A stretch of DNA of 56,393 nt, from positions 1 through 56,393 of IMG/VR virus record IMGVR_UViG_3300018476_000015; one strand, given 5' to 3'. The notes under the pieces were generated by a model. The model was not told the origin of the DNA. It did not search any database and saw nothing but the letters and a program-made list of their open reading frames with translations. The stretch's first letter is position 1. The number at the start of each line of letters is the position of its first letter. Both the position numbers and the translations under genes were made by a program. The DNA comes from a virus (lineage: Duplodnaviria > Caudoviricetes). Shown piece after piece: positions 1 through 56,393 of the stretch.

Positions 1-2
1 AC

Positions 3-182
3 ACCGTCGACGCCGCCGGACGTGGACGGTGGACGGCCCCCCTCTTCGACCTGCTGCAGGACCTGGTCGAGCGCAAGGTGCTGGAGAAGAGCGCCAACGG
101 CGACTACCGCCGGCCCGGCGCCAAGGGGCTCGGGGCCCGCGTCGGGGAGGACACCGCCGTCGCCCGCCGGCGGCGCGCCTAG
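3..182 (+). CDS. Partial CDS (3' end), possible winged-helix C-terminus
   Basis: Open GC3-rich frame from window start to TAG 180-182 (…LFDLLQDLVERKVLEKSANGDYRR…). Confidence 0.6.
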   Translation, partial: TVDAAGRGRWTAPLFDLLQDLVERKVLEKSANGDYRRPGAKGLGARVGEDTAVARRRRA

Positions 183-191
183 TCGTCGCGC

Positions 192-264
192 TTGCGGTTG
201 CACCCACGACCTGGTATACTCTCTTTGCGGGCGGGGACGTGCCCCGACCGCGAGGAGGGTGCCC
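192..264 (+). promoter_or_regulatory. Repeated promoter-hairpin element, copy 1
   Basis: TTGCGG 192-197, 17 bp, TATACT 215-220; stem-loop with GGG-ACGTG-CCC (loop 237-241); GAGGAGG before ATG 265. Confidence 0.85.
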
Positions 265-417
265 ATGGAATGCATCTGCTTGAAGTGCCTGGCCCGGGAG
301 GTGTCCTTCATCCACTTCACGGTGCGCATGAAGTCCGAGCGCCGGGCGCTGCGCCGCGCCGGCGAGGAGCGCGCCGCCGCCCTGGCCGCCTTGGTGCGCC
401 ACGAGGTGTACCGCTAA
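265..417 (+). CDS. Hypothetical protein (50 aa, CxCxxC N-terminus)
   Basis: SD GAGGAGG, ATG 265, directly after promoter element. Confidence 0.7.
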   Translation: MECICLKCLAREVSFIHFTVRMKSERRALRRAGEERAAALAALVRHEVYR

Positions 418-791
418 TGGCCCGCCACAAGAAGGTGGTCGAGCCCTCGGTCTACGTCTACTACAACGAGGCGGCCGAGACCTACTGGCTGATCGAGGAG
501 ACGCCCGAGCGCGCCGGCGGGCAGGGGCGCAGCTACCGCGAGGACGGCTTCCGCGTCCCCTTCGAGGAGCGGGGCGAGGAGGCGGCGTTCGCCCGCGCCG
601 CCCAGTGGCTGGGCTGCGACCGCTTCGACCTCGACATCGCCCACCTGGCCAACGACCCCGACCGCGAGGAGACGGACGCCTACGGCTCGCCCATCCCCCA
701 GGAGAACTACCGCTGCACCGTCGATGTCCGCAGCCAGGAGTTGACCGCCCACCTGGCCGAGATTGCCGCCCGGAAAGAGAGCAGCCGATGA
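417..791 (+). CDS. Hypothetical phage protein
   Basis: TAATG stop/start overlap; MARHKKVVEPSVYVYY…. Confidence 0.75.
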   Translation: MARHKKVVEPSVYVYYNEAAETYWLIEETPERAGGQGRSYREDGFRVPFEERGEEAAFARAAQWLGCDRFDLDIAHLANDPDREETDAYGSPIPQENYRCTVDVRSQELTAHLAEIAARKESSR

Positions 792-1339
792 CCGACACCA
801 CCACCGCCCGCAAGCACTACGTCGAGCCCGCCGGCACCGTCTACCCCGAGACCGAGTGGACCCCGCTCGACCCGAGCACCGACAACCACAAGGCCCTGCT
901 GGCCGAGTGGACGGACGCCGCGCGCAAGCGCTACGCCGAGCACCAGGGGCGCCGGGCCCAGGGCTCCCTGGCCATCAAGCTGGAGGCCGAGCGCACCCTG
1001 CGCCTGCTGTTCCTCGTGCGCTGCGAGCACCAGGACGCCAAGGACCTCCGGGCCCTGTGGGAGGAGAGCCGGGACAAGGTCGAGGGCGTCCGCCAGCAGC
1101 GCGACGAGGCGCAGCGCGAGCGCAACCGCCTGACCGAGCGCGTTGCCATCCTGGAGCAGTCCCTGGGCGAGGCCCTGGACGAGGTGGAGAAGCTGCGCCA
1201 GGCCGGCCGCGCCAACGCCGCCCTGGCCAAGGACCTGAGCACCGCCGGCAACGGGCTGGGCAAGCGCCTGGTGGCCCTGACCGAGGCCATCCTGGCCGCC
1301 GCCGACGAGCACGGCCTGAGAGAGGAAGCTGGAGCGTGA
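788..1339 (+). CDS. Coiled-coil hypothetical protein
   Basis: ATGA overlap; heptad-like E/R/L/A-rich C-terminal half. Confidence 0.75.
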   Translation: MTDTTTARKHYVEPAGTVYPETEWTPLDPSTDNHKALLAEWTDAARKRYAEHQGRRAQGSLAIKLEAERTLRLLFLVRCEHQDAKDLRALWEESRDKVEGVRQQRDEAQRERNRLTERVAILEQSLGEALDEVEKLRQAGRANAALAKDLSTAGNGLGKRLVALTEAILAAADEHGLREEAGA

Positions 1340-1554
1340 ACGAGGTAACCCTGCCCGACGAGTACACCGACGACCCGCCCGGGGTGGGGGTCAACGACCC
1401 CATCACCCTGCGCGACGCCCTGCGCCTGGCCGTGGCCGAGCGCGACAAGGCCATCGAGCGGGCCGAGCGCTGGGAGAAGGCCTACGGGCGCCTGGAGGCC
1501 AAGCTGGCCAACGCCCGGATCAAGACCCGAGCCCTCGCCGGCGCCCTGGACTAG
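1336..1554 (+). CDS. Small coiled-coil protein, paralogue of 8168..8413
   Basis: GTGA overlap; C-terminus RLEAKLANARIK shared with 8168..8413. Confidence 0.75.
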   Translation: MNEVTLPDEYTDDPPGVGVNDPITLRDALRLAVAERDKAIERAERWEKAYGRLEAKLANARIKTRALAGALD

Positions 1555-1569
1555 CCCCGTCCGCAGCCC

Positions 1570-1642
1570 TTGCGGTTCAACCCACGACTTGGTACACTTG
1601 GAGAGCCGGCGGGACGTGCCCGCCGGCGAAGGAGCAGGGCCC
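1570..1642 (+). promoter_or_regulatory. Repeated promoter-hairpin element, copy 2
   Basis: TTGCGG 1570-1575, 17 bp, TACACT 1593-1598; GCCGGCGGG-ACGTG-CCCGCCGGC; AAGGAG before ATG 1643. Confidence 0.85.
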
Positions 1643-1897
1643 ATGAGCGAGCGCAGCATCGACCCCGACGCCGGCATCGCGGACGACGACGTGCACACCC
1701 ACTACGAGGAGTTCGAGGACCTGGAGGCCGACCGCGCCGAGTGGGACGACGGCTCCGACGAGGGCGAGGACGACGACCTGCCGGTCTGCCCCGAGTGCCA
1801 CGGCTACCTGATCCCCCTGGGCAGCCTGGGGCGCGTCGACCACTTCCGCTGCCGCGCCTGCGGCGCCGATAGCTGCATCGTCCGGGGAGCCCGCTAG
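1643..1897 (+). CDS. Acidic protein with C-terminal zinc ribbon
   Basis: CPEC…CRAC; D/E-rich N-terminus. Confidence 0.75.
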   Translation: MSERSIDPDAGIADDDVHTHYEEFEDLEADRAEWDDGSDEGEDDDLPVCPECHGYLIPLGSLGRVDHFRCRACGADSCIVRGAR

Positions 1898-2370
1898 TGG
1901 CCTTTCGCTTCGCCCTCCCCACCCCCATCGGCACGCCGGTGCGCGTCTACCGCAACCTGCACCCCACCAAGCCCACCTGGTCGATCCAGGCCAAGGTGCG
2001 CATCCCCGGCACGCGGCGCCACACCTGGAAGGTGGTGGGCTGGTCGGACAACCTGGTGCTGGCCGACGCCGGCTTCCAGGTCTACGAGGCGGGGCTGCGC
2101 CGGGTCCTGGCCACCGGCGTCAAGAACGTGCACGCCTACGTCCTGGGCACCCTGGCCAAGGTGGGCTACCCCCTGGACGACGGGCTGGGGGTCTACGCCG
2201 ACCGGGTCAAGTACGACCCCCGCCGGCGCCTGCCCTACTTCTTCTCGCCGGCGTACCGGGACGTGCGCGTCGACGGCGCCCCCGGCGTCGTGCTGAACGA
2301 GCGCGGGGAGGTCTGGACGCGCCAGACCGCCCCCAGGATGATCGAGGAGGCCGCCCATGCCGAAGTTTGA
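1897..2370 (+). CDS. Conserved phage hypothetical protein
   Basis: TAGTG overlap; VRVYRNLH…WSIQ…G.RRV….VKNVHAYV.G…VKYDP pattern typical of a widespread small phage family. Confidence 0.75.
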   Translation: MAFRFALPTPIGTPVRVYRNLHPTKPTWSIQAKVRIPGTRRHTWKVVGWSDNLVLADAGFQVYEAGLRRVLATGVKNVHAYVLGTLAKVGYPLDDGLGVYADRVKYDPRRRLPYFFSPAYRDVRVDGAPGVVLNERGEVWTRQTAPRMIEEAAHAEV

Positions 2371-2617
2371 GGCCCAGGTCAGCGTGCAGATCACCCGCCA
2401 GTACGAGGTCGTGCTCCAGGTCGAGGCCCTCGATGAGGACGAGGCCCGGGACAAGCTGGAGCACGAGGCCCTGGGGATGAAGCAGCGCGACCTCGACCGC
2501 TTCGTCGGGGGGGCGACCAACCCCAGCAGCTACTACGACGGCGAGATGACCGTGCTCGACCACATCGGCCAGGTCGAGGAAGTGCCCGAGACCGAGGAGG
2601 AGACCGCCCATGAGTGA
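2357..2617 (+). CDS. Hypothetical protein
   Basis: SD GAGGAGG, ATG, GC3-rich. Confidence 0.75.
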   Translation: MPKFEAQVSVQITRQYEVVLQVEALDEDEARDKLEHEALGMKQRDLDRFVGGATNPSSYYDGEMTVLDHIGQVEEVPETEEETAHE

Positions 2618-3101
2618 CCCGAGCCAGTTCTACTACGCCAAGTTCGACCCCAAGCAGCGCCCCTTCGTCTACATCGTGGGGCCCGTCCCGCCGGCGGCCG
2701 GCTTCAACGGGGGCGGGCACCGGGCCCTCTCCCTGAGCGACCGCGACGCTAACAGCACCGACGACCTGGAGGCGCTGGCCCTCGCCGGGGTGCTGGACAC
2801 CGAGCCCGTGGTGTTCGACGGGGCGCCGCCCCAGCGCACGCCGCACCCCCGCGCCCACTACCACCGCTGGCGCCTCGGGAGCGACGAGTACGTCTACCAC
2901 GCCCACCCCGAGGAGCGGGACTTTCCGGGGCACAAGCACTTCCACCTGGACGGGCACGCCATGTACTACGTGCCCCTGGCCGCCGCCGATCCCCCGCCGG
3001 AGCCCACGAGCGAGCCGCCGGCCAGCGAGCCCGACGACGACGAGTGGTTCGTGCCGGGCCCCGGCGGCGGGTACCTCGGGGACCCCAGGGACCGCCGATG
3101 A
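2610..3101 (+). CDS. Hypothetical protein
   Basis: SD GAGGAG, ATG, GC3-rich. Confidence 0.75.
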   Translation: MSDPSQFYYAKFDPKQRPFVYIVGPVPPAAGFNGGGHRALSLSDRDANSTDDLEALALAGVLDTEPVVFDGAPPQRTPHPRAHYHRWRLGSDEYVYHAHPEERDFPGHKHFHLDGHAMYYVPLAAADPPPEPTSEPPASEPDDDEWFVPGPGGGYLGDPRDRR

Positions 3102-3316
3102 CCCGCGTCTCAGAGCAGCTCTGGGTCTGCCGGTGGCCGGCCGACGTGAACGACCTGGATTGGGCACTCTACGCGTTTGCGCCCGACCTGACGCCCAAGC
3201 AATTCGACGCGCTGCGCCGGATGCTGCTGGCCCTCGACCGGAGCGACGAACCGCCGCGCCGCCGGCGGGCGACCCGCACGCCCACCCCTACGGAGACGAA
3301 CGATGAAACGCAGTAG
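3098..3316 (+). CDS. Small hypothetical protein
   Basis: ATGA overlap with upstream gene; weaker codon bias. Confidence 0.55.
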   Translation: MTRVSEQLWVCRWPADVNDLDWALYAFAPDLTPKQFDALRRMLLALDRSDEPPRRRRATRTPTPTETNDETQ

Positions 3317-3396
3317 ACACCGGGGGCTCACCCGAAGCGCAGGCGCTGCGCCCCGCCGGCGCTTTACCAACCCGACCGAATGGACAGACGGTTGAT

Positions 3397-3425
3397 TTGC
3401 CGTTTGGACAACGTCATGCTACAGT
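3397..3425 (+). promoter_or_regulatory. Sigma70-type promoter without hairpin
   Basis: TTGCCG 3397-3402, 17 bp, TACAGT 3420-3425 with extended TG; GGAGG downstream. Confidence 0.55.
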
Positions 3426-3448
3426 CCTGAGTGGAGGTACCCGCCCAC

Positions 3449-4384
3449 ATGGCAATGACGCGAACCGCCCGCGACGCACCGCTGTACGCCGAGCCCACGC
3501 TCACCCTCGACCAGGCCGCGGCCGACCTGCGCGCCCTCGTGGAGGGGGAGCGGGCGCTGGCCACCCGCACCCGGAACAACCTCCTCGCCCAGGGGGACAT
3601 CGCGCTGGCCGCCGTGCCGTCCGGGGCCCTGGGGGCGCTGGCGGTGCTGGCCAAGCTGGCCGGCCTCGACGCCCAGACCCTGCAGCACCGCTGGGAGGTG
3701 GCCAGCTACTGGCCGGTCTCCGAGCGGGGCGACCGGCCCTGGGTCGTGCTGGAGACCCTGGTCACGGTGAAGGACCCGCAGGAGAACGCCCGGCTGCGGG
3801 CGCTCTTCGACGCGCCCAACCCCGACCACCCCCAGGGCAAGTGGACGCGCGCCGCCGTCCGGCGCGTCCGGGGCCAGATCGTGGGCCACACCGGCACGGC
3901 GGCGGACGTGGCCGACCTGCCCCTGGCCGAGAAGGTGGCCGCCGTCGCCCGCCTGGTGGCCGACCCGGCCGTGCGCGACGCCGTGGCGGTGCCCGGCTCC
4001 GAGGCCGGGCTGGCCATCAACCGCCTGTCCGCCGAGCGCAACGCCAAGCTGGACGAGGCCTTCCAGGCCCGGCGGATCGAGGTCGACACCTACCTGCTGG
4101 AGAACAGCCCCACCCACGAGGGGCTGGAGGCCGCCGCGGCGGTCAACGACCTGCTGGGGCTGGCCAACGCCTTCGCCCGGGGCGTGGGGCACGCCCTGGA
4201 GCGCATCCGCGCCCTGCACGGCGACGGGCCCCTGGCCCAGAACCTGTTCCTGCGCGACGCCAACGCCCGCGCCCGCGGCGCCGTCGACCAGATCGACGCC
4301 CTGCTCGCCACCGGCCGTCCCGGGGGCGACATCGACCGCTTCCTGCTGACCGTGCTGACCGAGTCGAAGGAGGACCGCCCGTAA
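3449..4384 (+). CDS. Hypothetical helical protein, possibly DUF6192-like
   Basis: SD GGAGG; RWEVASYWP…KWT…EKVAAVARL resembles DUF6192 from memory (unverified). Confidence 0.7.
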   Translation: MAMTRTARDAPLYAEPTLTLDQAAADLRALVEGERALATRTRNNLLAQGDIALAAVPSGALGALAVLAKLAGLDAQTLQHRWEVASYWPVSERGDRPWVVLETLVTVKDPQENARLRALFDAPNPDHPQGKWTRAAVRRVRGQIVGHTGTAADVADLPLAEKVAAVARLVADPAVRDAVAVPGSEAGLAINRLSAERNAKLDEAFQARRIEVDTYLLENSPTHEGLEAAAAVNDLLGLANAFARGVGHALERIRALHGDGPLAQNLFLRDANARARGAVDQIDALLATGRPGGDIDRFLLTVLTESKEDRP

Positions 4385-4785
4385 TGCGTATGCTCGACGC
4401 CATCCGCCTGGTCGTGCCCCACATCCCCTGGGGCATCACCGACTGGTCGCAGTGCCGGTACCGCGCCGACATCGCCGCCCGCGCCGGCGTCTCCATCGGC
4501 GTGCTCGACGCCGTGGAGCGCTCCATCCGGCGCGACCTGCCCCAGTTCCCGCTGGTCTCCCACAACGCCTTCGGGCTGGGCTTCTCCACCGAGCCGGCCA
4601 TGGTAGCCGACCACCTCCGGCGCCGGGCCGGCTACGTGCTCACCGTCCTGCGCGTCGAAGAGGCCAACCTCATGCGCCACATCGAGAGCCAGGCCCTGGG
4701 GCTCACCCTGCCCGAGCAGCGGGTGGTGAAGATGGCCTTCTCGAACGCCGTCACCGCCGGCTCGATGGTGGCCCTGCCCCGGTAG
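4384..4785 (+). CDS. Hypothetical protein, possible HTH
   Basis: TAATG overlap; YRADIAARAGVSIGVL. Confidence 0.7.
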   Translation: MRMLDAIRLVVPHIPWGITDWSQCRYRADIAARAGVSIGVLDAVERSIRRDLPQFPLVSHNAFGLGFSTEPAMVADHLRRRAGYVLTVLRVEEANLMRHIESQALGLTLPEQRVVKMAFSNAVTAGSMVALPR

Positions 4786-4818
4786 AATCGCCGGACTGCT
4801 TCTCTCTTTCCTCTTCTG

Positions 4819-4851
4819 CAGCGCCCCGGGTGGCCATCGCCCGGGGCGCTG
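4819..4851 (+). terminator. GC-rich intergenic stem-loop (possible terminator or processing site)
   Basis: CAGCGCCCCGGG-N9-CCCGGGGCGCTG; no clear U-tract. Confidence 0.45.
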
Positions 4852-4991
4852 TGATTCCCGGGCCTAACCTGGTACGGCCCCTGGTGGCCGCAAGGCGACG
4901 CCGCCCTGTAGCATGGCGCTGGCCGCCCGAACCTGCCCATGTCCGCACGTCCGCGCCCGCCCGGGCGGACCACGCCGAGGAGGGACGCCCC

Positions 4992-6185
4992 ATGTCCGTC
5001 GCCGCCCCGCCCGCGCCCCCGTCCGCCCCGGGGGGACGCAACTGGTCGACCGGCTTCGACCGCCTGCCCCTGACCGGCCTGCACATCGCCCACGAGTACG
5101 CCCGCCCGCTGCGCCCCGGCTGGGTCGACCAACTCCGCAAGGAGTGGGACGACCTGCAGGCGGGGCCCCTGATCGTGTCCCTGCGCCCCGACCGGCGGTA
5201 CTACATCATCGCCGGCGGGCACCGCTACAGCGGGCTGTGGTCGAAGCTGGACGAGCAGCAGCGCAAGGAGACCTACGTCGACTGCTACATCTACGTCGGG
5301 CTGACGCTGAAGCAGGAGGCGATCATCTTCCACAGCCTGGACACCCAGCGCCTGCAGCACTCGGCCGGCGACCAGGTGCCCGCCCAGCGCCTGATGGACG
5401 ACCGGCGCATCCTCGACATCGACCGCATCCTGGCCACCATCCCCGCCCCGGGCGCGGCCGACCCGCTGTTCATCGACCTGCTGCCCCGCCGGGGCGACCA
5501 CAACGTCAAGGCCATCGGGGCCATCAGCGCCCTGCAGCGCTGCTACGACATGGCCGGCCCGGTGGACTTCGAGCGGGCCCTGCGGGTCATCTACGACGCC
5601 TGGATCGACCCGCCGGCGCCCATCGCCACCCCCCAGGTGCGCCCCTACACCGCCGAGTCGCTGCGCGCCGTCACCGGCGTGGTGGCCCGCTTCTGCCGGC
5701 CGGACGTGCGCCCCTACCCGGTGGTGGTCGAGGACCTGGTGGACGCCCTGCGCATCGTCACCCCCACCGGCTTCAAGGCCACCGTGCTCCAGGAGCGGGC
5801 CAAGAGCATGAACGCCCAGGCCGGGCAGGGCGAGCGGACGCTGATGCTGGCCCTGCTGGGGGTCTACAACGCCCACCTCCGCTCCAAGCGCCAGGGGCGC
5901 CGGCAGGTCGACCTGGGCCTGGTGATGACCCGGGTGCCCTGGTACCACTCCGAGACGCCCGAGGCCCCGCCCCGCAACCAGACGGCCAGCCAGCGCGCCC
6001 ACAACGAGGAGAAGCGCCGGCGCCGGGCCGAGGAGCGCAAGCGCCGGGCGGCGCAGGAGGCCATCAACCGCGCCCAGCAGGCCCCAGGGGGCTCCACAGG
6101 GCCCCAGGCGGGCCCTACGCCTCCCGGCCCGGTATCGTGGCCGTATGGCCCCCAGGAAGCGCCTCCGAGCCCGCCGGCGGACTAA
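4992..6185 (+). CDS. ParB/Srx-like (DUF6551-like) domain protein, paralogue of 18565..19497
   Basis: Y.RPLRP.WV..L…WD…G.LIVS.R.D.RYYII.G.HR…CYIY.GLTL.QEA.IF; SD AGGAGG. Confidence 0.75.
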   Translation: MSVAAPPAPPSAPGGRNWSTGFDRLPLTGLHIAHEYARPLRPGWVDQLRKEWDDLQAGPLIVSLRPDRRYYIIAGGHRYSGLWSKLDEQQRKETYVDCYIYVGLTLKQEAIIFHSLDTQRLQHSAGDQVPAQRLMDDRRILDIDRILATIPAPGAADPLFIDLLPRRGDHNVKAIGAISALQRCYDMAGPVDFERALRVIYDAWIDPPAPIATPQVRPYTAESLRAVTGVVARFCRPDVRPYPVVVEDLVDALRIVTPTGFKATVLQERAKSMNAQAGQGERTLMLALLGVYNAHLRSKRQGRRQVDLGLVMTRVPWYHSETPEAPPRNQTASQRAHNEEKRRRRAEERKRRAAQEAINRAQQAPGGSTGPQAGPTPPGPVSWPYGPQEAPPSPPAD

Positions 6186-6462
6186 GCCCGCCCCCGCTGC
6201 GCCCGCCGCCCCGCCCTACCCGGCGGGCGTAGACGACCTGCTGCCCAACGAGCGGGCCACCTTCTTCCTCGCCGTGGAGAAGCTGGCCCTCTCCGGCTGC
6301 CCGACCGACTTCGCCGTCATCCTGGTCTGGAACGCCGGCGCCTGGGCGTCCATGGCCCGGATGGTGCTCGACGCCGCCGTCGTGGATGTCGACCCGGTCA
6401 AGAAGCACGTCCGGCTCATCCCCCGCCCCGACGACCCGGTGGTGCTCACCCGGCCCTCCTGA
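6145..6462 (+). CDS. Hypothetical protein
   Basis: GC3-rich ORF ending directly before promoter copy 3. Confidence 0.65.
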   Translation: MAPRKRLRARRRTKPAPAAPAAPPYPAGVDDLLPNERATFFLAVEKLALSGCPTDFAVILVWNAGAWASMARMVLDAAVVDVDPVKKHVRLIPRPDDPVVLTRPS

Positions 6463-6463
6463 T

Positions 6464-6533
6464 TTGCGGTTCAGCCCACGACCTGATATACTCTAGAAGC
6501 CGGAGGGACGTGCCCCCGGCCCTGGAGGCGCCC
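6464..6533 (+). promoter_or_regulatory. Repeated promoter-hairpin element, copy 3
   Basis: TTGCGG 6464-6469, 17 bp, TATACT 6487-6492; GCCGG(A)GGG-ACGTG-CCCCCGGC; GGAGG. Confidence 0.85.
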
Positions 6534-6848
6534 ATGACCAGCACCACCAAGACCGTCAAGAACCCCTACGACGCGGCCTACTGGGACGCCCGGCGGGCCG
6601 AGCGCCTGGCCCAGGAGCGCGCCGACGCCGACGTGCACCGCGACATCGCCCTCGACTACGAGCGCCAGGCGATCCTGGCCGAGGCCGTCGAGCGCCTCGC
6701 CCGCCGGGTCGAGGCCGCCGACGCCCAGGTCGCCCAGTACGCCGCCGAGCGGGGCGTCAACCACGCCTACTACCGGGGCAAGGGCGAGGGGCTGGAGGTC
6801 GCCCTGGCCGTCCTGCGGGGCGTCATCACCGACCGGAGCGCCCGCTGA
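6534..6848 (+). CDS. Hypothetical protein
   Basis: SD GGAGG, ATG 6534. Confidence 0.75.
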   Translation: MTSTTKTVKNPYDAAYWDARRAERLAQERADADVHRDIALDYERQAILAEAVERLARRVEAADAQVAQYAAERGVNHAYYRGKGEGLEVALAVLRGVITDRSAR

Positions 6849-7156
6849 TGCTGGCCCCCGATCCGCTCGCCTCAGCGCTCCGGGCCCGCCAGCAGCGGGC
6901 CCTGGCCAAGGCCCTCGCCTGGGGGCTCCAGGGCGACGTGCAGCCCCTGGGGACGATGGCCTACGCCGTCCCCAGCCGGACCGAGCCCGGGCGCAGCTAC
7001 CGCGTCGCCCGCACCCGGCGCGCCGGCGCCGAGCACCTCATCTGCGACTGCCCCGCAGGGCTCGCCGGCGTCCCCTGCGTGCACACCGCCGCCGTCTACA
7101 TCCACCGCCTGGAGCAGCGCACCGGGGGCACGGTCACCGCCGTGCGCCCGGCCTAG
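6848..7156 (+). CDS. SWIM zinc-finger protein
   Basis: AVPSRT….YRV…CDCPA…PCVH = CxC-xn-CxH SWIM motif. Confidence 0.8.
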   Translation: MLAPDPLASALRARQQRALAKALAWGLQGDVQPLGTMAYAVPSRTEPGRSYRVARTRRAGAEHLICDCPAGLAGVPCVHTAAVYIHRLEQRTGGTVTAVRPA

Positions 7157-7165
7157 GCTCGAGGG

Positions 7166-7237
7166 TTGCGGTTCAACCCACGACCTGTTATACTCGGAGA
7201 GCGGGCGGGACGTGCCCCCCGCGCCACGAGGTCGCCC
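7166..7237 (+). promoter_or_regulatory. Repeated promoter-hairpin element, copy 4
   Basis: TTGCGG 7166-7171, 17 bp, TATACT 7189-7194; GCGGG(C)GGG-ACGTG-CCCCCCGC. Confidence 0.85.
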
Positions 7238-7441
7238 ATGACCAGCGCCACCCCGCCCACCCCCGAGCAGTTGCGCTGCGCGCACGACTGGCACCGCACG
7301 ACCGAGTACGCCCCGCGCCAGCGCAACCAGCCGGCGACACGCATCTACTTCCGCGACCTGTCCTTCTGCGCCAAGTGTGGGCTGGTCTCCCGGGGCCCGC
7401 TGTACCGGGCCCTCGCCCCCAAGCGCAAGGGGACCCGCTAG
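7238..7441 (+). CDS. Small Cys/His protein
   Basis: CxHxW…CxxCG; SD GAGG. Confidence 0.7.
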   Translation: MTSATPPTPEQLRCAHDWHRTTEYAPRQRNQPATRIYFRDLSFCAKCGLVSRGPLYRALAPKRKGTR

Positions 7442-7647
7442 TGGCCTTCCACCCCAGCCAGCGCCCCCGGGTGGGCGACTGGAAGAACGAGGTGCGCCGG
7501 CGCGCCGCCCCGCTGATGGCCTCCTGGAACCAGGCCATGGCCCAGGCCGAGGACGAACTGCGCGCCGAGGGCCGGTACCACACCATGATCCACGAAGTCG
7601 AGGAGCGCGCCCGCGCCATCCTCACCCGCCCGAAAGGAGCCCGCTGA
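7441..7647 (+). CDS. Hypothetical protein
   Basis: TAGTG overlap, GC3-rich. Confidence 0.65.
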   Translation: MAFHPSQRPRVGDWKNEVRRRAAPLMASWNQAMAQAEDELRAEGRYHTMIHEVEERARAILTRPKGAR

Positions 7648-8168
7648 TGGCCTACTTCACCTCCGAGGACGAGAAGCTGCGCGAGAACGAGCGCCTGTAC
7701 GCCCCCGTCGCCGTCACCGCCACCGAGTTGCGCCGCACCATCGTGGTGGGCGGCTCCGTCCACGACGCCACCGCCGTCGTCCGCGGGCTGACCGTTCGCA
7801 TCTGGTGGGAGGCCGAGCAGAACCTGCCGGCCGGTCAGGTCAGGGCCTACGGCTGGAAGTGGAGCCTCAACGGCGAGGGCCCGGACGTGTGGTACCCGGA
7901 CGTGGACATGATCTTCCAGTACCTGGCCGACCGCTGGGGCCCCATCGAGGCCGAGGCCAAGGGCGAGACCCTGCAGGCCAACCTGGACGACGTGGTGCGC
8001 GACCGCTCGGCCCTGCTGCGCCAGGTGCGCGACCTGCGCGCCGAACTGGCCCAGGCCCGCGTCGAGGTCGACCAGGTGATCGCCCAGCGCGACGCCCTCA
8101 AGGCCAAGCTGGGCTGGGCCCAGGACGAACTGAGCAAGGTCTGGAGCGCCCTGCGGGGGCTCCGCTGA
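7647..8168 (+). CDS. Hypothetical protein with coiled-coil C-terminus
   Basis: TGATG overlap; SD AAGGAG. Confidence 0.75.
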   Translation: MAYFTSEDEKLRENERLYAPVAVTATELRRTIVVGGSVHDATAVVRGLTVRIWWEAEQNLPAGQVRAYGWKWSLNGEGPDVWYPDVDMIFQYLADRWGPIEAEAKGETLQANLDDVVRDRSALLRQVRDLRAELAQARVEVDQVIAQRDALKAKLGWAQDELSKVWSALRGLR

Positions 8169-8413
8169 TGCGCGAGAACGACGCCCGCACCGCCCTGGAC
8201 GAGGCGCTCGCCACCATCGAGCGCCTGCGCGCCGACCTCGCCCGCGTCCGGGCGGCGCACGGCGAGACGATGCGCGAGTTGGACGCCGCCGTCGAGGCCC
8301 GGGACAAGGCCGACGAGCGGACCGCCCGCTGGACGGCGGCCTACGAGCGACTGGAGGCCAAGCTGGCCAACGCCCGGATCAAGGCCAAGGCCCTGGCCGA
8401 CGCCCTGCGCTAG
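8168..8413 (+). CDS. Small coiled-coil protein, paralogue of 1336..1554
   Basis: Shares 33 identical bp CTGGAGGCCAAGCTGGCCAACGCCCGGATCAAG with 1492-1524. Confidence 0.75.
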   Translation: MRENDARTALDEALATIERLRADLARVRAAHGETMRELDAAVEARDKADERTARWTAAYERLEAKLANARIKAKALADALR

Positions 8414-8415
8414 AT

Positions 8416-8487
8416 TTGCGGTTCGACGCACGACCTGTTATACTCAAGAGGTCGGCGGGATGTGCCCGCCGGCCCCAGGAGGCGCCC
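8416..8487 (+). promoter_or_regulatory. Repeated promoter-hairpin element, copy 5
   Basis: TTGCGG 8416-8421, 17 bp, TATACT 8439-8444; GGTCGGCGGG-ATGTG-CCCGCCGGCC (one G-U pair); AGGAGG. Confidence 0.85.
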
Positions 8488-9510
8488 ATGACCAACTCCC
8501 GCAAGCCGGCCCCCCGCCCGACCCGCACCCGCACCGGCAAGGTGGCGGACGCCCGCCCGGTCTACGAGCGCGTCACCGACCGCATCATCGCCATGCTCGA
8601 CGCCGGCGTGGCGCCCTGGACGAAGCCCTGGACCTCCGGCGCCGCCGGCGCGGGCTACGTCGACGGGGCCCCGGCCTGGTTCCCCCGCAACGCGGTCTCG
8701 AAGAAGCCCTACCGCGGGATCAACGTCTGGCTCCTCCTGTCCGCCGAGGGCAGCTACACCGACAACCGCTGGGTCACCTTCAAGCAGGCCCTCGACCTGG
8801 GGGGCAACGTGCGCAAGGGCGAGAAGGGCACCCAGATCGTGCTGTGGCGCCCGACCGAGCGCACGGTGACCGACGCCAACGGCGACGAGCAGCGCAAGGG
8901 CTCCCTGTTCGCCACCACCTTCACCGTGTTCAACGTCGAGCAGTGCGACGGGCTGAAGCTGGCCAGCCTCACCCCCACCGAGGAGGAGGAGGTCACGCCC
9001 CCGACGAAGGAGGAGCGCCACCTGGAGGCCCAGGCCATCCTGGTCGCCTACCTGGACGGGGCCAACGGCGGGCCGGGCGGGATCGCCCACCACGGCGACC
9101 GCGCCTTCTACTCCCCGGACTTCGACGCCATCACCCTGCCCCCGGTCGTGGCCTTCAAGACCCTGGACGACTACTACACCACCGCGTTCCACGAGGCGGC
9201 GCACTCCACCGGCCACAAGTCGCGCCTCAACCGGGGCTTCGGGTCCACCTTCGGCAACCACGCCTACTCCCGCGAGGAGTTGGTCGCGGAGTTCACCGCC
9301 AGCTTCCTGGCCGCCGTCGCCGGCATCGAGCGCACCGTCGACAACAGCGCCAGCTACCTGCAGTCCTGGGCCAAGGCCCTGAAGGCCGACCCCAAGGCGC
9401 TCATCAGCGCCGCGAGCCAGGCCCAGAAGGCCGCCGACCTCATCCTCACCGCCGGCGTCGCCGCTGAGGAGGATGAGGTCGAGGCCGAGGCCGTGCTCGT
9501 CGCCGCGTGA
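8488..9510 (+). CDS. ardC: ArdC-family antirestriction protein (ssDNA-binding domain + zincin metallopeptidase)
   Basis: PWTKPW, PRNAVSKKPYRGIN, WVTFKQA..LGGNVRKGEKG, VFNVEQCDG, AFYSP..D.I.LP, HEAAHSTGH, YSREELVAE, SASYLQSW. Confidence 0.92.
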   Translation: MTNSRKPAPRPTRTRTGKVADARPVYERVTDRIIAMLDAGVAPWTKPWTSGAAGAGYVDGAPAWFPRNAVSKKPYRGINVWLLLSAEGSYTDNRWVTFKQALDLGGNVRKGEKGTQIVLWRPTERTVTDANGDEQRKGSLFATTFTVFNVEQCDGLKLASLTPTEEEEVTPPTKEERHLEAQAILVAYLDGANGGPGGIAHHGDRAFYSPDFDAITLPPVVAFKTLDDYYTTAFHEAAHSTGHKSRLNRGFGSTFGNHAYSREELVAEFTASFLAAVAGIERTVDNSASYLQSWAKALKADPKALISAASQAQKAADLILTAGVAAEEDEVEAEAVLVAA

Positions 9511-9511
9511 T

Positions 9512-9590
9512 TTGCGGTTCGATGCTCGACATGGTATACTCTAGAAGTCGAGGGGATGTGCCCCTCGCGCGAGACCCGGAGGCACCGCCC
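9512..9590 (+). promoter_or_regulatory. Repeated promoter-hairpin element, copy 6
   Basis: TTGCGG 9512-9517, 17 bp, TATACT 9535-9540; CGAGGGG-ATGTG-CCCCTCG; GGAGG. Confidence 0.85.
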
Positions 9591-9986
9591 ATGAACAACC
9601 TCTACCGCGGACCCAACGCCCCCCGCCCGACCGCCGAGCGCCTGGCCCAGTGGGAGCACGAGGCGGCCTTCATCTACCGCGCCCAGGTGCTGGAGCGCCT
9701 CAGCACCCGCCCCCTGGCCCGGGAGACCCAGAAGGACGTGGACCACGCCACCCGCATCCTGGCCCTGGTGGCCGAGGTCGACCGCCTGCGGGTCGAGTTG
9801 TCCGTCTCCGAGGCCAACCGGCGCGACCAGGAGGGCACGGTCGCCGGCCTGCTGGGCTCCCTGAAGGAGATGGGGGCCGACCTGGCCGAGGCCGAGGGCG
9901 CCCTGGCGAAGAGCAACGAGCAGCGCGACGACGCGATTGCCAAGCTGAAGGCCATCGCCGGCGTGCTCTACGGGGAGGGGCGCTAA
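9591..9986 (+). CDS. Coiled-coil hypothetical protein
   Basis: SD GGAGG; LALVAEVDRLR motif. Confidence 0.75.
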   Translation: MNNLYRGPNAPRPTAERLAQWEHEAAFIYRAQVLERLSTRPLARETQKDVDHATRILALVAEVDRLRVELSVSEANRRDQEGTVAGLLGSLKEMGADLAEAEGALAKSNEQRDDAIAKLKAIAGVLYGEGR

Positions 9987-10201
9987 TGGCTCACCCCATG
10001 ATCGTCTCCCAGTCCCGCCTGGCGGCGCTGCAGCAGCGGGCCCGGGGCGTCGAGGCCGACCAGGAGCAGGCCATCCGAGCCGGGCGCCACGACCAGGCCA
10101 CCGACTACGGGCTGCTGCTCACCGGGCTCTACGAGCAGATCGAGGCCCTCGACCAGCAGATCGCCGCCTACTGGCGCGACCGCGCCTGGGGCTCCCGATG
10201 A
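9986..10201 (+). CDS. Hypothetical protein
   Basis: TAATG overlap. Confidence 0.7.
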   Translation: MAHPMIVSQSRLAALQQRARGVEADQEQAIRAGRHDQATDYGLLLTGLYEQIEALDQQIAAYWRDRAWGSR

Positions 10202-10446
10202 CGGCCTTCCTCACCGGGGAGGAGTGGGCCCGCTGGGCCCGCACCGCCACCCCTGACGAGATTGGCGCCGACATCACCGCCTGGCTCAAGCACACCGAGG
10301 CCGAGGAGGCCCGCCAGGCGCGGGCCGAGGCCAAGGCCCGGGCCCAGGCCGAGAGCGCCGAGCGCAAGGCCCAGTGGCTCGCCGGCAAGGCCGAGCGCCG
10401 GCGCCAGACCCGGGAGTGGATGAGCCGCCCCCGCCAGAGCCGCTAG
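10198..10446 (+). CDS. Hypothetical protein
   Basis: ATGA overlap. Confidence 0.7.
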   Translation: MTAFLTGEEWARWARTATPDEIGADITAWLKHTEAEEARQARAEAKARAQAESAERKAQWLAGKAERRRQTREWMSRPRQSR

Positions 10447-10458
10447 GAGGAACCGCCC

Positions 10459-10752
10459 ATGGCCAACATTCACTACTCCGAGTGCCCCGCCTGCAGCGCC
10501 CCGCTCCCCGAGCCCGTCGAGTTGGAGGAGGCCCGCTACGCCCCCCTCTACGTCTGCCCCCGCTGCGACGCCATCTACGGCGTGCTCACCCTGGGCGCCA
10601 GCTACGCCGTCGTGCGCCCCCGCTGGTACGAGCGCCTCGACCCGCCCACGAAGACGCGCTACTTCGACTTCACCACCCTGGGCTCCGAGGGCATCGGCCG
10701 GCGCCATGGCTGGTACGACGTGAAGTCGCGCCTCATCACCCAGACAGGCTAA
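10459..10752 (+). CDS. Zinc-ribbon protein
   Basis: CPAC…CPRC; SD AGGAGG. Confidence 0.75.
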   Translation: MANIHYSECPACSAPLPEPVELEEARYAPLYVCPRCDAIYGVLTLGASYAVVRPRWYERLDPPTKTRYFDFTTLGSEGIGRRHGWYDVKSRLITQTG

Positions 10753-10756
10753 GGGG

Positions 10757-10954
10757 ATGCGAGGTCTCCTCACCGCCTGCGCCACCTGGGTCGGGGGCTG
10801 GGCCCTCTTCTGGGTCCTCCTCGCCCCCAACGCCACCCACTTCCTCGCCGGCGTCTTCGTCAGCGGCGCCGCGCTCCTCCCATTCCTCTCCCTCGTCGCC
10901 GTGCTGAGCGCCGTCGAAGCCCTCCACGACCGGCGCCGGCGGCACGATAATTGA
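10757..10954 (+). CDS. Small membrane protein (2 TM)
   Basis: Two hydrophobic segments, basic C-terminal tail. Confidence 0.6.
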   Translation: MRGLLTACATWVGGWALFWVLLAPNATHFLAGVFVSGAALLPFLSLVAVLSAVEALHDRRRRHDN

Positions 10955-10990
10955 CGTACTATCCACGTTGTGATAATCTTGACATGGAGG
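10946..10990 (+). promoter_or_regulatory. AT-rich promoter/operator of HTH gene
   Basis: TTGACG 10951-10956, TG-T-GATAAT; direct repeat GATAAT(CT)TGAC at 10946 and 10972; GGAGG. Confidence 0.55.
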
Positions 10991-11001
10991 TAACACACGC
11001 C

Positions 11002-11721
11002 ATGACGACCGCGACCGCGACGCGGCTGCCCGGAAAGCCCGGCCGGCCGCGCACCCGGAAGGAGCGCCCCCAGGTGGGGCTGCCCCTGCCGGCGAACCAG
11101 CGCACCCAGGGCCCGCAGTACAGCGGGTCCGCCGAAGACAAGGCCCACTTCATCCCGGTGGGGCACCGCCTGCGCCTGCTCCGCATGGAGACGGGTCTCA
11201 ATCAGAAGGATTTCGCCCTGGCCACGCTCCAGGACGACCCCCTGGGCAAGGGGCTCACCCCGTACACCGTCAACCGCTTCGAGAACGGGGTGCACAGCCC
11301 CCGCCCGAAGAACGCCATCCTGCTGGCCAAGACGTTGAGCCGGCTGCTTGCCCGGCCGATCCAGGTGAGCGACCTCACCGTCCGGGACGCGGACGGGCTG
11401 GTCGACTACCTGGAGACCGTGCGGGGCAACCGGGAGTCGCCGGCGGTGTTCTACGGCCGGCTGCACATCCCCGAAGAGCGGGCCCGCAAGCTGCGCGCCG
11501 GCACCGTGGCCTGGACGGGCGACGAGTTGGGGCGGGTGGCGATGCACTACGCCGGCGCCGCCGACCTGGTGCGGGACGTGCTCATCGCCCAGGCCAAGCG
11601 GAAAGACGGTTACCCGGCGGCGTTCGGGGAGGTGACCACCAAGTGGGACGGCGTCGACCTGCCCACCAAGCCGGGGGCGAGGCCCGAGCCCAACCCCGAC
11701 CCGGCGCCCCTCTACCGCTAA
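11002..11721 (+). CDS. XRE-family HTH transcriptional regulator
   Basis: GHRLRLLRMETGLNQKDFA…TVNRFENG…P…LAKTL. Confidence 0.8.
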   Translation: MTTATATRLPGKPGRPRTRKERPQVGLPLPANQRTQGPQYSGSAEDKAHFIPVGHRLRLLRMETGLNQKDFALATLQDDPLGKGLTPYTVNRFENGVHSPRPKNAILLAKTLSRLLARPIQVSDLTVRDADGLVDYLETVRGNRESPAVFYGRLHIPEERARKLRAGTVAWTGDELGRVAMHYAGAADLVRDVLIAQAKRKDGYPAAFGEVTTKWDGVDLPTKPGARPEPNPDPAPLYR

Positions 11722-11747
11722 AAGAGCCGGCCATGAAAATGGCCGGC
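11719..11747 (-). terminator. Intrinsic terminator-like hairpin, U-tract on minus strand
   Basis: GCCGGCCAT-N4-ATGGCCGGC (11726-11747), followed on the minus strand by TCTTTTA. Confidence 0.55.
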
Positions 11748-12048
11748 ACCCCGCCCGAGGTGCCGGCCTGGAGGGACGCCCCGCATCCGGCACGTCCGGG
11801 GGAGCGTCGCTCCGATCCTATCAATTCGGGCCCGCGCACAAAAGGTCTTCCTAGACCCTTCCCCCCAGGCCGGGCCGCCCGCTAGACTGAGGGCCCGTCG
11901 ACCACCGCCCGTCGCCGGCGTCTGGGGCGCCCACCCGGGCTGACCATGCCGCGCTGTGGGAGCGTGGTACGATCTGCAATAGCTGAATAGGTTGACGGGA
12001 CGACACCCCGTCCGGCTGTGGTAGGCCGTCGCCAACGTCCTCGGGCTG

Positions 12049-12149
12049 ACCCCTCATGGGGTCTAGGTGCCCGTTGGTTGTTTGGTCGTCCCTGTTGGCG
12101 GGGCTACCACCGACCAGCGGCCAACGGTCACCTAGACGACATGAGGGGT
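12049..12149 (+). promoter_or_regulatory. Long leader stem-loop sequestering the SD of the replication initiator
   Basis: ACCCCTCATG/CATGAGGGGT, GTCTAGGTG/CACCTAGAC, CCGTTGG/CCAACGG, TTGT/GCGG (G-U), TGGTCG/CGACCA. Confidence 0.7.
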
Positions 12150-12157
12150 TTTCCATT

Positions 12158-13144
12158 GTGCAAGACACCGCCACCCCAGACCGCCTACCCAACTTCGCCG
12201 TAATCGCTCGGGAGTGGGCCTGGCAGCAGCCCATCTCCCCGCCGGCGCGCAAGCTGGTCCTCCTCGCCGTCTGCGAGCGCATCAACCACGGCAACGGCAC
12301 CGCCTGGCCCGGCGCTGACTACCTCGCCCGAGCCTGCGGGCTCAACCGGCGCCAGACCCAGAACCACCTCGCCGCCCTGGTCTCGGACGACCTGCTCGTG
12401 GTCACCCGGCGCGACCACGGCAAGGGCCGGCCCTACCCCGTCTACACCGTCCCACCCTTAGTGCAGTACGCTGCACTAAGTCCCGAGATGGTGCAGCCGG
12501 CTGCACAAACCTCCCAGAGAAACGGGGTACTTAGTGCAGCCGAGCGCACTAAGTTAGTGCAGCCCAGTGCACAAACCTTAGTGCAGCCCAGTGCACCAGA
12601 ACCCCTAACGGTGGAACCAGTAACGGTGAACCCTGGGGGGGCCGCCCCCCTACCCCCCACACCGATCCGGCCCGCCCCGAAGCCGAAGGCCCCCATCGTC
12701 CCGAACGGCACCCGCATCGGGGACTACATCGCCTACCTGACCAACCACGGCCACGAGGACCTCGCCTCGGTCAGTGGCCAGGACAAGGCCTTCATCGCCG
12801 GCGCCACTTTTGACGTAGAAGACTTCGCCGCCTGCATGGTCGCCATCGCAGACGGCACCTGGGGCGATGCCTGGATCAAGGGCCGGTTCTCGATCCGCAA
12901 CGTCCACCAGTACCGCTGGCCCCAGTGGATCACCCGGGGGACGCCCACCGCCCCGCCCGCCCCGGGCACCGTCCCCGACCGCTTCAAGGGACCCAATGGC
13001 CAGCCCGACACCACCGCGTCGCTGCACGGTTGGATGCAGCGCAGAAAAGCCCGAGAGGAGGCCGCCCGTGACCGAGCCCAAACCGCCGGCGATGACCGTG
13101 GAGGAGTTCACCCAGCCCTTCCAGCGCCTCGCCCTCGCCTTTAA
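12158..13144 (+). CDS. Phage replication initiator (N-terminal HTH_36-like)
   Basis: WAWQQPISPPARKLVLLAVCERIN…AWPGADYLARACGLNRRQTQNHL..L; internal iterons; upstream of loader and DnaB; GTG start after GAGGGG. Confidence 0.8.
   Translation: MQDTATPDRLPNFAVIAREWAWQQPISPPARKLVLLAVCERINHGNGTAWPGADYLARACGLNRRQTQNHLAALVSDDLLVVTRRDHGKGRPYPVYTVPPLVQYAALSPEMVQPAAQTSQRNGVLSAAERTKLVQPSAQTLVQPSAPEPLTVEPVTVNPGGAAPLPPTPIRPAPKPKAPIVPNGTRIGDYIAYLTNHGHEDLASVSGQDKAFIAGATFDVEDFAACMVAIADGTWGDAWIKGRFSIRNVHQYRWPQWITRGTPTAPPAPGTVPDRFKGPNGQPDTTASLHGWMQRRKAREEAARDRAQTAGDDRGGVHPALPAPRPRL
12457..12633. repeat. Palindromic iteron cluster, putative replication origin
   Basis: Five GTGCAG-N4-(C/G)(T/C)GCAC units at 12461, 12491, 12534, 12557, 12581, plus two TAACGGTG(G)AACC. 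Confidence 0.8.
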
Positions 13145-13508
13145 CCGCTTCGCCTTCCTGTCCGAGGGCGACCGGGAGATGCTCACCGACGACTGGTACG
13201 ACTGCTTCTCCCGGTACGACGGCGAGGCGTGGGTCCACGCCGTCGACGTGTGGAAGCGCTCGCACACGCAGTTCCCCACCCAGGCCGAGATGCACGGCCT
13301 GCTGCTCGACCTGATCCCGGCGATGGTCGCCAACCGGGAGGAGGCGGCGCGCCAGGAGCGGATGCGCCTGGCCAACCCACCCGACCTGGCCAAGACGGAG
13401 GAACTTCGGGAGCGCCTGCGCCGGCTCAAGCAGGCCATGCAGTTGAAGCCGCCGGCGCCGAGCGACGCCCCACCCCTGCTCCCGGAGCACACCGATGACG
13501 ACCGTTGA
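13068..13508 (+). CDS. Putative replicative helicase loader/inhibitor
   Basis: W…F..Y….W..AV..W……FPTQAEM pattern; between initiator and DnaB; SD GAGGAGG. Confidence 0.6.
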   Translation: MTEPKPPAMTVEEFTQPFQRLALAFNRFAFLSEGDREMLTDDWYDCFSRYDGEAWVHAVDVWKRSHTQFPTQAEMHGLLLDLIPAMVANREEAARQERMRLANPPDLAKTEELRERLRRLKQAMQLKPPAPSDAPPLLPEHTDDDR

Positions 13509-14820
13509 CGTACTCCCCACGAACGAGGAGGCCGAGCGCAACCTGCTCGGGGCCTGCCTGCTGCACCACGCCGTGTTCGAGACCATCGGGCGCTTCTGCG
13601 CCCGGCACGACTTCTCCCGGGAGGCGCACCGCCAGGTCTGGGACGCCTTCGTCCACCAGCAGGAGACCGGAGGGCACCCGGACTGGGTCACCCTGCCCGA
13701 GGCCTTGCGCGCCGTGGGAGTGACCAACCAGGAGCAGATCGACCACCTCTGGCGCGACACCGGCGACTGGCGCATCGGCTGCTCGACCTACGACTACGTG
13801 GCCATCACCGAGTGGGCCAGGACCGTCGAGGCCCTGGGCGTGCGCCGGCGCCTGATCGGCGTGTCCGCCCGGATGGCCGAGGCCGGCTACGACGAGACCG
13901 ACACCGACGAGGCGGTGCGCAAGGCCTACCAGGCCCTGGGGGACGCCACGGAACGCCGGGGCCCCACCGGGGACGTGACCCTGGCCGAGACCACCGACGC
14001 GCTCTTCGACCGGCTCACCGGCGGGGAGACGGAGAAGGGGCTGATGACCGGGCTGCCCCACCTCGACGCCGCCACCAGCGGGCTGCGCCCCGGGGAGTTG
14101 ACGATCCTGGCCGCCCGCACCGCCCACGGCAAGACCGCCCTGGCCCTGCAGGTCGCCCGGAAGATCGCCGGCCTGGACACGAGCGTGGCCTACCTCAGCC
14201 TGGAGATGGACGCCGACTCGCTTACCGAGCGCCTGGTGAGCACCGAGGCCGGGCTGCCCATCCGGGACATCCTGGAGGGGGGCGGGCCCGATGACGGCGT
14301 GGCCCGGATCACCGACGCCATCGGCGCCCTGCACGGCCTGCCGATCACCTTCTCCGTCGCGCCGGCGACCACCCTGCCCGAGGTGAAGCGCACCGTCGCC
14401 CGGTGGGCGGACATGGGGCTGTGCAACCTGCTGGTCGTGGACTACCTGCAACTGGTGGGGATGGGGCGCGCCGTGGGCAACCGCGCCTACGAGGTGGGGG
14501 CGGTGGCCCAGGCCCTGCGCGACCTGGCCCAGCAGTACCGAATCCACATCTTCGCCCTGGCCCAACTCAGCCGGGCCGTCGAGGCCCGCCCCGACCCCAC
14601 CCCGGTGCTCTCGGACCTCCGGGAGAGCGGGGGCCTGGAGCAGGCCGCCGACTCTGTCTGGCTGCTCTGGCGCCCGGAGTTGTTCACCCGCTCCCCCAAC
14701 GACGCCGGCGTCGCCTTCGTCCGCCTGGCCAAGAACCGCTCGGGCCCGCTGACCACCGAGCCCCTGCAGTTCGACGCCCCCACCACCCGCTTCGGGCTGC
14801 TGAGCACCCGCGAGGAATGA
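13495..14820 (+). CDS. dnaB: Replicative DNA helicase, DnaB family
   Basis: AERNLLGACL, ILAARTAHGKT (Walker A), SLEM, VVDYLQL, LAQLSR, P.LSDLRESG.LEQAAD, AKNRSG. Confidence 0.95.
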   Translation: MTTVDVLPTNEEAERNLLGACLLHHAVFETIGRFCARHDFSREAHRQVWDAFVHQQETGGHPDWVTLPEALRAVGVTNQEQIDHLWRDTGDWRIGCSTYDYVAITEWARTVEALGVRRRLIGVSARMAEAGYDETDTDEAVRKAYQALGDATERRGPTGDVTLAETTDALFDRLTGGETEKGLMTGLPHLDAATSGLRPGELTILAARTAHGKTALALQVARKIAGLDTSVAYLSLEMDADSLTERLVSTEAGLPIRDILEGGGPDDGVARITDAIGALHGLPITFSVAPATTLPEVKRTVARWADMGLCNLLVVDYLQLVGMGRAVGNRAYEVGAVAQALRDLAQQYRIHIFALAQLSRAVEARPDPTPVLSDLRESGGLEQAADSVWLLWRPELFTRSPNDAGVAFVRLAKNRSGPLTTEPLQFDAPTTRFGLLSTREE

Positions 14821-14896
14821 CGCTCAATCCACGAGTGTGCTATACTGTGAGTCCCGGCGGGATGTGCCCGCCGGCGCCGAGATGGAGGACCCGCCC
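14817..14896 (+). promoter_or_regulatory. Repeated promoter-hairpin element, copy 7 (degenerate -35)
   Basis: TG-C-TATACT 14841-14846; CCGGCGGG-ATGTG-CCCGCCGG; GGAGG. Confidence 0.75.
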
Positions 14897-15100
14897 ATGG
14901 TGATGAGCAGAGCCAAGCGCGCCGCGGGGCGCGCCGAGCAGCAGGAGCAGCACCGCGCCCTGGCGGCGCTGGTGGTGCAGCAGCGGGCCGAGCGCCCGAA
15001 GGACCCGAAGCCCGTCGCCGTGGCGACGCCGGCGCGCCGGCCGGCCCGGCGCAAGAGCAGCGGTGGCCGTGGCCAGCGGAGGCGTCCCTTTGGTCGCTAG
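14897..15100 (+). CDS. Small basic protein
   Basis: SD GGAGG, ATG 14897; R/K-rich. Confidence 0.6.
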   Translation: MVMSRAKRAAGRAEQQEQHRALAALVVQQRAERPKDPKPVAVATPARRPARRKSSGGRGQRRRPFGR

Positions 15101-15896
15101 GGGCTGCGGATCGCGCGAGCCGGGCGGGGCCTACCTGGTGTGCGGGCTGGGGCCCGAGGGCGAGCCCATCGAGCGCTTCATCATCGACCCGCCCCGCATC
15201 GTGGACCCCGAGGCCCTGGGGATCGCCCCCCAGGGCATCACCCTCTACACCGGGGCCCCCGAGGGCCGGGACGCCCACCTGGTGGACTGGGTGGGGGAGA
15301 AGCACTACCCCAACGTGGCGGACTTCGTGGAAGAGGTGGCCCACTTCGGGTCCTCCCGGCGCATCCCCAGTACCTTCGACTTCTCCCAGTTGGGGCTGCG
15401 CTCCAAGCACGTCCTGGTGCACGCCCGGGCGGCGGTGACGCCGGCGTCCGCTATCGTCTTCGCCGGCCTGCCCGAGGTGCCGGCGGTGTCCCGGCCGAGC
15501 ACCCTGCAGCGGGCCCTGGCGCGCCAGGGGCGGGCGAACTGCCCGTTCCTGGCGGCGCACGAGATGGGGGAGCCGATGCAGACCTGCGCCGCCTGGTGGT
15601 GGGAGTGGCTGCAGCCCAAGACGGTGGTCTTCGCCTCCGACCTGGAGGCGATGGAGCGCCAGTGCACCCGCCTCGACTACGCCCCCCGCAATCTGCCGGC
15701 GCTGACCTACGCCGGGTACGCCCTGCCCGACCGGGACGTGTGGAAGCCGGACTGGCGCCCGGCAGCCTTCATGGCCCTGCCGGTGCACCGGATCGAGGTG
15801 GTGCGCGACCCGCTGGAGGGGGCGCACGAGTTGGTGGTCAAGCGCGCCCGGAAGAGCGCCCTGCAGGTACTGGAGGTGGACCTCGATGACGACTGA
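15063..15896 (+). CDS. Hypothetical phage protein
   Basis: RGCG.REPGGAYL…HLVDWVGEKHYP.VADFVEE..G.SRRIP; strong codon bias. Confidence 0.75.
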   Translation: MAVASGGVPLVARGCGSREPGGAYLVCGLGPEGEPIERFIIDPPRIVDPEALGIAPQGITLYTGAPEGRDAHLVDWVGEKHYPNVADFVEEVAHFGSSRRIPSTFDFSQLGLRSKHVLVHARAAVTPASAIVFAGLPEVPAVSRPSTLQRALARQGRANCPFLAAHEMGEPMQTCAAWWWEWLQPKTVVFASDLEAMERQCTRLDYAPRNLPALTYAGYALPDRDVWKPDWRPAAFMALPVHRIEVVRDPLEGAHELVVKRARKSALQVLEVDLDDD

Positions 15897-17028
15897 GACG
15901 CCGGCGGCCGAACAACTCCCCCTGATCCCGGAGCGCCTGCCCACCCTGGGGGGGCTGCAGGACGTGCAACTCGACCACCTCCCCCACAACCAGGACCTGG
16001 ACGGCCCGCCCCCCAGCGCCCAACTGGTGGAGAGCATCCGCCGGTGGGGCGTGCTGGAGCCGGTGCTGGTGCGCGCCGTGGGCGGGTCGCTGAACCACGG
16101 CGACCCGGCCACGCTCATCTCCGGGCGCCGGCGGATCAAGGCCGTCCGGCTGCTCCGGGACGAGTACCGCGAGAAGGTGCGCAAGTTCAGCGAGGCCCAC
16201 CCGGGCGAGGTGCTGACCGAGGAGCGCATCCCCGGCTACCGCGCCGCCTACGAGCGCCTGCGGGACTTCCAACGGGTGCCCGTCCGGGTGGTCTCCGACC
16301 CCGAGGGGGTGCTGAACGACGGGCGCACCGAGGCCCTGCTGGTGGCCACCAACGCCGTGCGCACCGACAACCCGCAGGCCGACTTCCAGGCCCTGGCCCG
16401 ACTGCTCGACCGGCTGACGGCGGACGGCCTCTCCGAGAAGGCGTGCCTGACCGAGGCGTCCCGGGTGACCGGGCTGGCGGTGGGCACGGTCAAGCAACGT
16501 TTACGGCTGCTGCACCTGACCCCGGAGTTGCAGGACGACTTCCTGGCCGGCCGGCTGGGGTACACCGTCGCCCTGCACGCCAGCCGGCTCGACCCGGAGT
16601 CGCAGGGCGTGCTGGCCCGGAAGCTGGACGCCGGCGAGCGGGCCACCCTCGACCTGGTCAAGGACGCCAAGCGGGAGGCGGTGCGGGCGGTGCAGGTCGG
16701 GCTCTTCGACGGCCTGCCCGACGCGACCGATGCGCCCCAGGACCCCCGGGGGGCGCCCGGCCCGGCGCCCGACGCCCGGGGCCTGGCCGAGCGGGCCCAC
16801 CTGATGATCGAGCAACTCCGGGCCGTGAAGCTGCCCATCATGCAGGAGGCGGCGAGCCTGATGGCCGACCTGCTGGCGGACGTGGAGGGGCGCGACGCCC
16901 TGGCCTACGCCAACGTCGACCCGGACGCCCCGACCGCAGGCATCCCGCCCAACCTCGTGCTGGACATCGAGCCCGAGCCCGCCCCTGAGAAGCCCAAGCG
17001 GACGCGCCGCAAGAAGGTGACCGAATGA
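15886..17028 (+). CDS. ParB/Spo0J-like protein
   Basis: LVESIRRWGVLEPVLVR…LISGRRRIKA, N..R.D, HTH (GLAVGTVKQRLRLL.L.PELQ). Confidence 0.8.
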   Translation: MTTETPAAEQLPLIPERLPTLGGLQDVQLDHLPHNQDLDGPPPSAQLVESIRRWGVLEPVLVRAVGGSLNHGDPATLISGRRRIKAVRLLRDEYREKVRKFSEAHPGEVLTEERIPGYRAAYERLRDFQRVPVRVVSDPEGVLNDGRTEALLVATNAVRTDNPQADFQALARLLDRLTADGLSEKACLTEASRVTGLAVGTVKQRLRLLHLTPELQDDFLAGRLGYTVALHASRLDPESQGVLARKLDAGERATLDLVKDAKREAVRAVQVGLFDGLPDATDAPQDPRGAPGPAPDARGLAERAHLMIEQLRAVKLPIMQEAASLMADLLADVEGRDALAYANVDPDAPTAGIPPNLVLDIEPEPAPEKPKRTRRKKVTE

Positions 17029-17789
17029 CCACCACCGAGACCGAGACCGAGACCGACCCCCGCATCGACGCCGAGACCGGCGAGGTCTTCCACGACGAGG
17101 TGGAGGACTCGCCCGCCGCCGAGTCGTCCGTCGACTACGAGCGGATCAAGAAGTGGGTGATCCAGCAGTCCGGCAAAGACTTCATCCAGTACGCCGGGCT
17201 GCTCGACCTCCTGCACCAGGTGAGTCAGGGCGACTTCACCATCACCACGAAGCTGGAGCAGGCGCCGACCAAGGAGAACGGGGAGACCGCCATCGTCTCG
17301 GCCATCGCCTGCATCGGCACCAACGACCGCTGCGCCAGCGGACTTGGGGACGCCAACCCGGGCAACGTCAGCCGGGCCATGGCCCCCCACACGATTCGCA
17401 TGGCCGAGACTCGAGCCAAGGGGCGCGCCCTGCGGGACCTCTTAAATATCCCCCTGGTGACCGTCGAGGAGTTGGGGCCCCGGGGGAACGAGGCGGCCCA
17501 GCCCCGGATGGGCCCGCCCGCCGGCGACTACGACCGCGCCGCTCCGCGCCCGACGCAGAGCACCCCCGCCCCCGTCAACACGGACGGCCTGACCGTCGAG
17601 GGCCAGTGGTATTCCCGCGACCAAATCTGGGGCTTCTTCCAGCAGCGCCGGACGCAGATGCGGGAGCGCAACCTCAGCTTCCCCAGCCCGGCCTTGCAGC
17701 GCACCAGCCCCCTGCCCCAGATCGTGGAGCAGACCCGGCAGATGCGGATGGCCATCGCCGCCGACATCGCCAAGGCCAAGCCGGCGTGA
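17025..17789 (+). CDS. Rad52/Sak-like ssDNA annealing protein
   Basis: GKDFIQYAGLL…ASGLGDA.P.N…IRMAETRAKGRALR. Confidence 0.65.
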   Translation: MTTTETETETDPRIDAETGEVFHDEVEDSPAAESSVDYERIKKWVIQQSGKDFIQYAGLLDLLHQVSQGDFTITTKLEQAPTKENGETAIVSAIACIGTNDRCASGLGDANPGNVSRAMAPHTIRMAETRAKGRALRDLLNIPLVTVEELGPRGNEAAQPRMGPPAGDYDRAAPRPTQSTPAPVNTDGLTVEGQWYSRDQIWGFFQQRRTQMRERNLSFPSPALQRTSPLPQIVEQTRQMRMAIAADIAKAKPA

Positions 17790-18076
17790 GCCAAGTCGAC
17801 CGCATCATCCTGGAGGAGAAGATGTCCACCGTCTACCGGGCCGTCATCCACTGCGACCGCCGGGACTCCGGCAAGTGCCACGGCCTGATCGAGGTGAGCG
17901 CGTCGGGCCCCCACATCGCCCCCAACGCCGTCCACCGCGCCGCCCGGGACAAGGGGTGGACGCGGGGCTACCGGGCCAGCGGGACCGTCGACGTGTGCCC
18001 CGGTTGTCAAACTCCAGAGGAGCGGGCGATGATCCGCTCCGACGCCGTGGCCGACAAGGAGGCCGTGACCCCATGA
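17786..18076 (+). CDS. Zinc-binding hypothetical protein
   Basis: CD…C…GW…DVCPGC; GTGA overlap. Confidence 0.7.
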   Translation: MSQVDRIILEEKMSTVYRAVIHCDRRDSGKCHGLIEVSASGPHIAPNAVHRAARDKGWTRGYRASGTVDVCPGCQTPEERAMIRSDAVADKEAVTP

Positions 18077-18537
18077 GCGACACCATCGCCGCCCCGCCGG
18101 GCTGGTACTACTGCCGGATGAAGGAGGGGGATATGCACCTCGTGCGGTACCCCATCGCCGCCTTCCGGGTGGCCGAGGGCCTGCCGGCGACGCCCCTCAT
18201 CGCCAAGCCGGGGGAGCCCGGCCTGGTGCCCCCCACCCGGGAGGACGAGGCCGCCCTGGTGGGCCTGCTCCCGCCCGACCGGGAGTGGGCCAGCTACTTC
18301 GCCTCGGAGGACCTGCAGGACGCCGCCCGGCGCCTGTTCGTCTTCCTGCACCCCCGTCAGGCCGAGGACCTCCGCGCGGCCACCGTGGCCGAGGTGGAGA
18401 TGCCCGGGGTGGGCAAGGTGCCCGTCCGGGACGCCCGCCCGCCGGCGCAGCGCTCGCAGTCCGCCGACTGGATGAAGCGCGCCTGGGGCGACACCGCCCA
18501 GCCCCGCCTCGGGGGAGGCAGCCCGCCCACCGACTAG
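18073..18537 (+). CDS. Hypothetical protein
   Basis: ATGA overlap; SD AAGGAGG. Confidence 0.7.
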   Translation: MSDTIAAPPGWYYCRMKEGDMHLVRYPIAAFRVAEGLPATPLIAKPGEPGLVPPTREDEAALVGLLPPDREWASYFASEDLQDAARRLFVFLHPRQAEDLRAATVAEVEMPGVGKVPVRDARPPAQRSQSADWMKRAWGDTAQPRLGGGSPPTD

Positions 18538-18564
18538 CCCAGAACCGCCCAGGAGGGACGCCCC

Positions 18565-19497
18565 ATGGCCGTACAGGAACCGCCCGCCCGCGTGTCCGTC
18601 GACCCGCTGCCCGAGCCCCGACGCCCCGGGGTGCGCACCAAGCAGCGGGTGCTCCCCGCCCGCAGCCTGCGCCCGACCGACTACGGCCGCCCCATCCGCC
18701 CCCATTGGGTCACCCGCCTGGTGCGCGAGTGGGACAAGCGCAAGCAGGGCGTGCTCCTGGTGAGCCAGCGGGCCGACGACCGCTTCTACACCCTGACCGG
18801 CAACCACCGGGTGGCCGCCAAGCTGGCCACCGGCGAGACGGAATACGCCTTCGACTGCCTGGTCTACACCGGGCTCACCCTGGCCGAGGAGGCGGCCATC
18901 TACCTCTCCCAGGACTCGGAGACCCTGCGCCACACCGTGGCCGACGACTTCCCGGCCATGCTGCTGCGGGGCGACGAGACCGCCGCCGGCGTCGACCGGG
19001 TGGTGCGCTCGCTCGACCTGACCGTGGCCCGCTACTCCGGCGACGGCTGGGCCCCCCACCGGGTCCGGGCCGTGGGCGCCCTGCTCAGCGCCTACGACAC
19101 CTGTGGCGAGCAGCACCTGTACGACGCCCTGGCCATGATCCGCACCCTGTGGGGCGACCTGCAGATCAAGCTGGGCGGGCGGACGAAGAAGACCATCTAC
19201 TCCGAGGCGGTGATCGCCAGCCTGCCGGCCTTCTTCCGCCTGTACCCCGAGGCCGAGCGGAACTGGCTCGCCCACGCCATGGCCCGCGAGGGGCTCTCCG
19301 GCTTCGAGGAGCGCTGGATCGGGCACCGCACCGCCTCGAAGAGCCGGCCCCAGGGGGGCGTGGCCATCGTCTACGGCGTGCTCTCCTGGCTGGATATGTA
19401 CAACTACGGCCGGCGGGAGCAGAACCTGCTGGACGAGACGGTGGCCCGGCGGGCGTCCAAGATGCTCAAGCGCCGGCCACGCCGGGGGCCCCGATGA
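18565..19497 (+). CDS. ParB/Srx-like (DUF6551-like) domain protein, paralogue of 4992..6185
   Basis: YGRPIRPHWV..L..WD…G.LLVS.R.D.RFY..TGNHR…CLVYTGLTLAEEA. Confidence 0.75.
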   Translation: MAVQEPPARVSVDPLPEPRRPGVRTKQRVLPARSLRPTDYGRPIRPHWVTRLVREWDKRKQGVLLVSQRADDRFYTLTGNHRVAAKLATGETEYAFDCLVYTGLTLAEEAAIYLSQDSETLRHTVADDFPAMLLRGDETAAGVDRVVRSLDLTVARYSGDGWAPHRVRAVGALLSAYDTCGEQHLYDALAMIRTLWGDLQIKLGGRTKKTIYSEAVIASLPAFFRLYPEAERNWLAHAMAREGLSGFEERWIGHRTASKSRPQGGVAIVYGVLSWLDMYNYGRREQNLLDETVARRASKMLKRRPRRGPR

Positions 19498-20018
19498 GTG
19501 AGGTGCTGGACGACCTGGGCGACCCGGCCAGCCTGCTGCTGGCCCGGGAGGTGCGCCTGACCCGCAAGCCCCCCGCGGTGGTGCCCCCGGCGGTCTGCGC
19601 CCGGGGCCACGCCCTGGTGTGGCTCCTGGGCCCGGCGCAGCCCTTCTCCGAGGGGGAGGGCCTGGCCGCCTGCGACTGCTCCCTGCGGGGCGTCGAGGGC
19701 CGGCTGAAGAACGGCTCCCAGCCCACCCTGTGGCGCTGGGTGCCCGCCCGGCCCCGGGCGCTCAGCCCCATCTTCCCCAGCCAGAACCGGCTGGCCTTCG
19801 CCCTGGCCCTGCGCCTGCGGGCCACGATCATGGGCACCGCCGAGCCCCTGCACCCCGGGCTGGGGGACACCGCCCACCAGCGGGCCTACGTCAAGCTGCT
19901 GAGCGCCCAGGCGGCCCCGCTGGTCGAGGCCATGAAGCGGGCCCTGAACCCCAACAACGGGCGCACCGCGGGCAAGCAACGCAAGGTGCCCAAGGGCGCC
20001 ACCGAGATGGCGGAATGA
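19494..20018 (+). CDS. Hypothetical protein
   Basis: ATGA overlap; CARGH…CDC. Confidence 0.65.
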   Translation: MSEVLDDLGDPASLLLAREVRLTRKPPAVVPPAVCARGHALVWLLGPAQPFSEGEGLAACDCSLRGVEGRLKNGSQPTLWRWVPARPRALSPIFPSQNRLAFALALRLRATIMGTAEPLHPGLGDTAHQRAYVKLLSAQAAPLVEAMKRALNPNNGRTAGKQRKVPKGATEMAE

Positions 20019-20509
20019 GCGCTGCCCCGCGCCGCCGGCGGAAGGCCCCAGGAATCGCCTCTGTGAGCGCCACAGAGGTCGAGCAACTGGTCTGGTCGAC
20101 GTGGCGCGAGGCCGACCTGCTGACCTACGTGGAGCGCACCGCCCGGCTGCTGGGCTACCGGGCGTACCACACCACCTTCTCGATCAAGAGCGCGGCCGGC
20201 TTCCCCGACCTGGTGCTGACCAGCGCCGGGCGCCGGCGCACCGTCTACGCCGAACTCAAGCAGGAGGGCCTCTGGCCCACGGTGGGGCGCGTCCGCAAGG
20301 AGACCGGGCGCTGGATCGAGGGCCAGACCGACTGGCTGCGCGACCTGCAGGACGCCGGCAACGAGGTGTACCTGTGGTGGCCATCCGACGCCCAGGACAT
20401 CGCCCGCATCCTGGACGACCGGGGCCCCGCCTTCCTCGGCGTCGGAGGCGTGCGCTGCGTCGAGCGCCTGGAGACCTGGCTGGAGGCCAACCCGCCGGCG
20501 GACAGGTGA
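20015..20509 (+). CDS. VRR-NUC domain nuclease
   Basis: E.DL…A..LG..YHT…GFPDLVL…AELK…Q..WL..L…VYLWWPSD. Confidence 0.85.
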   Translation: MSAAPRRRRKAPGIASVSATEVEQLVWSTWREADLLTYVERTARLLGYRAYHTTFSIKSAAGFPDLVLTSAGRRRTVYAELKQEGLWPTVGRVRKETGRWIEGQTDWLRDLQDAGNEVYLWWPSDAQDIARILDDRGPAFLGVGGVRCVERLETWLEANPPADR

Positions 20510-20510
20510 T

Positions 20511-20589
20511 TTGCGGTTTGCTCCACGACCTGTTACAATAGAGAGGTCGGGGGGACGTGCCCCCCGCGGGACGACTGGAGGCACCGCCC
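20511..20589 (+). promoter_or_regulatory. Repeated promoter-hairpin element, copy 8
   Basis: TTGCGG 20511-20516, 17 bp, TACAAT 20534-20539; CGGGGGG-ACGTG-CCCCCCG; GGAGG. Confidence 0.85.
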
Positions 20590-21126
20590 ATGAGCAACCT
20601 CACCGCTGACCAGGTCGCCGGCCTCTTCGCGCAGCGCCTCCCGGAGACGGGCGGGTGGATCAGCGCCAAGCAGATCGAGTGGCTGCTGCGCACCGTCGCC
20701 GCCGAGAACCGCATCCCCCGCGGGCGCACCGCCTCGGGTGTCCTGGCGGACGGGCGCGAGTGGGTGGCCACCCAGTCCGGCAACGCCAACCGCGCCGGCA
20801 CCCTGCAGCTTGTCTCCGTCGCGGCGCGCGACGCCGACCGGGCCGCCGAGGCCGAGCGCCTGCGCTACGAGGCGGCCTGCCTCGCGGTCAACAACGAGGT
20901 GTCCGCCCTCCTGCTGGCCGGCAAGGTGGACGAGGTCCGGGCCCGGCTGGAGCGCTTCGCCGCCGACGAGGCGGCGCGCAAGGCCCCCGCCGCGCCGGCG
21001 TACCGCGTCTACGAGGACGGCTCCGACGACTACTGCGGGGAGGACGACCTGACCGCCCGGGCCATCGAGAACAGCAACGACTACTGGGCCTCGATGCAGA
21101 CCGCCCTGGACGAGGGCGAGCGCTAG
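20590..21126 (+). CDS. Hypothetical protein
   Basis: SD GGAGG; WISAKQIEWL. Confidence 0.75.
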   Translation: MSNLTADQVAGLFAQRLPETGGWISAKQIEWLLRTVAAENRIPRGRTASGVLADGREWVATQSGNANRAGTLQLVSVAARDADRAAEAERLRYEAACLAVNNEVSALLLAGKVDEVRARLERFAADEAARKAPAAPAYRVYEDGSDDYCGEDDLTARAIENSNDYWASMQTALDEGER

Positions 21127-21174
21127 ACCCGCCCCGTCCGCTGCCCGCCGGCGGGGTGCGCCGGACGTGCCGTT

Positions 21175-21205
21175 TGCTACACTAGCCACGAAGGGATGTG
21201 CCCTG
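21175..21205 (+). promoter_or_regulatory. Truncated promoter-hairpin element, copy 9
   Basis: TG-C-TACACT 21178-21183; AGGG-ATGTG-CCCT 21192-21204 abutting ATG 21206. Confidence 0.55.
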
Positions 21206-22288
21206 ATGGTAGCCCAACCGAACCCGCCCGAGGCCGACCTGCTGCCCCACTCGCGCTACACCGTCGCCCTGGAGCGCCAGATCGAGACGCTCAACTTCAT
21301 GCGCACCATGAAGCCGTTCAACACCGTGGCCCGGGTGGTCTCCCGGGAACGGGGCCGGCGCAACGCCGCCGAGAACGACTACCGCCTGGACATCGCCGTG
21401 GCCGAGGCCCTGGAGCGGGCCCAGCCCTACCTCTGGGGGCGGGAGATGGTCGACCTGCTGGAGGCCAACGTCAACGCCCTGGAGGAGTGGACGCTGCACA
21501 AGACGGACGTGCACCACCCGTTCGGCTACATCTGGTTCGAGCGCCCGCTGCAAATCTTCCGCGACGACCCGGAGGAGATACGGGCCTTCTGCTGGGAGCC
21601 CATCGAGCGGGGCGGGAAGCGCCAGGCGCCCCTGTTCGCCGGCGGGCCCGGGCTGGGCCTGGGCCACCGCTACAACGAGTTGGTGGGCTCCGAGGAGGGC
21701 TACCTGGTGACCGCCTTCACCGGCTACCCGGCGGGGACGAACCAGGGCCTGCCGTCGATGAACGTGGCCACCGGCTCCCCGCGGACGCCCATCTTCTGGC
21801 CGGTCAACTCCACCCTCTCGGAGTTCATCGGGGGGATCAAGGAGCACTACGAGAACCCCGAGTTCCGCCGGCAGGTCCAGGTCGTCGCCGGGCTGCCCCC
21901 GCTCCGGCACGCCGCCCAGATGACCGAGTTCGCCCGCATCTTCGCGGCCTGCACCGCGCTCATCAACCAGAAGATCACCCGCATCGCCGGGGCCCCGGCC
22001 GACCGCCCCGCCCGCCGGCGGGCCCAGGCCATCCTCAAGCGCCCGGACGTGCCCCTGACCCGGGTGGTGCTCCTGCGCCAGATCGAGTACATCCGCACCG
22101 GGGAGGCGTCGGAGCCCGGGGAGGGCGTGGACTGGGCCTACCGCTGGACGGTCAAGGGCCACTGGCGCAAGCAGTGGTACCCCAGCGAGAACCGCCACAA
22201 GAGCATCTACGTGCACGGCTACGTCAAGGGCCCGGCCAACCGCCCCTTCAAGCCCGGGGGCATCGACATCACCGGGGTGGTGCGCTAG
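21206..22288 (+). CDS. Conserved phage protein of unknown function
   Basis: C-terminal WTVKGHWRKQWY…IYVHGYVKGP motif common in phages. Confidence 0.8.
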   Translation: MVAQPNPPEADLLPHSRYTVALERQIETLNFMRTMKPFNTVARVVSRERGRRNAAENDYRLDIAVAEALERAQPYLWGREMVDLLEANVNALEEWTLHKTDVHHPFGYIWFERPLQIFRDDPEEIRAFCWEPIERGGKRQAPLFAGGPGLGLGHRYNELVGSEEGYLVTAFTGYPAGTNQGLPSMNVATGSPRTPIFWPVNSTLSEFIGGIKEHYENPEFRRQVQVVAGLPPLRHAAQMTEFARIFAACTALINQKITRIAGAPADRPARRRAQAILKRPDVPLTRVVLLRQIEYIRTGEASEPGEGVDWAYRWTVKGHWRKQWYPSENRHKSIYVHGYVKGPANRPFKPGGIDITGVVR

Positions 22289-22614
22289 TGCCACCCCGCC
22301 GGCGCGCCGACGATGTCTACGACGACGACGACCTGACGGGGGCGGCCGAGCAGCGGGCCTGGGAGGACGCCCCCCGCAAGGTGCCCTGGCCCCGCACCCC
22401 GGACGAGGCCGACTGCCGGTGGACGCCGGGGTACGGGGAGCGGGGCTGGCTGACCATCCGCGACCCCTTCACCGGCGAGCGCCACGAGGTGCCGACCAAG
22501 TACGTCGAGGCCGCCCCCTGGCGGGCCACCCCGGGGGCCGAGCCGGCCCCCCAGTGGATGGTGCGCCGGGCCATGGATAAGCTGCCCCCCAAGAAACCGA
22601 GGAGGACCGAGTGA
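22288..22614 (+). CDS. Hypothetical protein
   Basis: TAGTG overlap; GWLTIRDPFTGERHEVP. Confidence 0.7.
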   Translation: MPPRRRADDVYDDDDLTGAAEQRAWEDAPRKVPWPRTPDEADCRWTPGYGERGWLTIRDPFTGERHEVPTKYVEAAPWRATPGAEPAPQWMVRRAMDKLPPKKPRRTE

Positions 22615-22895
22615 CCACGCCCACCCGCTCGACGTTCAAAGAGGTTCCGCCCGCCCACACCGACGAGCGCGAGTTGCAGTCGAACCGCACCCGCCAGGTG
22701 ACGTTCGAGCGGGGCATCGCCCTGGCCCTGACGGCCGGCATCCGGCGCGACCTGGAGCACCTCCGCACCCTGACCGAGGGCCTGCGCTGGGTCATCAGCG
22801 ACTCGGAGATGGCCGAGGTGCAGAAGTGGGCCGAGACCGTGCAGGAGGACATCCTGCGCGCCGAGCGGATCGGGGCCCGCTATGAGCAGAAGTGA
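22611..22895 (+). CDS. Hypothetical protein
   Basis: GTGA overlap; SD GAGGAGG. Confidence 0.7.
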   Translation: MTTPTRSTFKEVPPAHTDERELQSNRTRQVTFERGIALALTAGIRRDLEHLRTLTEGLRWVISDSEMAEVQKWAETVQEDILRAERIGARYEQK

Positions 22896-23010
22896 GCGCC
22901 CCCTCTGGATCGCCACCGGGCTGACCCTGTGGGTGCTGCTGGGCGCCACCGCCGGGTGGGCGCTCAGTGTCTGGTGGGAGGCCATCGGAGAGAGGCTGCG
23001 CCGTGAGTAA
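22882..23010 (+). CDS. Small single-TM protein (42 aa)
   Basis: MSRSERPLWIATGLTLWVLLGATAGWALSVWW…; read manually. Confidence 0.55.
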   Translation: MSRSERPLWIATGLTLWVLLGATAGWALSVWWEAIGERLRRE

Positions 23011-23479
23011 GCCGAAGAAGCCCCCGCCCGAGCAACTCTCCCTCTTCGGCCCGGTCGACGCGCCGGCGCAGAAGGCCGCCGAGTGGGACCCCAAACAGCC
23101 CGACTACCGCCCGCTGTGGGAGCCTCGCCCCCCTACGCCGGCGCCCCGGGCGCAACCCACCGTCGAGGCCTACGACGTGCAGCGGGCCCCCCTGGCCCAG
23201 AAGCACAGCCGGACCTCCGTCGAGGCGGCGAACCTCATGTCCGGCACCCGGGCCGGCACCCTGCGGGCCACCATCTGGCGCTGGCTCCTGGAGCAGGGCG
23301 AGCGCGGGGGCACCGATGAGGAGGGCCAGGACGCCCTGGGCCTGGAGGGCAACACCTACCGCCCCCGGCGCGTCGAGTTGCAGGAGGCCGGCCTGGTCAT
23401 CACCACCGTGCGCACCCGGCGCACGCGCAGCAACCGCCAGGCGGCGGTGTGGCGCGCCGTCCGGCCCGAGGGCGCCTAG
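23003..23479 (+). CDS. Winged-HTH protein with QLSLF clamp-binding-like motif
   Basis: EQLSLF near N-terminus; GGTDEE…L….NTYRPRRVEL..AGLV. Confidence 0.7.
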   Translation: MSKPKKPPPEQLSLFGPVDAPAQKAAEWDPKQPDYRPLWEPRPPTPAPRAQPTVEAYDVQRAPLAQKHSRTSVEAANLMSGTRAGTLRATIWRWLLEQGERGGTDEEGQDALGLEGNTYRPRRVELQEAGLVITTVRTRRTRSNRQAAVWRAVRPEGA

Positions 23480-23613
23480 TGGGCGCCCGGGCGTTCGAGT
23501 GGGCGCTGGTGGCCGTCTGGGTCGTGCTGGTGGCCCTGATCCTCTGGCTTCTGCTCGGCCTGCCCAGCCTGCCGGTCCCCGTCGAGGCGCCGCTGACCGT
23601 CTTCCCCCGCTAG
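23479..23613 (+). CDS. Small single-TM protein (44 aa)
   Basis: TAGTG overlap; FEWALVAVWVVLVALILWLLLG; stop overlaps convergent stop at CTAG 23610-23613. Confidence 0.55.
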   Translation: MGARAFEWALVAVWVVLVALILWLLLGLPSLPVPVEAPLTVFPR

Positions 23614-23900
23614 TCCTTGACTTGCTTGACCACCGCCCTGGCGACGGCCCGCTTGGTGGGGGGCCGGACGACCAGGGTGGCCACGTTCAGGCCAAGGGCG
23701 TAGGCCAGGGTCCCGACGCCGCAGCAGTGGAACCAGACGGGCACCGTGTAGCTGCCGGTGACCAACTCGCCGGCGTAGAAGAGCAGCCAGACCCCGACGA
23801 AGAGCACCGCCACCACCTCCCGGAAGACGAAGGCCGCGACGGCGGCCTGCTCCGGGGGCGGGTTGACTGCAGCCGGCGCGGGCTCATCGCTCGGTGACAA
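23610..23900 (-). CDS. Membrane protein (2 TM), holin-like
   Basis: Two hydrophobic helices, basic C-terminal tail; end of lysis region; start uncertain. Confidence 0.6.
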
Positions 23901-25077
23901 CCCGCAGTATCCCCAGGCTGAAGCCCACGGCGGCGCTGGCCATCAGCAGCAGCGCCTCTACCGGGAGACCAGCAGCAGCAGCCCCATCTGGAACAGGACG
24001 ATCAGCAGCAGCCCCGTCAGTAGGGCTCGGAGGGCGTCCGTCTCCCGGCTGCCCGGGTTGCGCGGTTGCTGGTGGGGCACCCCCAGCAGTCGGTCCAGCA
24101 GGCGCTGCCCCTGTCGGGCTTGCCACCAGCGGAACCGGCGTCGCCACAGGCGCCACCGCGTCCGCCACGTCTGCAGTCGGGGCCGCCGCGGGGTCGGGAA
24201 GTCGTACCGGAGATGCGGTTCCACTTGGTACCGGGCCGGGGGCAGCAGCGGGGGCGGGTACGGGGGCTGCAGGCGTCGCGCCATCGGGGTCCTCCGATGA
24301 AGACGCCCCGCCCCCCGGCGGCGCCTCCAGGTCAATCGGCTGCGCGGGCGTCGTGCTGGTGGGTGTGTGGGGCGGTGGCGTGTCCGTAGGCGTTGGCGCT
24401 GGCGGCGTCGGCTCCGGTGTGCTGGTGGTCGTGGGCGTGGGGGATGGGCCAGTCGTCGTGGGAGTAGGTGATGCCGTCCCCGAGGTGGGTGTGGGAGTGC
24501 CGGTGGATGAGGGTGTACTCGTAGGGCCCGTAGAGGGGGCCGGTGACGGAGATGGTGTTCCCGCCGGCGACGGTGAGGGGCTCGGCTGGAAGGGGCAGCA
24601 ATTCCCGCCCTGCTGCCCCGGGCTGGTCTGCGACGTAGCGGATGGCGGCGATGCGGACGCCGTGGGCGACGGGGTCGCAGTCGAGGACGGCGTAGCAGAC
24701 GCCGTTGCGGTCGGAGAGGCGGACGACGTGCTCGGCGGGGTTGTCGGGGTAGGGCTGGCTGAAGGCGAGGGTGTCGCCGGGGTGGAGGACGATGTTGGGG
24801 ATGGGCTCGGGGTCGAGGTCGGGCTGGGCGTCGCTGTCCAAACGGTGGGGGTTATCGGGGGCGTCGCTGTCCATGTGGGGGGCAGCGTAGCGCACGCCCC
24901 GGGCTCCAGCGTCGGGCGCTGGCTGTTCGGCGGGGGCGTGCGGTCGCACTGCCCCGGCGGCGCCCCCTGACCCATCGCCGTCCCCGGCACTACCGTCAGG
25001 ACGACCCACGCCAGGAGGATGGCCAGCAGCAGCCACAGCAGCAGGACGACGGTGGGCCAGAACTCCCGCTTCCACAT
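23884..25077 (-). CDS. Ser/Thr/Pro-rich protein with N- and C-terminal hydrophobic anchors (overprinted)
   Basis: [26 protein letters not shown]…; long PT/PS stalk; C-terminal [21 protein letters not shown]. Confidence 0.6.
23958..24284 (-). CDS. Basic membrane protein nested in 23884..25077
   Basis: SD GGAGG-N6-ATG; R/W-rich then C-terminal [21 protein letters not shown]. Confidence 0.6.
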
Positions 25078-25258
25078 CGAGGGCCTCAAGCGCCTCCCGC
25101 CGGTTGGGGAAGGCCTCCCCCATCACCGCCCCGGTCGGTCCCTTGGCCTGCCAGTGTCGGTAGTCCACCCGGTGGACCCAGCCGAGCCACGCCCCGTCCC
25201 GGTACACCTTCCAATGGCCCCCGGCCCCACCCGGCGCGGCCTCAAGACGGAGCGTCAC
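24332..25258 (-). CDS. Hypothetical protein with His-rich C-terminus (overlaps 23884..25077)
   Basis: Globular-looking N-terminus ([13 protein letters not shown]) and C-terminal half, HxH repeats; GC3-rich. Confidence 0.55.
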
Positions 25259-25262
25259 CGGC

Positions 25263-25427
25263 TCACCCCGTCACGCCCCCCAGGTTCTGCAAGAGCAGGC
25301 CCAGGGCGAGAAAGGCCACCGCCAGGCTGAGCAGGTTCGCCGGCGGGGGCGCCGGCGGGTTGTAGAAGGCCGCCAGCGTCGCCAGGATGGCCGACACGGC
25401 GAAGCAGATCACCACCAGGATGTTCAT
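25263..25427 (-). CDS. Small 2-TM membrane protein (holin-like, 54 aa)
   Basis: MNILVVICFAVSAILATLAAF…NLLSLAVAFLALGLLL; read manually. Confidence 0.65.
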   Translation of the reverse strand: MNILVVICFAVSAILATLAAFYNPPAPPPANLLSLAVAFLALGLLLQNLGGVTG

Positions 25428-25720
25428 GCTGCATCTCCCGGCACAGGACGCGGTGGGTCAGGAACAGGGGCCAGGTCGGGCTGCGGTGCCCGCACTCCAG
25501 GCAGGTCAGGCTGCGCAGGCGCAGGGGCCCGTCCCGAGCCCACACCCCGGTCGAGAAGTGGTCCGGCGCCACTGTCCGCGTGGGGGGAGCGATACCACGC
25601 GGCGTACCGGGACGCGCTGTTCTCCCGGCTGCACGCCCGACAGGACCGGCCCCGCCCGTCCGCCCGCCACTTGGTGTTCTCGGGCGTGAACTCGTGCCCA
25701 CGTCCACAGTGCGTCTTCAC
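25424..25720 (-). CDS. Zinc-binding domain protein of the type found at HNH C-termini
   Basis: KTHC.RGHEFTPENT…R.CRAC; GTGA overlap. Confidence 0.6.
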   Translation of the reverse strand: MKTHCGRGHEFTPENTKWRADGRGRSCRACSRENSASRYAAWYRSPHADSGAGPLLDRGVGSGRAPAPAQPDLPGVRAPQPDLAPVPDPPRPVPGDAA

Positions 25721-25926
25721 TCTCTGCCCCCCGCGCCCTTCTCTTCCTCCACGCGCACGTCGGTCGTCGCGGCCACGTCCACCGCCGTCAGGGTGATGGC
25801 CAGCCAGGACAGGCCGAGGATGAACTGGGGCTCGCCCTTGGCGAACGTCAGCGCCGAGACGGGCCAACCGACGAGGGTGATGGCGATCAGCGCGAACGCC
25901 GCCCGCCGGCGCCACTTGGGGCTCAG
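25717..25926 (-). CDS. 2-TM membrane protein, probable CTG start
   Basis: RRRAAFALIAITLVGWPVSAL…FILGLSWLAITL; CTGA overlap with upstream stop. Confidence 0.6.
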   Translation of the reverse strand: MSPKWRRRAAFALIAITLVGWPVSALTFAKGEPQFILGLSWLAITLTAVDVAATTDVRVEEEKGAGGRE

Positions 25927-26075
25927 GGCTCGTCCCCCCGGTCCCAGGCGTCGTGCCGGCGCTGCCACTCGGCGTCGTCGGCCCCGACCCAGATGACGGT
26001 GCCGATCAGGCCGACCGCGATCAGCACCAGGCAGGTGCCGGCGGCGCCGATGATCCAGAACGCTAGCCCGTCCAT
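25923..26075 (-). CDS. Small single-TM protein (50 aa)
   Basis: MDGLAFWIIGAAGTCLVLIAVGLIGTVIW…; read manually. Confidence 0.6.
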   Translation of the reverse strand: MDGLAFWIIGAAGTCLVLIAVGLIGTVIWVGADDAEWQRRHDAWDRGDEP

Positions 26076-26084
26076 TAGAATGAC

Positions 26085-26114
26085 GCCCCCGCGTCGCTGT
26101 GAACGACCGGGGGC
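26085..26114 (+). promoter_or_regulatory. Bulged leader hairpin of HNH cassette 1
   Basis: GCCCCCG-C-GTCG-[CTGTGAA]-CGAC-CGGGGGC after TAGAAT; same fold as 29219-29249. Confidence 0.6.
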
Positions 26115-26137
26115 ACGACACAGGAGGTCACGCTCCC

Positions 26138-26701
26138 ATGCAGCCCCAGCCTATCAAGTACGGTCCGAAACCAGCCGCCCCCCGGGACGGGGACAAAGTG
26201 CAGGCCCGACGACGGGTGCGGAACCTCGTCAACGCCGGGCGCCTGCCACACCCCAGCAGTCTGCCCTGTGCCGATTGCGGGCAGCCCGCCCGGGAGTACG
26301 ACCACTACCTCGGCTACGGGGCCTCGCACCACGTTGACGTGCAGCCCGTTTGCCGTCAGTGCCACGTCCACCGCGAGGAGGGTCGTGGTCTGAAGCGTGG
26401 CGGTCAGCGCCCGCGCCGGGTCTTCGCCTGTCGCGTCTGCGGTGTAGAGCGCCCGCCGTTCCGTCATGGTCGCTGCAATCGCTGCAACCTGTACTGGCGG
26501 AAGTACAGCAGGGAGCGCCCCATCACCCTGTCCACGACATCGTCCCGTCGTTCTTGTAGATCAGGATACGGTGGTCAAACTCGGCCCAGACCCCCTGGTT
26601 GGGGTCGCCCCACTTCCGCTCGTCGGTGCGGGGCCGACCGGCGTAGACGTTGGCCCGCAGCGCCGCCACCCAGGTCTTCGCCAGCCCGCCGTCCGGGTTA
26701 A
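26138..26701 (+). CDS. HNH-like endonuclease with extra zinc finger (antisense insertion)
   Basis: CADCG…EYDH..GY…V..VCRQCH; CRVC…CNRC; SD AGGAGG; 3' part overlaps endolysin gene. Confidence 0.7.
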   Translation: MQPQPIKYGPKPAAPRDGDKVQARRRVRNLVNAGRLPHPSSLPCADCGQPAREYDHYLGYGASHHVDVQPVCRQCHVHREEGRGLKRGGQRPRRVFACRVCGVERPPFRHGRCNRCNLYWRKYSRERPITLSTTSSRRSCRSGYGGQTRPRPPGWGRPTSARRCGADRRRRWPAAPPPRSSPARRPG

Positions 26702-27479
26702 AGGGGATGGCGTCCTCGGGCTTCCGTCCGGCGTTCGTCCACTCGTAAAGCTGGGCCAGGACGTAGTTGGTGAGTTCCCAGTCGTTCATCGTCTCGACCA
26801 CCTCCGGGGGTGGGGGCGTGTTCCCTTCGGCGTAGACCAGCGCCGTGGCGGCCTGCCACCAGGCGGCGGGGTCCCAGTATTCGGCCTCGACCTGCGCCGC
26901 GCTCCAGCCATAGGGCCACTGCCAGAAGCCGGTGCGCGGGGCGTTGAAGAGCAACTCCAGGTGGAGGTGGGCGCAGTCCCAGCCCCCAGACTTCCCGCAT
27001 TTTCCGAACTGCTCGCCCGGGGCGTGGGCCTGGCCCGGGGCGGTCAGCACCGCCTGGAGGTGGTCGACGTGCAGCCAGGCCGACCCGCCCGGGGTGCACG
27101 GATCGGTCAACTCCATCCAGACGTGGTTGCCCTCCCCCGAGGGGGCGTAGAGCACCTCGCGGGTGACCCCGGCCAGGGGCGCGACCACGGCGCCCCCCAG
27201 ATCGGAATCGCACCCGCCCTGGGAGTTCAAGTCCACGCCGGGGTGCCGCGTCATACCGTTATCCGTGTACGACAAGAACCCGTAGCCACCCTGCCTCACA
27301 TTGTTCGGGTCGAGCCCGCCCAGGGGGGCCCAGAGGCGGTGGTTCACGGTGATGAAGTCGGACCCGCCCCCGGCCTGCCGGCGCTGAGGGATGTGGCCCC
27401 GGGGCGCCAGGGGCTGGCTCTCCTCCGGGCCCGGGGGGAGGTGGCCCCGGCGGACGGGCATCCCGGGTTGGGGGCTCAT
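26523..27479 (-). CDS. Endolysin, M23 family peptidase
   Basis: HPGVD (HxxxD), GN.V, H-L, GKSG…AHLHLE (HxH); followed by membrane genes. Confidence 0.85.
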   Translation of the reverse strand: MSPQPGMPVRRGHLPPGPEESQPLAPRGHIPQRRQAGGGSDFITVNHRLWAPLGGLDPNNVRQGGYGFLSYTDNGMTRHPGVDLNSQGGCDSDLGGAVVAPLAGVTREVLYAPSGEGNHVWMELTDPCTPGGSAWLHVDHLQAVLTAPGQAHAPGEQFGKCGKSGGWDCAHLHLELLFNAPRTGFWQWPYGWSAAQVEAEYWDPAAWWQAATALVYAEGNTPPPPEVVETMNDWELTNYVLAQLYEWTNAGRKPEDAIPFNPDGGLAKTWVAALRANVYAGRPRTDERKWGDPNQGVWAEFDHRILIYKNDGTMSWTG

Positions 27480-27480
27480 C

Positions 27481-27804
27481 TCACGGCGCCGGCGCTTCGA
27501 GGGCGGCAACGCGGGCCTCCAGGGCGTCGAGGTCGGCGCCCAGCGTGTCGAAGTCGGTGTCCAGGGTGGCCAGCGCCGTCTCGGCGGCGGTCACTCGTCC
27601 GGTGAGCACCCCCACCTCGGCCTGCAGGGCCTGGAAGTCGGCCAGGGGCACGTAGCCGGACAGGTCGGGGGGCACCGGCTCGGCACCCTCCAAGGTGTTG
27701 ACCCGCCCGCCCAGGTAGCGCACGGCGTCGCTCAACTCCGGCACCGTCCGGGCGTGCCAGACGGCCAGCCCGTCCGCCCCGACCTCGGCCTCGCGGATTC
27801 CCAT
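27481..27804 (-). CDS. Coiled-coil hypothetical protein
   Basis: SD GAGGAGG; LEARVAALE. Confidence 0.7.
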   Translation of the reverse strand: MGIREAEVGADGLAVWHARTVPELSDAVRYLGGRVNTLEGAEPVPPDLSGYVPLADFQALQAEVGVLTGRVTAAETALATLDTDFDTLGADLDALEARVAALEAPAP

Positions 27805-27820
27805 CGTCCCCTCCTCGGTC

Positions 27821-27997
27821 CTAGCTGGTGGGCTTGACCGCTTCGGTCAGGCCCGCCGGCGTCGTCGTCTTGGGCTGGTTGGCCTCGACCCGCAGGGCGT
27901 CCAGGAGGGCCGCCTTGCGCTTGCTGCTGGGGATGGTGCCGGCGGCCTTGAGGGCGTCCCACAAGGCGCTGGGGCTGGACCCGCGGGGCTCAGGCAT
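27821..27997 (-). CDS. Small hypothetical protein (58 aa)
   Basis: MPEPRGSSPSALWDALKAAG…; SD AAGGAG; read manually. Confidence 0.6.
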   Translation of the reverse strand: MPEPRGSSPSALWDALKAAGTIPSSKRKAALLDALRVEANQPKTTTPAGLTEAVKPTS

Positions 27998-27998
27998 C

Positions 27999-28253
27999 TC
28001 AGGCTCCTTGGGTGGGGCGCAGCAGCAGCACGACCGGCAGCACCAGGGCCAGGGGCTCGTTCCGGCCCAGGCCCTGGGTGTAGGCGTAGAGCACGTCCTG
28101 CACGCGCTGGTCGCTCTGCATCAGCCGGGTGAGCACCGCCACCAGCGCCGGGGGAAGCCGGATGGCCCCCTCGGGCAGGTTCAACTCCGGCTCGGCGGCG
28201 GGGGCGGGCGGTACCGCTCCGTTCTGGGCGACGGGCGTCTCGGTGTCGGTCAT
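27999..28253 (-). CDS. Hypothetical protein
   Basis: ATGA overlap; SD GAGGAGG. Confidence 0.65.
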   Translation of the reverse strand: MTDTETPVAQNGAVPPAPAAEPELNLPEGAIRLPPALVAVLTRLMQSDQRVQDVLYAYTQGLGRNEPLALVLPVVLLLRPTQGA

Positions 28254-29200
28254 GCGCTCACGGCCTCCTCGGGCGTTTCCTCCAGCACCGTAGCAGGCAG
28301 GGTCGCCTTGGCGGTCTGCCGCCAGGTGCCCATCAGGTGGTAGTGGCCGTTGGCGCCGGCGCCCATCTGCGCCTCCAGGGCGGCGACGCGCACCACCAGG
28401 GCGTCGTACTGGGCCTTGGTCGGGCTGTTGGAGTAGAAGCCGGCCGTGTTCCAGGCCAGGGTGTTGCCGGCCAGGGGGTCGAGGGCTACGGCCTTGGCCT
28501 GGACGGTCAAGGCCCCTGAGAGCGCCCCACCGGTTAGTTGCAAGTAGCGGGCATCCCCAGTCGTTTGGGTGAGGTAGGCCCCGACCGGCTGGTAGCGAGC
28601 ATCGCTCTCCACCTTCGTGTACATCGTGTCGATGGGTTCGTACCGGGCGTCCGTCTGGACCTTCGTGTAGTAGTTGGAGAGATCGGGCTGCGAGCCGATT
28701 AGGGCGTAGCGAAGATCGCCCTCGGCCTGGGTGAGGAAGAGGGCGTCGCCCTCGGCCTGGGTGAGGAAGGCCGCGTCCGCTTGGGCCTTCGTGTAGTAGT
28801 TGGACAGGTCGGTCGGGGGTGGGCTGTAGGTGATGGGCAAGTACCTGGCGTCCGCCCGGGCGACATTCAAGTAGGTTGGGTGGGGGTCCGCCTGGGCGAC
28901 GTGGGCGACCAGCGCCGCGTCCACCAGGGCCTGCACGGCGGGCTGCTGGAGGTACTGGGCGTGGGGGTTAGCGTCGGCCAGGTGGGTGAGCGGGACGAAG
29001 AGGGCCGCCGCCTCGCTCTCAGTGAGGTACTCGGGGGGAGGCAGGCTACCCGTCCCCTCGGCCATGACGTACTCGATCCACTTGACCCGCTTGACCAACT
29101 GGAGGATGGCGTCGTAGAGCGCCGCCGAGCGGATACTCGCCGCTCCCGGCAGCCACATGACCGGGACATCAGGAGCCGGGGGCAGCGGTTCGCCGCTCAT
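28250..29200 (-). CDS. Tail fibre-like protein with short repeats
   Basis: H…A.PH.QYL, DLSNYYTK, FLTQAEGD, DARY repeats; YLQLTGG.LSG.L. Confidence 0.75.
   Translation of the reverse strand: MSGEPLPPAPDVPVMWLPGAASIRSAALYDAILQLVKRVKWIEYVMAEGTGSLPPPEYLTESEAAALFVPLTHLADANPHAQYLQQPAVQALVDAALVAHVAQADPHPTYLNVARADARYLPITYSPPPTDLSNYYTKAQADAAFLTQAEGDALFLTQAEGDLRYALIGSQPDLSNYYTKVQTDARYEPIDTMYTKVESDARYQPVGAYLTQTTGDARYLQLTGGALSGALTVQAKAVALDPLAGNTLAWNTAGFYSNSPTKAQYDALVVRVAALEAQMGAGANGHYHLMGTWRQTAKATLPATVLEETPEEAVSA
28716..28769. repeat. 24-bp direct repeat (30-bp period) in fibre gene
   Basis: TCGCCCTCGGCCTGGGTGAGGAAG at 28716 and 28746; also CCTTCGTGTAGTAGTTGGA at 28660 and 28786. Confidence 0.85.
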
Positions 29201-29218
29201 GCTACGCTCCCATAAGTC

Positions 29219-29249
29219 GGCCCCCGCGCAGCGTCAACTGCCGGGGGCC
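29219..29249 (+). promoter_or_regulatory. Bulged leader hairpin of HNH cassette 2
   Basis: GGCCCCCG-C-GCAG-[CGTCAA]-CTGC-CGGGGGCC after TG-C-TACGCT. Confidence 0.6.
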
Positions 29250-29274
29250 AGGCACCACGTCGTTGGAGGACGGG

Positions 29275-29679
29275 ATGCAGCGCAATGTTACCCCGCGTCC
29301 CCTGCGGGAGCGGTTCTGGGCCTACGTCGAGAAGACGGACGGTTGCTGGCCGTGGACAGGCCCCCACACTCCCGCTGGCTACGGCTGGCTCACGCTGGGG
29401 CGTCGAGGGTGGGGGCAGATGTACGCCCACCACCTGTCCTGGCTGCTGCACTTCCCTGGCCCCTTCTGGGAGGGCTGGCAAGTCAACCACCAGTGCGACA
29501 ACCCCGGCTGCGTGCGCCCCGACCACCTGTGGCTGGGCACCCAGGCCCACAACATGGCGAATGCCAGGGCCAAGGACCGGGTGTACCACCTGTGGGTTCT
29601 CCACCCCCGAGGCGATTACCCGCCCAGCAACCCCAGCCAGCGGCGTGACCCGGTGACCGGGCGCTTCAGTCGGACGTAG
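29275..29679 (+). CDS. HNH homing endonuclease (HNH_3-like, antisense insertion)
   Basis: RFWAYVEKTDGCWPWTG…GYG…AHH.SW…VNHQCDNPGCVRPDHLWLGT.AHN. Confidence 0.9.
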   Translation: MQRNVTPRPLRERFWAYVEKTDGCWPWTGPHTPAGYGWLTLGRRGWGQMYAHHLSWLLHFPGPFWEGWQVNHQCDNPGCVRPDHLWLGTQAHNMANARAKDRVYHLWVLHPRGDYPPSNPSQRRDPVTGRFSRT

Positions 29680-29687
29680 GGCGGCCA

Positions 29688-31814
29688 TCAGGACGCCTTC
29701 CTCCGGGTGCGGGTGGTGGTCGAAGCCGAGGCTGGGGCCTGGGCCGCTTCCAGGGCCTCGATCCGCTGGAGGGCCGACTGGAGGGCGCAGGCGACCACGG
29801 CCAGGTCGGCCCCGTCGCTGCGGTTCTTGCGATCCTCCAGGCCGAACAGGTCGTGGACCTTGTACGTCTCGTGCCCCAGGGCGTAGCCCTTCTGCTTGCG
29901 GTGGACCGCCGTCTCCTCGACGGCCTTGGCGTGGTTGGCCCGGGCCTCGACCTCCCGCTGCGCCTTCAGGGCGGCCCGCTCCTTCACCGTGTCCGAAGAC
30001 ACTCCTGCCTCGCCCGCGGCCTTGGCGTCCTTGTCGCTCAGGGCCTTCGGCTCGGGCGGCTCGGGCACCCCCCGCTCCTGCGTGTACACCGGGGCCTTGT
30101 AGGTGTACGAGAGCCAGTCGGTGCCCAGGACCGCCTCGACGCAGGCCGCCTGGTCGAGCGGGGCGAAGTCCTCCTTCAGGTCGGCCGAGGAGCCGACGAC
30201 GACGGCCGTGCTGCTGTACATCCCGGCCCAGCGGTAGCTGGGGTGCCCGAAGTACATGGTGGCGTCCGCCCCGGGGTGGGTGTAGCCCACACAGGTGATG
30301 ATCGTGCTGGTGTTCATCGACCCGGCGCTGAAGGCCCCGCCGGGGGCGGCCAGGTTCAGCGTGGAGGCCCCGGTGACGTTGTTGGTGTAGACGTTGAGCC
30401 AGGCGTTCGACGGCGTGCCGCAGCTAATCGTCAACTGCGCGGCGGGCTTAATCTCCTCGTCCATGAACAGGCCCGACAGGGAGTAGATGGTGCGCCAGAC
30501 GGTGGTGCCCGAGGGCAGCCGACGCCAGCGCAGGTGCCCGCTCCCGTCCATCAGCACGTCGAACACGTCGTTGAGGTTCAGCAACTGGAGGTTGACCGCC
30601 GCGGCCGCCCGGAAGTTGTTGGCGTGGACGGCGGCCCACTTGAGGGTGGTCGCCCCGAGGTTGGTGACGCCGTCGCGGGCGGGGGTGACGTAGTTGCCCC
30701 CGCTGTCCAACTCCAGCGACCCGGAGGCGTAGAGGCGGGCGTTGGACGCGGTGGACGTGCCCTCCGTGATCCAGAACCGCTGCGCCTGTCCGGCCATCTG
30801 GCAGACCAGGGCGGCGACGCCGGTCGGGTTGTTGAGGTTGAGCGCGGCGGTCGCGCCCGCGTCCTGGGCGAGGTTGACCTGGCCGTTCCGCATGATCTGG
30901 AGCCGCATGGCGATGTCCGCCGCTGCGGCGTTGGCCCGGGTGAAGATGTTGATGTCCGCTCCGGTAGCCGTCCCCGTCCCCACCCGCTGGACCTGCATCA
31001 CGGCCAGCATCTTCTCGCCCACCGTCAACTGGTCGTCCACGAAGGAGATGCGCCCGGCCAGGGTGTTGGCCCCGTAGCCCCCGCCCCGGTTGGAGAACTC
31101 GATCACGCCCGCGCCATCGGGCGCGACGCCCGCCAGGGAGATGAAGGAGTTGGTGGCGGTGATCCCGGCCGGGAGGACGGCGCTGTCCCCGAGGGCCAGC
31201 CCGGTGGGCACCCGCAGGGAGTAGGGGGCGAGGCGGATGAGCCCGGTGTCCCCCCTGAAGCCCAGCCCGGGCGTCGTCCCGTCCAGGTTGAGGGTGCCCG
31301 CGGCGGTCCGGGTCAGGCTGGTGTCCGGCGTCCCATCGGGCTCGGCCCCGAAGAAGAGGGTGTCCCGCACCACCGGGTCGAGCAGCCCCACCCCCGACGC
31401 CCCGCTCTCCCGCAGCAGCAGCCCGGTGCCCTTGGTGCCGGTGGCAATCGCCGCCCCGTCCAGGGGGCCCGCGCCGGCGGCGTTCAGGTGCGTGTGCTGG
31501 GCGTTCGTCCACCCGGTGATGGTGGGGTTGTTGATGACCGGCGCGTCGAGGGTCTTGTTGGTCAGGGTGACCGCCTGGGTCGCGGTGATGGAGTTGTCCA
31601 GGACGACCATGTTGTCGTTGATGTCCTGGATCAGGGCGGGGTCGTCCAGGGCGGGCATCTTGAGGCCCAGCTTGGGCGTGGTGGTCAGCAGCAGGGCGGG
31701 CTGGGGCGGGGGCGCCTCCAGGGGCTGCAGGCCGGCGAAGCCCGCCTGGATGGCCGACTGGATGGCGGCCAGCATGGCCGGGGAGAGTTGGGACCCGCTG
31801 TCTTCTTCGGCCAT
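29688..31814 (-). CDS. Tail fibre/spike with C-terminal intramolecular chaperone (peptidase S74-like)
   Basis: N-terminal TPKLGL..P…DINDNM..LD; LG….W..VY repeats; SSADLKEDF…SYTYK…ALQSALQRIEALEA. Confidence 0.8.
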   Translation of the reverse strand: MAEEDSGSQLSPAMLAAIQSAIQAGFAGLQPLEAPPPQPALLLTTTPKLGLKMPALDDPALIQDINDNMVVLDNSITATQAVTLTNKTLDAPVINNPTITGWTNAQHTHLNAAGAGPLDGAAIATGTKGTGLLLRESGASGVGLLDPVVRDTLFFGAEPDGTPDTSLTRTAAGTLNLDGTTPGLGFRGDTGLIRLAPYSLRVPTGLALGDSAVLPAGITATNSFISLAGVAPDGAGVIEFSNRGGGYGANTLAGRISFVDDQLTVGEKMLAVMQVQRVGTGTATGADINIFTRANAAAADIAMRLQIMRNGQVNLAQDAGATAALNLNNPTGVAALVCQMAGQAQRFWITEGTSTASNARLYASGSLELDSGGNYVTPARDGVTNLGATTLKWAAVHANNFRAAAAVNLQLLNLNDVFDVLMDGSGHLRWRRLPSGTTVWRTIYSLSGLFMDEEIKPAAQLTISCGTPSNAWLNVYTNNVTGASTLNLAAPGGAFSAGSMNTSTIITCVGYTHPGADATMYFGHPSYRWAGMYSSTAVVVGSSADLKEDFAPLDQAACVEAVLGTDWLSYTYKAPVYTQERGVPEPPEPKALSDKDAKAAGEAGVSSDTVKERAALKAQREVEARANHAKAVEETAVHRKQKGYALGHETYKVHDLFGLEDRKNRSDGADLAVVACALQSALQRIEALEAAQAPASASTTTRTRRKAS

Positions 31815-31823
31815 GGTCTTCTC

Positions 31824-34019
31824 CTACCCGAGGTTGGGGAGCGCGCCCCAGGTCATGTTGGCGATGTCGCGCCACAGGTAGAGCGAGACGGTGCGCCAGG
31901 TGCCCGCGTTGCGCACCAGTTGCTCCATGGCCACCACGTCGACCAGCAGGGGCACCTCGCCGGCGTAGCCGGCCTCGCCCCCGCCGGCGGCGCGCAGGGC
32001 CACCCCGTCGACGGGCAGGCTCACGTCGTACAAGAGGCCCCAGGGGTCGAGCAGGCCCATCCCCCCGGAGGCCCCGGCCAGGGCGCGCAGGGTGCGCAGC
32101 GCCGAGGCGGGGGTCAGGGGGTCGCCGTAGCCGGAGGCCCCGCTCGCGCTGTAGGCCCCGCTGGAGAGGTCGAGGGTCATCTCGTGGCGCCAGATGGGGG
32201 TGGGGCGCAGGTCGTACTCCACGGTCACGGCGTAGACCTGGGGCGTGGTCGTGGGGTCGGTGGTGGTCAGGCGCAGGGCCACGTCGAAGCCCCGCCCGTA
32301 GCGGGGCGGGTCGAAGCGCACCCGCTGACCCACCCCGGTGCGCTGCACGGCCCCCTCGGCGTAGCCGTACAGGGGCCCCGCCGGGGCGGGCAGGTCGGTG
32401 TCCAGCTTCCAGCGCAGGGAGAGGGCCTGCTGGTCGGTGTGGGTGTAGCCGTCCAGCTTGCGCTCCAGGGGCGCCGTCAGGGGGGTGAGCGAGTACCAGG
32501 CCTTGTTGATGTGGGGGAAGCGGGCCAGCAGGCGGGAGTAGTAGAGGGTGCCCGCCGGGGCGTAGGGGTAGGCGGGGTCGGTGCGGGGGTCGCGCCCCTG
32601 CCCGGGCAGCCGGTAGCTGCCGGTGGTGTACTGCGCCGTGCCCACCGGGGGCTCGGTCGTGTTGGGCTGCACCTGGCGGTCGAAGAGCAGGGTGGGGAAG
32701 TGGCTGTCCGGGGCCTCCTCGTCGGGCGACCCGGGCGGGCACGTCCGCACCGCGGCCATGCACCGGCAGCGGGCCCGGTCGGCCTGCTGCGACCAGGGGA
32801 ACCAGGCGATGTCCCCCACCGCGCCCCCGGAGACCTCGGCGTTGGCCTTGTAGACCCAGGAGGGCCCGTCCGGGCTCTCTCGGAAGGCGTACAGGTTGTG
32901 GGCGTCGCCGGCGACGGCCGTCATCGGCCCGTTGGGGGCCCGGGGGGCCAGGCTGCTGGCCTCGCTCGCGGACGGGCCCACCTTCTGCAGCCCGAACCCG
33001 GGCCCGATGGCGTACAGCCCGTCCGAGGTGGGCAACCACAGCAGGCCCCGCCAGATCGAGGCGCCCTGGTAGTACAGCCGGGCCCCGGCCAACTCGGGGA
33101 AGAGCATCTCCTCCAGGCTGCGGCGGTCGCTGTTCAGCAGGTAGAGGCCCTCGCCGTCCTTGAGCACCAGCACCCGCCCGGCGAAGCTGATGAGCCGGGA
33201 GATGGGCACGGCCACGTCCCCGATGGGGTCGATGACCCCGAAGATGGTGGGAGCCGGGCCCCCGTCGTCAAAGACCGCCACCATGGCGTCGCCCCGCCGG
33301 GGCGAGCGCATGGCCACCACCGCCTCGCCGTCCACCTCGATCATGGACTGGCAGTTGCCCAGCCCGTTGGTCGCCCCCACCAGGAGCCAGTTGAGCCCGT
33401 CGTTGACCGAGTAGACCGCCGGCATCGTGTAGCCCAGGGGCTGGTAGAGGTGCTGACTGGTCTGCGACCCGGTGAAGGGCAGGACGTGGTTGCTGGCCCG
33501 GGTGCCCACCCCGAAGTCGCCCCGCAGGGCCTCGCTCCCCCCGGTGGCCCCGTCGAAGACGTACAGGGCCCGGCCGTGGGACAGGTAGGCCAGGTCGGTG
33601 GCGTCGCCGTGCACCCCCGCCAGGGGGGCGTTGGGCGCCGCCCCGGAGTAGGGCAGGGGGCGCAGCCGGCCGGCCAGGATGGTCGGCCCGGTGGGGGTCA
33701 GGCTGGGGTCGACCCCCTCCCCCTCCACGTCCCCCGCCCGGTCGTAGCGGATCAGGTCGCCGTCCAGGGGCTGCTGGGCCAGCCCGCCCCCGCCGTGCAG
33801 GTCGCGCAGGGAGAAGGGCAGCCGGCCGTCCGGGCTCACCTGGGCCTCGCCCATATCGCCCTGACTGACCTGGGCCGGGTAGAACGGCGCCGGGCGCTGC
33901 CGGTAGAGGTAGGCCCCCTTGGCGTCAATCGCCAGCCGGTAGACCAGCCCGTTGAGCACGACGTGCCCGGGCTGGACGAGCATCCCCCCGCCGGCCACAC
34001 CATTTGCCGTGCTGGCCAC
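31824..34019 (-). CDS. Virion structural protein, probable tail nozzle (beta-propeller)
   Basis: 731 aa, beta-rich, between adaptor and fibre. Confidence 0.6.
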   Translation of the reverse strand: MASTANGVAGGGMLVQPGHVVLNGLVYRLAIDAKGAYLYRQRPAPFYPAQVSQGDMGEAQVSPDGRLPFSLRDLHGGGGLAQQPLDGDLIRYDRAGDVEGEGVDPSLTPTGPTILAGRLRPLPYSGAAPNAPLAGVHGDATDLAYLSHGRALYVFDGATGGSEALRGDFGVGTRASNHVLPFTGSQTSQHLYQPLGYTMPAVYSVNDGLNWLLVGATNGLGNCQSMIEVDGEAVVAMRSPRRGDAMVAVFDDGGPAPTIFGVIDPIGDVAVPISRLISFAGRVLVLKDGEGLYLLNSDRRSLEEMLFPELAGARLYYQGASIWRGLLWLPTSDGLYAIGPGFGLQKVGPSASEASSLAPRAPNGPMTAVAGDAHNLYAFRESPDGPSWVYKANAEVSGGAVGDIAWFPWSQQADRARCRCMAAVRTCPPGSPDEEAPDSHFPTLLFDRQVQPNTTEPPVGTAQYTTGSYRLPGQGRDPRTDPAYPYAPAGTLYYSRLLARFPHINKAWYSLTPLTAPLERKLDGYTHTDQQALSLRWKLDTDLPAPAGPLYGYAEGAVQRTGVGQRVRFDPPRYGRGFDVALRLTTTDPTTTPQVYAVTVEYDLRPTPIWRHEMTLDLSSGAYSASGASGYGDPLTPASALRTLRALAGASGGMGLLDPWGLLYDVSLPVDGVALRAAGGGEAGYAGEVPLLVDVVAMEQLVRNAGTWRTVSLYLWRDIANMTWGALPNLG

Positions 34020-34020
34020 G

Positions 34021-34335
34021 TCAGTCGGGCTCCCAGCCCACGGTGAGGGTGCCCGTCCCGGTGAGGGTGGCGTGCAGGCCCTTGGTCAGACCCAGGGAGA
34101 CGGGGATGCGGGGCCAGTCGTCGGCGCCGGCGGCGGCGGTGGCCAGGCCGAGCACGACCGCGCCGGTGGCGTCGAAGGAGTCGCGCAGCAGGCAGGAGCC
34201 GGCGGTGGTCACCGCCAGGCGGACGTAGTACAGCCGGCAGGGGCGGTCGACCACCCCGCCGGTGGCGGTGAGCACCGTCCAGCGCAGGGCCCGCGTCCCC
34301 TGGCGGGGGGCGTCGACGGCGCCTCGGGTGGTCAT
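34021..34335 (-). CDS. Small beta-rich virion protein
   Basis: L..V…G…LRD…G…GL…GL.ATLTGTG.LTV. Confidence 0.6.
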   Translation of the reverse strand: MTTRGAVDAPRQGTRALRWTVLTATGGVVDRPCRLYYVRLAVTTAGSCLLRDSFDATGAVVLGLATAAAGADDWPRIPVSLGLTKGLHATLTGTGTLTVGWEPD

Positions 34336-34354
34336 GGCGTTACCGGCGTCCGCC

Positions 34355-35311
34355 TCACGGGGTACCCCAGTCCACCGTCCCGAACGGGTACCAGTCGTCG
34401 GTGTAGCCCATCTCCCGGCCCACCTCGCGCACGCCCCACTCCGAGCAGGCCTGGGCGTACTGGCGGGCGCAGCGCTCCAGGTTCTCCAGCCACAGCTTGC
34501 GGGGCTGGCCGGTGAGGTTGGCCAGCTTCTGCTGCAGGGAGCGCCAGGTCGTGCCGAGCACGAACAGGCGCACCGGGGGCACCAGGGCGGGGTCGAGCGC
34601 GGGGTCCTGGTTGGGGCCCCACAGCACGCTGTGCAGGTCGGTGTAGGGCGTCGCCGTCTCGAAGGCGAAGGGGGGCCGGGCCCGGAACAGGATGCGCTGG
34701 CTCTGGGACAGGGGCCGGCTGAGCACCAGGTACAGGTCGCCCTCGATGCTGGCCGGGTTGACGTGGTACCAGCGGATGGTGCGTGCCTCGGGGCTGGTGT
34801 AGGCCGTGTCCGCCGGCCCGATCAGCACGTCCTGCAGCCAGCCGGCCCGCTTGATGACCTCGGGCATGGTGTAGCGCAGGCGGTCGTGCTCGGGGCCCGA
34901 GGCCAGGTACACGTCCAGGGGGACGTGGATGTTGCGGGCCGTCTCGTTCAGCCAGCGCAGCCACTGGCTCCAGCGGTAGTCCCGGAAGAGCGCGTACTGG
35001 TCGCCGGCGACGACCGGGAAGTCCATCGGGGGCTGCCAGCGCAGCGTCCCGTTGGCCCCGTCCGCGGCCTGGACGAAGCGCTCCTGCCCGGCGTTCGCCC
35101 CGGTCGTCCACAGCAGCCACGACCGGCGCCAGGACTGGTCGCCGGCGCCGGTGAACAGGGCCAGGTCCTGCAGGCTGGTGGGGGTGCCCCCGCCGTTGGC
35201 CACCTGGCCCTGGTGCAGGGCCATGTCCCCCAGCAGGGGGTTCCCGGCGGCCTGGAGGATCAGGGACAGGGCGTCCTGGGCCTGGGCCCCCGGGGGGATG
35301 ATCGGCGTCAC
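34355..35311 (-). CDS. Putative head-tail adaptor
   Basis: Position after capsid genes; GANAGQER.V…G.L….F…AGD.Y.L. Confidence 0.55.
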   Translation of the reverse strand: MTPIIPPGAQAQDALSLILQAAGNPLLGDMALHQGQVANGGGTPTSLQDLALFTGAGDQSWRRSWLLWTTGANAGQERFVQAADGANGTLRWQPPMDFPVVAGDQYALFRDYRWSQWLRWLNETARNIHVPLDVYLASGPEHDRLRYTMPEVIKRAGWLQDVLIGPADTAYTSPEARTIRWYHVNPASIEGDLYLVLSRPLSQSQRILFRARPPFAFETATPYTDLHSVLWGPNQDPALDPALVPPVRLFVLGTTWRSLQQKLANLTGQPRKLWLENLERCARQYAQACSEWGVREVGREMGYTDDWYPFGTVDWGTP

Positions 35312-36282
35312 ACCGGCACCCCATTGGCCTGGGCCTCTTCCTGGGCCACGGCGGCGCGCTCCTCCTCCTCAATCTCGGCGGCCAGGTCGGCCACCCGGTT
35401 GTCCGTCTCCCCCGGGACGGCCTCGAAGCGCCCCTTGCTCAGGTAGTTGTGCAGGTCGACCGCGCCCCTTGAGTAGTAGGAGAGGTGCCCCACCAGGCAG
35501 CCCCGGTCAACGAACACACCGTGGGTCTCGTCGGAGGTGCGCCAGGCCGGGTGGAAGCCGGCGTAGCCCGCCGCCAGGACGCGCCGGGAGAAGGCCAGGT
35601 CCTCCCCGCCCCCGCGCCAGTCGAACCAGTGGCCCTCGGCGTTGGGCTCCAGCTTCCGGGCGCACTCCCGGGACAGGCAGACCATCCCCGTCCCCACCGC
35701 GTCGACGGCCAGCAGGGGGTGGTCGAGGCCCTCCACCACCGGCCCCGGGATGGTGCCCATCTCCGGGGGGTGGTCGGGCTCGGCGGGCAGCAGGGTGGCG
35801 CCGGCGGGGGAGCGCAGGCGGTCGCGCCGGAACTGGGACAGGTAGGCCCAGATTTCCTCCGACGCCGGCGAGTAGCGGTGCTCGCGCACGCCCCCGGTGT
35901 CGATTTCGCGCTCGTGGATGTAGGCGACGGGGATGGCCGGGCCCAGGCGGGAGACGATCATGGCGCTGACGTAGGGCTGCTGCCAGCCCACCAGGCGCCC
36001 CACCGTGTCGGGGTGGAAGACCTGGTCGCAGTCGACCATCACCAGGTACTCGGCCGTGCCCTGCAGGAAGAACTTGAGCAGGGCGTTGCGGGCCAGGTGC
36101 ACGGCGGCGCCCGGCACCGTCGCCACCTCGATGGTGAGGGAGGCGCGCTGGTGCTGCTGGAGCAGGGCCGTGACGCACTGGAAGAAGGGCCCCGGGATGT
36201 CCCCGGCGTAGGGCACGCCGAGGAGCACCCGGGGGTAGTGCCAGGCGTCGGGCGCCGTGTGGAGGGCGCGGGAGCGGGGCAC
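35308..36282 (-). CDS. Glycosyltransferase, GT-A (GT2-like) fold
   Basis: VLLGVP, V.LARN.L…FL, YLVMVDCD (DxD), VDAVGTGM.CLSR, GEDLAFSRR…G..VDRG…GH. Confidence 0.8.
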   Translation of the reverse strand: MPRSRALHTAPDAWHYPRVLLGVPYAGDIPGPFFQCVTALLQQHQRASLTIEVATVPGAAVHLARNALLKFFLQGTAEYLVMVDCDQVFHPDTVGRLVGWQQPYVSAMIVSRLGPAIPVAYIHEREIDTGGVREHRYSPASEEIWAYLSQFRRDRLRSPAGATLLPAEPDHPPEMGTIPGPVVEGLDHPLLAVDAVGTGMVCLSRECARKLEPNAEGHWFDWRGGGEDLAFSRRVLAAGYAGFHPAWRTSDETHGVFVDRGCLVGHLSYYSRGAVDLHNYLSKGRFEAVPGETDNRVADLAAEIEEEERAAVAQEEAQANGVPV

Positions 36283-36291
36283 CCCTGGCCC

Positions 36292-36681
36292 CTAGAGGTC
36301 CGAGTTGGTCTTGGGGGCCGACTTGTTGGCCACCATGATCGCCCCGGTGGCGTTGGTCAGGGCGTTGCCCACCAGGACGGCGCGCACGTAGCGCCGGCGG
36401 GTGACGAAGCGCACCCCCACGTCCCCGGCCATCTCCGCGTTGGGCCCGGAGACGAAGTCGCCGGCAGCGATCACCCGGTAGGTGCCGGCCGAGGTGAAGG
36501 CCGCCTCGACGTTGATGGTGACGGTGCCCGTCGCCGCGGCGGCGCCCCAGAAGACCCGGGCCACCAGGGGGTGGGTGATGGGCGTGCCCCCCATCCCGAG
36601 GTCGACCACCGAGGAGGTGAACGACGTGGCCGGGACGGAGGGGGTCAGGGTGAACAGGATCAGGTTCTTGTCGGCAGGCAT
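36292..36681 (-). CDS. Capsid decoration/cement protein (Bbp16-like)
   Basis: Directly after MCP; TSSVVDLG…RRYVRA beta-sandwich pattern. Confidence 0.6.
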   Translation of the reverse strand: MPADKNLILFTLTPSVPATSFTSSVVDLGMGGTPITHPLVARVFWGAAAATGTVTINVEAAFTSAGTYRVIAAGDFVSGPNAEMAGDVGVRFVTRRRYVRAVLVGNALTNATGAIMVANKSAPKTNSDL

Positions 36682-36723
36682 GACGTATTCCTTCCGGTGG
36701 TTCGCCTGTCAGAGCGAAGGGAT

Positions 36724-36753
36724 TTGCGGTTCTACCCTCGAGCCTGGTATACT
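36724..36753 (+). promoter_or_regulatory. Copy 10 of the early promoter, no hairpin, antisense to MCP
   Basis: GATTTGCGGTTC…CCTGGTATACTCT; TTGCGG 36724-36729, 18 bp, TATACT 36748-36753. Confidence 0.75.
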
Positions 36754-36766
36754 CTGGAGGTCGGGC

Positions 36767-37759
36767 CTACTTGACGGCCTCGACACCCTGGACGCGGGCC
36801 AGGGAGCGGACGTGCCACGAGGCCAGGCCGGGAGACCAGTCGACGCGGGTGCGCATCACCGGCTCGGTCTGGAGTTCCCCGAGGTCTCTAACATCGAGGG
36901 CTTCCTTCTCCCAGCCGTGGAAGTGTGTCCGCACGCCCGTCTTGGCCCAGTACATGGAGGTGCAGTCGGTCTGCCCGCCGAAGGCCTCGGCGTCGGTGAT
37001 GATCGGCGTCACCTGGTCGGCCTTCACGCCCACGTCGTAGATGGGGCAGTCGCGGAACGTATAGACGATCCGCTCGTACTGGTCGCGGGTGATGGAGAAC
37101 AACTGCTCCCGGCGGAAGGCGCTCTCCAGGGCCAGCAGGGTGGTCTTGTTGCAGTAGCCGGCGTCGGGGCGCTTGCCGTCCAGGAAGTACATGGAGCGGT
37201 TGAAGCTGTCCAGCACGGCGTGGCGGTTGAGCGAGGTGGCGGTGGGCCCGAAGGGGGTGGCCACCCCGCCGGGGGCCAGGATGGCGTCGCCCAGCCCGGT
37301 GAGCGGATCGGCCACGTCGTTGATCCGGGTGCGGATGCCCGCCGGCGCGTTGGCCAGGGCCGTCCCGCCCGCCCCGATCCAGGGCCCGTTGATGGCCGCC
37401 TCGTTGAACTCATACGTGAGCGTCTTCAACTCGGTCTCGGTCATCAGGACACGAGGGTCCTCGAACTGGCCGTCGAGATTTTCCAGTCCTTTGGGGATGT
37501 CGATGTCCCTGCCCAACTTGAACACGGTCTCCTCGACCTGCTCAAGCTGGGCGGTCGACTTCCCGTAGGCTTCCCCGATGGCCACCCAGCCGGGTTTGGT
37601 CAGGGACGTGCGCACCTGGCGGGTCATGGAGATGCCCAGCCGGTTGACGGTGAAGAAGGGGATGCTGGCCATGATGTTGCTCTCCAGCCAGAACATCATG
37701 AGCACCCCCATCCGCAGGGGGTCCTTCTCGTTGAGCGCTGCTTGCGCGATTGTCCACAC
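36767..37759 (-). CDS. Major capsid protein (HK97 fold)
   Basis: 330 aa after scaffold; S.IM..IPF…R..L..PGW..IGE.Y…F….INGP…GI..R…TSMY…W..GLA..H.RSLARV.GV. Confidence 0.8.
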   Translation of the reverse strand: MWTIAQAALNEKDPLRMGVLMMFWLESNIMASIPFFTVNRLGISMTRQVRTSLTKPGWVAIGEAYGKSTAQLEQVEETVFKLGRDIDIPKGLENLDGQFEDPRVLMTETELKTLTYEFNEAAINGPWIGAGGTALANAPAGIRTRINDVADPLTGLGDAILAPGGVATPFGPTATSLNRHAVLDSFNRSMYFLDGKRPDAGYCNKTTLLALESAFRREQLFSITRDQYERIVYTFRDCPIYDVGVKADQVTPIITDAEAFGGQTDCTSMYWAKTGVRTHFHGWEKEALDVRDLGELQTEPVMRTRVDWSPGLASWHVRSLARVQGVEAVK

Positions 37760-37794
37760 GGCCGTCCGCTCCCCTCAGTTGGGGAGGCGGTCGC

Positions 37795-39051
37795 CTACGT
37801 CGCTCGCTCTCGTTGCTCGTAGCCGCGCTGGATCAGCCCGCGCACCGTCGACACGTCCGGCGCCCGGGTCGGGACGGTGGTGCCGGTCTGCTCCCCGATG
37901 GGGACCACCCCGGTGCCATTCGACCTGGGCGCGGGGGCCCCGTTCCCGTTCCGGCCCCACGGCGACCGCCCCGACGCCCGCCCGCGCTCTTCCGCCGCCT
38001 CAAGGTCCTTCTTGTGCTGCTCCTTGAGGGCGGCGACGGCCTGCGCGTGCTTCGCGGCCTGCTCCTGGAGCGCCTGGCTCACCTTGCCCGTCAGCTTGGG
38101 GCTCTTGGTGGCCATGTAGTCCACGAACTTGGCCAGCCCGGTCGCCTCGTCGTCGCCCTCGTCGGGCCCCGCCTTGAGGTAGTCCGGGTCGTCGGCGTCC
38201 ACCTCGAACGCCTCCGCGATCATGCTGCTGATGCGCACCGAGAGGTCCCGAGTGGCGCCCGCCTCCTGTTCTTCCAGTTCCATCTGGCGGGCGTAGGCCG
38301 GGGGGTCGTCGCGGCGTAGCTGGCGCAACTGCTCGACCCGCCAGTCGTCCTGGTCGGCCGCCTGCAGTCCCTCCTGCAGCTTCTCCGAGAGTTGCTCGGC
38401 AAGCTGGACGGGGCTCAGTTGGGGGTCGGAGCGGAGGCGCGCCACGACGCGCTTGAGGCCCGGCTGGGCCCGGAACGCGCGCTGCCAGCGCTCCGAGGCG
38501 AACTCCTGCGCCGTGGCCTGGGGAGCCGGGGGCGTGGGGGATTCATCAGGGGTCGCCGGCGACGGGGACGCCTCAGGGGGCGCGCCGGGCTCGGTCGGTG
38601 GCGCTTCCTTGGAAGGCGCCGGGGGCCGAGGGGAAGCGGGCCGGGGAGGAGCCGGTGTCGGGGTCTCTTGTACCGCGGGGCGGTCGGGTGTGTCAACCGC
38701 GGTGGCGGTATTGGCGGCCTGGGCCTGCTCGCGGGGCAGGAAGCGCCCGGTCGCCGGGTCGCGCTCGCGGAGTTGCACCACCGGGCCCTCGGGGCCCATG
38801 GGGGCGGTGCCGTTGGTGCCCGCCTCGACCGGCGGGGGCTCGCCCTGGGCCGTGCCGTCCGCCATCTCCTTCTGCCGGCCGTAGGCCTGCCGGAGCATGG
38901 ACTGGGCGTCCTCCAGGTTGATCCCCCGGGGCGGGGCGGTGCCGTTGCCCCCGGTCGAGCGCTGGGTCGGTGGCGCCTGCTCGACCGCCGGGGGCGCCGC
39001 AGGAGCCTCCTGGGGGGAGGCCGGGGCGGCGTCGGTAGCGGTTTCTGGCAT
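37795..39051 (-). CDS. Capsid scaffolding protein
   Basis: P/A-rich disordered N-terminus, coiled coils, directly upstream of MCP. Confidence 0.65.
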   Translation of the reverse strand: MPETATDAAPASPQEAPAAPPAVEQAPPTQRSTGGNGTAPPRGINLEDAQSMLRQAYGRQKEMADGTAQGEPPPVEAGTNGTAPMGPEGPVVQLRERDPATGRFLPREQAQAANTATAVDTPDRPAVQETPTPAPPRPASPRPPAPSKEAPPTEPGAPPEASPSPATPDESPTPPAPQATAQEFASERWQRAFRAQPGLKRVVARLRSDPQLSPVQLAEQLSEKLQEGLQAADQDDWRVEQLRQLRRDDPPAYARQMELEEQEAGATRDLSVRISSMIAEAFEVDADDPDYLKAGPDEGDDEATGLAKFVDYMATKSPKLTGKVSQALQEQAAKHAQAVAALKEQHKKDLEAAEERGRASGRSPWGRNGNGAPAPRSNGTGVVPIGEQTGTTVPTRAPDVSTVRGLIQRGYEQRERAT

Positions 39052-39070
39052 ATGCTCTTCCTTACACGTC

Positions 39071-41914
39071 TTACTTCAGGGAGTACCCGCCGGTGGTCAC
39101 CTTGGCCCCCGGCGCTGCGCGCTCCGAGTACATCTTGAAGGTGTCCTTGTCCACGCCCCCGGCGCCGGCGAAGGACCCGACCACGGCCCGGGCCACCGGG
39201 CTCAGCTTGCGGGTCTGCTTGAGGTTCTGCAGGCGCACCTGGCTGCTGGAGATGGGGGCCACGTTGGCGTCCTGGACGGAGCCGGTGGTGGCGCCGTAGT
39301 TCCCGCTGCTGCTCACCCCCGTCCCGGCCTTGAACGCCTCGACGGCGGCGGGGGTGCGGATGGAGACGCCCGAGGACGGCGGGGTCGAGGCCGACCCGGT
39401 GGCGGTGCCGGTGCTCGTGTCCGCCGTCTGGGCGGTCTGCGTCGCCGCCGCGGTGGGCTGCACGCTGGGCTGCGCCTCGCTCTGCTGGGCGAAGATGTTG
39501 TTCGAGGCGCCGGTCTGCGTCTGGGCGCTGGGCGCCGGCGCGGCCTGGGCCGTGGGCCCGGTCTGCACCCCCTGCGAGGACGCCGACTGGGCGTACTGCT
39601 GCGCCACCGTGGGGGCAGGCGTCGCCGGGTAGGGCTGCACCGGGGGCGTCTGGGCCCCGGGCTGGGGGATGCCGGGCTGGGCCTGCCAGGCCCCGGACGC
39701 CCCGAACTGGGCCACGCTCTGGCCGGGGGCGGTCATCCCCGGCACGCCCTCCATCCCGGCGGTGTTGCCGGTGTTCCACCCGGTGGCGCCCCGGGCGTAC
39801 TCGTTCTCGAAGGCCATCGCCGGGTTGGCGGCGCGGGCGTAGGCCGCCTGCTGCTGCTCGGCCAGCAGGCGCTGCATCTCGACGGTGGCCTTGTCCCCCA
39901 CGTACCCGGTGGCGACCTCCGCGTCCTGCTTCAGCTTGAGCAGGTTGTACTCGGCCACGGCCTTCTTGTACGCCTCGTCCGCGATGGCCTGCTTCATGTT
40001 GGCGTCGGCGTTGATCTTGTTGATGGCGTTCTTCTCGGCCGCGTCCTTAATCTCGGCCGCCAGCTTCTGGGCCTCCAGGGTGTCCAGGCCGTTGAACTTG
40101 CCGGTCAGCTTGGCCTGCTCGATGGCCTGGTTGACGGCGTCGCTTTTGATCTTGTCCAGCAGCTTGTTCCACTCCAGGTCGAACCCGTTGGGCAGCCCGC
40201 CCTTGATCGGCCCGAAAGGGGTCATCTCCCCCTCGGCGTAGGTGCCCGAGACGCCGTTCGGGTTGGCCCCGGCGCCCGCCGCCGGCGGGGCGGTCACGTT
40301 GCCGTTGGTCACGCCCCCGCCGTTGATCTGGGTGCCGTAGCCGATGGTGTTGGCGTCGACCTGCCCGCCGTAGTCGGCGGTGCCCGCCCCGGAGCCGTCC
40401 GGCTGCACGCCCACCAGGGCGGCCAAGTTGGGGGCCACCCCGCCGATGCTGGCCGGGGTCATGTTGAAGACCTTCTTCAGGAAGTCCCAGCCCCGGTTGG
40501 TGACCCGCACCACGCCCAACTGGATGGCCCGCGCGATCAGGGGCGCGTACTCCTGGGGGATGCCCGAGGTGTTCAGGCTGCTCTCGGTGTCCGAGCGCAG
40601 CAGCAGGTTGCCCAGGACGGCCCAGTCGCCCTCCAGGTTGACCCCCGGGCCGACGAACAACTGGGCGGTGGGGGTGGGCCCGCCCCCCACGCCGGCGGGC
40701 GCGCCGGGCGTGTTGCTGCCCCCACTCCCACCCCCGCCTCCCCCGGTGGCGTAGCCGGTCTGGTAGTAGGGCAGGGCCATGGGCTGGGGGTCCTGCATCG
40801 GCTGCGGGGCCGGGGCCATCTGCTGCTGGGCCATGGCCGGGTCGACGGGCTGCGCCGCCGGGGCGGCGGCGCCCATCCCCATCCCCATCGCCGGCGGGGC
40901 GGACGCGCCCGTCATCGGCTGCTGCATGGTGGAGGCGCCCCCGCCCCCACCCATGGCGCCCCGGGCGAGCAGGCCGGCCATCGGGTTGACCCCGCCCCCG
41001 CGCCCGCTGTGGACCCACTTGTTCCAGTTCTGCTGGCCCCCGGCGCCGGCGTAGCCCTTGCTCTCGTCGTAGGCGCCGGCGTCGTCGGTGGGGTCGCCCT
41101 GCCCGCCCGAGCCGTAGGACTTGTTCAGGCCCACCCAGGAGCCCTCGCCCGCCGCCGGCAGCCCGTTGAGCCCGCCCCTGCCGGAGATGAAGGAGAAGGG
41201 CTGGGCGCCGTAGTAGGCCCCGGTGGTGTTGCGGGGCCCGCCCTTGCCCCCGTTGGCTGCCGGGTCCCACCCGCTGTCCTGGCGCCCCAGGCGGATGCCG
41301 GCCTCCTCCATCTTCCCGGTGGCGGCGTTGCGCTGGGTGGCCATCTCCTGCTTGCCCCAGCCCAGGGGCCCGCCCTCGTCGTCCCGGCCGATGAAGTGGC
41401 GGTTGCCCTCCGGGTCGAACCAGCCCGCCCCGTTGAAGCTGCCCTGGCGCTCGGAGAAGGGGTTCATCTCCCCCAGGCGGTTGGTGTAGCCCCCCGGCTG
41501 GGTGGCGCCCATATAGGGCGTGCGGGTGGTGCCGAAGCTGGGGTTGCCCGAGGCGTCCTTCCCGCTCCCGGGGACCACGTTGGAGCCGGGGTACGCCGGC
41601 TTCTGGTCTCCGTAGGGCGTCCCGGCGGCGGGGTTGCTGCTCTGCCCCTTGGCCCCGTAGCCCCCCTGCCCGGGGGGTTTGGCGCCGGGCTGCCCGTTGG
41701 CCTGGGCCCAGACGGTGGCGGCGTTCTCGCCGTGCACCCCGTACCAGGTGGCCTGGTCGGCGGGGGGCAGGTTGTAGAAGCCCTGGGCCTCGGGGGGGAC
41801 CTGGATGCGGTTGCTCTGCGCCGCCCAGAAGTAGGGGGCGCTGGCCCCGTACATCCCCTCGAAGTTGGCCCGCACCTCCTGGGGCTGGGCGGCGAAGTCT
41901 TCCCTGATCCCCAC
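39071..41914 (-). CDS. Internal virion/ejection protein (G/Q/A-rich)
   Basis: 947 aa low-complexity with coiled-coil core; AKLTG.FNG..TL motif. Confidence 0.6.
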   Translation of the reverse strand: MGIREDFAAQPQEVRANFEGMYGASAPYFWAAQSNRIQVPPEAQGFYNLPPADQATWYGVHGENAATVWAQANGQPGAKPPGQGGYGAKGQSSNPAAGTPYGDQKPAYPGSNVVPGSGKDASGNPSFGTTRTPYMGATQPGGYTNRLGEMNPFSERQGSFNGAGWFDPEGNRHFIGRDDEGGPLGWGKQEMATQRNAATGKMEEAGIRLGRQDSGWDPAANGGKGGPRNTTGAYYGAQPFSFISGRGGLNGLPAAGEGSWVGLNKSYGSGGQGDPTDDAGAYDESKGYAGAGGQQNWNKWVHSGRGGGVNPMAGLLARGAMGGGGGASTMQQPMTGASAPPAMGMGMGAAAPAAQPVDPAMAQQQMAPAPQPMQDPQPMALPYYQTGYATGGGGGGSGGSNTPGAPAGVGGGPTPTAQLFVGPGVNLEGDWAVLGNLLLRSDTESSLNTSGIPQEYAPLIARAIQLGVVRVTNRGWDFLKKVFNMTPASIGGVAPNLAALVGVQPDGSGAGTADYGGQVDANTIGYGTQINGGGVTNGNVTAPPAAGAGANPNGVSGTYAEGEMTPFGPIKGGLPNGFDLEWNKLLDKIKSDAVNQAIEQAKLTGKFNGLDTLEAQKLAAEIKDAAEKNAINKINADANMKQAIADEAYKKAVAEYNLLKLKQDAEVATGYVGDKATVEMQRLLAEQQQAAYARAANPAMAFENEYARGATGWNTGNTAGMEGVPGMTAPGQSVAQFGASGAWQAQPGIPQPGAQTPPVQPYPATPAPTVAQQYAQSASSQGVQTGPTAQAAPAPSAQTQTGASNNIFAQQSEAQPSVQPTAAATQTAQTADTSTGTATGSASTPPSSGVSIRTPAAVEAFKAGTGVSSSGNYGATTGSVQDANVAPISSSQVRLQNLKQTRKLSPVARAVVGSFAGAGGVDKDTFKMYSERAAPGAKVTTGGYSLK

Positions 41915-41915
41915 G

Positions 41916-44900
41916 TCACACCGTCCCCGGCGAGCCCGCAGCCCGCCCCGCGCTGGTGGGCACCACGCCCGTCTGTTGGAGCAACCGCTGCAGCGGGCTC
42001 ATCGCCTGGGGCATCGCCGGCCCCCCGTAGTAGCCGGTGGTCGGGCTGGCCACCCGGCTGCCCCCGCCGGTCGTGGCCGGCACGTTGCTCGCCCCGAAGC
42101 GGGGGGCGCCCGTCCCGGCGCTGGCCCCGGGCTGGTAGAGGGTGGACTGCCCGGCGACGCCGGAGGTCCCGGAGACGCCCGAGGTGGAGAAGGGGGCCGG
42201 GGTGGCGGCGTCCCACATGGGCGCCTGGGCCTGGCCGTTCTGGCTCTGCTGGGCGCCGTAGGCCCCGCCCCCGGCGCCCCCCGTCGCCGGCGAGGGCCCG
42301 GCGAAGCCCCCGGACATCCCGCCCCCGTTCCGGTCGCGGGCGGGGTCGGGCTGCTCCAGGGCCATCTGGGCCCCGTAGCCCACGTTGACCGACGCCGGCG
42401 GGGGGATGGTCCAGATGGAGCCCCCGCCCCCGCCGGTGCCGTGCTCCCAGCCGTAGGTGCCCATCGTCGGCGGGTCCTCGCCGTGGTAGCCGGCCCCGCC
42501 CCCGCCCAGGCCCTCGAAGGCCGAGCCGTCCGCCCGGTGCCAGGTCTCCACCGCCCCGTCGTCGTAGTGGGTCTGGAACCAGTCGCCGTCCAGGGGCATG
42601 ATGTGCTTGCCCTGGACGGGCAGGCGCCGGCGCTTCTTGGCGGCGGCGCTCTGGCTCTGGCCTTGCGCGCCCCCGCCACCGCCCCCGCCGCCGGTGGCGA
42701 TGTTGGGCGTGCTCTGGATGCCCCCCTGCTGGCCTTGACGCTGGCGCTTGGGGATGTAGTAGCCGGGGAAGTCCATCCCCCCGCCCACGAAGTAGCCGCC
42801 CTCGTCCTCCTCCTCTTCGGGGACGGGGGGCGACCAGGGCGGGGCCTCGCCGGGCGACCCGCCGGGCACCACGTTGCCGGTGTAGAAGTTGGCCGGCGCC
42901 GCCTGGTCGGGGGGTGGCCCGCCCTCGGGCAGCGGGATTTGCCACTCGTCGCTCGTCCCGTCCGAGTAGGTGGTACGGGCGTAGCCGGGCTTGCCCTCGC
43001 TCTCCAAGTCGACCGTGCTCACCTCGGTGCGAGGCTGGGTGGAGGGCTGCTGGGCGGTGTTGGGGGTGTTGTAGTCGGCCCCGGGCGCGGCGGTCGCCGG
43101 CGCCGCCGCCGGCGCAGCAGCAGCGGGGGCCGGTGACGCGCCGGCGGCCTTGGGCTTGAAGGGCGAGGTGAAGGGCTCCTGCTGCTGGGCCACCACGCCC
43201 TGGCGCTGCTTGTCGATGCCGGCCTGGCGGGCCTGCTGGGCGTCGTAGTTGGCCGCCACCGGCTCGAAGACGTTGGGGGCGATGTTCATCGAGGCGGCCG
43301 CCTTGCGGGGGTCGGTCACCTGGGACAGGCTGGCCAGCATCGCGGTCTGGAAGGGGGCGGTGGCCATCTGGTAGCCGGCCACCCCCTGGCGCGCCTCGCC
43401 CGCCTCGGCGGTGCGCCGGGTGCGCTCGCTGAAGCCCTCCTCCGCGAGGTTGTGGCGCCCGGCCTCAAGCTGCTGCTGGCGCTGGGTCTCGCTGTTCTGC
43501 AGGGCGGTGAAGTCCTGGACGTTCTTGGCCGCCTGCATGACCAGCCCGCGCACCTCGGACGGGGAGGCCCCCGAGTTGATGGCCTCCTCGATGCGCTGCC
43601 ACTCCTCGGCCTCCTTCTGCTCCTGGGCCAGCTTGAAGGCGTCGCTCTCGGCCTTGGTCCCGGCCTGGTCGCTCTCGGCCTTGGCGCGCTTGTCGTAGAC
43701 GGCCCGCTCCTCGGGGGTGAGCGTGTCCGTCATCGAGACCAGCTTGCCGTTCTGGTCGATGCGCACCGCCTGGCCCGTCGAGGAGACCGTGACGCTGTCC
43801 GTCAGGCGCTCATCGAACCCCGGGTTGGGGGTGGCGACGATGTCCCCCGTCACCCGGTCCTGGGTGACGATGTAGCGGTCCTTCGAGGTGGCCCGCACCT
43901 CCTGGGGGGTGTTCAGGAACGAGCGGTTGGGCTGCCAGACAATCGACCCGTCCGAGGGGTCGTAGATGAGCAACTCCGGGCCGTCCCCGCCGGAGAGCAC
44001 CACCGGGTTCCCGTCCTTGGGGATGGGAATCTGGTTGATGAGGTTGCCGGCGGGGTCGGTGACGTAGAGCCCGTCCGCCCCGGTGTGCACGCTGACGGTG
44101 GGGGGCTTGGGCCCGCCGATGGGCTTCCACTGCCCGTCCTTGGGGTCGAGGAAGACGGTCTGCCCGGTCTCCTGGTCGACCGCCGTCTGGACGTTGCCCT
44201 GCTGCCCCGGGGGCTTCTGCCCGGTGGCCTCGGCCACGTCCTTGAGGTTGCTCTGCTGGGCCTTGGCCAGGTCGGTGCGGGCCTTCGCCTGGGCCTCGAC
44301 AATCGCGTCGTAGTCCTTGCGCTCGGGGGAGCCGGGCTTCTCCATCCCCGCCACCAGGGCCTGCGCCGTCCGCAGCGCCGCCACCTCCGGGGTGTCCGGG
44401 TTGTCGTTGTCCACCGGGGGCACCACGTTGTTGGCCTGCTTGAGGAGCCACCTGGCGTTGTCCAGGGCCTCGGCGGCGTCGTACAGCTTGGCGTTGGCGA
44501 CGTTGGCCCGCTCCTTGGCCTCGGCCAGGATGGGGCTGTCGCCCGGATCGGGCTGGGCGTCCGGCACGCGCTGGCGCTTGGGCGGGCCGGTGGGCGCCGG
44601 CTCGGCGGTGGCCCCGGGCGTCCCGGGGGCGGTGGTCGCGGCGCCCCCGGGGTTGCGGGCCCGGATGGCGTCGATGCCGGCCTGGATGGTGGCGCCGGCC
44701 TTGCCCAGGAAGTCCCCGACGCCCTGCAGGGGTCCGGGCTTGGCCGCCCCCGAAGGCTGCCCCGCCTGGCGTACCGCGTTCCCGAGGGCCACGCCCTGCT
44801 GCGCCTCGTCGGTCAAAGCCATGTCCGTACTCCCTGCCTCCGGTGCCGCCGGTGCCGCCGGCGCTGCTGGTGCCGCCGGGCGGCGCGTTGAGGCCCCCTG

Positions 44901-46517
44901 CCCCATCGGGACGACGGTCGATCCGGTGCCGGTCGCCCCGGCGGCGGCGTCGATCCGCGCCTGCGTCTCTTCTACCAATTTCGGATCAAGCGCGAAGGAG
45001 TATCGCTCCCGCGCCGGCGCAGCGGGCGCCGCCGAGATGTTCTGCAGCCCCTGGGTCCCATCCGTCAGCACGTTGGCCCCGGAGGTGAGCAACTCCGTCC
45101 CCGGCATGGGCCCCGGCACCGGCTCGGGGGGTGGGCCCCCAATCTCGGGCATGGGCGCCGGCGGTGGCCCCCCGGCGGGCGTGGGGCTGGGCATCGGCGC
45201 CGGCGGGACGTTGGGCACCCGGGCGGTCTTCTTCCACGCCTCGTAGGCGGCCTGCGCCGGCGTCGCGGGCGGCGGGGTTGTGGGCCTCGCCTGCTGCGTG
45301 GCCGGCGCCGGCAGGGTCTGGTCGGGCTTGGGCAGGGTGGTGGCGGTGGCCCGCCCCGCCTGGCCCGGGGGCAGGCTCTGCCCCTCGGAGCCCACCGTCA
45401 CCCGCCCGGGCGTCCACTTGCCGGCCTTGACGATGTCGGTCAGCTTGCCGTTGGCGTCCCAGAACATGGCGTCGACGTGGGCCCCGGTGGCGTTCCCCGA
45501 GTCGCCCACCGCGCCGATGAGTTGCCCGCCGACCACCCGCTGCCCGGGGCGCACCTGGATGCTCCCGGCGGCCTGGTGGGAGTAGCGGGCCTTGGTGCCG
45601 TCCGCGTAGTTGACGATGACCGAGCCGCCCCAGCCCCCGTTCTCCTTGGGGTTGCGCCCGCCCCGCCGGCTGTCCCCCTGGGCCTGGTAGACCTCGGTCA
45701 CCACCCCGTCCATCTCGGCCACGATGGTGGCGCCATACGGTGCGGTCAGGTCGGCCCCGGTGTTGGAGGACGGCAGGGCCAGGCCCTCGGCCCCGGCCGA
45801 GCGGAACTGCTGGGCGCCGAAGGGGTTGTTGACCCCGCCGGGCCGGACGCCCACGATGGGCCAGAAGCGCTCGCCCGCCTGCTGGGGCGGGCCCCCGCCC
45901 CGGATGGCGCCGGCGCTGATGGTCGGCGCTCCCCGGGCCCGGGGCCCCTTGACCACGGTCACGCCGGCCTTCCCGCCCGTCATGGGGGTGTCGCGCCCGG
46001 CCTTGACCACCACCGAGCCGGGGGGCCGGGGCAGGGGCGCCCGGCTGGGGGGCAGCCCCACCTGGCGCACGCCCGCCGCCACGACCCCGCCTGGGGGCGC
46101 CGGCGGGGGCGTCCCGCCCTTGCCCACCCCGCCGGCGGCGGCGTCCAGGGCGGACATCCCCTGCTTCATCCGGCCCAGGTTGGCGTCGATGTTGCGGGCG
46201 TACTCCCCGGCCTTGAGGGGGCGCTGGGCGTAGGCGGCGATCTGGCCCGGGGTGGCCCCGGGGTGCTTGGCCAGCATCTGCCGGAACTCGGCCGCCGCCC
46301 GCCGGGCGGCGGCCTCGACGTTCTGCCGGGCGGCGATGGGCAGGCCGTGGCCCCGCCCGGCGTCGTGCTCCTGGAAGACGCCGTGGCTCTTGCCGTTGTC
46401 CCCCACCGCGTCGGGGCGCAGCCCGCTTTCTTGGACGGCGGTGGCCACCCCCAGGTCGGGGTCGAGCCCGGCCGCCAGCCAGACCCGGCGGATGACGCTC
46501 TCGACGCTCTCGGCCAC
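41916..46517 (-). CDS. Internal virion protein with lysozyme/SLT-like and degenerate M23 domains
   Basis: ATAVQESGLRPDAVGDNGKSHGVFQ; GADL.AP.GA.I.A..DG.V…G.G..V…YSH…V..GQRV..GQLIG.VGDSGNATGAH. Confidence 0.75.
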   Translation of the reverse strand: MAESVESVIRRVWLAAGLDPDLGVATAVQESGLRPDAVGDNGKSHGVFQEHDAGRGHGLPIAARQNVEAAARRAAAEFRQMLAKHPGATPGQIAAYAQRPLKAGEYARNIDANLGRMKQGMSALDAAAGGVGKGGTPPPAPPGGVVAAGVRQVGLPPSRAPLPRPPGSVVVKAGRDTPMTGGKAGVTVVKGPRARGAPTISAGAIRGGGPPQQAGERFWPIVGVRPGGVNNPFGAQQFRSAGAEGLALPSSNTGADLTAPYGATIVAEMDGVVTEVYQAQGDSRRGGRNPKENGGWGGSVIVNYADGTKARYSHQAAGSIQVRPGQRVVGGQLIGAVGDSGNATGAHVDAMFWDANGKLTDIVKAGKWTPGRVTVGSEGQSLPPGQAGRATATTLPKPDQTLPAPATQQARPTTPPPATPAQAAYEAWKKTARVPNVPPAPMPSPTPAGGPPPAPMPEIGGPPPEPVPGPMPGTELLTSGANVLTDGTQGLQNISAAPAAPARERYSFALDPKLVEETQARIDAAAGATGTGSTVVPMGQGASTRRPAAPAAPAAPAAPEAGSTDMALTDEAQQGVALGNAVRQAGQPSGAAKPGPLQGVGDFLGKAGATIQAGIDAIRARNPGGAATTAPGTPGATAEPAPTGPPKRQRVPDAQPDPGDSPILAEAKERANVANAKLYDAAEALDNARWLLKQANNVVPPVDNDNPDTPEVAALRTAQALVAGMEKPGSPERKDYDAIVEAQAKARTDLAKAQQSNLKDVAEATGQKPPGQQGNVQTAVDQETGQTVFLDPKDGQWKPIGGPKPPTVSVHTGADGLYVTDPAGNLINQIPIPKDGNPVVLSGGDGPELLIYDPSDGSIVWQPNRSFLNTPQEVRATSKDRYIVTQDRVTGDIVATPNPGFDERLTDSVTVSSTGQAVRIDQNGKLVSMTDTLTPEERAVYDKRAKAESDQAGTKAESDAFKLAQEQKEAEEWQRIEEAINSGASPSEVRGLVMQAAKNVQDFTALQNSETQRQQQLEAGRHNLAEEGFSERTRRTAEAGEARQGVAGYQMATAPFQTAMLASLSQVTDPRKAAASMNIAPNVFEPVAANYDAQQARQAGIDKQRQGVVAQQQEPFTSPFKPKAAGASPAPAAAAPAAAPATAAPGADYNTPNTAQQPSTQPRTEVSTVDLESEGKPGYARTTYSDGTSDEWQIPLPEGGPPPDQAAPANFYTGNVVPGGSPGEAPPWSPPVPEEEEDEGGYFVGGGMDFPGYYIPKRQRQGQQGGIQSTPNIATGGGGGGGGAQGQSQSAAAKKRRRLPVQGKHIMPLDGDWFQTHYDDGAVETWHRADGSAFEGLGGGGAGYHGEDPPTMGTYGWEHGTGGGGGSIWTIPPPASVNVGYGAQMALEQPDPARDRNGGGMSGGFAGPSPATGGAGGGAYGAQQSQNGQAQAPMWDAATPAPFSTSGVSGTSGVAGQSTLYQPGASAGTGAPRFGASNVPATTGGGSRVASPTTGYYGGPAMPQAMSPLQRLLQQTGVVPTSAGRAAGSPGTV

Positions 46518-49500
46518 CTACTTCACCCCCACCAGGCGCGCCGCCGCGCTGGCCTTGCCCCGCACGGCCTGCTTGCGCTCCTTCTCCTCCTGGATGCGCT
46601 TGTTGTAGTCCTCGTTCTTCTTGTACCCGGTGTACTGGTCGGCCAGGACGCGCTCCCGGTTGGTGGGCCGGTCGCCCGGGGGCACCGCCCGGCGCTCGTC
46701 CTTGGCCTCCTGCTCGGCCTTGACCTTGCGGTAGGCCTCCGCGATGGCGGTCTCCTGCTCCCCGCTCTTCCCGCCCACGTAGCGCCGGGGCGGTTTGGTC
46801 TGGGCGCCCATGTAGCCCTCGCGCCCCAGCAGGGGGTTCCAGAAGCGCTCCTGGCCCGACCCGGTGCGCTTGATGCGGTTGCCGTAGGCGGTGCGGGCCT
46901 CGGGCACCTGGCCGGACAGACCGGGGATGCCGGCCATCATCCGCTCGATGGGGTCGCGGGGCGAGCGCTCCTGGTCGGAGGTGGCCTGCTCCAACTCGCG
47001 CCAGATGCGCCCGCCGTAGAGCCCGGAGACGGCGCTCGTGCCCTGGCGCACCAGGGCCTCGGCCACCCCGTCGTCCTCGCCGGCGCCCACCGCCTGGCGC
47101 TTCCCGCTGGAGATGATGTCGGAGACGCCCTCGAAGAAAGGCCGGTTGATCGAGTACGAGGCGTTGGTGTTGATGAAGCGGGCCACCAGGCGCTGGTACT
47201 CGGCGGCGTCCCACTTGGTCCCGGCCAGGTCGTGCCGGCGCCAGAAGTCCCCGATGGTGGCGGCCTGGGTCAGCGACGAGTTGAGCCCCGGGAACATGGT
47301 CACCGGCTGCCACCGGGAGCCCACCCGCAGGCTGAAGGGCTGCTTGCCCTCGGCCCGCCAGCGCTTCAACTCCTCGGGGTCCTCCGGCTCCGGCCCGGTG
47401 ATGTTGCCCGAGGCGTAGGCGGCGAGGATGCCCAGGGAGATGAAGCTGCCCAGCGTCCCCCGGGCGTAGCGCTCGTACAGTTCGGTGCGGTTCTGCTTCT
47501 CCAGGTCGCCCGTCTTGGCGTCCTTGCCGTGCTGCAGGGCGGTGCGCACCAGCCCCACCGGGGAGCGCTCCAGGTCGTACTTCATCCCGTTGTAGGGGAT
47601 TTCCCAGAAGGGGATGACGAGTTTGCCCCCCGGCAACTCCCGGAAGCCGTTGACCGCCTTGCCGTAGCGGTCCATCTCCTGGGTCAGGCTGCGGTAGGCC
47701 TCGGTGTTCTTGACCGCCTCCTTGATTTGCGCATCGGTCAACGTGGCCTTGCCCTGCCTGGCGCGCAGGTCGTTGCGGGCCTGGAGGGCGGCCTCCTCGG
47801 CGGCGGCGGCGGCGTACTTGGTCGCCGCGTCGAAGATGCCCAGGACGCGGAAGCCCCCGTCCACGAAGCCCTGCACCCGCTTGTGGACGGGCCCGGTGGC
47901 GGCGAGGCGCTCCGCGTCCTTGCCGGTGGCGCCCCGCTGCAGGCGGGACTGCTCGGTCTCGTGCTCGGCGGACAGGCTCTTCTTGGCCTCGGCCCAGGCG
48001 GCGCCCTTGTTGTCCCAGTAGCTGCGCAGCATGGCCAGGCTCTCGCGGGCGCTGGGCACGTCCGCCCGGAGGTCCTGCCCGGCCTTGCGCTCCCCGATGT
48101 TGGCCAGCCCGCCGGCGAGGGCCCGCTCGGCCGGCTGCCACCCGATGGTGGCCACGTTGCCCACCAACTGCCGGCCCAGGCCCTTGACGGAGAGGAGCAT
48201 CCCCAGCTTCATGCCGGAGCCGGCCGTGGTGCCCCAGGTGGTCTGGCGGGGCTTCTCTACCTTGCCGGTGGTCTCCGGCCCCGGTTCCCCTGCATCGTCG
48301 CCCGGCGTATAGCTTCCCGGGGGTTGGGGGGTCGCGGTGGGGCTTCCCCCGCCGGGGAGGGCGCTGGGCCCTCCGGTGGGAGCGCCTCGTCCGGGCTGCC
48401 CGGGGCGGACGGGCCGGCCAGGTCCTCCGGGGCCGGGGGGAGGTCCGCCTGGTCCTCCGGGCCCAGCCCCGGCGCCGATGCCAGCACTCCGCTGGAGGGC
48501 GGCGAGGTGCTCGTCGCGCCGGGCTCGGGCTCCAACCCGCTCGGCGTCGCTGTCCCGGGTGTTGCCCCGTTCGCTGAGGGCCCGGGCCCCGAGGACTCCT
48601 GATCCGGGCTGTCCGGGTCGACCTCCTCGAAGGTCGGCAGGTTCTGCCCCGGCCACGTCCGCAGGGCCGCCTCGTACTCTTGCCTCGGGTCCAGCCCCGA
48701 GTCCCGCACCATCTCCAGGCTGAACCTGATTGCGTCCGGTGACGCCTCGTCGTGCACCGCCCGGAGCAACCCCGCGACCATCAGGTCCTGGTCCAGCTTG
48801 GCGTCCGAGCCCTCCGGCCCCGGCCCCCCGCCCGGCCCCGTCCCCAACTGCTGGGGCTCCGGCACCGGCTGCTCCGACTGCACCGGCTGCTCCGGGTTGG
48901 GCGGTGCGTCCGCGGACGATTCCGGTGGCGTTGGGGTCTCGGCCGACCATGGAGTCCCAGGAGAGGACGGGGTCGCGGACGTTGGGGGCGAAGAATCCGC
49001 CGTCGTAGATGGCCCCCGCCTCGGAGGCAAGTTGGTGGAGTAACTCATAGTCGTTGGCCTCCAGCAGGGTCATGACCTGGCGCGCCACCGCCCGCTGCTC
49101 GGTGATGGTGGCGTTGATGTTCAGGCGCAGGCGCTCTTTCCACGCCGGGTCGCTGTGGTCGTTGTGCTGTATCTCGTTGTGGGTCACCTCGTGGACGATG
49201 TCCTCGGCGGCCTGCGCCGCCATCTTCTGGGCCACCGCCGCCTTCCAGGAGGCCGAGGTGTACTCGGCCAGGGGACGGGGCCGGGGGATGGCCTCCTCGA
49301 TGACCCGACCGGCGCTGTCCAGGACGGCCGGGGTGCCGTTGTTCAGGCGCCAGACGGCGTTCATGAACCACATCTGCGGGTTGGTCAGCACCTGGCCCGG
49401 CTGGCCCCGGTCGCGCCCGATGTTGGGCGGGACGTTGATGGCCAGGTGCTCGGCGTTCAGGACGAAGCCGGCCGCCACGGCCCGCTCGTACTTGCGCGCG

Positions 49501-52500
49501 TCCAGGGTGCCCTGGCGCTGGGCCGAGGCGATGAGGGCCTGCTGCAGGGTGTTGAAGCCCGCCGTCCAGCCCTCGGCCAGGTCGGTGTGGTTCAGCCGGG
49601 CGGTGGTCGTCGGCAGCCCCCCGGCCTGGCCCAGCGTGACGCGCTGCGCCGCCCCGAACTGGCGTCGCCACCGGGGGTCGCGCGCGGCGGCCGACCCGGG
49701 CTTCGGCCTGGGCACCACCCACTTCGCCCGGCTCGTCCCGATGGGGTTGGCCTGGCTCAGTTGCTGGTTGAACCACCGCGTCTCGTCGTCCGCCGCCGGC
49801 CCCCCCTCTTCCTGGGCGGCCCCGCCCCGCACCATCTCCGGGGTGATTAGCTGCGGGGTGGCTCTCCCGCCTGGCCCTCCCGGGACGGGGGAGGTGAGGA
49901 CCCCGCCGTCGAGCCCGAGGGCGGCGTCGGCTCGCCCGACCCGGCCGTCCGGGTGGGGGCCAGCGCCCGGGTGCGCACGCGCTGCCGGAGCCGGTTGCCC
50001 ACGGTCGCCAGGGGCGCCGAGCCCGCCGGGCGCTGCTGTTCCGCTTCCCGCGCCGCGAACTCCCGCACCTCGTCCTCCGTCTCCGGCCAGCCCGGCGTCC
50101 CCGGGTAGCCCATCGCCCTGGAGGTCTGGTTCAGTTGGTAGCGCCGCAGCCACCCCTCCAGGCCCTGGGGCTGCGCGAACCGGCGCTGCACCCAGGCCCG
50201 GAACTGCTCCTCGGTCTCCACCGGCTCCGGGCTCGGTTTCTGCCGATACTCGGTTGCCGGCGATCCCGGCTCCGGGCTCAGCGCCGGCGCCGGCTCCGGG
50301 CTCGGCGCCGGCGGTTGCCCCCTCGGCGCCCTCGGCGGGGTCGCGGAGGGCGGCCTCGCGGACGGCGTCGAGTTGGTCCTGGTAGGTCCAGTCCTCGGCC
50401 CCCCACCTCGTCTGGTCGACATCGGGCGCGTCCTTCGTCCGCAGGTTGAAGATCGACTGCTGGCGGAACCGTTCCGCCAGGCGCATGGCCGTCTCCCGGT
50501 CGGCCACCGGGATGGACAGGTCGAGGTTGATGGCCTTGCTGTTCGGGTCCAGCTTGCCGTCCTTGGTGCGCTGCATCCCGGCCCACGTCCCGATGGCCAG
50601 GAAGGGGAAGTTGTTGAACGGGTCGCGGCTCTCGGCGTGGAACTGGGCCAGCCGGAAGCCGGCGCCCTTGGCGTTGAACTCGTGGGTCTCGTTGATGTCC
50701 TGGCTGTAGTCGGGGAAGACGGCCACCATCCACACGTCCTCGCCCCGGGCCAGGCGGTCCTTGACCACCTGGGGCATCTTCCCCGGCCAGTAGGTGGAGC
50801 CCCGGTAGGGCAGGGGCTCCCGGTTGTGCATCTCGGCCTGCTCGCCGTAGGCCTCGGCCTTCTCCGGCCACAGGCCCTGCATGGGGTCGTCCAGGGCCTC
50901 GGCCGGCTGGAAGGGGGCGTTCGCGTTGAACTCCGCGACGCCCCGGCCCCCGGGCTCGCCCAGGTGCAGGGCCTCCCGCTGGGCCATGGTGGTGCGCACC
51001 GTGCCCTCGATCAACTCCTGGACCTTGCCGGTGTCCTTGTTGACCCGGATCAGGCCCTTGCCCACCGTGCCGACCACGTTGCCCGCCTCGTCCCGGATGT
51101 CCAGGGCGAAGCCGGCGTCCTGGTCCTTCGACCAGGGGGTGCCCGTCGTGGGGCCCTGGCCCTTGAGTTGGTCGGCCAGCTTCCAGCCCCAGCGCCGGCC
51201 GATCTGGTCCTCGGTGAAGATGCGGAAGGGCACCTGGCGCCGGCCGTACTTCTCCCGGGCGGCGCCGACCTTCTCCGGCACCTTCCAGGGGTCCAACTCC
51301 CAGGCGGCGGCGTGCTTGACCTCCAGCACCTCCTGCTTCCCGCTCGTGTAGGTGACCAGGAAGTCGGGGGCGAAGATGCCCTCCTGCCCGGCGTCGGTGA
51401 TCCCGCCCGGGCGGGTGATGGGGTGGAAGCGCCGCTCCGGCTTGATCTGGAAGCGCACCCGCCCCCGCTGGGACAGGCTCTTCGTCCAGGTCGCCACGTT
51501 GGGGTCGCTGTCCAGGCGGATGGCCAGCAGCAACTCGTACAGGCTGTCGAAGTGCTGCTTGACCCCCGTCTTCTTGGAGGTGTAGGCGATGCCCTTGAGC
51601 GGGTCGTCGGTCTCCGACTTGATGGCCCCCCGCTCCTGGCCGGAGCGCTTGAGTTGCTCGCCCCGGGGCTGGGGGCCCTCGGCCAGCACGTTGAGCGCGG
51701 CGTCGAGCACCTTCTGGGGGATGCCGGCGGCAATCGAGGCGTCCTTGGACGACTTCTGCTCCAGGTCGTAGATGCGCAGGCCCTCGATGACGGCGTCGGG
51801 GGTGGCCTCCCCGAAGTCGAAGCCCCCGGCGGCGTGGGCGTCCTGCAGGGCCCGCTTGGCCTGGGCCCGCTGCTGCCGGGTGGCCATGGCCAGGAGGCTG
51901 CCCTCGGCCTGGGCGGCGCCGCGCTTGGTCGCCGCCTCGGCCTTGCGGGCGTCGCGCTGGGCGAACTGGGCCCGCAGCTTCTCCGCGGCCGCCGGCGTCT
52001 TGGCCTTGTCGATCCGGGCCTGGTCGGCGGCGCGCTGCTTCTCCGTCCGGCCCCGCTCCCGGGCCGCCTCGCGGTCGCGCTTGACCTGCTCGCGCGCGGC
52101 CACCTCGGGGGCCCGGCGCTCGGCGCTGGCCCGGGCCTTCTCCTCCGAGGCCAGGCGCTTGGCCGCCAGGTTGGCCTGGGCCACCCCAGGCGCCGCCCGC
52201 TCCAGGCGCTCGCGGTAGGGGTAGTCCGGCAGGGGCGACACGTCCAGCCGGCCCTCCGGCTCGGGGGACGTGGAGGGCTCGCGCTCCCAGCGGTAGCGGG
52301 CGTCCCCCGGCTCGACCGGGGTGTCTGGCCCGAACAGGTCGTCCAGCCGGCCCCGGCTGGCCGCCTGCCAGTAGACGAAGTCGGTGCCGGTCAGCAGCGT
52401 CCCCGGCTCGGGGGGCAGGATGACCACCTCGTCGCCCTCGGAGACGCCCAACTCCGCGGCCATCTGGGCGTCGGCGGTCATGGTGGGCCAGCCCGCCTCG

Positions 52501-55500
52501 GGGGTGGGGAAGGCCGGAGCCCGGCCCGGCTTACCCAGCCCGGCGAAGCGCCCCACCCCGGGGATGGTGCCGTCGTCCGTCCAGTCCGGGCCCACCGGGG
52601 CGTTGCCGTACTCGCCCGGCTGGGCCTTATAGACGCCCGAGGTCTTGGGGCGCCAGCCCTCCTTGAAGGGGTAGAGCGGGGTGACCCCGTCCGCCCGGGT
52701 GGTCTTGCCCCCCTCGCCCCGCAGCTTCTGCCTGATCTGCATCCGGCCCTGGGCGTCGGGCCCCACCGCGGTGAAGCCGGCCTCGCCGGCCAGTTCGGCG
52801 TCCCGGCCCATCCCGCCGGCGACGGCCTCGTCCCCCGCGTCCTCGTCGCCGGCGTCCTCCTCGGCCTCGGGCTCGGCCTCTTCGTCTACCTCAACCTCGG
52901 CCTCGTCCTCGGTGGCGGTCTCCGGGTCCTCGTTGTCGAGGTCGTCGTCCTCCTCGTCCAGGTCCTCTTCGGTCTCGGTCTCCGGGCCCTCTTCCCCGGT
53001 CTCCGGGACCACCCGGGAGCCGGCCACCTCGGCACCGGCCGGGCCACCCACCTGGTCGGGCAGGCGCCCCTCGTCCCAGGCGTCGAGGTCGTCCGGGGCG
53101 TCCGGGGGCGCCTCCTCGCCGGCCTGCTCGTAGTCCTGGCGGGTGCGCTCCGGCTGCCCCGCCTGGGCGGTTCCGGTTTCGGGCGCCACCTTGTGGTAGA
53201 GCGCGAAGCCCTCCTGCACCCGCTTGCGCAGGGCGTCGTTGATGGGCAGCACCCACACGTCGAGGTCGGCGTCCTCGCTCGGGTCGTGGTCGTCGGGCGG
53301 GCGCAGGGTGGTGCGCTCCACCGCGACGCCGGCGGGCTTGCCCAGCTTGTTGGCGATGCCCACCATGATCTGGTCGTACTGGCGGGCCATCGTGCGGCCC
53401 TTGCTGTCCGCGACCAGGATGTCCTCGCCGTCGATCAGGGCGGTGCCGTCCGGGCCCACGTTGGCCGGGTCGGTGAGGTAGGCCGTCGCCGTATCCCCCA
53501 CGTACTGGGGCAGTTGCTCGGGCGGGACGTGGTAGGTGCGCTCGTGGTCGCCCCCGTTCTCGGCCCGGGGCACGACCCGCAGGGTCTGGGTGGCCGGCTC
53601 GTAGGCGGCGCGCTGCACGATCCGCCCCGCGCTCCAGCGCCGGGCGATGACCTGCCCCGTCGACCAGGAGATGGCCTCGGCGCCCCGGTCGACCGCGTCG
53701 CGTAGCTGGCGCTCCAGCAGCTTCTCGGTGATGGTGTTGTCCGGGAAGGGGGCCCGGGGGTAGCCCTCCGGGCTGACCGTGGCCGCGTCGTCCAGGTGGC
53801 GCTGGGCGCCCTCGACCCCGTCGCGCATCTCGTAGGCGGCCTCGTGGGCGTCCTGGAAGGCGCGGTCGCTGTCCGGGGTGTCCTCGTCGTGGCTGGCCGC
53901 CTCGGCCTCCTGCTCGAAGGCGTGCTGGCGCTGCTCGAAGGCGTCGCGCAGGACCCGGTTGTAGGCGATCCAGGCGCCCTGGTCGCCCCCGCCGGCGTAG
54001 CGCTCGTAGAGGTCGGAGGTCAGCAGGTTCCGGTCGCGCACGGCCTCGCCGTAGGCCCGCGCCTCGGGGGGCAGGCCCTCGGGGAAGGGCGCGTCCCGGC
54101 GGGCCAGGGCGCTCTGGTAGGCCCCGTTCTCGGCCCGCTCCTGGTCGATGTTCTGGCCGTTCTCCCGGATGCGCTTCTCGATGCGGCGCACGCTGTCGGC
54201 GCCGTGGATGGTGCCGTAGGCCCACTCCTCGGCGGTGGCCTTGCTCCGGCGCAGGGTGGTGCGCTGCAGCCCGGTGTCGGGGGCGGCGGCCATGGTGCGC
54301 ATGGCGTTCTGCATCGCCGCCCGGGCGCGCAGTTCGGTCTCCACCGCCTGCACCAGGTACTCGGCGTCGGCCCGGGTGGCGGCCGGGATGGGCTGGTCCC
54401 AGGCCCGCTCCATGGCCACCCGGTCCCAGGTGCCCTGCTTGCGCCCGCGCTGGTGGATGTCGGTCTGGGACTCGTTGTTCTGGACGGTGGTGCGCCCGTC
54501 CGCCAGCACGTCGTCGTGGGTGCGGTTGGCGCCCACGATGCCGGGCCGGCCCCCGTAGTGGGAGCCCACGCTGAACTCGCCCACGTCCAGCTTCTGCTCG
54601 TCCAGGGCGGTGCGGTCGTAGGCCGGGGTGGTGCCCCGGTCGGCGCCCACCCGCAGCAGGGTCTCGCGGGGATTGGCCTCCTGCTCGGCCCCCCGGCGCA
54701 GGGTGTAGTTGTACTCGCCCGGGCGGCTGTACTGGGCGTGCTCCGGCTTGCCGGCCGGCTTGGGGGTGAAGGGGTTGACCTCGCCCCCGGCCAACTCGGC
54801 CGCCGCGTAGACCCGCCTTCGGATGGGACGCACCGCCTCGGACAGTTGCCGGCGGGCCTCGTTCATGGCCTCGGGCCCGGCGCCCCGCCCGCCCACCAGC
54901 ATCGAGGTGTTGACCACGTAGTCGTCCAACTCGCGCAACCAGGCGGCGGCCATCCGGCCCGGCTCGCTCTCCAGCAGGGCGTCGGGCAGGTCCTCGCCGG
55001 TCAGCGGGTCGGTCGGCGGGGGCGCGGAGAGGCGCTTGTAGATGCCCTCGCGGAAGGCCTGGTCCTCCGCGGTGCGGGGCGCGCCCACCAGGCGGTTCAG
55101 CACCGCCTCGCTGTTGGCCCGCAGGTTGGACTGCACCTCGGCCTTGGCCGCCTCCTGCTGGGCCCGGAAGAGCAGGTCGGCCACCGCCCGCTTCCGCTGG
55201 GCCTCGGCCTCGGGGCCCGTCTCGGCCCCGGTGCGGTCGTAGCCCAGCACGCTCTCCACCAGGGGCAGGCGGTTCTGCTGGACGTGCTGCAGCAGTTGCT
55301 GGCGGTCGACCGGGGTGCCCGCCTGCTCGGCCCGGTCGAGCAGGGCGTCCGTCCCCGTCCAGTAGAGTTCCTCCTTCTTGACCCCGTTGCCCAGCAGCAA
55401 CTGGCGTAGCTGGGCGGCGGGCATCCGGCCCTGGCGGAACTTGGCCTCGATGACCCGCTCTAGCTGGGAGTACCAGACCCCGGCGCGCTCGCCGGCGGGG

Positions 55501-56393
55501 GCCCGCCCGCCCAACTCGGAGCGCACCATGGTGGGCTCGGGCACGTCGGTGCGGGGCTGCGCCGGGACGGGCTCGCCCGGGCGGTGGGGCTCGGGCCGGG
55601 CCGCCGCCTCCTCCCCGCCGGAGAGGAAGGCCAGGCGCCGGCGCAGGGCGTCGTACTGGGCGCCGGTGACCGTCTGGGCCAGGCGGGGCAGGTTGGCGTT
55701 GGCGTCGCGCAGGGTCTCCGTGGCCCCCACCGAGGCGGCCTGCTCGTAGGTGTCCAGGAGGTGCTCGTAGATGCGGTTCTGCTGCGGGGTGCCGGCGCTG
55801 CGCAGGGCCTCGTCCGGCTCGGTGAGCATGGGCGACTCGCCGGCCTCGCCGGGGCGCACCGTGATGGCGGTGGGCTCGGGCTGCCCGCCCAGCGCCGCCC
55901 GCCGGCGGGACAGGTAGCCCCGCAGGTCGAGGGCCTGCTGGGGGGAGAGTTGGCCGGCGTTGTCCATGTCCGTGACCATCTGGCCCCGCGACTCCAGGTC
56001 GCCCGGGCTCATGGCGTCGGTGATCTGGCGGTGCAGGGAGCGGTAGAGCCCCAACTGCTGGGGGGTGCTCTCCGGCTCGCCGGGCCGGCCCCGGAAGCGG
56101 GGCGCCTCGGTGCCGGTCGCGGCGTCGAGCACCCGAGGGGCGTTGGGCGGCCCCGCCTCGGGCTGGGCGGTGTGGGCGGCGATGGGGGCCGCCTCCTCCG
56201 CTCGGCGCTGCTGGGGCACCTCGATGACCCGCCCGTCCGGCGTCTCCACCCGGCGCATCGTCTCCGCAGCGGGCGCCTGGGTTTGGGCTTGCTGGGCCTG
56301 CGCCGCCGGCGCGGCGACGCGCAGGTCGCGCACGGCCTGGTCGGAGGCCTGCGCCGCCGGGTCGGTGCGCGGGTCGCGCCCGGCCTCGCGGGC
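46518..56393 (-). CDS. Giant polyvalent virion protein (>3290 aa, 5' end outside window)
   Basis: Frame open to window end; contains WYSQLE…GVKKEEL, QTDIHQ…APF…ISWSTG…YDQ, TnsA-like nuclease, HEVTH zincin motif, C-terminal PF..IPYN helical domain. Confidence 0.85.
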   Translation of the reverse strand, partial: AREAGRDPRTDPAAQASDQAVRDLRVAAPAAQAQQAQTQAPAAETMRRVETPDGRVIEVPQQRRAEEAAPIAAHTAQPEAGPPNAPRVLDAATGTEAPRFRGRPGEPESTPQQLGLYRSLHRQITDAMSPGDLESRGQMVTDMDNAGQLSPQQALDLRGYLSRRRAALGGQPEPTAITVRPGEAGESPMLTEPDEALRSAGTPQQNRIYEHLLDTYEQAASVGATETLRDANANLPRLAQTVTGAQYDALRRRLAFLSGGEEAAARPEPHRPGEPVPAQPRTDVPEPTMVRSELGGRAPAGERAGVWYSQLERVIEAKFRQGRMPAAQLRQLLLGNGVKKEELYWTGTDALLDRAEQAGTPVDRQQLLQHVQQNRLPLVESVLGYDRTGAETGPEAEAQRKRAVADLLFRAQQEAAKAEVQSNLRANSEAVLNRLVGAPRTAEDQAFREGIYKRLSAPPPTDPLTGEDLPDALLESEPGRMAAAWLRELDDYVVNTSMLVGGRGAGPEAMNEARRQLSEAVRPIRRRVYAAAELAGGEVNPFTPKPAGKPEHAQYSRPGEYNYTLRRGAEQEANPRETLLRVGADRGTTPAYDRTALDEQKLDVGEFSVGSHYGGRPGIVGANRTHDDVLADGRTTVQNNESQTDIHQRGRKQGTWDRVAMERAWDQPIPAATRADAEYLVQAVETELRARAAMQNAMRTMAAAPDTGLQRTTLRRSKATAEEWAYGTIHGADSVRRIEKRIRENGQNIDQERAENGAYQSALARRDAPFPEGLPPEARAYGEAVRDRNLLTSDLYERYAGGGDQGAWIAYNRVLRDAFEQRQHAFEQEAEAASHDEDTPDSDRAFQDAHEAAYEMRDGVEGAQRHLDDAATVSPEGYPRAPFPDNTITEKLLERQLRDAVDRGAEAISWSTGQVIARRWSAGRIVQRAAYEPATQTLRVVPRAENGGDHERTYHVPPEQLPQYVGDTATAYLTDPANVGPDGTALIDGEDILVADSKGRTMARQYDQIMVGIANKLGKPAGVAVERTTLRPPDDHDPSEDADLDVWVLPINDALRKRVQEGFALYHKVAPETGTAQAGQPERTRQDYEQAGEEAPPDAPDDLDAWDEGRLPDQVGGPAGAEVAGSRVVPETGEEGPETETEEDLDEEDDDLDNEDPETATEDEAEVEVDEEAEPEAEEDAGDEDAGDEAVAGGMGRDAELAGEAGFTAVGPDAQGRMQIRQKLRGEGGKTTRADGVTPLYPFKEGWRPKTSGVYKAQPGEYGNAPVGPDWTDDGTIPGVGRFAGLGKPGRAPAFPTPEAGWPTMTADAQMAAELGVSEGDEVVILPPEPGTLLTGTDFVYWQAASRGRLDDLFGPDTPVEPGDARYRWEREPSTSPEPEGRLDVSPLPDYPYRERLERAAPGVAQANLAAKRLASEEKARASAERRAPEVAAREQVKRDREAARERGRTEKQRAADQARIDKAKTPAAAEKLRAQFAQRDARKAEAATKRGAAQAEGSLLAMATRQQRAQAKRALQDAHAAGGFDFGEATPDAVIEGLRIYDLEQKSSKDASIAAGIPQKVLDAALNVLAEGPQPRGEQLKRSGQERGAIKSETDDPLKGIAYTSKKTGVKQHFDSLYELLLAIRLDSDPNVATWTKSLSQRGRVRFQIKPERRFHPITRPGGITDAGQEGIFAPDFLVTYTSGKQEVLEVKHAAAWELDPWKVPEKVGAAREKYGRRQVPFRIFTEDQIGRRWGWKLADQLKGQGPTTGTPWSKDQDAGFALDIRDEAGNVVGTVGKGLIRVNKDTGKVQELIEGTVRTTMAQREALHLGEPGGRGVAEFNANAPFQPAEALDDPMQGLWPEKAEAYGEQAEMHNREPLPYRGSTYWPGKMPQVVKDRLARGEDVWMVAVFPDYSQDINETHEFNAKGAGFRLAQFHAESRDPFNNFPFLAIGTWAGMQRTKDGKLDPNSKAINLDLSIPVADRETAMRLAERFRQQSIFNLRTKDAPDVDQTRWGAEDWTYQDQLDAVREAALRDPAEGAEGATAGAEPGAGAGAEPGAGIAGNRVSAETEPGAGGDRGAVPGLGAAPVRAAPGPGGVAAALPTEPDLQGDGLPGDAGLAGDGGRGAGVRGAGSGTAAPGGLGAPGDRGQPAPAARAHPGAGPHPDGRVGRADAALGLDGGVLTSPVPGGPGGRATPQLITPEMVRGGAAQEEGGPAADDETRWFNQQLSQANPIGTSRAKWVVPRPKPGSAAARDPRWRRQFGAAQRVTLGQAGGLPTTTARLNHTDLAEGWTAGFNTLQQALIASAQRQGTLDARKYERAVAAGFVLNAEHLAINVPPNIGRDRGQPGQVLTNPQMWFMNAVWRLNNGTPAVLDSAGRVIEEAIPRPRPLAEYTSASWKAAVAQKMAAQAAEDIVHEVTHNEIQHNDHSDPAWKERLRLNINATITEQRAVARQVMTLLEANDYELLHQLASEAGAIYDGGFFAPNVRDPVLSWDSMVGRDPNATGIVRGRTAQPGAAGAVGAAGAGAPAVGDGAGRGAGAGGLGRQAGPGPDGRGVAPGGARRGVTGRNQVQPGDGAGLGAGPEARVRGGPADVAGAEPADLRGGRPGQPGSGVLGARALSERGNTRDSDAERVGARARRDEHLAALQRSAGIGAGAGPGGPGGPPPGPGGPGRPVRPGQPGRGAPTGGPSALPGGGSPTATPQPPGSYTPGDDAGEPGPETTGKVEKPRQTTWGTTAGSGMKLGMLLSVKGLGRQLVGNVATIGWQPAERALAGGLANIGERKAGQDLRADVPSARESLAMLRSYWDNKGAAWAEAKKSLSAEHETEQSRLQRGATGKDAERLAATGPVHKRVQGFVDGGFRVLGIFDAATKYAAAAAEEAALQARNDLRARQGKATLTDAQIKEAVKNTEAYRSLTQEMDRYGKAVNGFRELPGGKLVIPFWEIPYNGMKYDLERSPVGLVRTALQHGKDAKTGDLEKQNRTELYERYARGTLGSFISLGILAAYASGNITGPEPEDPEELKRWRAEGKQPFSLRVGSRWQPVTMFPGLNSSLTQAATIGDFWRRHDLAGTKWDAAEYQRLVARFINTNASYSINRPFFEGVSDIISSGKRQAVGAGEDDGVAEALVRQGTSAVSGLYGGRIWRELEQATSDQERSPRDPIERMMAGIPGLSGQVPEARTAYGNRIKRTGSGQERFWNPLLGREGYMGAQTKPPRRYVGGKSGEQETAIAEAYRKVKAEQEAKDERRAVPPGDRPTNRERVLADQYTGYKKNEDYNKRIQEEKERKQAVRGKASAAARLVGVK
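48257..49048 (-). CDS. Nested +1-frame gene A inside the giant gene
   Basis: GGAGG-N9-ATG; GC3 bias switches to this frame over KLDQDLMVAGLLRAVHDEASPDAIRFSLEMVRDSGLDPRQEYEAALRTWPGQNLPTFEEVD. Confidence 0.7.
   Translation of the reverse strand: MSYSTNLPPRRGPSTTADSSPPTSATPSSPGTPWSAETPTPPESSADAPPNPEQPVQSEQPVPEPQQLGTGPGGGPGPEGSDAKLDQDLMVAGLLRAVHDEASPDAIRFSLEMVRDSGLDPRQEYEAALRTWPGQNLPTFEEVDPDSPDQESSGPGPSANGATPGTATPSGLEPEPGATSTSPPSSGVLASAPGLGPEDQADLPPAPEDLAGPSAPGSPDEALPPEGPAPSPAGEAPPRPPNPREAIRRATMQGNRGRRPPAR
49847..50422 (-). CDS. Nested +1-frame gene B inside the giant gene
   Basis: AAGGA-N8-ATG; GC3 bias switches to this frame over ETEEQFRAWVQRRFAQPQGLEGWLRRYQLNQTSRAMGYPGTPGWPETEDEVREFA. Confidence 0.65.
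   Translation of the reverse strand: MSTRRGGGPRTGPTRTNSTPSARPPSATPPRAPRGQPPAPSPEPAPALSPEPGSPATEYRQKPSPEPVETEEQFRAWVQRRFAQPQGLEGWLRRYQLNQTSRAMGYPGTPGWPETEDEVREFAAREAEQQRPAGSAPLATVGNRLRQRVRTRALAPTRTAGSGEPTPPSGSTAGSSPPPSREGQAGEPPRS

Follow-up and report, generated by a model that had tools for sequence, protein, structure and literature searches.

The 56,393-nt window, which is the whole stretch of DNA analysed here, derives from an uncultured, high-GC, lytic-looking soil phage of about 73 kb, probably with an actinobacterial host, and its early/replication arm (23.6 kb) carries a short repeat with the core GGGAYGTGCCC. Exact matches to this core were found at 234, 1611, 6505, 7207, 8457, 9553, 14859, 20552 and 21193, that is nine times, whereas 100 dinucleotide shuffles gave 0.48 matches on average, at most 3 and never nine. 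All nine belong to the copies listed in the original prediction, were found where it had placed them, and lie on the + strand, between genes and within this arm. A pattern covering the -35 element and the spacer (TTGCGGTTN5CACGAC, one mismatch allowed) matched seven times in the forward and never in the reverse orientation, and its reversed-pattern control gave no match. The repeat itself is confirmed; its near-identical copies stand at the head of blocks of early genes, reminiscent of the cassettes by which T4-like phages shuffle genes.

Eight of the nine window copies are full cassettes, made up in order of a -35 element (TTGCGG), a spacer of 17-18 nt with a conserved CCACGAC block, an extended -10 element (TGnTAYAMT), a hairpin, GGAGG and GCCC-ATG; the ninth is reduced to the extended -10 and the core. 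The gap between the -10 and the core is 12 nt in the eight complete copies, once 13. At its other end the cassette reaches the start codon, GCCC(N0-1)-ATG being present before 8/9 cassette genes, 6/34 other early genes and 0/20 late genes. In different copies anywhere from 18 to 33 nt separate the core from the start codon, which makes the hairpin independent of the ribosome site. Nine to eleven such promoters are spaced 0.6-6 kb apart. Seven copies read TTGCGG-N17-TAYAMT, as proposed originally. The other two had been credited with an extended -10 only, which holds for the truncated copy (extended -10 plus core); the copy at 14817 has a degenerate -35 as well, and the extended -10 is common to all nine.

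Copy 1 (192..267) has its -35 at 192-197, its extended -10 at 212-220, the Shine-Dalgarno (SD) sequence GAGGAGG and an ATG at 265; its hairpin (about 227-251) contains one G.A mismatch, and its core (234-244) lies 13 nt past the -10. Copy 2 (1570..1645; -35 at 1570, extended -10 TGGTACACT at 1590-1598, ATG 1643) has a perfect 9-bp hairpin at 1605-1627 (-21.8 kcal/mol, 39.8 bits). Copy 3 (6464..6536; extended -10 6484-6492, ATG 6534) begins with its -35 at 6464, 1 nt after the upstream stop, and its hairpin (6499-6520), with a bulged A, is identical in the orthologous copy at 3042 of the related contig L020. The module 7166-8415 is headed by copy 4 (7166..7240; -35 at 7166, extended -10 7186-7194, ATG 7238), the hairpin of which (7201-7222) has a bulged C. 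Copy 5 (8416..8490) starts 2 nt after a stop codon with its -35 at 8416, followed by the extended -10 at 8436-8444, a 10-bp hairpin with a U.G pair and the loop AUGUG at 8450-8474, and the ATG (8488) of an ArdC-like anti-restriction gene. In copy 6 (9512..9593; extended -10 9532-9540, ATG 9591) the -35 lies at 9512, 1 nt after a stop, and the 7-bp hairpin at 9549-9567 (-14.0 kcal/mol) has the outer stem CGAG/CUCG. The degenerate -35 of copy 7 (14817..14899), ATGACG, overlaps the stop codon of DnaB and is followed by an 18-nt spacer, an extended -10 (14838-14846), a hairpin (14854-14874) and a gene with its ATG at 14897 that encodes an Arg-rich product of 67 aa. Copy 8 (20511..20592) has its -35 at 20511, again 1 nt after a stop, with the extended -10 TGTTACAAT at 20531-20539, the hairpin at 20548-20566 and the ATG at 20590. 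Four copies thus follow a stop codon by 1-2 nt, in line with the original description. Copy 9 (21175..21208) retains the extended -10 TGCTACACT (21175-21183) and the core (21193-21203), here 9 nt past the -10, but is almost without an outer stem (-9.8 kcal/mol) and has no SD; its ATG (21206) is 2 nt past the core. A second GGACGTGCC was observed at 21163-21171, the place where the -35 of copy 9 would be expected.

Together with four related soil contigs (G001, L020, L022 and L023), which contribute 12, there are 21 distinct instances of the repeat, and its orientation is that of the downstream gene in 21/21. Promoter-like anatomy is present throughout: TG-N-TA is constant in the cassette copies of the window and its relatives, and among 20 copies the -10 is TATACT in 16 and the -35 TTGCGG in 17, with a spacer of 17 nt (13 copies) or 18 nt (7 copies). 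Copies of the 14817 kind in relatives carry a -35 of TTGACG. Sigma-70-type promoters start transcription about 7 nt past the -10; in 18/20 copies the seventh nucleotide past it is G, the predicted +1, and the hairpin would then stand at the very beginning of the transcripts from these predicted promoters. The stem foot coincides with this predicted +1, as the original prediction had it, and the loop begins at nucleotide 16 past the -10, except in copy 1 (nucleotide 17) and in the truncated copy (nucleotide 13). The foot itself varies from 3 to 8 nt past the -10; it is the core that is fixed relative to the -10, at 12 ± 1 nt (12 nt in 15 copies, 13 in three, 11 in two). Other sigma-A-type promoters, at 3397-3425 and 10951-10979 in the window and leftward at 40494 in G001, do not carry the hairpin, which is therefore a class-specific addition. 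A further putative promoter on the + strand (36724..36753; TTGCGGTT...CTCGAGCC-TGGTATACT) resembles the cassette promoters in sequence and has no canonical hairpin top; it lies immediately 3' of the capsid gene, is directed antisense into the late arm and was not found in G001.

The hairpin is conserved and covarying. Folding gave the same GC-rich hairpin of 7-10 bp with a 5-nt loop in 20/20 full copies (-14.0 to -25.4 kcal/mol), always with the constant top GGG/AYGUG/CCC and, in about half of the copies, with a 1-nt bulge (C or A) directly below it. The outer stems quoted in the original prediction, including the U.G pair in the copy at 8457, were found as described, and the covariation it claimed holds in the larger alignment from five contigs. 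In 18 aligned copies, fitted to a model seeded with eight of these same rows and excluding three full copies that fell under the model threshold (W234, i.e. copy 1, L23_1368 and G1_42382), 90.8% of cells were paired compared with 80.8% after shuffling (0/500 shuffles reached the observed value). Both-sided changes were seen in 5/10 pairs (15 cells; 0/500 shuffles), cells that are not independent events, as the copies are paralogues with sequence exchange among them. Pairing was at most 56% in slid-alignment controls, and RNAalifold recovered the same helix independently. Cells with U.G outnumber those with A.C by 6 to 3 overall and by 4 to 0 in the five well-supported outer pairs, which is weak evidence as to the strand. 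An Rfam search with the hairpin returned no match. Conservation is strongest at the tip: ten of the 11 positions of the core never differ among the 21 copies, whereas the promoter hexamers vary. In L022 (2852-2880, - strand) a promoter-less hairpin of 12 bp with the loop UCGUG follows a stop codon and precedes a ribosome site of the cassette type. Sequence may nevertheless outweigh structure, since the truncated copy holds the 11-mer with almost no stem.

The cassettes recombine, and the footprints of this are visible. The promoter and hairpin of copy 1 are identical at 57/60 positions to a non-orthologous cassette in L023 and at only 49/61 to the ortholog, whereas its coding region matches the G001 ortholog at 65/66; copy 1 is therefore a clear chimera, with the crossover at the 3' end of the hairpin. 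In L020 the module at 7166-8415 is replaced, and homology restarts exactly at 8416, where copy 5 begins. These two cases are direct evidence for the recombination handle suggested originally. Several mosaic breakpoints between relatives are ordinary gene boundaries away from cassettes. The analogy with the promoter-early stem-loop (PeSL) cassettes of T4-type phages, also drawn originally, is apt. As described by Arbiol et al. 2010 (PMC2839356; see also Comeau et al. 2014, PMC4122927), these likewise join a strong sigma-70-like early promoter to a stem-loop of a G-run and a C-run, occur in many co-oriented copies before small genes without assigned function in the non-structural part of the genome, and recombine with one another, giving chimeric cassettes and gain or loss of modules. 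The crossovers reported there fall both between the -10 and the ATG and within the loop, that of copy 1 at the 3' end of the hairpin. PeSL stem-loops are further described as variable in place (five subclasses, mostly within or upstream of the promoter) and as terminating incoming transcription, whereas the present hairpin has a fixed place, no T-run and an invariant loop with three invariant closing pairs; always lying 12 ± 1 nt past the -10, it would be transcribed from its own promoter. The two also differ in host range and phage lineage and have no sequence similarity.

We consider it about an even chance that the repeat is a portable early-expression cassette in which the 5' hairpin both stabilises the mRNA and marks it for a sequence-specific reader. 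Host polymerase with the principal sigma factor (sigma-A) would bind the near-consensus promoter (TTGCGG, 17-18 nt, extended -10 TGnTATACT) and would start at the conserved G seven nucleotides after the -10, at the foot of the stem, so that every early transcript would open with the hairpin no more than 1-2 bases from its 5' end. A strong ribosome site (GGAGG ... GCCC-AUG) would follow 18-33 nt beyond it. As RNA, the hairpin may guard the 5' end against 5'-end-dependent decay. 5'-terminal stabiliser stem-loops, such as ompA-type leaders and phage late-gene leaders, protect against 5'-end-dependent RNases, and the anatomy predicted here is similar, with a stable hairpin at the 5' end of the transcript and then a single-stranded ribosome site. 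Such stabilisers need structure and no particular loop, whereas in this phage conservation is higher in the loop and closing pairs than in the promoter. Because of this conservation the tip could be a common tag, read by a putative sequence-specific factor that would co-regulate all early mRNAs in their stability, processing or translation. With no terminators between units, read-through transcripts would also contain the hairpin internally, directly 5' of every ribosome site. The conserved stretch of about 75-100 bp may in addition, as a side effect or in a second role, serve as a homology patch for exchanging gene modules or cassette halves, like PeSLs.

Alternatively, the 11-bp duplex GGGAYGTGCCC, about 15 bp past the predicted start, could be a DNA operator at which a phage regulator blocks or roadblocks all early promoters, as at the stoperators of cluster A mycobacteriophages; we regard this as unlikely, though it is compatible with the RNA reading and both may hold together. 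Candidate DNA-binding regulators are an XRE-type HTH protein (ATG 11002-11721) and a DUF6192/ParB-like protein (ATG 3449-4384), and the two early promoters without the site drive DNA-binding-type proteins, which would fit regulators that are exempt from their own control. The invariance of the 11-mer, its distance of 12 ± 1 nt from the -10 in 20/20 copies, the single orientation of all copies, and the truncated copy, an 11-mer without a stem and with an extra GGACGTGCC at its -35 place, would all suit an operator. Stoperators are described as equally short, asymmetric, invariant, intergenic and one-oriented, and as occurring in many copies (PMC9283540, PMC3203893); the present genome, too, is actinophage-like. 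They differ in being duplex sites without complementary flanks, mostly away from promoters and bound by the immunity repressor of a temperate phage; in the present phage the flanks covary as a stem and almost every copy is joined to a promoter. Pfam and PHROGs searches with proteins of the window and G001, two sequences that between them seem to span the whole genome, gave no match to an integrase or other lysogeny function. An operator also leaves unexplained the complementarity of the variable flanks, with its both-sided changes and a pairing level not reached by shuffling, and the 12-bp stem retained by the promoter-less hairpin with an altered loop base. SAS/ESAS of cluster K mycobacteriophages, repeated 11-19 times, are similarly asymmetric, framed by GGG...CCC, one-oriented and placed before gene starts in the non-structural half of the genome, but according to the same source (PMC3203893) SAS contains the Shine-Dalgarno, 3-7 bp from the start codon, and RNA pairing finds no support in the inverted repeats of ESAS. 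The present motif lies 18-33 nt before the start, does not include the SD, is joined to a promoter and is flanked by covarying arms.

Processive antitermination, one of the options named in the original prediction, fits poorly and is improbable. A boxB- or put-like RNA would load a factor onto polymerase, or itself modify the polymerase, for read-through of downstream signals. The lambda nut/boxB element consists of a short GC stem and a 5-nt loop and is read by a small Arg-rich protein; Arg-rich peptides are linked with boxB, and a very Arg-rich 67-aa protein is encoded after the copy at 14859. The present hairpin shares the short GC stem and 5-nt loop within the first ~30 nt of transcripts from early promoters, and its invariant tip is what a specific RNA-protein contact would need. 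Yet comparison of the copies revealed no second conserved box, boxA-like or other, between hairpin and ribosome site, and a scan of 1-20000 detected no terminator-like site on the + strand, leaving nothing to override. With promoters at such short intervals, long-range read-through is hardly needed, and lambda has two such elements compared with 9-11 copies here. Searches of Pfam and PHROGs detected no N, Q or Nun-like family, and no RNA-binding family among 43 early proteins of the window and 19 of G001.

It is also quite improbable that the hairpin is an insulator or attenuator that damps transcription arriving from upstream, leaving each module to its own promoter. PeSL stem-loops are reported to be terminators (PMC2839356), and the present hairpins are stable, while the modules they separate have no other terminator; but a hairpin 3' of its own start would stop its own transcripts equally, no copy is followed by a T-run, and an invariant loop is unnecessary for such a role.

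Very unlikely, too, is a purely mobile or recombining DNA element, spread or homogenised by recombination or gene conversion, with the hairpin acting as a cruciform or recombinase target and having no role as RNA. The chimeric cassette, the module swap bounded by a cassette and the antisense cassette-type promoter in the late arm of the window, absent from G001, would agree with this, and the PeSL authors speculate that their GGGG...CCCC stem-loop is a target of recombination proteins (PMC2839356). Homogenisation alone, though, would not keep differing stems complementary with only the tip invariant, plain gene boundaries serve as breakpoints elsewhere, and expression is suggested by the attached ribosome site and by an orientation that strictly follows that of the genes.

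Finally, the hairpins heading early genes are extremely unlikely to be N4-like single-stranded promoters for a virion-carried RNA polymerase. The giant virion protein (>3291 aa in the window, 3807 aa in G001) weakly matches an internal virion protein family, but it has only a TnsA-like nuclease domain in Pfam and no polymerase-like match in PDB sequences (best E 0.08, an unrelated enzyme), Pfam or PHROGs. N4 promoters have a 3-nt loop and act on the template strand, whereas here the loop is 5 nt, the stem is 7-10 bp, the inner-stem U.G pairs would turn into A.C mismatches in the template strand, and a near-consensus host promoter lies directly 5' of every full copy.

The core GGGAYGTGCCC occurs nine times in the window, where 0.48 copies would be expected, at the places named in the original prediction: eight full copies at 192, 1570, 6464, 7166, 8416, 9512, 14817 and 20511, and a truncated one at 21175-21208. 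All nine copies are intergenic, on the + strand and within the early arm, and the pattern of -35 plus spacer gave seven forward matches and zero reverse matches. Neither the late arm of the window nor the initial 40 kb of G001, a related contig of 46,947 bases that overlaps the window at both ends, yielded a further copy at E <0.2 in a covariance-model search. Exact-pattern scans located 4 copies of the cassette in G001 and also recovered it from four metagenome contigs, making 21 distinct instances in all. Two of the scanned loci duplicate G001, another (L020) continues its right end and carries 3 copies, and the further relatives L022/L024 and L023 carry 3 and 2 copies, respectively. The regulatory repeat is real and well supported.

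The anatomy of the cassette was tallied in an alignment of 20 full copies from the window and its relatives. The -35 hexamer is TTGCGG in 17/20 and is followed by a spacer of 17 nt (13 copies) or 18 nt (7 copies), within which a CCACGAC block is conserved, and by an extended -10 with an invariant TG-N-TA and the hexamer TATACT in 16/20. The seventh nucleotide after the -10 is a G in 18 copies, and the core follows the -10 at a distance of 12 nt in 15 copies, 13 nt in three and 11 nt in two. Folded over 35 nt, all 20 copies adopt one common hairpin with a five-base loop (-14.0 to -25.4 kcal/mol), on an outer stem of 4-9 pairs that differs in sequence among copies; half of them have a one-base bulge just under the GGG/CCC top. 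The top three pairs and four of the five loop bases are invariant in all 21 canonical-core copies, while the promoter hexamers vary. The core lies 18-33 nt before the start codon, with GGAGG and a GCCC context in between, and GCCC-ATG was found at 8/9 cassette genes compared with 6/34 other early genes and 0/20 late genes. Four copies begin 1-2 nt after the upstream stop codon and one overlaps it. The truncated ninth copy consists of an extended -10 and, 9 nt on, a core; it has next to no outer stem and no SD, and its ATG comes 2 nt after the core; a second GGACGTGCC is located at 21163-21171 (+), its would-be -35 position. The non-cassette early genes with GGAGG-N3-6-GCCC-ATG/GTG (e.g. 2357, 2610, 4992, 10459, 13068, 18565) may carry cassette remnants or a module for translation initiation that is specific to early genes. 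In the spacer, the block CACGAC is nearly an inverted repeat of GACGTG in the loop region, and exactly so in L020:4497 (spacer CACGTC); the match, of 4-6 nt, is weak.

A covariance model seeded with eight ungapped copies recovered 17 of the 20 full copies (E <=0.036) and one new hairpin that has no promoter; the other three copies (W234, L23_1368, G1_42382) scored under the threshold and are outside the resulting 18-row alignment. In this alignment, which is fitted to a model seeded from eight of its own rows, 90.8% of stem cells are paired compared with 80.8% in shuffles, and 0/500 shuffles reached the observed value. Double-sided changes were found in five of the ten pairs, in 15 cells (0/500 shuffles); the copies are paralogues exchanging sequence, and these cells are therefore not independent events. 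When the alignment was slid as a control, at most 56% of cells paired, and RNAalifold, run on the same alignment without its stored structure, returned the same helix with 7 pairs, 3 of them with double changes. The proposed covariation of the stem thus stands above shuffles in the larger alignment. The promoter-less hairpin, L022:2852-2880(-), has a 12-bp stem with the loop UCGUG instead of AYGUG and is positioned 5 nt after a stop codon, ahead of a cassette-type ribosome site. No Rfam match was obtained at E up to 1 for either strand of window 1-24000.

Complementarity, loop orientation and the promoter-less hairpin favour the reading that the hairpin would be transcribed and act as RNA. Without exception, the asymmetric loop has the same orientation as the genes, and the predicted start G coincides with the foot of the stem. 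By prediction only, the hairpin would begin at most a few nucleotides from the transcript 5' end, as 5'-terminal stabilisers do. The strand signal, with six U.G cells against three A.C cells overall and four against none in the five well-supported outer pairs, provides weak evidence. Stem complementarity survives changes on both sides, which a protein site on duplex DNA would not require, and we consider it unlikely that the invariant 11-mer is such a DNA operator, the main rival, which could coexist with the RNA reading and draws on the observations that it is the core, and not the foot of the stem, whose distance from the -10 is fixed, that the truncated copy retains the 11-mer without the stem and that a further GGACGTGCC stands where that copy would have its -35. 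Outside the cassettes, a candidate decoy small RNA with CCGG-ACGUG-CCGG at 11789(-) was rejected, hairpins with this loop numbering 6 against ~3.5 expected (not significant). An excess of the 9-mer core there (7 versus 2.7 expected) was dropped because four of the seven are inside genes, where GAC-GTG-CCC are favoured codons.

The stoperators of cluster A mycobacteriophages are described in the cited account as asymmetric, one-way and multi-copy plain duplex sites of temperate phages (PMC9283540), and the core resembles them as a short asymmetric site that is intergenic and on the + strand in 9/9 copies. Stoperators are bound by a temperate phage's immunity repressor; in the window and G001, neither an integrase nor an immunity repressor was matched by PHROGs or Pfam, while an XRE HTH protein is encoded. 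The SAS/ESAS elements of cluster K mycobacteriophages contain the SD and lie 3-7 bp from the start codon, and their authors, in the portion cited, find no support for RNA pairing (PMC3203893). They share with the cassette a GGG...CCC frame and a single orientation, whereas in the cassette 18-33 nt separate the end of the core from the start codon, except in the truncated copy (2 nt), and the core is distinct from the SD. The 17-bp palindromes of cluster O are invariant inverted repeats that, in the text cited, also mark deletion joints (PMC4351075). A keyword search of open-access text, which does not prove absence, turned up no account of actinobacteriophage repeats that combine a promoter with a 5' hairpin.

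By sequence comparison, the copy at 192-267 is chimeric. Its stretch between the -35 and the hairpin's 3' end is identical at 57/60 positions to the non-orthologous cassette L023:1368 and at 49/61 to its positional ortholog in G001, whereas the coding region behind it is 65/66 identical to the G001 ortholog and 28/74 to L023:1368. L020 has different DNA in place of window 7166-8415, which holds a cassette and four genes, and homology returns exactly at 8416, the first base of the next cassette. Both cases give direct evidence for the suggestion that the element serves as a recombination handle. Other mosaic joints among the relatives fall at plain gene boundaries, and the cassettes therefore appear as one exchange site among several.

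Among described systems, the PeSL (promoter-early stem-loop) cassettes of T4-type phages come closest. In the account cited they combine a strong sigma-70-like early promoter with a G/C-run stem-loop, extend from the stop codon as far as the SD/ATG and recombine among themselves, with crossovers mapped between the -10 and the ATG (PMC2839356). Equally, the cassette has a promoter of sigma-70 type by sequence (-35, 17-18 nt spacer, extended -10), conserved in 20/20 full copies, next to a stable G-run/C-run hairpin; it reaches from stop codon to start, with SD and GCCC-ATG in 8/9 copies, and the chimera at 192-267 and the replacement ending at 8416 suggest that recombination between cassettes shuffles modules. 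The PeSL stem-loop, however, is a terminator or attenuator of variable place, whereas the hairpin stands 12 ± 1 nt after the -10 in 20/20 full copies, is hence predicted to be transcribed from its own promoter, lacks a T-run or terminator features (+ strand, 1-20000) and has an invariant tip. Nor is there a sign of shared descent: megablast of window 1-23700 against GenBank phages gave no match to a named phage, and the capsid protein and helicase have at most 34% identity to any named phage. The PeSL analogy drawn originally holds for the promoter, stem-loop, span and recombination but not for variable placement or common ancestry, and probably not for a terminator role.

We give about an even chance to the reading that the repeat is a portable early-expression cassette, whose transcripts would begin with a protective, sequence-read hairpin and whose conserved DNA would serve as a recombination patch. 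A more specific form of this reading is tentative: the GGG-AYGUG-CCC hairpin could be an RNA address label at the 5' end of every early operon, read by a phage protein and switching the whole early regulon. The reader would perhaps be a small basic or Cys-rich early protein, and the switch might be protection from a phage-induced RNase, a timed shut-off of translation or a modification of the polymerase; doubling as a homology patch, the label would let new genes plug into the regulon. If true, a high-GC phage lineage not described before would govern an entire regulon by one post-transcriptional switch. As a read RNA tag, the hairpin would represent a cis-regulatory RNA motif that is new and lacks an Rfam entry, and it would give the phage a simple means of joint control over all early operons. 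With this cassette the PeSL principle, a promoter and stem-loop unit that expresses and shuffles accessory genes, extends beyond the AT-rich T4-like phages that infect Gram-negative hosts. In annotation, the cassette can serve as a marker of operon starts and correct start codons, in a lineage that has no recognisable family for about four fifths of its early genes, and its compact promoter, 5' hairpin and strong ribosome site make it a candidate expression part for high-GC bacteria.

Antitermination is less likely than the portable cassette. By prediction the element, like nut/boxB, places a 5-nt-loop hairpin in the nascent early transcript, but the full-copy alignment has no conserved block (boxA) between hairpin and SD, no N-like family was found, and the + strand holds no terminator-like site to override in 1-20000; of the original prediction at this point, the promoter with its covarying hairpin stands and the nut/boxB part fits poorly. 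An Arg-rich 67-aa protein is encoded but unlinked. Insulation and purely selfish spread are also less likely, as is an N4-like hairpin promoter, dropped because sequence methods (PDB sequences, Pfam, PHROGs) found no polymerase match for the giant protein that might have been its virion polymerase.

The + strand of 1-20000 yielded no terminator-like site, and four cassettes lie directly against the upstream stop codon. Transcription probably continues from unit to unit, and the hairpin would then be internal as well as 5'-terminal. Three other sigma-A-type promoters have short plain leaders and no hairpin. Two have an extended -10: one at 3397-3425 (+) heads a DUF6192/ParB-like protein (ATG 3449), and one at 10951-10979 (+), with the CCACG spacer block of the cassettes, heads the XRE HTH protein (ATG 11002). 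The third (TTGGCC ... TGGTACTCT; L028:494 = G001 40494 (-)) points leftward. Because these promoters lack it, the hairpin is an addition specific to one promoter class and not general to the leaders of this phage. A start-site calibration on the 'leaderless' genes 3431 and 10984 was discarded; each has an SD-preceded ATG a few codons in (3449, 11002), where the Atlas records start. The leftward promoter stands back to back with the first early-arm cassette of G001 (L028:524-566 (+) = G001 40524-40566), and this pair is likely the divergent control region of the genome. A further cassette-type promoter (TTGCGGTT, CTCGAGCC spacer block, TGGTATACT) was found at 36724-36753 (+) in the late arm, antisense to the major capsid gene. 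It runs into the 3' hairpin of that gene, lacks the GGGAYGTGCCC top and has no counterpart in G001; it could drive antisense RNA against late mRNA, or it could be left over from recombination.

Beyond these relatives, an IMG/VR scan for the cassette with a fixed 12-nt gap gave 5 loci, three from G001 and two AT-rich chance matches, and a promoter-only scan gave 61, of which three are G001 and the other 58 (<=58% GC) were taken as chance on composition alone. The helicase-based locus search in IMG/VR found no relatives, and among 55 distant relatives found through ArdC (36-46% identity) the core matched in 0/10 with GC >60%. Scanning the genome collection returned 9 matches against ~35 expected, an estimate that assumes uniform base composition. 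One of these (L031) is inside a coding region and was rejected. Three unrelated bacterial MAG contigs (L035, L037, L038) have an extended -10, a 12-nt gap, the same 11-mer and some flanking complementarity, and L035 also has an SD and an ATG 18 nt downstream. These sites are probably coincidence because each genome has a single copy and no core enrichment over the reversed control. Among public RNA runs, none was listed as containing the phage.

The window itself (56,393 bases, 73% G+C), an entire IMG/VR virus record, is estimated to be about half complete. Its first ~23.6 kb carries genes on the + strand, and the remainder carries them on the - strand. The + arm is the early and replication arm, encoding an ArdC-like anti-restriction protein, three ParB/DUF6551-like proteins, an XRE-type HTH protein, an O-like replication initiator and a DnaB helicase, as well as a 50-aa Cys-rich protein at 265, the 67-aa Arg-rich protein at 14897 and many small proteins without a family. 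The - arm is structural, with the major capsid protein, a tail fibre and, in a row, three very large late proteins, all (-): an open-ended >3291-aa protein (46518-56393; its length in G001 is 3807 aa) that carries a TnsA-like nuclease domain and weakly matches an internal virion protein family, a 1533-aa protein containing an M23 peptidase (41916-46517) and a 947-aa protein (39071-41914). This row looks like the ejection apparatus of a podovirus-like phage. From the overlap with G001, we estimate that the genome measures ~73 kb, with a late arm running leftward and an early arm running rightward that would diverge from one control region. No integrase, phage RNA polymerase or sigma factor was matched by PHROGs or Pfam among the scanned window and G001 proteins. 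The lineage is undescribed. A protein of the Mycobacterium-phage L5 gp82 family is encoded and the nearest protein clusters are mostly from Actinomycetota, which suggests, but does not prove, an actinobacterial host.

ARAGORN called a tRNA-Pro(CGG) at 42898-42976 (+), inside the 1533-aa gene on the opposite strand, probably a false call. In the 335-nt gap between the XRE HTH and O-like initiator genes lies a small leftward unit, 11823-11716 (-), with an extended -10-like TGATAGGAT, ~60-100 nt and then tandem T-run terminators (11768-11741 and 11747-11726; fold z-score -3.1). It contains CCGG-ACGUG-CCGG, not significant alone, and its position resembles that of the lambda oop RNA.

Follow-up and report, generated by a model that had tools for sequence, protein, structure and literature searches.

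Genes and modules at the locus

The window, by which we mean the whole 56,393-nucleotide stretch of phage DNA analysed here, contains on its minus strand a giant ORF (46518..56393) of 3291 codons whose 5' end lies beyond the window. We refer to this ORF and its frame as the host, and to the frame shifted by +1 relative to it as nested. Two ORFs occupy the nested frame: B2 (48257..49048, minus strand), with an ATG start and 263 codons followed by TAG, and B1 (49847..50422, minus strand), with 191 codons. B2 has the geometry of an embedded gene: it is wholly enclosed by the giant ORF, shares its strand and is read in a shifted frame. B1 is located in the spacer upstream of a host-frame HExxH module (~48950-49920), and a second 'spacer' (48300..48950, minus strand) separates this module from a C-terminal internal-virion module. 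The second spacer is open in the host frame, has a third-position GC content (GC3) of ~0.5-0.75, and has a host-frame composition of 28% Gly, 16% Ala, 14% Pro and 10% Arg.

The C-terminal module matched phrog_6651, 'internal virion protein', at residues 2871-3049 of the giant ORF (E 3.8e-6), and in a tblastn search the giant ORF aligned at 28.6% identity (E 4e-6) with the internal virion protein from a T7-like cyanophage. A TnsA-like N domain was found at residues 1668-1728, and the neighbouring genes include those for an M23-like peptidase protein and the major head protein. The product has the make-up of a polyvalent or internal virion protein: giant, multi-domain, and encoded in a virion module. 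The sections of Iyer et al. 2017 (PMC5512222) considered here describe polyvalent proteins of phages and conjugative elements that carry zincin-like MPTase domains, and the giant protein resembles them in joining an endonuclease-like domain to an HExxH module within a multi-module protein of the virion module.

The HEVTH sequence reported in the earlier note is encoded in the host frame at 49179..49193 (minus strand), and the motif is kept in relatives as HELTH (contig L002) and HEITH (P0008, a giant homologue). That note had called the surrounding domain metallopeptidase-like, a description of which the motif is the part that stood: unlike the zincin-like MPTase domains in the sections cited above, the domain matched no Pfam family at E <= 1, it had no PDB sequence relative below E 0.3 (best matches E 0.3-0.8), and its AlphaFold model (mean pLDDT 43) was too poor for a fold search. 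It is the motif by itself that suggests a peptidase.

The host frame contains no stop in 3291 codons of the window and none in 3810 codons of the related contig L003, so a ribosome that starts upstream cannot stop before the end of the giant ORF. Inspection of two lineages revealed no conserved start codon or Shine-Dalgarno (SD) sequence in the host segments downstream of either nested gene. From these two observations we infer that the giant ORF is read through across both nested genes; we do not put this more firmly because codon resampling gives no significance to an open host frame across the nested genes when this is considered alone (P 0.62, 0.78, 0.30 and 0.55). Such values are what chance predicts at this GC3, as would be the case if the giant ORF were not one protein and its five segments (host, nested, host, nested, host) were separate cistrons with an accidentally open host frame. 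A gene caller did split the region on another contig, into P0003 (208 aa) and P0009 (564 aa). The stop-free host frame of both contigs and the downstream segments without a conserved start or SD in two lineages nevertheless make separate cistrons very unlikely.

Coding signature and predicted initiation sites of the nested frames

Scanning the 9.9-kb host ORF in 150-nt segments with a 60-nt step gave host GC3 values that are normally 0.9-1.0 along its length and fall to 0.46-0.78 only within the two nested ORFs. All 16 segments with host GC3 below 0.8 lay inside these ORFs (13 of 13 in L003), and a comparable dip was found inside none of the 23 other ORFs of the window. From 48932 to 48573, GC content at nested codon positions 1, 2 and 3 was ~0.70-0.82, 0.48-0.53 and 0.92-0.95, respectively. 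The codon endings to which the earlier note drew attention were confirmed at ~48760-48800, where nested codons end in G or C (AAG CTG GAC CAG GAC CTG ATG GTC) and host-frame codons end in A or T (CAA GCT GGA CCA GGA CCT GAT GGT).

When trained on the 9249 codons of 21 other genes of the window, a codon model favoured coding in the nested frame of B2 by ~0.79 nats per codon over 183 codons. Its scores per codon for the nested frame were -3.62 as coding, compared with -4.40 and -4.42 for the shifted readings; for the host frame of the same DNA the coding score was -4.35 and the shifted-reading score -3.65, meaning that the model reads the host frame over B2 as an out-of-frame reading of a gene. 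B1 behaved like B2, with the same switch in GC phase and the same outcome under the codon model, and a control block of host sequence showed the reversed pattern. When the same DNA was compared between the window and the L002/L003 lineage, matches were seen at 120 of the 192 ungapped columns for the nested translation and at 101 of 191 for the host translation. Together, these results show at the level of sequence that, over ~550 nt, the codon signature and the amino-acid conservation sit in the nested and not the host frame. Nei-Gojobori estimates of pN/pS pointed in the expected direction for both B2 (0.73 nested vs 1.13 host) and B1 (0.72 vs 1.18), in a test that is weak at such extreme GC3 because a host-only control block separates poorly (0.85 vs 0.80).

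B2 has its own ribosome-binding site and start codon, in the window and in L003. The sequence that precedes its ATG is CTGGAGGCCAACGACT, in which an SD element, GGAGG (49058..49062, minus strand), ends 9 nt before the ATG at 49048-49046. As had been proposed from the sequence, this ATG is created by a rare codon: it spans the host codons TAT-G, and TAT and TAC occur in a ratio of 1:66 among 2547 host-only codons. The start lies where the HExxH module ends, in an AT-rich, weakly structured initiation island (49025..49072, minus strand), where the 50-nt minimum free energy (MFE) is -8.2 kcal/mol and the GC content 0.54; equally weak structure was seen in 1.8% of 651 background segments of the host ORF. 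The corresponding region of L003 has an MFE of -5.7, matched by 0.5% of 754 background segments. The host codons at the start are TAT, TTA, CAA and CTT in the window and TTT, CTA, CAA and CTT in L003, where the homologous start is a TTG produced through the rare codon TTT, with AGGAG 7 nt before it. Host-only usage of the window's start-site codons is 1/67 for TAT, 0/179 for TTA, 0/179 for CTT and 9/145 for CAA.

Across the 3291 host codons the +1 frame contains just seven ATGs, six of which fall within the two nested ORFs, and both ORF-initial ones are preceded by an SD; the ATG of B1 arises from the rare host codon GAT, with AAGGA 8 nt upstream. The B2 stop likewise depends, as the earlier note had it, on a rare host codon, its TAG being formed from GTA-G (GTA accounts for 1 of 135 host-only Val codons). 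In both lineages this stop falls just upstream of the next host module. The ATG is the probable rather than the certain start of B2, since the relative uses TTG and a gene caller assigned the window's own copy (P0003) an internal GTG. Searches for other signals found no Rfam element that reached its gathering score, no sigma-70-like promoters, and three terminator-like sites on the plus strand, a number at the level of shuffled sequence.

Relatives of the nested genes and an in-frame counterpart

Both nested ORFs are present in the same frame in L002/L003, with 64% identity over aligned columns for B2 and 60% for B1 (measured against L002); for comparison, the C-terminal and upstream host modules are 51% and 74% identical, respectively. 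An exhaustive B2 profile search over 1.84 billion representatives returned five matches, namely the window type, the L002 type and three new lineages (P0005-P0007). These five diverged lineages have in common an MS[YF]S start, the core and the motifs, and residue 3 is Tyr or Phe in all five, a choice that leaves the host frame with a rare Leu codon, NTA or NTT. The nesting itself was read directly in DNA in two lineages, the window and L002/L003; from the shared MS[YF]S start we infer that P0005-P0007, which are predicted proteins on short contigs, are also nested. B1 is unrelated to B2 (hhalign probability 0.2), and its own profile search among proteins of 80-335 aa gave no match.

Scans of viral contigs yielded one further contig with a relative, and scans of genomes yielded nothing. 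A metagenome scan recovered two near-copies of the relative's contig, which are identical to it across both nested genes and so add no information there. L005 and L006 are 99.97% and 97.3% identical to L003, and run X1 yielded contigs that match the window exactly. The sequencing runs listed as containing this DNA were two DNA runs and no RNA run; the contigs compared from them were either identical to the window or short unrelated pieces, and so contributed no variation. An assembly error was ruled out because the nested layout recurs in these independent records.

The long alternative frames of such DNA invite the reading that B2 is a decaying relic, or a frame left open by chance in 75% GC sequence, and that no protein is made from it. 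There are 39 ORFs of at least 80 aa overlapping 44000-54000, and given the host protein, the +1 frame would be open by chance with P ~0.12-0.15, so ORF openness alone is not beyond chance. The compositional switch is beyond chance. Unconstrained sites in this phage drift to GC ~1, and the nested frame holds GC3 >= 0.9 together with a position-2 GC of ~0.5 in lineages that differ at ~36-40% of residues. The conservation of the core, motifs and start in five diverged lineages, and of the rare-codon cluster at the start, also speaks against a relic or chance frame, which is disfavoured and in our estimate extremely unlikely.

The giant homologue P0008, a single protein from one contig, carries a B2-type core in frame, directly after its HExxH module (P0007 residues 66-148 vs P0008 residues 2086-2167: BLASTP 45% identity, E 1e-18). 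Past the core, where the basic tail of B2 would be encoded, P0008 is back in a host-type reading, and it contains other long, 'junk-like' Arg/Pro/Gly stretches. The core may be, or may formerly have been, one domain of the giant protein and not a protein in its own right. If so, it would either be entered and left by ribosomal frameshifting (+1 in, -1 out) or be switched into and out of frame by single-base indels in flanks that are low in complexity and rich in G/C, and a separate 263-aa protein would not be its main functional form. The Arg/Pro/Gly stretches of P0008 would fit such a history, as would the flanks of the core, which are Pro/Gly-rich and contain formal X_XXY_YYZ heptamers of G and C. 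Several features weigh against a giant-protein domain as the main form and lead us to regard it as improbable. A frameshift product would have no need of a conserved SD and of a start built from rare host codons in an unstructured island, nor of a residue 3 that burdens the host with a rare Leu codon in 5/5 lineages; the nested frame in both lineages ends at its own stop, close upstream of the next host module; and P0008 is one protein on one contig. The heptamers occupy non-homologous positions, four in the window and one elsewhere in L003. A programmed ribosomal frameshift product is likewise disfavoured: the B2 heptamers consist only of G and C, and no slippery site is conserved.

The nested frame proposed in the earlier note is thus conserved in five lineages, and its coding signature, its own SD and start, and this conservation support a genuine nested gene. 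We consider it probable that the ORF at 48257-49048 (minus strand) genuinely encodes a protein and lies, in the +1 frame, within the gene for a giant phage virion protein.

Predicted product, mode of expression and wider meaning

The predicted B2 product is an acidic, cysteine-free protein of 263 aa, most of it Pro/Ser/Thr/Glu-rich disorder apart from a helical core of 70 residues and a short C-terminal helix that is basic. The core (residues ~76-152; 48593..48823, minus strand) was delineated from an AlphaFold2 model, composition and alignment A5, of which it is the best conserved block. AlphaFold2, run with a 5-sequence alignment, placed helices at residues 81-99, 104-116 and 121-131 with pLDDT 82-93 over residues 81-150, so the acidic helical core of about 60 aa described in the earlier note is modelled confidently as ~70 residues; residues 76-150 contain 17 Asp or Glu and 6 Lys or Arg. 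The basic tail (residues 239-263; 48260..48334, minus strand) has a pI of 12, a helix at 243-254 with pLDDT ~74, and a motif, ..ALRRA...GNRGRRP, that is kept in all four sequences that reach the C-terminus.

No family matched the product in Pfam, PHROGs or NCBIfam, and tblastn found no match among cultured phages and plasmids. The best hit of a PDB profile search had an E value of 0.2, and Foldseek against PDB and BFVD returned nothing at E <= 0.001. The best score in a wide VIA-align search (Z 6.3) was to generic helical bundles, below the level that is meaningful for helical folds, and comparison with the ESM Atlas gave no usable feature match and structural TM values of at most 0.50. A spanin (o-spanin, Rz1-like) was considered and ruled out, as the 263-aa translation has neither a cysteine nor a lipobox.

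We propose that internal initiation on the mRNA of the giant gene would yield B2 as a separate protein, and that ribosomes translating the giant gene would cross the same DNA in the host frame. In the host frame this segment would encode a Gly/Ala/Pro/Arg spacer whose sequence is free of constraint, serving as a tether between the HExxH module and the C-terminal internal-virion module. GC3 near 1 would leave the -1 neighbour frame of a gene almost stop-free, and for this reason a +1 insert would cost the host gene nothing. The earlier note had suggested an inhibitor or a partner of the HExxH domain, and the partner reading gains a fusion-type hint from P0008. Because one lineage has the core fused in frame at that place, B2 may act with or on the giant protein, as an assembly partner or a subunit supplied in trans, and would then probably do so beside the HExxH module; the chances of this being correct are below even.

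PhiX174 genes B within A and E within D are overprinted genes. Classically, weak constraint falls on the newly arisen frame of an overprinted pair, and disorder-promoting residues abound in whichever partner is younger or less constrained. Like such genes, B2 and its host would make two proteins from one stretch of DNA in different frames, the less constrained partner again being rich in disorder-promoting residues. Unlike in the classical case, the nested frame here appears to be the constrained one and the long host frame the passenger. Space saving is an unlikely driver in a genome of 56 kb or more. Overprinted genes of small viruses and phages are the subject of a review (PMC8227390).

A closer structural parallel is provided by the Rz/Rz1 spanin genes of phage lambda, in which the inner gene lies within the outer one on the same strand, in the +1 frame and with its own initiation. 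The portions of Kongari et al. 2018 (PMC6139136) used here note that embedded Rz1-type genes are usually missed by gene callers and that spanin genes of related phages have embedded, overlapped and separated layouts. B2 likewise shares the strand of its outer gene, sits inside it in the +1 frame, and varies in layout between nested and fused. It differs from Rz1, a ~60-aa lipoprotein, in its length of 263 aa and in being cysteine-free, soluble-looking and without a lipobox. Both frames are functional in Rz/Rz1, whereas the outer frame here seems to be reduced to an unconstrained spacer, and the outer gene encodes a virion protein of more than 3291 codons that hosts two unrelated inner genes. 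The same architecture has been designed synthetically as overlapping alternate-frame insertion (OAFI; Leonard et al., bioRxiv 10.1101/2024.11.07.622342). In the parts of that preprint drawn on here both genes are engineered and redesigned, in contrast to the present natural case, where extreme GC3 would keep the outer frame open unaided. Open-access word searches found no report of genes nested in linkers of giant phage proteins, and the words frameshift, overlapping, linker and low-complexity are absent from the sections of Iyer et al. 2017 (PMC5512222) considered above.

Genes of the B2 and B1 type would be invisible in phage and metagenome catalogues, because annotation pipelines forbid long same-strand overlaps, and hundreds of residues in the record of the giant protein would be meaningless 'linker'. 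The combination of a local collapse of host GC3 with a +1 start derived from a rare T-ending codon offers a search rule for GC-rich phages. A single base change that is synonymous in the host frame removes the nested start, providing a clean experimental handle.

If the interpretation of B2 is correct, the usual picture of overprinting is reversed, with the embedded frame as the constrained one. Judging by the in-frame version in P0008, ejected polyvalent proteins may have their accessory modules supplied either in cis or in trans. A broader generalization, which we regard as rather unlikely, is that giant injected proteins of very GC-rich phages park whole small +1 genes in their inter-domain spacers, and that modules can also toggle, through single-base indels in their flanks, between being part of the giant polyprotein, the state of P0008, and being translated separately, the state here and in four other lineages. 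Were this true, the giant frame would stay open either way owing to its extreme GC3, and these phages would possess a cost-free, reversible cis/trans switch for the accessory modules of their ejected proteins.

Reading frame under constraint within the giant ORF

The nested gene that the earlier note had described at 48257-49048 is present as claimed. It is a 263-codon ORF (minus strand; here B2) in the +1 frame of a giant host ORF (46518-56393, minus strand; 3291 codons, with its 5' end beyond the window). It has a GGAGG 9 nt ahead of an ATG that straddles host codons TAT-G, its TAG stop is formed from host GTA-G, and the codon strings that had been quoted for the nested and host frames, as well as an HEVTH motif at 49179-49193, were all recovered. 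The openness of B2 says little by itself because of the high GC content of this linear 56.4-kb virus record (72-79%): 39 ORFs of 80 aa or longer overlap positions 44000-54000, and the probability that the +1 frame is open by chance, given the host protein and phage codon usage, is ~0.15.

Base composition by codon position is more informative. Third-position GC (GC3) in this phage is 0.9-1.0. Among 150-nt windows along the whole host ORF, only 16 have a host GC3 below 0.8, 11 of them inside B2 (49013-48413) and five (50333-50093) inside a second nested ORF, B1 (49847-50422, minus strand, +1 frame, 191 codons), which has the same GC-phase switch and occupies the spacer that precedes the HExxH module. 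Within these low-GC3 stretches the nested codon positions have GC contents of ~0.75, 0.5 and 0.93, the usual gene profile of the phage, and host position 3 is ~0.5. Sites free of constraint drift to G or C in this genome, so something else must hold these host third positions, namely their service as second positions in the nested frame. Inside 23 other ORFs of the window, GC3 shows no similar dip; the handful of windows flagged there correspond to the 5' ends of stop-to-stop frames.

A codon model built from 9249 codons of 21 other genes scored the nested B2 frame at -3.62 per codon as coding versus -4.40 and -4.42 when shifted. For the host frame over this stretch, the score is better for a shifted gene reading (-3.65) than for coding (-4.35). 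B1 follows the B2 pattern, and a host-gene block used as a control gave the reverse.

Start signals and conservation of the nested genes

T occupies only 0.65% of host third positions, and the +1 frame of the 3291 host codons contains just seven ATGs, six of which lie inside B2 or B1. The opening ATGs of the two nested ORFs are preceded by GGAGG and AAGGA, the latter 8 nt upstream of a B1 ATG formed by a rare GAT host codon. At the B2 start, host codons TAT, TTA, CAA and CTT fall within seven codons; across 2547 host-only codons, TAT accounts for 1 of 67 Tyr, CAA for 9 of 145 Gln, and TTA and CTT each for 0 of 179 Leu. Across the 50 nt surrounding the ATG, GC content is 0.54 and the minimum free energy is -8.2 kcal/mol; only 1.8% of 651 windows across the host ORF fold as weakly.

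A homologous giant ORF (3810 codons, stop to stop) on one other viral contig carries both +1-frame ORFs, and both GC3 collapses recur there, with 13 of 13 low-GC3 windows in the nested ORFs. In this relative (L003), the B2-homologous start consists of AGGAG, 7 nt and a TTG formed by a rare TTT; the host codons that follow (CTA, CAA, CTT) occupy the same rare-codon positions as in the window, and the initiation window is among the least structured 0.5% of 754. All four nested stops in the two lineages arise from rare A-ending host codons (GTA, CTA, GTA, CTA), and each (48257-48259 and 49847-49849 in the window; 11164-11166 and 9709-9711 in L003) sits directly ahead of the next conserved host module. 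B2 is 64% identical between window and relative over aligned columns, compared with 51% for the C-terminal and 74% for the upstream host modules; over identical DNA, matches account for 120 of 192 ungapped columns in the nested frame and 101 of 191 in the host frame. Assembly error is ruled out by two metagenome contigs that are near-copies of the relative (99.97% and 97.3%), which add no further comparison since both of their nested genes are identical to those of the relative.

A B2 profile built from two sequences returned five matches among 1.84 billion representative proteins. Two are the types of the window and the relative, called from internal starts, and three (P0005, truncated; P0006; P0007) are new, diverged lineages. 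All five lineages begin with MS[YF]S[TA] and continue with a segment rich in Pro and Ser, a helical core that closes on a P[TP][FW][ED][ES]V[DN]P motif, and an acidic Pro-rich stretch; the four that reach the C-terminus also end in a basic tail (ALRRA...GNRGRRP). With Tyr or Phe at residue 3 in every lineage, the host frame has to take a rare codon for Leu, NTA or NTT. AlphaFold2, run on the family alignment, bore out the predicted acidic helical core, modeling residues 81-150 as three main helices (pLDDT 82-93), with a short helix at 243-254 (pLDDT ~74) and the remainder disordered. The protein has a pI of 4.2 (12 for the tail) and no cysteine; family, sequence and fold searches with it gave nothing meaningful. 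B1 is unrelated to B2, has a helical core (EEQFRAW...GYPGTPG...AAREAEQ) that is 60% identical in the relative, and yielded no match among proteins of 80-335 aa.

The B2 frame is a constrained, coding-like frame with conserved initiation signals, and B2 is very probably a real, conserved nested gene, one of two in the giant ORF. On another public contig (37.9 kb), a gene caller split the region (46521-48211 and 48257-48883, both minus strand) into P0009, a 564-aa protein comprising the host C-terminal module, and P0003, 208 aa of B2 called from an internal GTG. Public protein sets therefore already contain B2 fragments, with the overlap unremarked.

The host gene and a giant homologue

Host residues 2871-3049 match PHROG 6651 'internal virion protein' (E 3.8e-6), the C-terminal part is 28.6% identical to a T7-like cyanophage internal virion protein (tblastn, E 4e-6), and residues 1668-1728 match a TnsA-like endonuclease N domain. 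A major head protein gene lies further downstream. The gene directly downstream (41916-46517, minus strand) encodes 1533 aa, with an M23/metallo-endopeptidase-like region at residues ~237-358 and PHROG matches under the names endolysin and metallo-endopeptidase; its product is likely a second internal virion protein, one capable of cutting the wall. Based on these matches and neighbors, the host gene is assigned to giant multi-module virion proteins of the 'polyvalent' kind, and its product is probably ejected.

The HExxH module (48950-49920, minus strand), which neighbors B2, reads HEVTHNEIQH here, HELTHNEITH in the relative and HEITHQPERWH in P0008, a giant homologue. It matched no Pfam family and, by sequence, no solved structure, and a model from three sequences folded poorly (pLDDT 43). 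The HExxH motif is the sole basis for calling it a putative peptidase; it may represent an undescribed zincin-like family, or else no peptidase.

P0008 (2832 aa, 36% identical, on a 70.7-kb contig) was the sole giant relative found when the C-terminal third of the host protein served as query. Following its HEITH module and a conserved RNDYELLQQL helix, its own frame enters a clear B2-core homologue: P0007 residues 66-148 align with P0008 2086-2167 (45% identity, E 1e-18), and residues 77-145 of the B2-type protein P0001 align at 32% identity (E 2e-5). Past the core it reads GGQPGAP, the relative's host-frame reading of the GNRGR tail DNA. Judged from the protein sequence, the P0008 lineage would thus have the core in frame with the giant protein and the tail out of frame. 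Paired assembly indels are a possible source of such an in-frame core. Taken at face value, the in-frame core hints, as a fusion would, that the B2 core and the giant protein act jointly beside the HExxH module, and it would also show that the B2 module occurs in both cis and trans forms. Elsewhere in P0008 (residues ~500-560 and ~880-1250), long Arg/Pro/Gly/Ala stretches, one of ~370 residues, resemble out-of-frame readings, which suggests further frame-shifted or nested genes in this relative.

Proposed expression and known embedded genes

We propose that the 263-aa B2 protein would be initiated internally on the mRNA of the giant gene. The giant ORF would also be translated straight through, yielding a spacer of Gly, Ala, Pro and Arg (28%, 16%, 14% and 10%), because the host frame is stop-free over 3291 codons (3810 in L003) and no start is conserved between window and relative in the host segments that follow the nested genes. 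When GC3 is close to 1, only a T at a third position of a gene could create a stop in the frame lying one base upstream. When B2 and B1 were resampled with synonymous codons, the host frame stayed open in 30-78% of trials, so a +1 insert would be nearly free for the host gene, and host-frame openness alone proves nothing. Tentatively, B2 might serve the giant virion protein in trans, as a partner or as an assembly factor. The earlier note had also raised a possible role as inhibitor of the metallopeptidase-like domain.

In architecture, B2 belongs with embedded genes such as lambda Rz1, which lies in the +1 frame of Rz (PMC6139136). A role for B2 as a spanin was rejected, since it has no cysteine. 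In contrast to classical overprinting, the embedded frame is here the constrained one. In a 2017 survey of polyvalent proteins (PMC5512222), a word search found no mention of frameshifts, overlaps or linkers, and word matching across open-access literature turned up no account of genes embedded in the linkers of giant phage proteins. B2 is the natural counterpart of the synthetic 'alternate-frame insertion into a flexible region' design (bioRxiv 10.1101/2024.11.07.622342).

Follow-up and report, generated by a model that had tools for sequence, protein, structure and literature searches.

Can one long reading frame of a phage genome code for a giant virion protein and at the same time house smaller genes that are started and read separately in another frame? 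The question is raised by a metagenomic high-GC soil phage, of which a stretch of 56,393 nt (the window) was analysed. An ORF at 46518..56393 (-), of at least 3291 codons, has a single stop, at its end, and its 5' end runs off the contig; the first-pass annotation of this DNA had described it as uninterrupted for more than 3290 codons, and it is indeed open for 3291. Residues 2871-3049 of its product match PHROG 6651 'internal virion protein', and the genes that follow the ORF are head and tail genes, that for the major head protein being on the same strand. The C-terminal 'E' domain (46521..48260 (-)) belongs to an internal-virion-protein family, a HMMER search gave 3141 proteins at E<=0.001, and P0004 is this domain as called from an in-frame ATG at 48212. 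Further upstream, a TnsA-like endonuclease N-terminal domain (51210..51392 (-), residues 1668-1728) matches Pfam PF08722 (E 2.3e-07, 31.7 bits versus a cut-off of 26.5). The first-pass annotation had placed a TnsA-like block directly before the first of the two nested genes described below; its identity holds with Pfam, but it lies about 260 residues upstream of that gene's start, and the alternative name 'SAM-lyase-like' found no support in domain searches. Between these regions a third domain (48924..49847 (-)) carries an HExxH motif (HEVTH at 49193..49179) that is kept in all four lineages seen (the window, L002/P0005, P0008 and P0009). It had been called a zincin domain, and it is zincin-like by motif alone; Pfam gave no family at E<=1, and PDB sequences gave no meaningful match. 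Several unrelated effector-type domains (TnsA-like N, HExxH, internal-virion-protein) lie in one polypeptide that is encoded among virion genes, as in polyvalent proteins.

The GC content of this region is 72-75%, and 36 ORFs of at least 100 aa overlap 44000..56393, four of them exceeding 1000 aa in other frames, so that long alternative-frame ORFs are trivial here by themselves. The codon positions carry a different kind of signal. In 300-nt windows the GC3 of the giant frame is 0.91-1.00 everywhere except in two stretches, where it drops to 0.58-0.76 (windows 50393-49794) and to 0.46-0.76 (windows 49043-48294), and in both of these stretches the +1 frame has a normal coding pattern, with GC1/2/3 of ~0.77/0.46/0.96 (the normal codon signature of the gene has a GC3 of about 0.98). 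A cumulative frame plot places the switches at about 50300, 49900, 48920 and 48380, and these delimit linker 1 (49900..50300 (-)) and linker 2 (48380..48920 (-)), in which the coding signature lies in the nested frame and the giant frame is a spacer, with a G+A+R+P share of 70% as against 39% in the remaining protein. [quoted passage not shown] The frame switches are more than chance, and the per-frame GC3 check that had been proposed for this locus comes out in favour of nested coding, with the signature moving to the +1 frame in both segments of the window and of L002. The openness of the giant frame says less: in simulations it stays open through the nested segments with a probability of 0.78 and 0.65 in the window and of 0.67 and 0.42 in L002 (jointly about 0.14), as expected by chance, which is therefore no proof by itself of selection for fusion. 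Neither in the window nor in L002 does the giant frame have a stop at the domain ends, so that ribosomes must read on. The GC3 of a 1533-aa downstream gene goes down to 0.83 at ~44700-45140; a nested gene at that place was considered and ruled out by stops in the other frames.

The two +1-frame ORFs that cover the linkers, here called B (49847..50422 (-), 191 aa) and D (48257..49048 (-), 263 aa), both start with ATG and exist as the first-pass annotation had them. Its view of the two G/A/R/P-rich linkers as shadows of SD-preceded, GC3-biased +1 ORFs is borne out by the frame plot, by the SD-like sites and by the second lineage. Its further statement that each ORF starts right at the end of a domain needs amending: the starts are near the ends, but the ATGs lie ~100-125 nt before the switch, the first ~35 codons of B overlapping the end of the preceding giant-frame domain and the first ~45 codons of D the end of the HExxH domain. 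B's ATG is the first start codon past the upstream stop both in the window and in L002. In the window it is preceded at 8 nt by the SD-like GAAGGA (50431..50436 (-)), the counterpart of which in L002 is GAGGAG, 7 nt before the ATG, although the giant-frame residues differ. D's ATG has the SD-like GGAGG (49058..49062 (-)) 9 nt upstream, and among the 51 ATGs on this strand of the giant ORF it alone has an SD match of at least 5 nt; the nested frame holds only 7 ATGs in 3292 codons. In L002, D starts at a TTG (the first start, not an ATG) with AGGAG 7 nt before it. All four starts (B and D, in the window and in L002) have SD-like sites 7-9 nt upstream.

These starts are spelled by codons that the giant frame otherwise avoids. 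B's ATG is made by a rare T-ending giant-frame codon in both phages, GAT in the window (3 of 190 Asp codons) and AAT in L002 (4 of 100 Asn codons). At the start of D the giant-frame codons read TAT GAG TTA CTC CAC CAA CTT in the window and TTT GAG CTA CTC GAC CAA CTT in L002, and they include four rare A/T-ending codons at identical positions in the two phages (window: TAT 2/72, TTA 1/205, CTT 1/205, CAA 12/169; L002: TTT 2/76, CTA 6/242, CTT 7/242, CAA 13/221). In the window's 2911 giant-frame codons, the start of D is the only place where a run of seven codons has at least four such rare ones. Judged by this shared codon choice, selection is shown to keep the nested starts.

Full DNA is available for two lineages, the window and L002, together with a 3-kb fragment of a third, L006. 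L002 has an uninterrupted giant ORF of 3810 codons (its product is 3807 aa long from a GTG with AGGAGG) with the same two switches and with +1 ORFs of 173 and 246 codons there, and its flanking domains are 68%, 44% and 49% identical to those of the window. Stops in the nested frames of a homologue had been named as one outcome that would speak against the nested genes, assembly error as another; the nested frames of L002 are open, and independent contigs agree with the window. The conserved core of B (49967..50209 (-); EQF.AW...MGYPGTPG...AAREAEQ.RPAGSAPL) is 65% identical between window and L002 in the nested frame (47/72) as against 49% for the same bases read in the giant frame. The conserved core of D (48608..48853 (-); DQ.LM.AGL.RAVHD.ASP..IR..L..VRDSGL.P..EYE.AL...LPTFEEVDPDS) is 67% identical in a MAFFT alignment, and over an ungapped block of 68 codons the figures are 63% in the nested frame and 58% in the giant frame. 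In identity the nested frame is ahead of the giant frame by a modest margin; the nested cores are 63-67% identical versus 44-49% for the neighbouring domains. Values of pN/pS, which are 0.76-0.78 for the nested cores, 1.13-1.35 for the giant frame over the same cores and 0.45-1.66 for undoubted domains, do not discriminate at this divergence. Between L004 and L002 there are four SNPs in the D core, three at nested position 3 and one at nested position 1, and all four fall at giant-frame positions 1 or 2.

D also has a C-terminal motif (48275..48322 (-); PR.A[IL]RRA..[QE]GNRGR), whose sole carriers among 11139 six-frame fragments (1.14 million residues) were the D ORFs of the window, of L002-L005 and of L006. 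The contig of L006 is cut inside D, which there precedes a C-terminal domain that is 29% identical; its ORF reads through the shadow segment with a codon-position GC of 0.93/0.76/0.63, and the +1 frame in that segment ends ...PRDALRRASEQGNRGRP, a motif peculiar to D ORFs in those 1.14 million residues, although the D of L006 and that of the window match in phmmer with no better than E = 0.1 after bias correction. A nested frame thus lies inside an open giant ORF in the window and in L002, and in L006 for the 3' part only. Across these lineages the nested frames are still open at a GC3 of 0.85-0.94, with the cores and the C-terminal motif kept. B follows the A-end domain, and D the HExxH domain, in 2/2 lineages with DNA. 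In P0009, of which only the protein is available, a D-like core shares its reading frame with the HExxH domain, so that D may act in cis as a domain in some phages; alternatively, the contig of P0009 carries indels.

A six-frame search found no D-like ORF in the other 49 loci of the E family, and L030 and L066 (GC 0.66-0.68) have no frame switch in the ORF with the E match, the GC3 screen being uninformative in the lower-GC loci of this family. There was no match to 47800-50800 by blastn in phage and plasmid collections, none to the HExxH domain or the C-terminal domain in protein scans of viral or metagenome contigs, and viral contigs did not yield P0008 or P0009; scans of viral contigs with the cores of B and D again gave the L002 contig alone. 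Genome contigs yielded one distant relative, which lies in a Dehalococcoidia MAG and lacks a D-like ORF. In the word-index search, the HExxH domain found no long protein that contains it, and D found only the window's own protein at near lengths and nothing at 462-2000 aa. Among the matches listed for sequencing runs that contain the stretch there was no RNA run. Domain, profile, word-index and ESM Atlas searches recognised neither a family nor a fold nor a named relative for B or D: in the ESM Atlas both lacked usable feature matches, and D had weak small-helical structural neighbours only, under the bar. The two show no similarity to each other, neither has a paralogue in the window, and no signal peptide or lipobox was evident in either on reading by eye.

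The reading that we favour, and consider likely, is that B and D are two genuine, separately initiated +1-frame genes inside one translated giant gene, whose own frame is there the shadow of theirs. The giant ORF would be translated as one gene, with an internal virion protein of polyvalent type as its product, and B and D would each start at their own ribosome-binding site and start codon within the last 35-45 codons of the preceding domain, presumably by internal initiation. Over the next ~400-540 nt amino-acid selection would act on the nested frame, and the giant frame would merely be kept open. The first codon position of the giant frame is the third position of the nested frame, where G or C stands nearly without exception, and this makes giant-frame stops rare; and a giant frame that is only kept open over the nested segments accounts for the unconstrained G/A/R/P-rich spacers that flank the HExxH domain. 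The weakest step of the scheme is that B and D would have, as their target in the producing cell, the giant protein made from the same mRNA, with possible roles in its assembly, in its packaging or in the control of the HExxH peptidase. In a complex prediction, the HExxH domain and the D core gave a median score of 0.77, and one control with chain 1 replaced gave 0.58, values that speak neither for nor against an interaction.

One way to do without independent small proteins is programmed +1 ribosomal frameshifting, in which some ribosomes would slip at the domain ends and make B and D as alternative C-terminal tails. The nested frame is indeed the +1 frame, each nested ORF stops shortly before the next domain, the rare codons at the start of D could serve as a pause site, and the in-frame D-like core of P0009 suggests that D can belong to a long polypeptide. 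Frameshifting, however, needs neither a start codon nor an SD, and both are kept here at the same position, through rare codons and with a spacing of 7-9 nt; moreover, the nested residues that come before any possible shift site (SYSTNLPPRRG) are conserved through rare codons of the giant frame. CTT G alone is plausible as a slip site, and the codon past it is the common GCC; no slippery heptamer (X_XXY_YYZ) is conserved near the ORF ends (+1 sites have no general consensus), and 46000-56393 has no Rfam match at E<=0.1. We regard frameshifting as an unlikely source of B and D.

A second possibility, close to that of the first-pass annotation, is that B and D are immunity proteins or inhibitors that stay unpackaged and, in the producing cell, neutralise the nuclease-like domain and the HExxH domain, so that each pair would form an effector-antidote module. 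Both nested genes start where a domain of enzymatic appearance ends and share its transcript, and the zincin-like peptidases of polyvalent proteins, which are proposed in passages of PMC5512222 to process the polypeptide, would, if they do so, need control before delivery. B and D, on the other hand, belong to no recognised family or fold and resemble no named protein, the best-conserved part of D is the C-terminal motif, which lies beside the C-terminal domain and not beside the HExxH domain, and co-occurrence can be counted in two lineages only. We think it improbable that this is what B and D do.

Very unlikely, in our estimation, is that the nested ORFs are untranslated relics of out-of-frame remodelling, in which compensating indels would have moved once in-frame P/S/T/E-rich linkers and small helical modules into the other frame. 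Out-of-frame remodelled gene families are described for E. coli (PMC8788219), the in-frame linkers elsewhere in the giant protein are P/E-rich like the nested translations, homopolymer runs (G5, C5-C6) occur near the switch points, and the P0009 core is in frame. Any such shift would nevertheless be older than the split of lineages whose domains are 44-49% identical (29% for L006), and their nested frames have not closed; starts and SD-like sites are maintained against a GC3 bias of 98%; and remodelling would require that an essential gene take up two indels at once, at a distance of 400-600 nt from each other, and do so twice. An assembly or sequencing artefact, in which indel errors in GC-rich repeats mimic a frame switch, has next to no probability despite the homopolymers and short tandem repeats near the switches, since the independently reassembled Logan contigs of the probable source run differ from the window at 0-1 positions without gaps, contigs from three further soil runs (two other studies) span all four switch points exactly with indels only 9 nt and 3 nt long, and two other lineages have the same structure.

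How two separate genes would come to lie within a third can be approached through codon usage. The once-separate genes now joined in the giant ORF may have fused when small genes between them came to be read through in the shadow frame, and the arrangement probably arose in this way. By the rule set out in the portions of Pavesi et al. [quoted passage not shown] Small genes of greater age agree no less well with fusion across intervening genes than with the acquisition of effector-antidote cassettes. In its broadest form, which seems to us doubtful, the proposal is that in this clade of high-GC phages a polyvalent effector is packaged whose linkers are the shadow of small conserved genes, and that the proteins of these genes work, within the producing cell, on the domains next to them. 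B and D may then, for example, hold back the activity of either the HExxH peptidase or the nuclease-like domain, or else chaperone the giant protein into the capsid, and in either case stay behind. Were this so, effector-antidote or effector-chaperone modules would be nested in a single ORF, and high GC would enable phages to extend polyvalent proteins across neighbouring genes with none of these lost.

Other phage genes share parts of this design. In phage lambda, Rz1 lies wholly inside Rz, in the +1 frame of the same strand and with its own start, on one mRNA; Rz1 is a lipoprotein of about 60 aa, and in Rz both frames encode functional sequence. B and D likewise are fully contained in a larger gene and are read on its strand, in its +1 frame and from starts of their own, but they are much longer than Rz1 (191 and 263 aa), two of them lie in one giant virion gene, and most of the overlap is, in the giant frame, a spacer free of constraint, unlike in Rz. 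The overprinted genes of small viruses, such as B in A and E in D of phiX174, are similar in that two frames of one DNA are read; in the usual case a new small gene arises in an old large one, and here this appears reversed, the linkers of the giant gene being the new frame. Polymorphic toxins have a variable enzymatic domain followed, past a stop, by a small cognate immunity gene, and here too an enzymatic domain is followed by a small gene, which however lies inside the ORF, toxicity and binding being only putative. Phage structural genes with programmed frameshift isoforms, lambda G/GT and T7 10A/10B, also draw a second product from one gene through an alternative frame near a domain end, but at the present locus there is a conserved start with its SD-like site and no recognisable slip site. 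With the polyvalent proteins covered in the main text of Iyer et al. 2017 (PMC5512222), the giant protein shares its size and multidomain character, an HExxH domain between other domains, a nuclease-type domain and a virion module. That main text contains neither 'frameshift' nor 'overlapping', in which it differs from the nested arrangement seen here, and membership in its zincin-like clades is putative for our HExxH domain, which is unmatched in Pfam and PDB sequence searches. A full-text search of the literature (main texts) gave no description of genes nested in linkers, be it of polyvalent proteins or of internal virion proteins.

Tailed phages rarely have long genes nested on the same strand, and where such genes are known, the large gene is the constrained frame. 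Here two genes of 190-260 codons would lie within a gene of more than 3290 codons that is itself unconstrained over most of the overlap. Such loci are easily missed: a gene caller swallowed the small genes in P0005, and callers run on other assemblies took D from a GTG at 48883 and the C-terminal domain from the ATG at 48212. Callers that split this ORF or swallow B and D have probably left giant virion proteins and their nested genes mis-annotated in high-GC phages. The arrangement suggests a route to giant multidomain proteins in high-GC genomes, namely fusion across intervening genes in a stop-poor shadow frame, with those genes still functional. If B and D control or chaperone their neighbouring domains, it would also be a new way of packaging an effector together with its keeper.

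The giant ORF (46518..56393 on the minus strand; 3291 open codons, truncated by the contig end) stands at the head of the structural module in a linear window that constitutes a complete IMG/VR virus record of 56,393 bp, with a completeness estimate of 49% and a GC content of 69-75% throughout. The AT skew is positive before about position 24000 and negative after it, with the GC skew shifting along, a change consistent with two oppositely oriented gene blocks that meet near 24 kb. Within the giant protein the sole Pfam match is a TnsA-like N domain (residues 1668-1728), and PHROGs assign residues 2871-3049 to an "internal virion protein" family. The HEVTH motif is present in the giant frame (49193..49179, minus strand); beyond the motif, no Pfam or PDB sequence match backs the zincin domain proposed for it in the first-pass annotation, and nothing was found in support of the "SAM-lyase-like" block proposed there. 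The next gene encodes a 1533-aa protein (41916..46520, minus strand; its GTG start at 46517 follows immediately on the giant ORF's TAG at 46520..46518) with matches to PHROGs of metallo-endopeptidase and endolysin type at residues 237-358. The protein is likely to be another large, virion-associated lytic protein. A P/A-rich linker of this protein shows a modest GC3 dip to 0.83 (44700..45140, minus strand); it contains no nested gene, the other frames being interrupted by stops. Two proteins without family assignment, the major head protein (36767..37759; phrog_212, E 6e-30) and a tail-fibre-like protein follow in the same module.

Long ORFs in other frames are commonplace at such GC (36 ORFs of at least 100 aa overlap 44000..56393, and 4 exceed 1000 aa), so that two open +1 ORFs, taken alone, mean nothing. 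What distinguishes the nested ORFs, B (50422..49847, minus strand, 191 aa) and D (49048..48257, minus strand, 263 aa), is base composition by codon position. In 300-nt windows the GC3 of the giant frame is 0.91-1.00 everywhere outside two stretches, where it falls to 0.58-0.76 (50393-49794) and 0.46-0.76 (49043-48294), and in both of these it is the +1 frame that shows the composition usual for this organism (GC1/2/3 about 0.77/0.46/0.96), with switch points near 50300, 49900, 48920 and 48380 on a cumulative plot. Of the 3292 codons of the +1 frame 32 are stops, yet none of these falls in 51013-49849 or in 49072-48259. For synonymous codon usage in the two stretches, the correlation with the remainder of the gene is rho 0.79 when they are read in the +1 frame and 0.53 when they are read in the giant frame. 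Giant-frame translation there is 70% G+A+R+P, versus 39% elsewhere, while the +1 translations are rich in P, S, T and E, and W, F, Y, M and L are plentiful in their central segments. Per-frame GC3 and codon usage thus agree with the earlier proposal that the two G/A/R/P-rich linkers are shadows of GC3-biased +1 ORFs.

Close relatives of this region proved scarce in several searches. When the C-terminal domain of the giant protein (E, 580 aa) was used in an exhaustive HMMER search, 3141 proteins matched at E<=0.001. Among 130 matches with at least 100 aa upstream of E, a G/A/R/P-rich window (>=0.65) in that part is restricted to P0005, P0008 and P0009, each of which carries HExxH. P0005 (51% identical) reads linker, HELTH domain, linker and E in one frame, both linkers being G/A/R/P-rich, and in the giant proteins P0008 (3273 aa) and P0009 (2832 aa) E forms the C-terminal end. 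In P0004 a gene caller took the E domain of the window itself as a separate 564-aa protein from ATG 48212; some of the other E-only proteins (P0006, P0010 and others) may likewise be parts of giants split by gene callers. Genes of this kind are annotated inconsistently, and the giant ORF is split in some assemblies. D has been called from GTG 48883 on other assemblies (P0154, 208 aa; also an ESM Atlas record), and the caller took P0005 from a GTG inside the linker that reads over B.

The DNA encoding P0005, contig L002, provides a second lineage. Three further contigs represent this same phage: over a compared 860-nt stretch of the second linker L003 and L005 are identical to L002, and L004 is 99.2% identical. 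The L002 ORF (1991..13423) runs uninterrupted for 3810 codons and holds a complete giant gene (2000..13423, plus strand, 3807 aa) with a GTG start preceded by AGGAGG; the window copy, because of the contig end, is probably short of about 500 N-terminal codons. The two share 68% amino acid identity in the domain preceding B, 44% in the HExxH domain and 49% in E. Both frame switches recur in L002 at homologous places, accompanied by open +1 ORFs (173 and 246 codons) whose translations align with B and D (cores 65% and, by MAFFT, 67% identical). In ungapped blocks the nested frame is the better conserved (65% versus 49% in the giant frame for B, 63% versus 58% for D), a moderate advantage but a real one. 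The pN/pS values, 0.76-0.78 for the nested cores and 1.13-1.35 for the giant frame there, are undiscriminating at this divergence, ordinary domains spanning 0.45-1.66. Four SNPs separate L004 from L002 in the D core, at nested codon positions 3, 3, 3 and 1.

The strongest evidence comes from the starts. Only 7 ATGs occur in the 3292 codons of the nested frame, and for both B and D the first start codon after the upstream stop occupies the same aligned position in the window and L002. The ATG of B is made by a T-ending giant-frame codon (GAT GTC in the window, AAT GTC in L002), rare in either case (GAT in 3 of 190 Asp codons, AAT in 4 of 100 Asn codons). At the start of D (TAT GAG TTA CTC CAC CAA CTT in the window, TTT GAG CTA CTC GAC CAA CTT in L002), four rare A/T-ending codons stand at identical positions in both lineages and give M/L-SYSTNL in the nested frame, the TTA to CTA difference being silent in both frames. 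Such endings make up 2.1% of giant-gene codons in the window and 4.0% in L002 (window: TAT 2/72, TTA 1/205, CTT 1/205, CAA 12/169; L002: TTT 2/76, CTA 6/242, CTT 7/242, CAA 13/221), and the D start is the only 7-codon window with at least 4 of them among 2911 codons of the window's gene; L002 has two further clusters beside the homologous one. Purine runs lie 7-9 nt before all four starts (GAAGGA and GAGGAG for B, GGAGG and AGGAG for D, in the window and L002 respectively), bearing out the earlier claim that the nested ORFs are SD-preceded, and the giant-frame residues at these sites differ between lineages (TKD vs VEE at B, LEA vs LQE at D). An SD match of at least 4 nt is found at 9 of 51 same-strand ATGs of the ORF, and one of at least 5 nt at 49048 only. 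The starts and nested N-terminal residues thus appear to be held by selection against a 98% GC3 bias, as expected under independent initiation; neither a frameshift site nor a decaying relic would need them to be kept.

Assembly artefact is ruled out by reassembly of the probable source run and by exact contigs from three other soil runs in two other studies. In the independent Logan assembly of the probable source run, 46000-49010 and 49126-56388 are covered without gaps, with 0 and 1 differences. Contigs of the other runs are exact over 50264-50435, 49727-49955 and 48257-48420 (X2), 48818-48968 (X3) and 48863-49015 (X4), so that each of the four switch points is matched exactly, contrary to the assembly errors that the first-pass annotation had allowed for. 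The sole length variants there are deletions of 9 nt (X2) and 3 nt (a minor contig of run X1), both multiples of three. Within the linkers, tandem repeats occur with periods of 6, 9, 18, 24 and 30; there is also one weak row, of two copies, with period 17. Short repeats mark the starts of the nested-coded segments (50266..50313, periods 24/18 nt; 48856..48895, periods 18/9 nt), reading as PEP- and EQPV-type in the nested frame, and the two deletions fall within them, a length polymorphism in threes.

A third lineage, the 3-kb contig L006 (74% GC, E domain 29% identical), has an ORF that continues without a stop from the beginning of the contig into E; its initial ~400 nt show codon-position GC of 0.93/0.76/0.63 and hence are a shadow frame. 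The +1 frame of this segment reads ...DAGVDPEAL...LPDYATV... and ends ...PPSPRDALRRASEQGNRGRP before a stop. In a set of 11,139 six-frame fragments (1.14 million residues), the pattern PR.A[IL]RRA..[QE]GNRGR was confined to the D ORFs of the window, L002-L005 and L006; the link is based on this motif and synteny, since phmmer after bias correction gives only E = 0.1 against the window's D. P0009 has a D-like core in frame after its HExxH domain (32% over 69 aa by blastp, with E 1e-3 in a set of 150 proteins; E 3.8e-4 and probability 36% by hhalign), and a later G/A/P-rich stretch (..GGQPGAP..) may be the shadow of the D C-terminal motif, judging from the giant-frame translations of L002 and L006. 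The in-frame core could be a true frame toggle or the product of indels and, coming from protein sequence alone, carries little weight. About 400 residues of P0009 (~1000-1400) are R/P/G/H-rich, typical of out-of-frame reading, and could represent a further nested gene or contig indel errors.

B and D have no Pfam or PHROG families, no similarity to each other, no paralogues within the window, no usable ESM Atlas neighbours and no further homologues by word-index search. D is conserved in three parts: the dual-coded N-terminus, a ~65-residue core that looks helical and, immediately before E, a basic C-terminal motif. Our guess is that B and D act on the co-encoded giant protein in assembly, packaging or regulation; the earlier suggestion that they are immunity proteins is possible but unsupported. 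The nearest known case is Rz1 of phage lambda, likewise an embedded phage gene, within Rz. The present arrangement differs in the size and number of its nested genes, in its giant host gene and in a reversal of constraint, the host frame being free and the nested frame constrained. Full-text literature searches listed no paper that describes genes embedded in the linkers of polyvalent proteins or of internal virion proteins, and the words "frameshift" and "overlapping" are absent from the main text of Iyer et al. (PMC5512222).

The anatomy of the nested arrangement is solid; the translation of B and D is putative and their function conjectural. They would be genuine embedded +1-frame genes, each translated from its own start, with the giant gene reading their stop-poor shadow frame as spacers flanking the HExxH domain. 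No giant-frame stop occurs at the end of the pre-B or HExxH domain in the window or L002, and in both the three giant-frame parts share one phase, so ribosomes must continue reading; it is this that makes the giant ORF real. Selection keeping the giant frame open is not demonstrable: when the nested proteins were recoded with the gene's own codon usage and the giant frame was scored for stops, the probability of its staying open by chance was 0.78 and 0.65 in the window and 0.67 and 0.42 in L002, or about 0.14 for all four together. Codon usage resembling that of the genome has been taken to mark the older frame of overlapping genes (Pavesi et al. 2013, PMC3744397), and this rule makes the giant-frame linkers the newer frame and the small genes the older, which points to an origin in which once-separate genes would have fused across small intervening genes, a route that high GC would ease. 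Iyer et al. (2017, PMC5512222) describe the zincin-like peptidase as the most frequent domain in polyvalent proteins and propose that it processes them, and unconstrained spacers around the HExxH domain would suit such processing.
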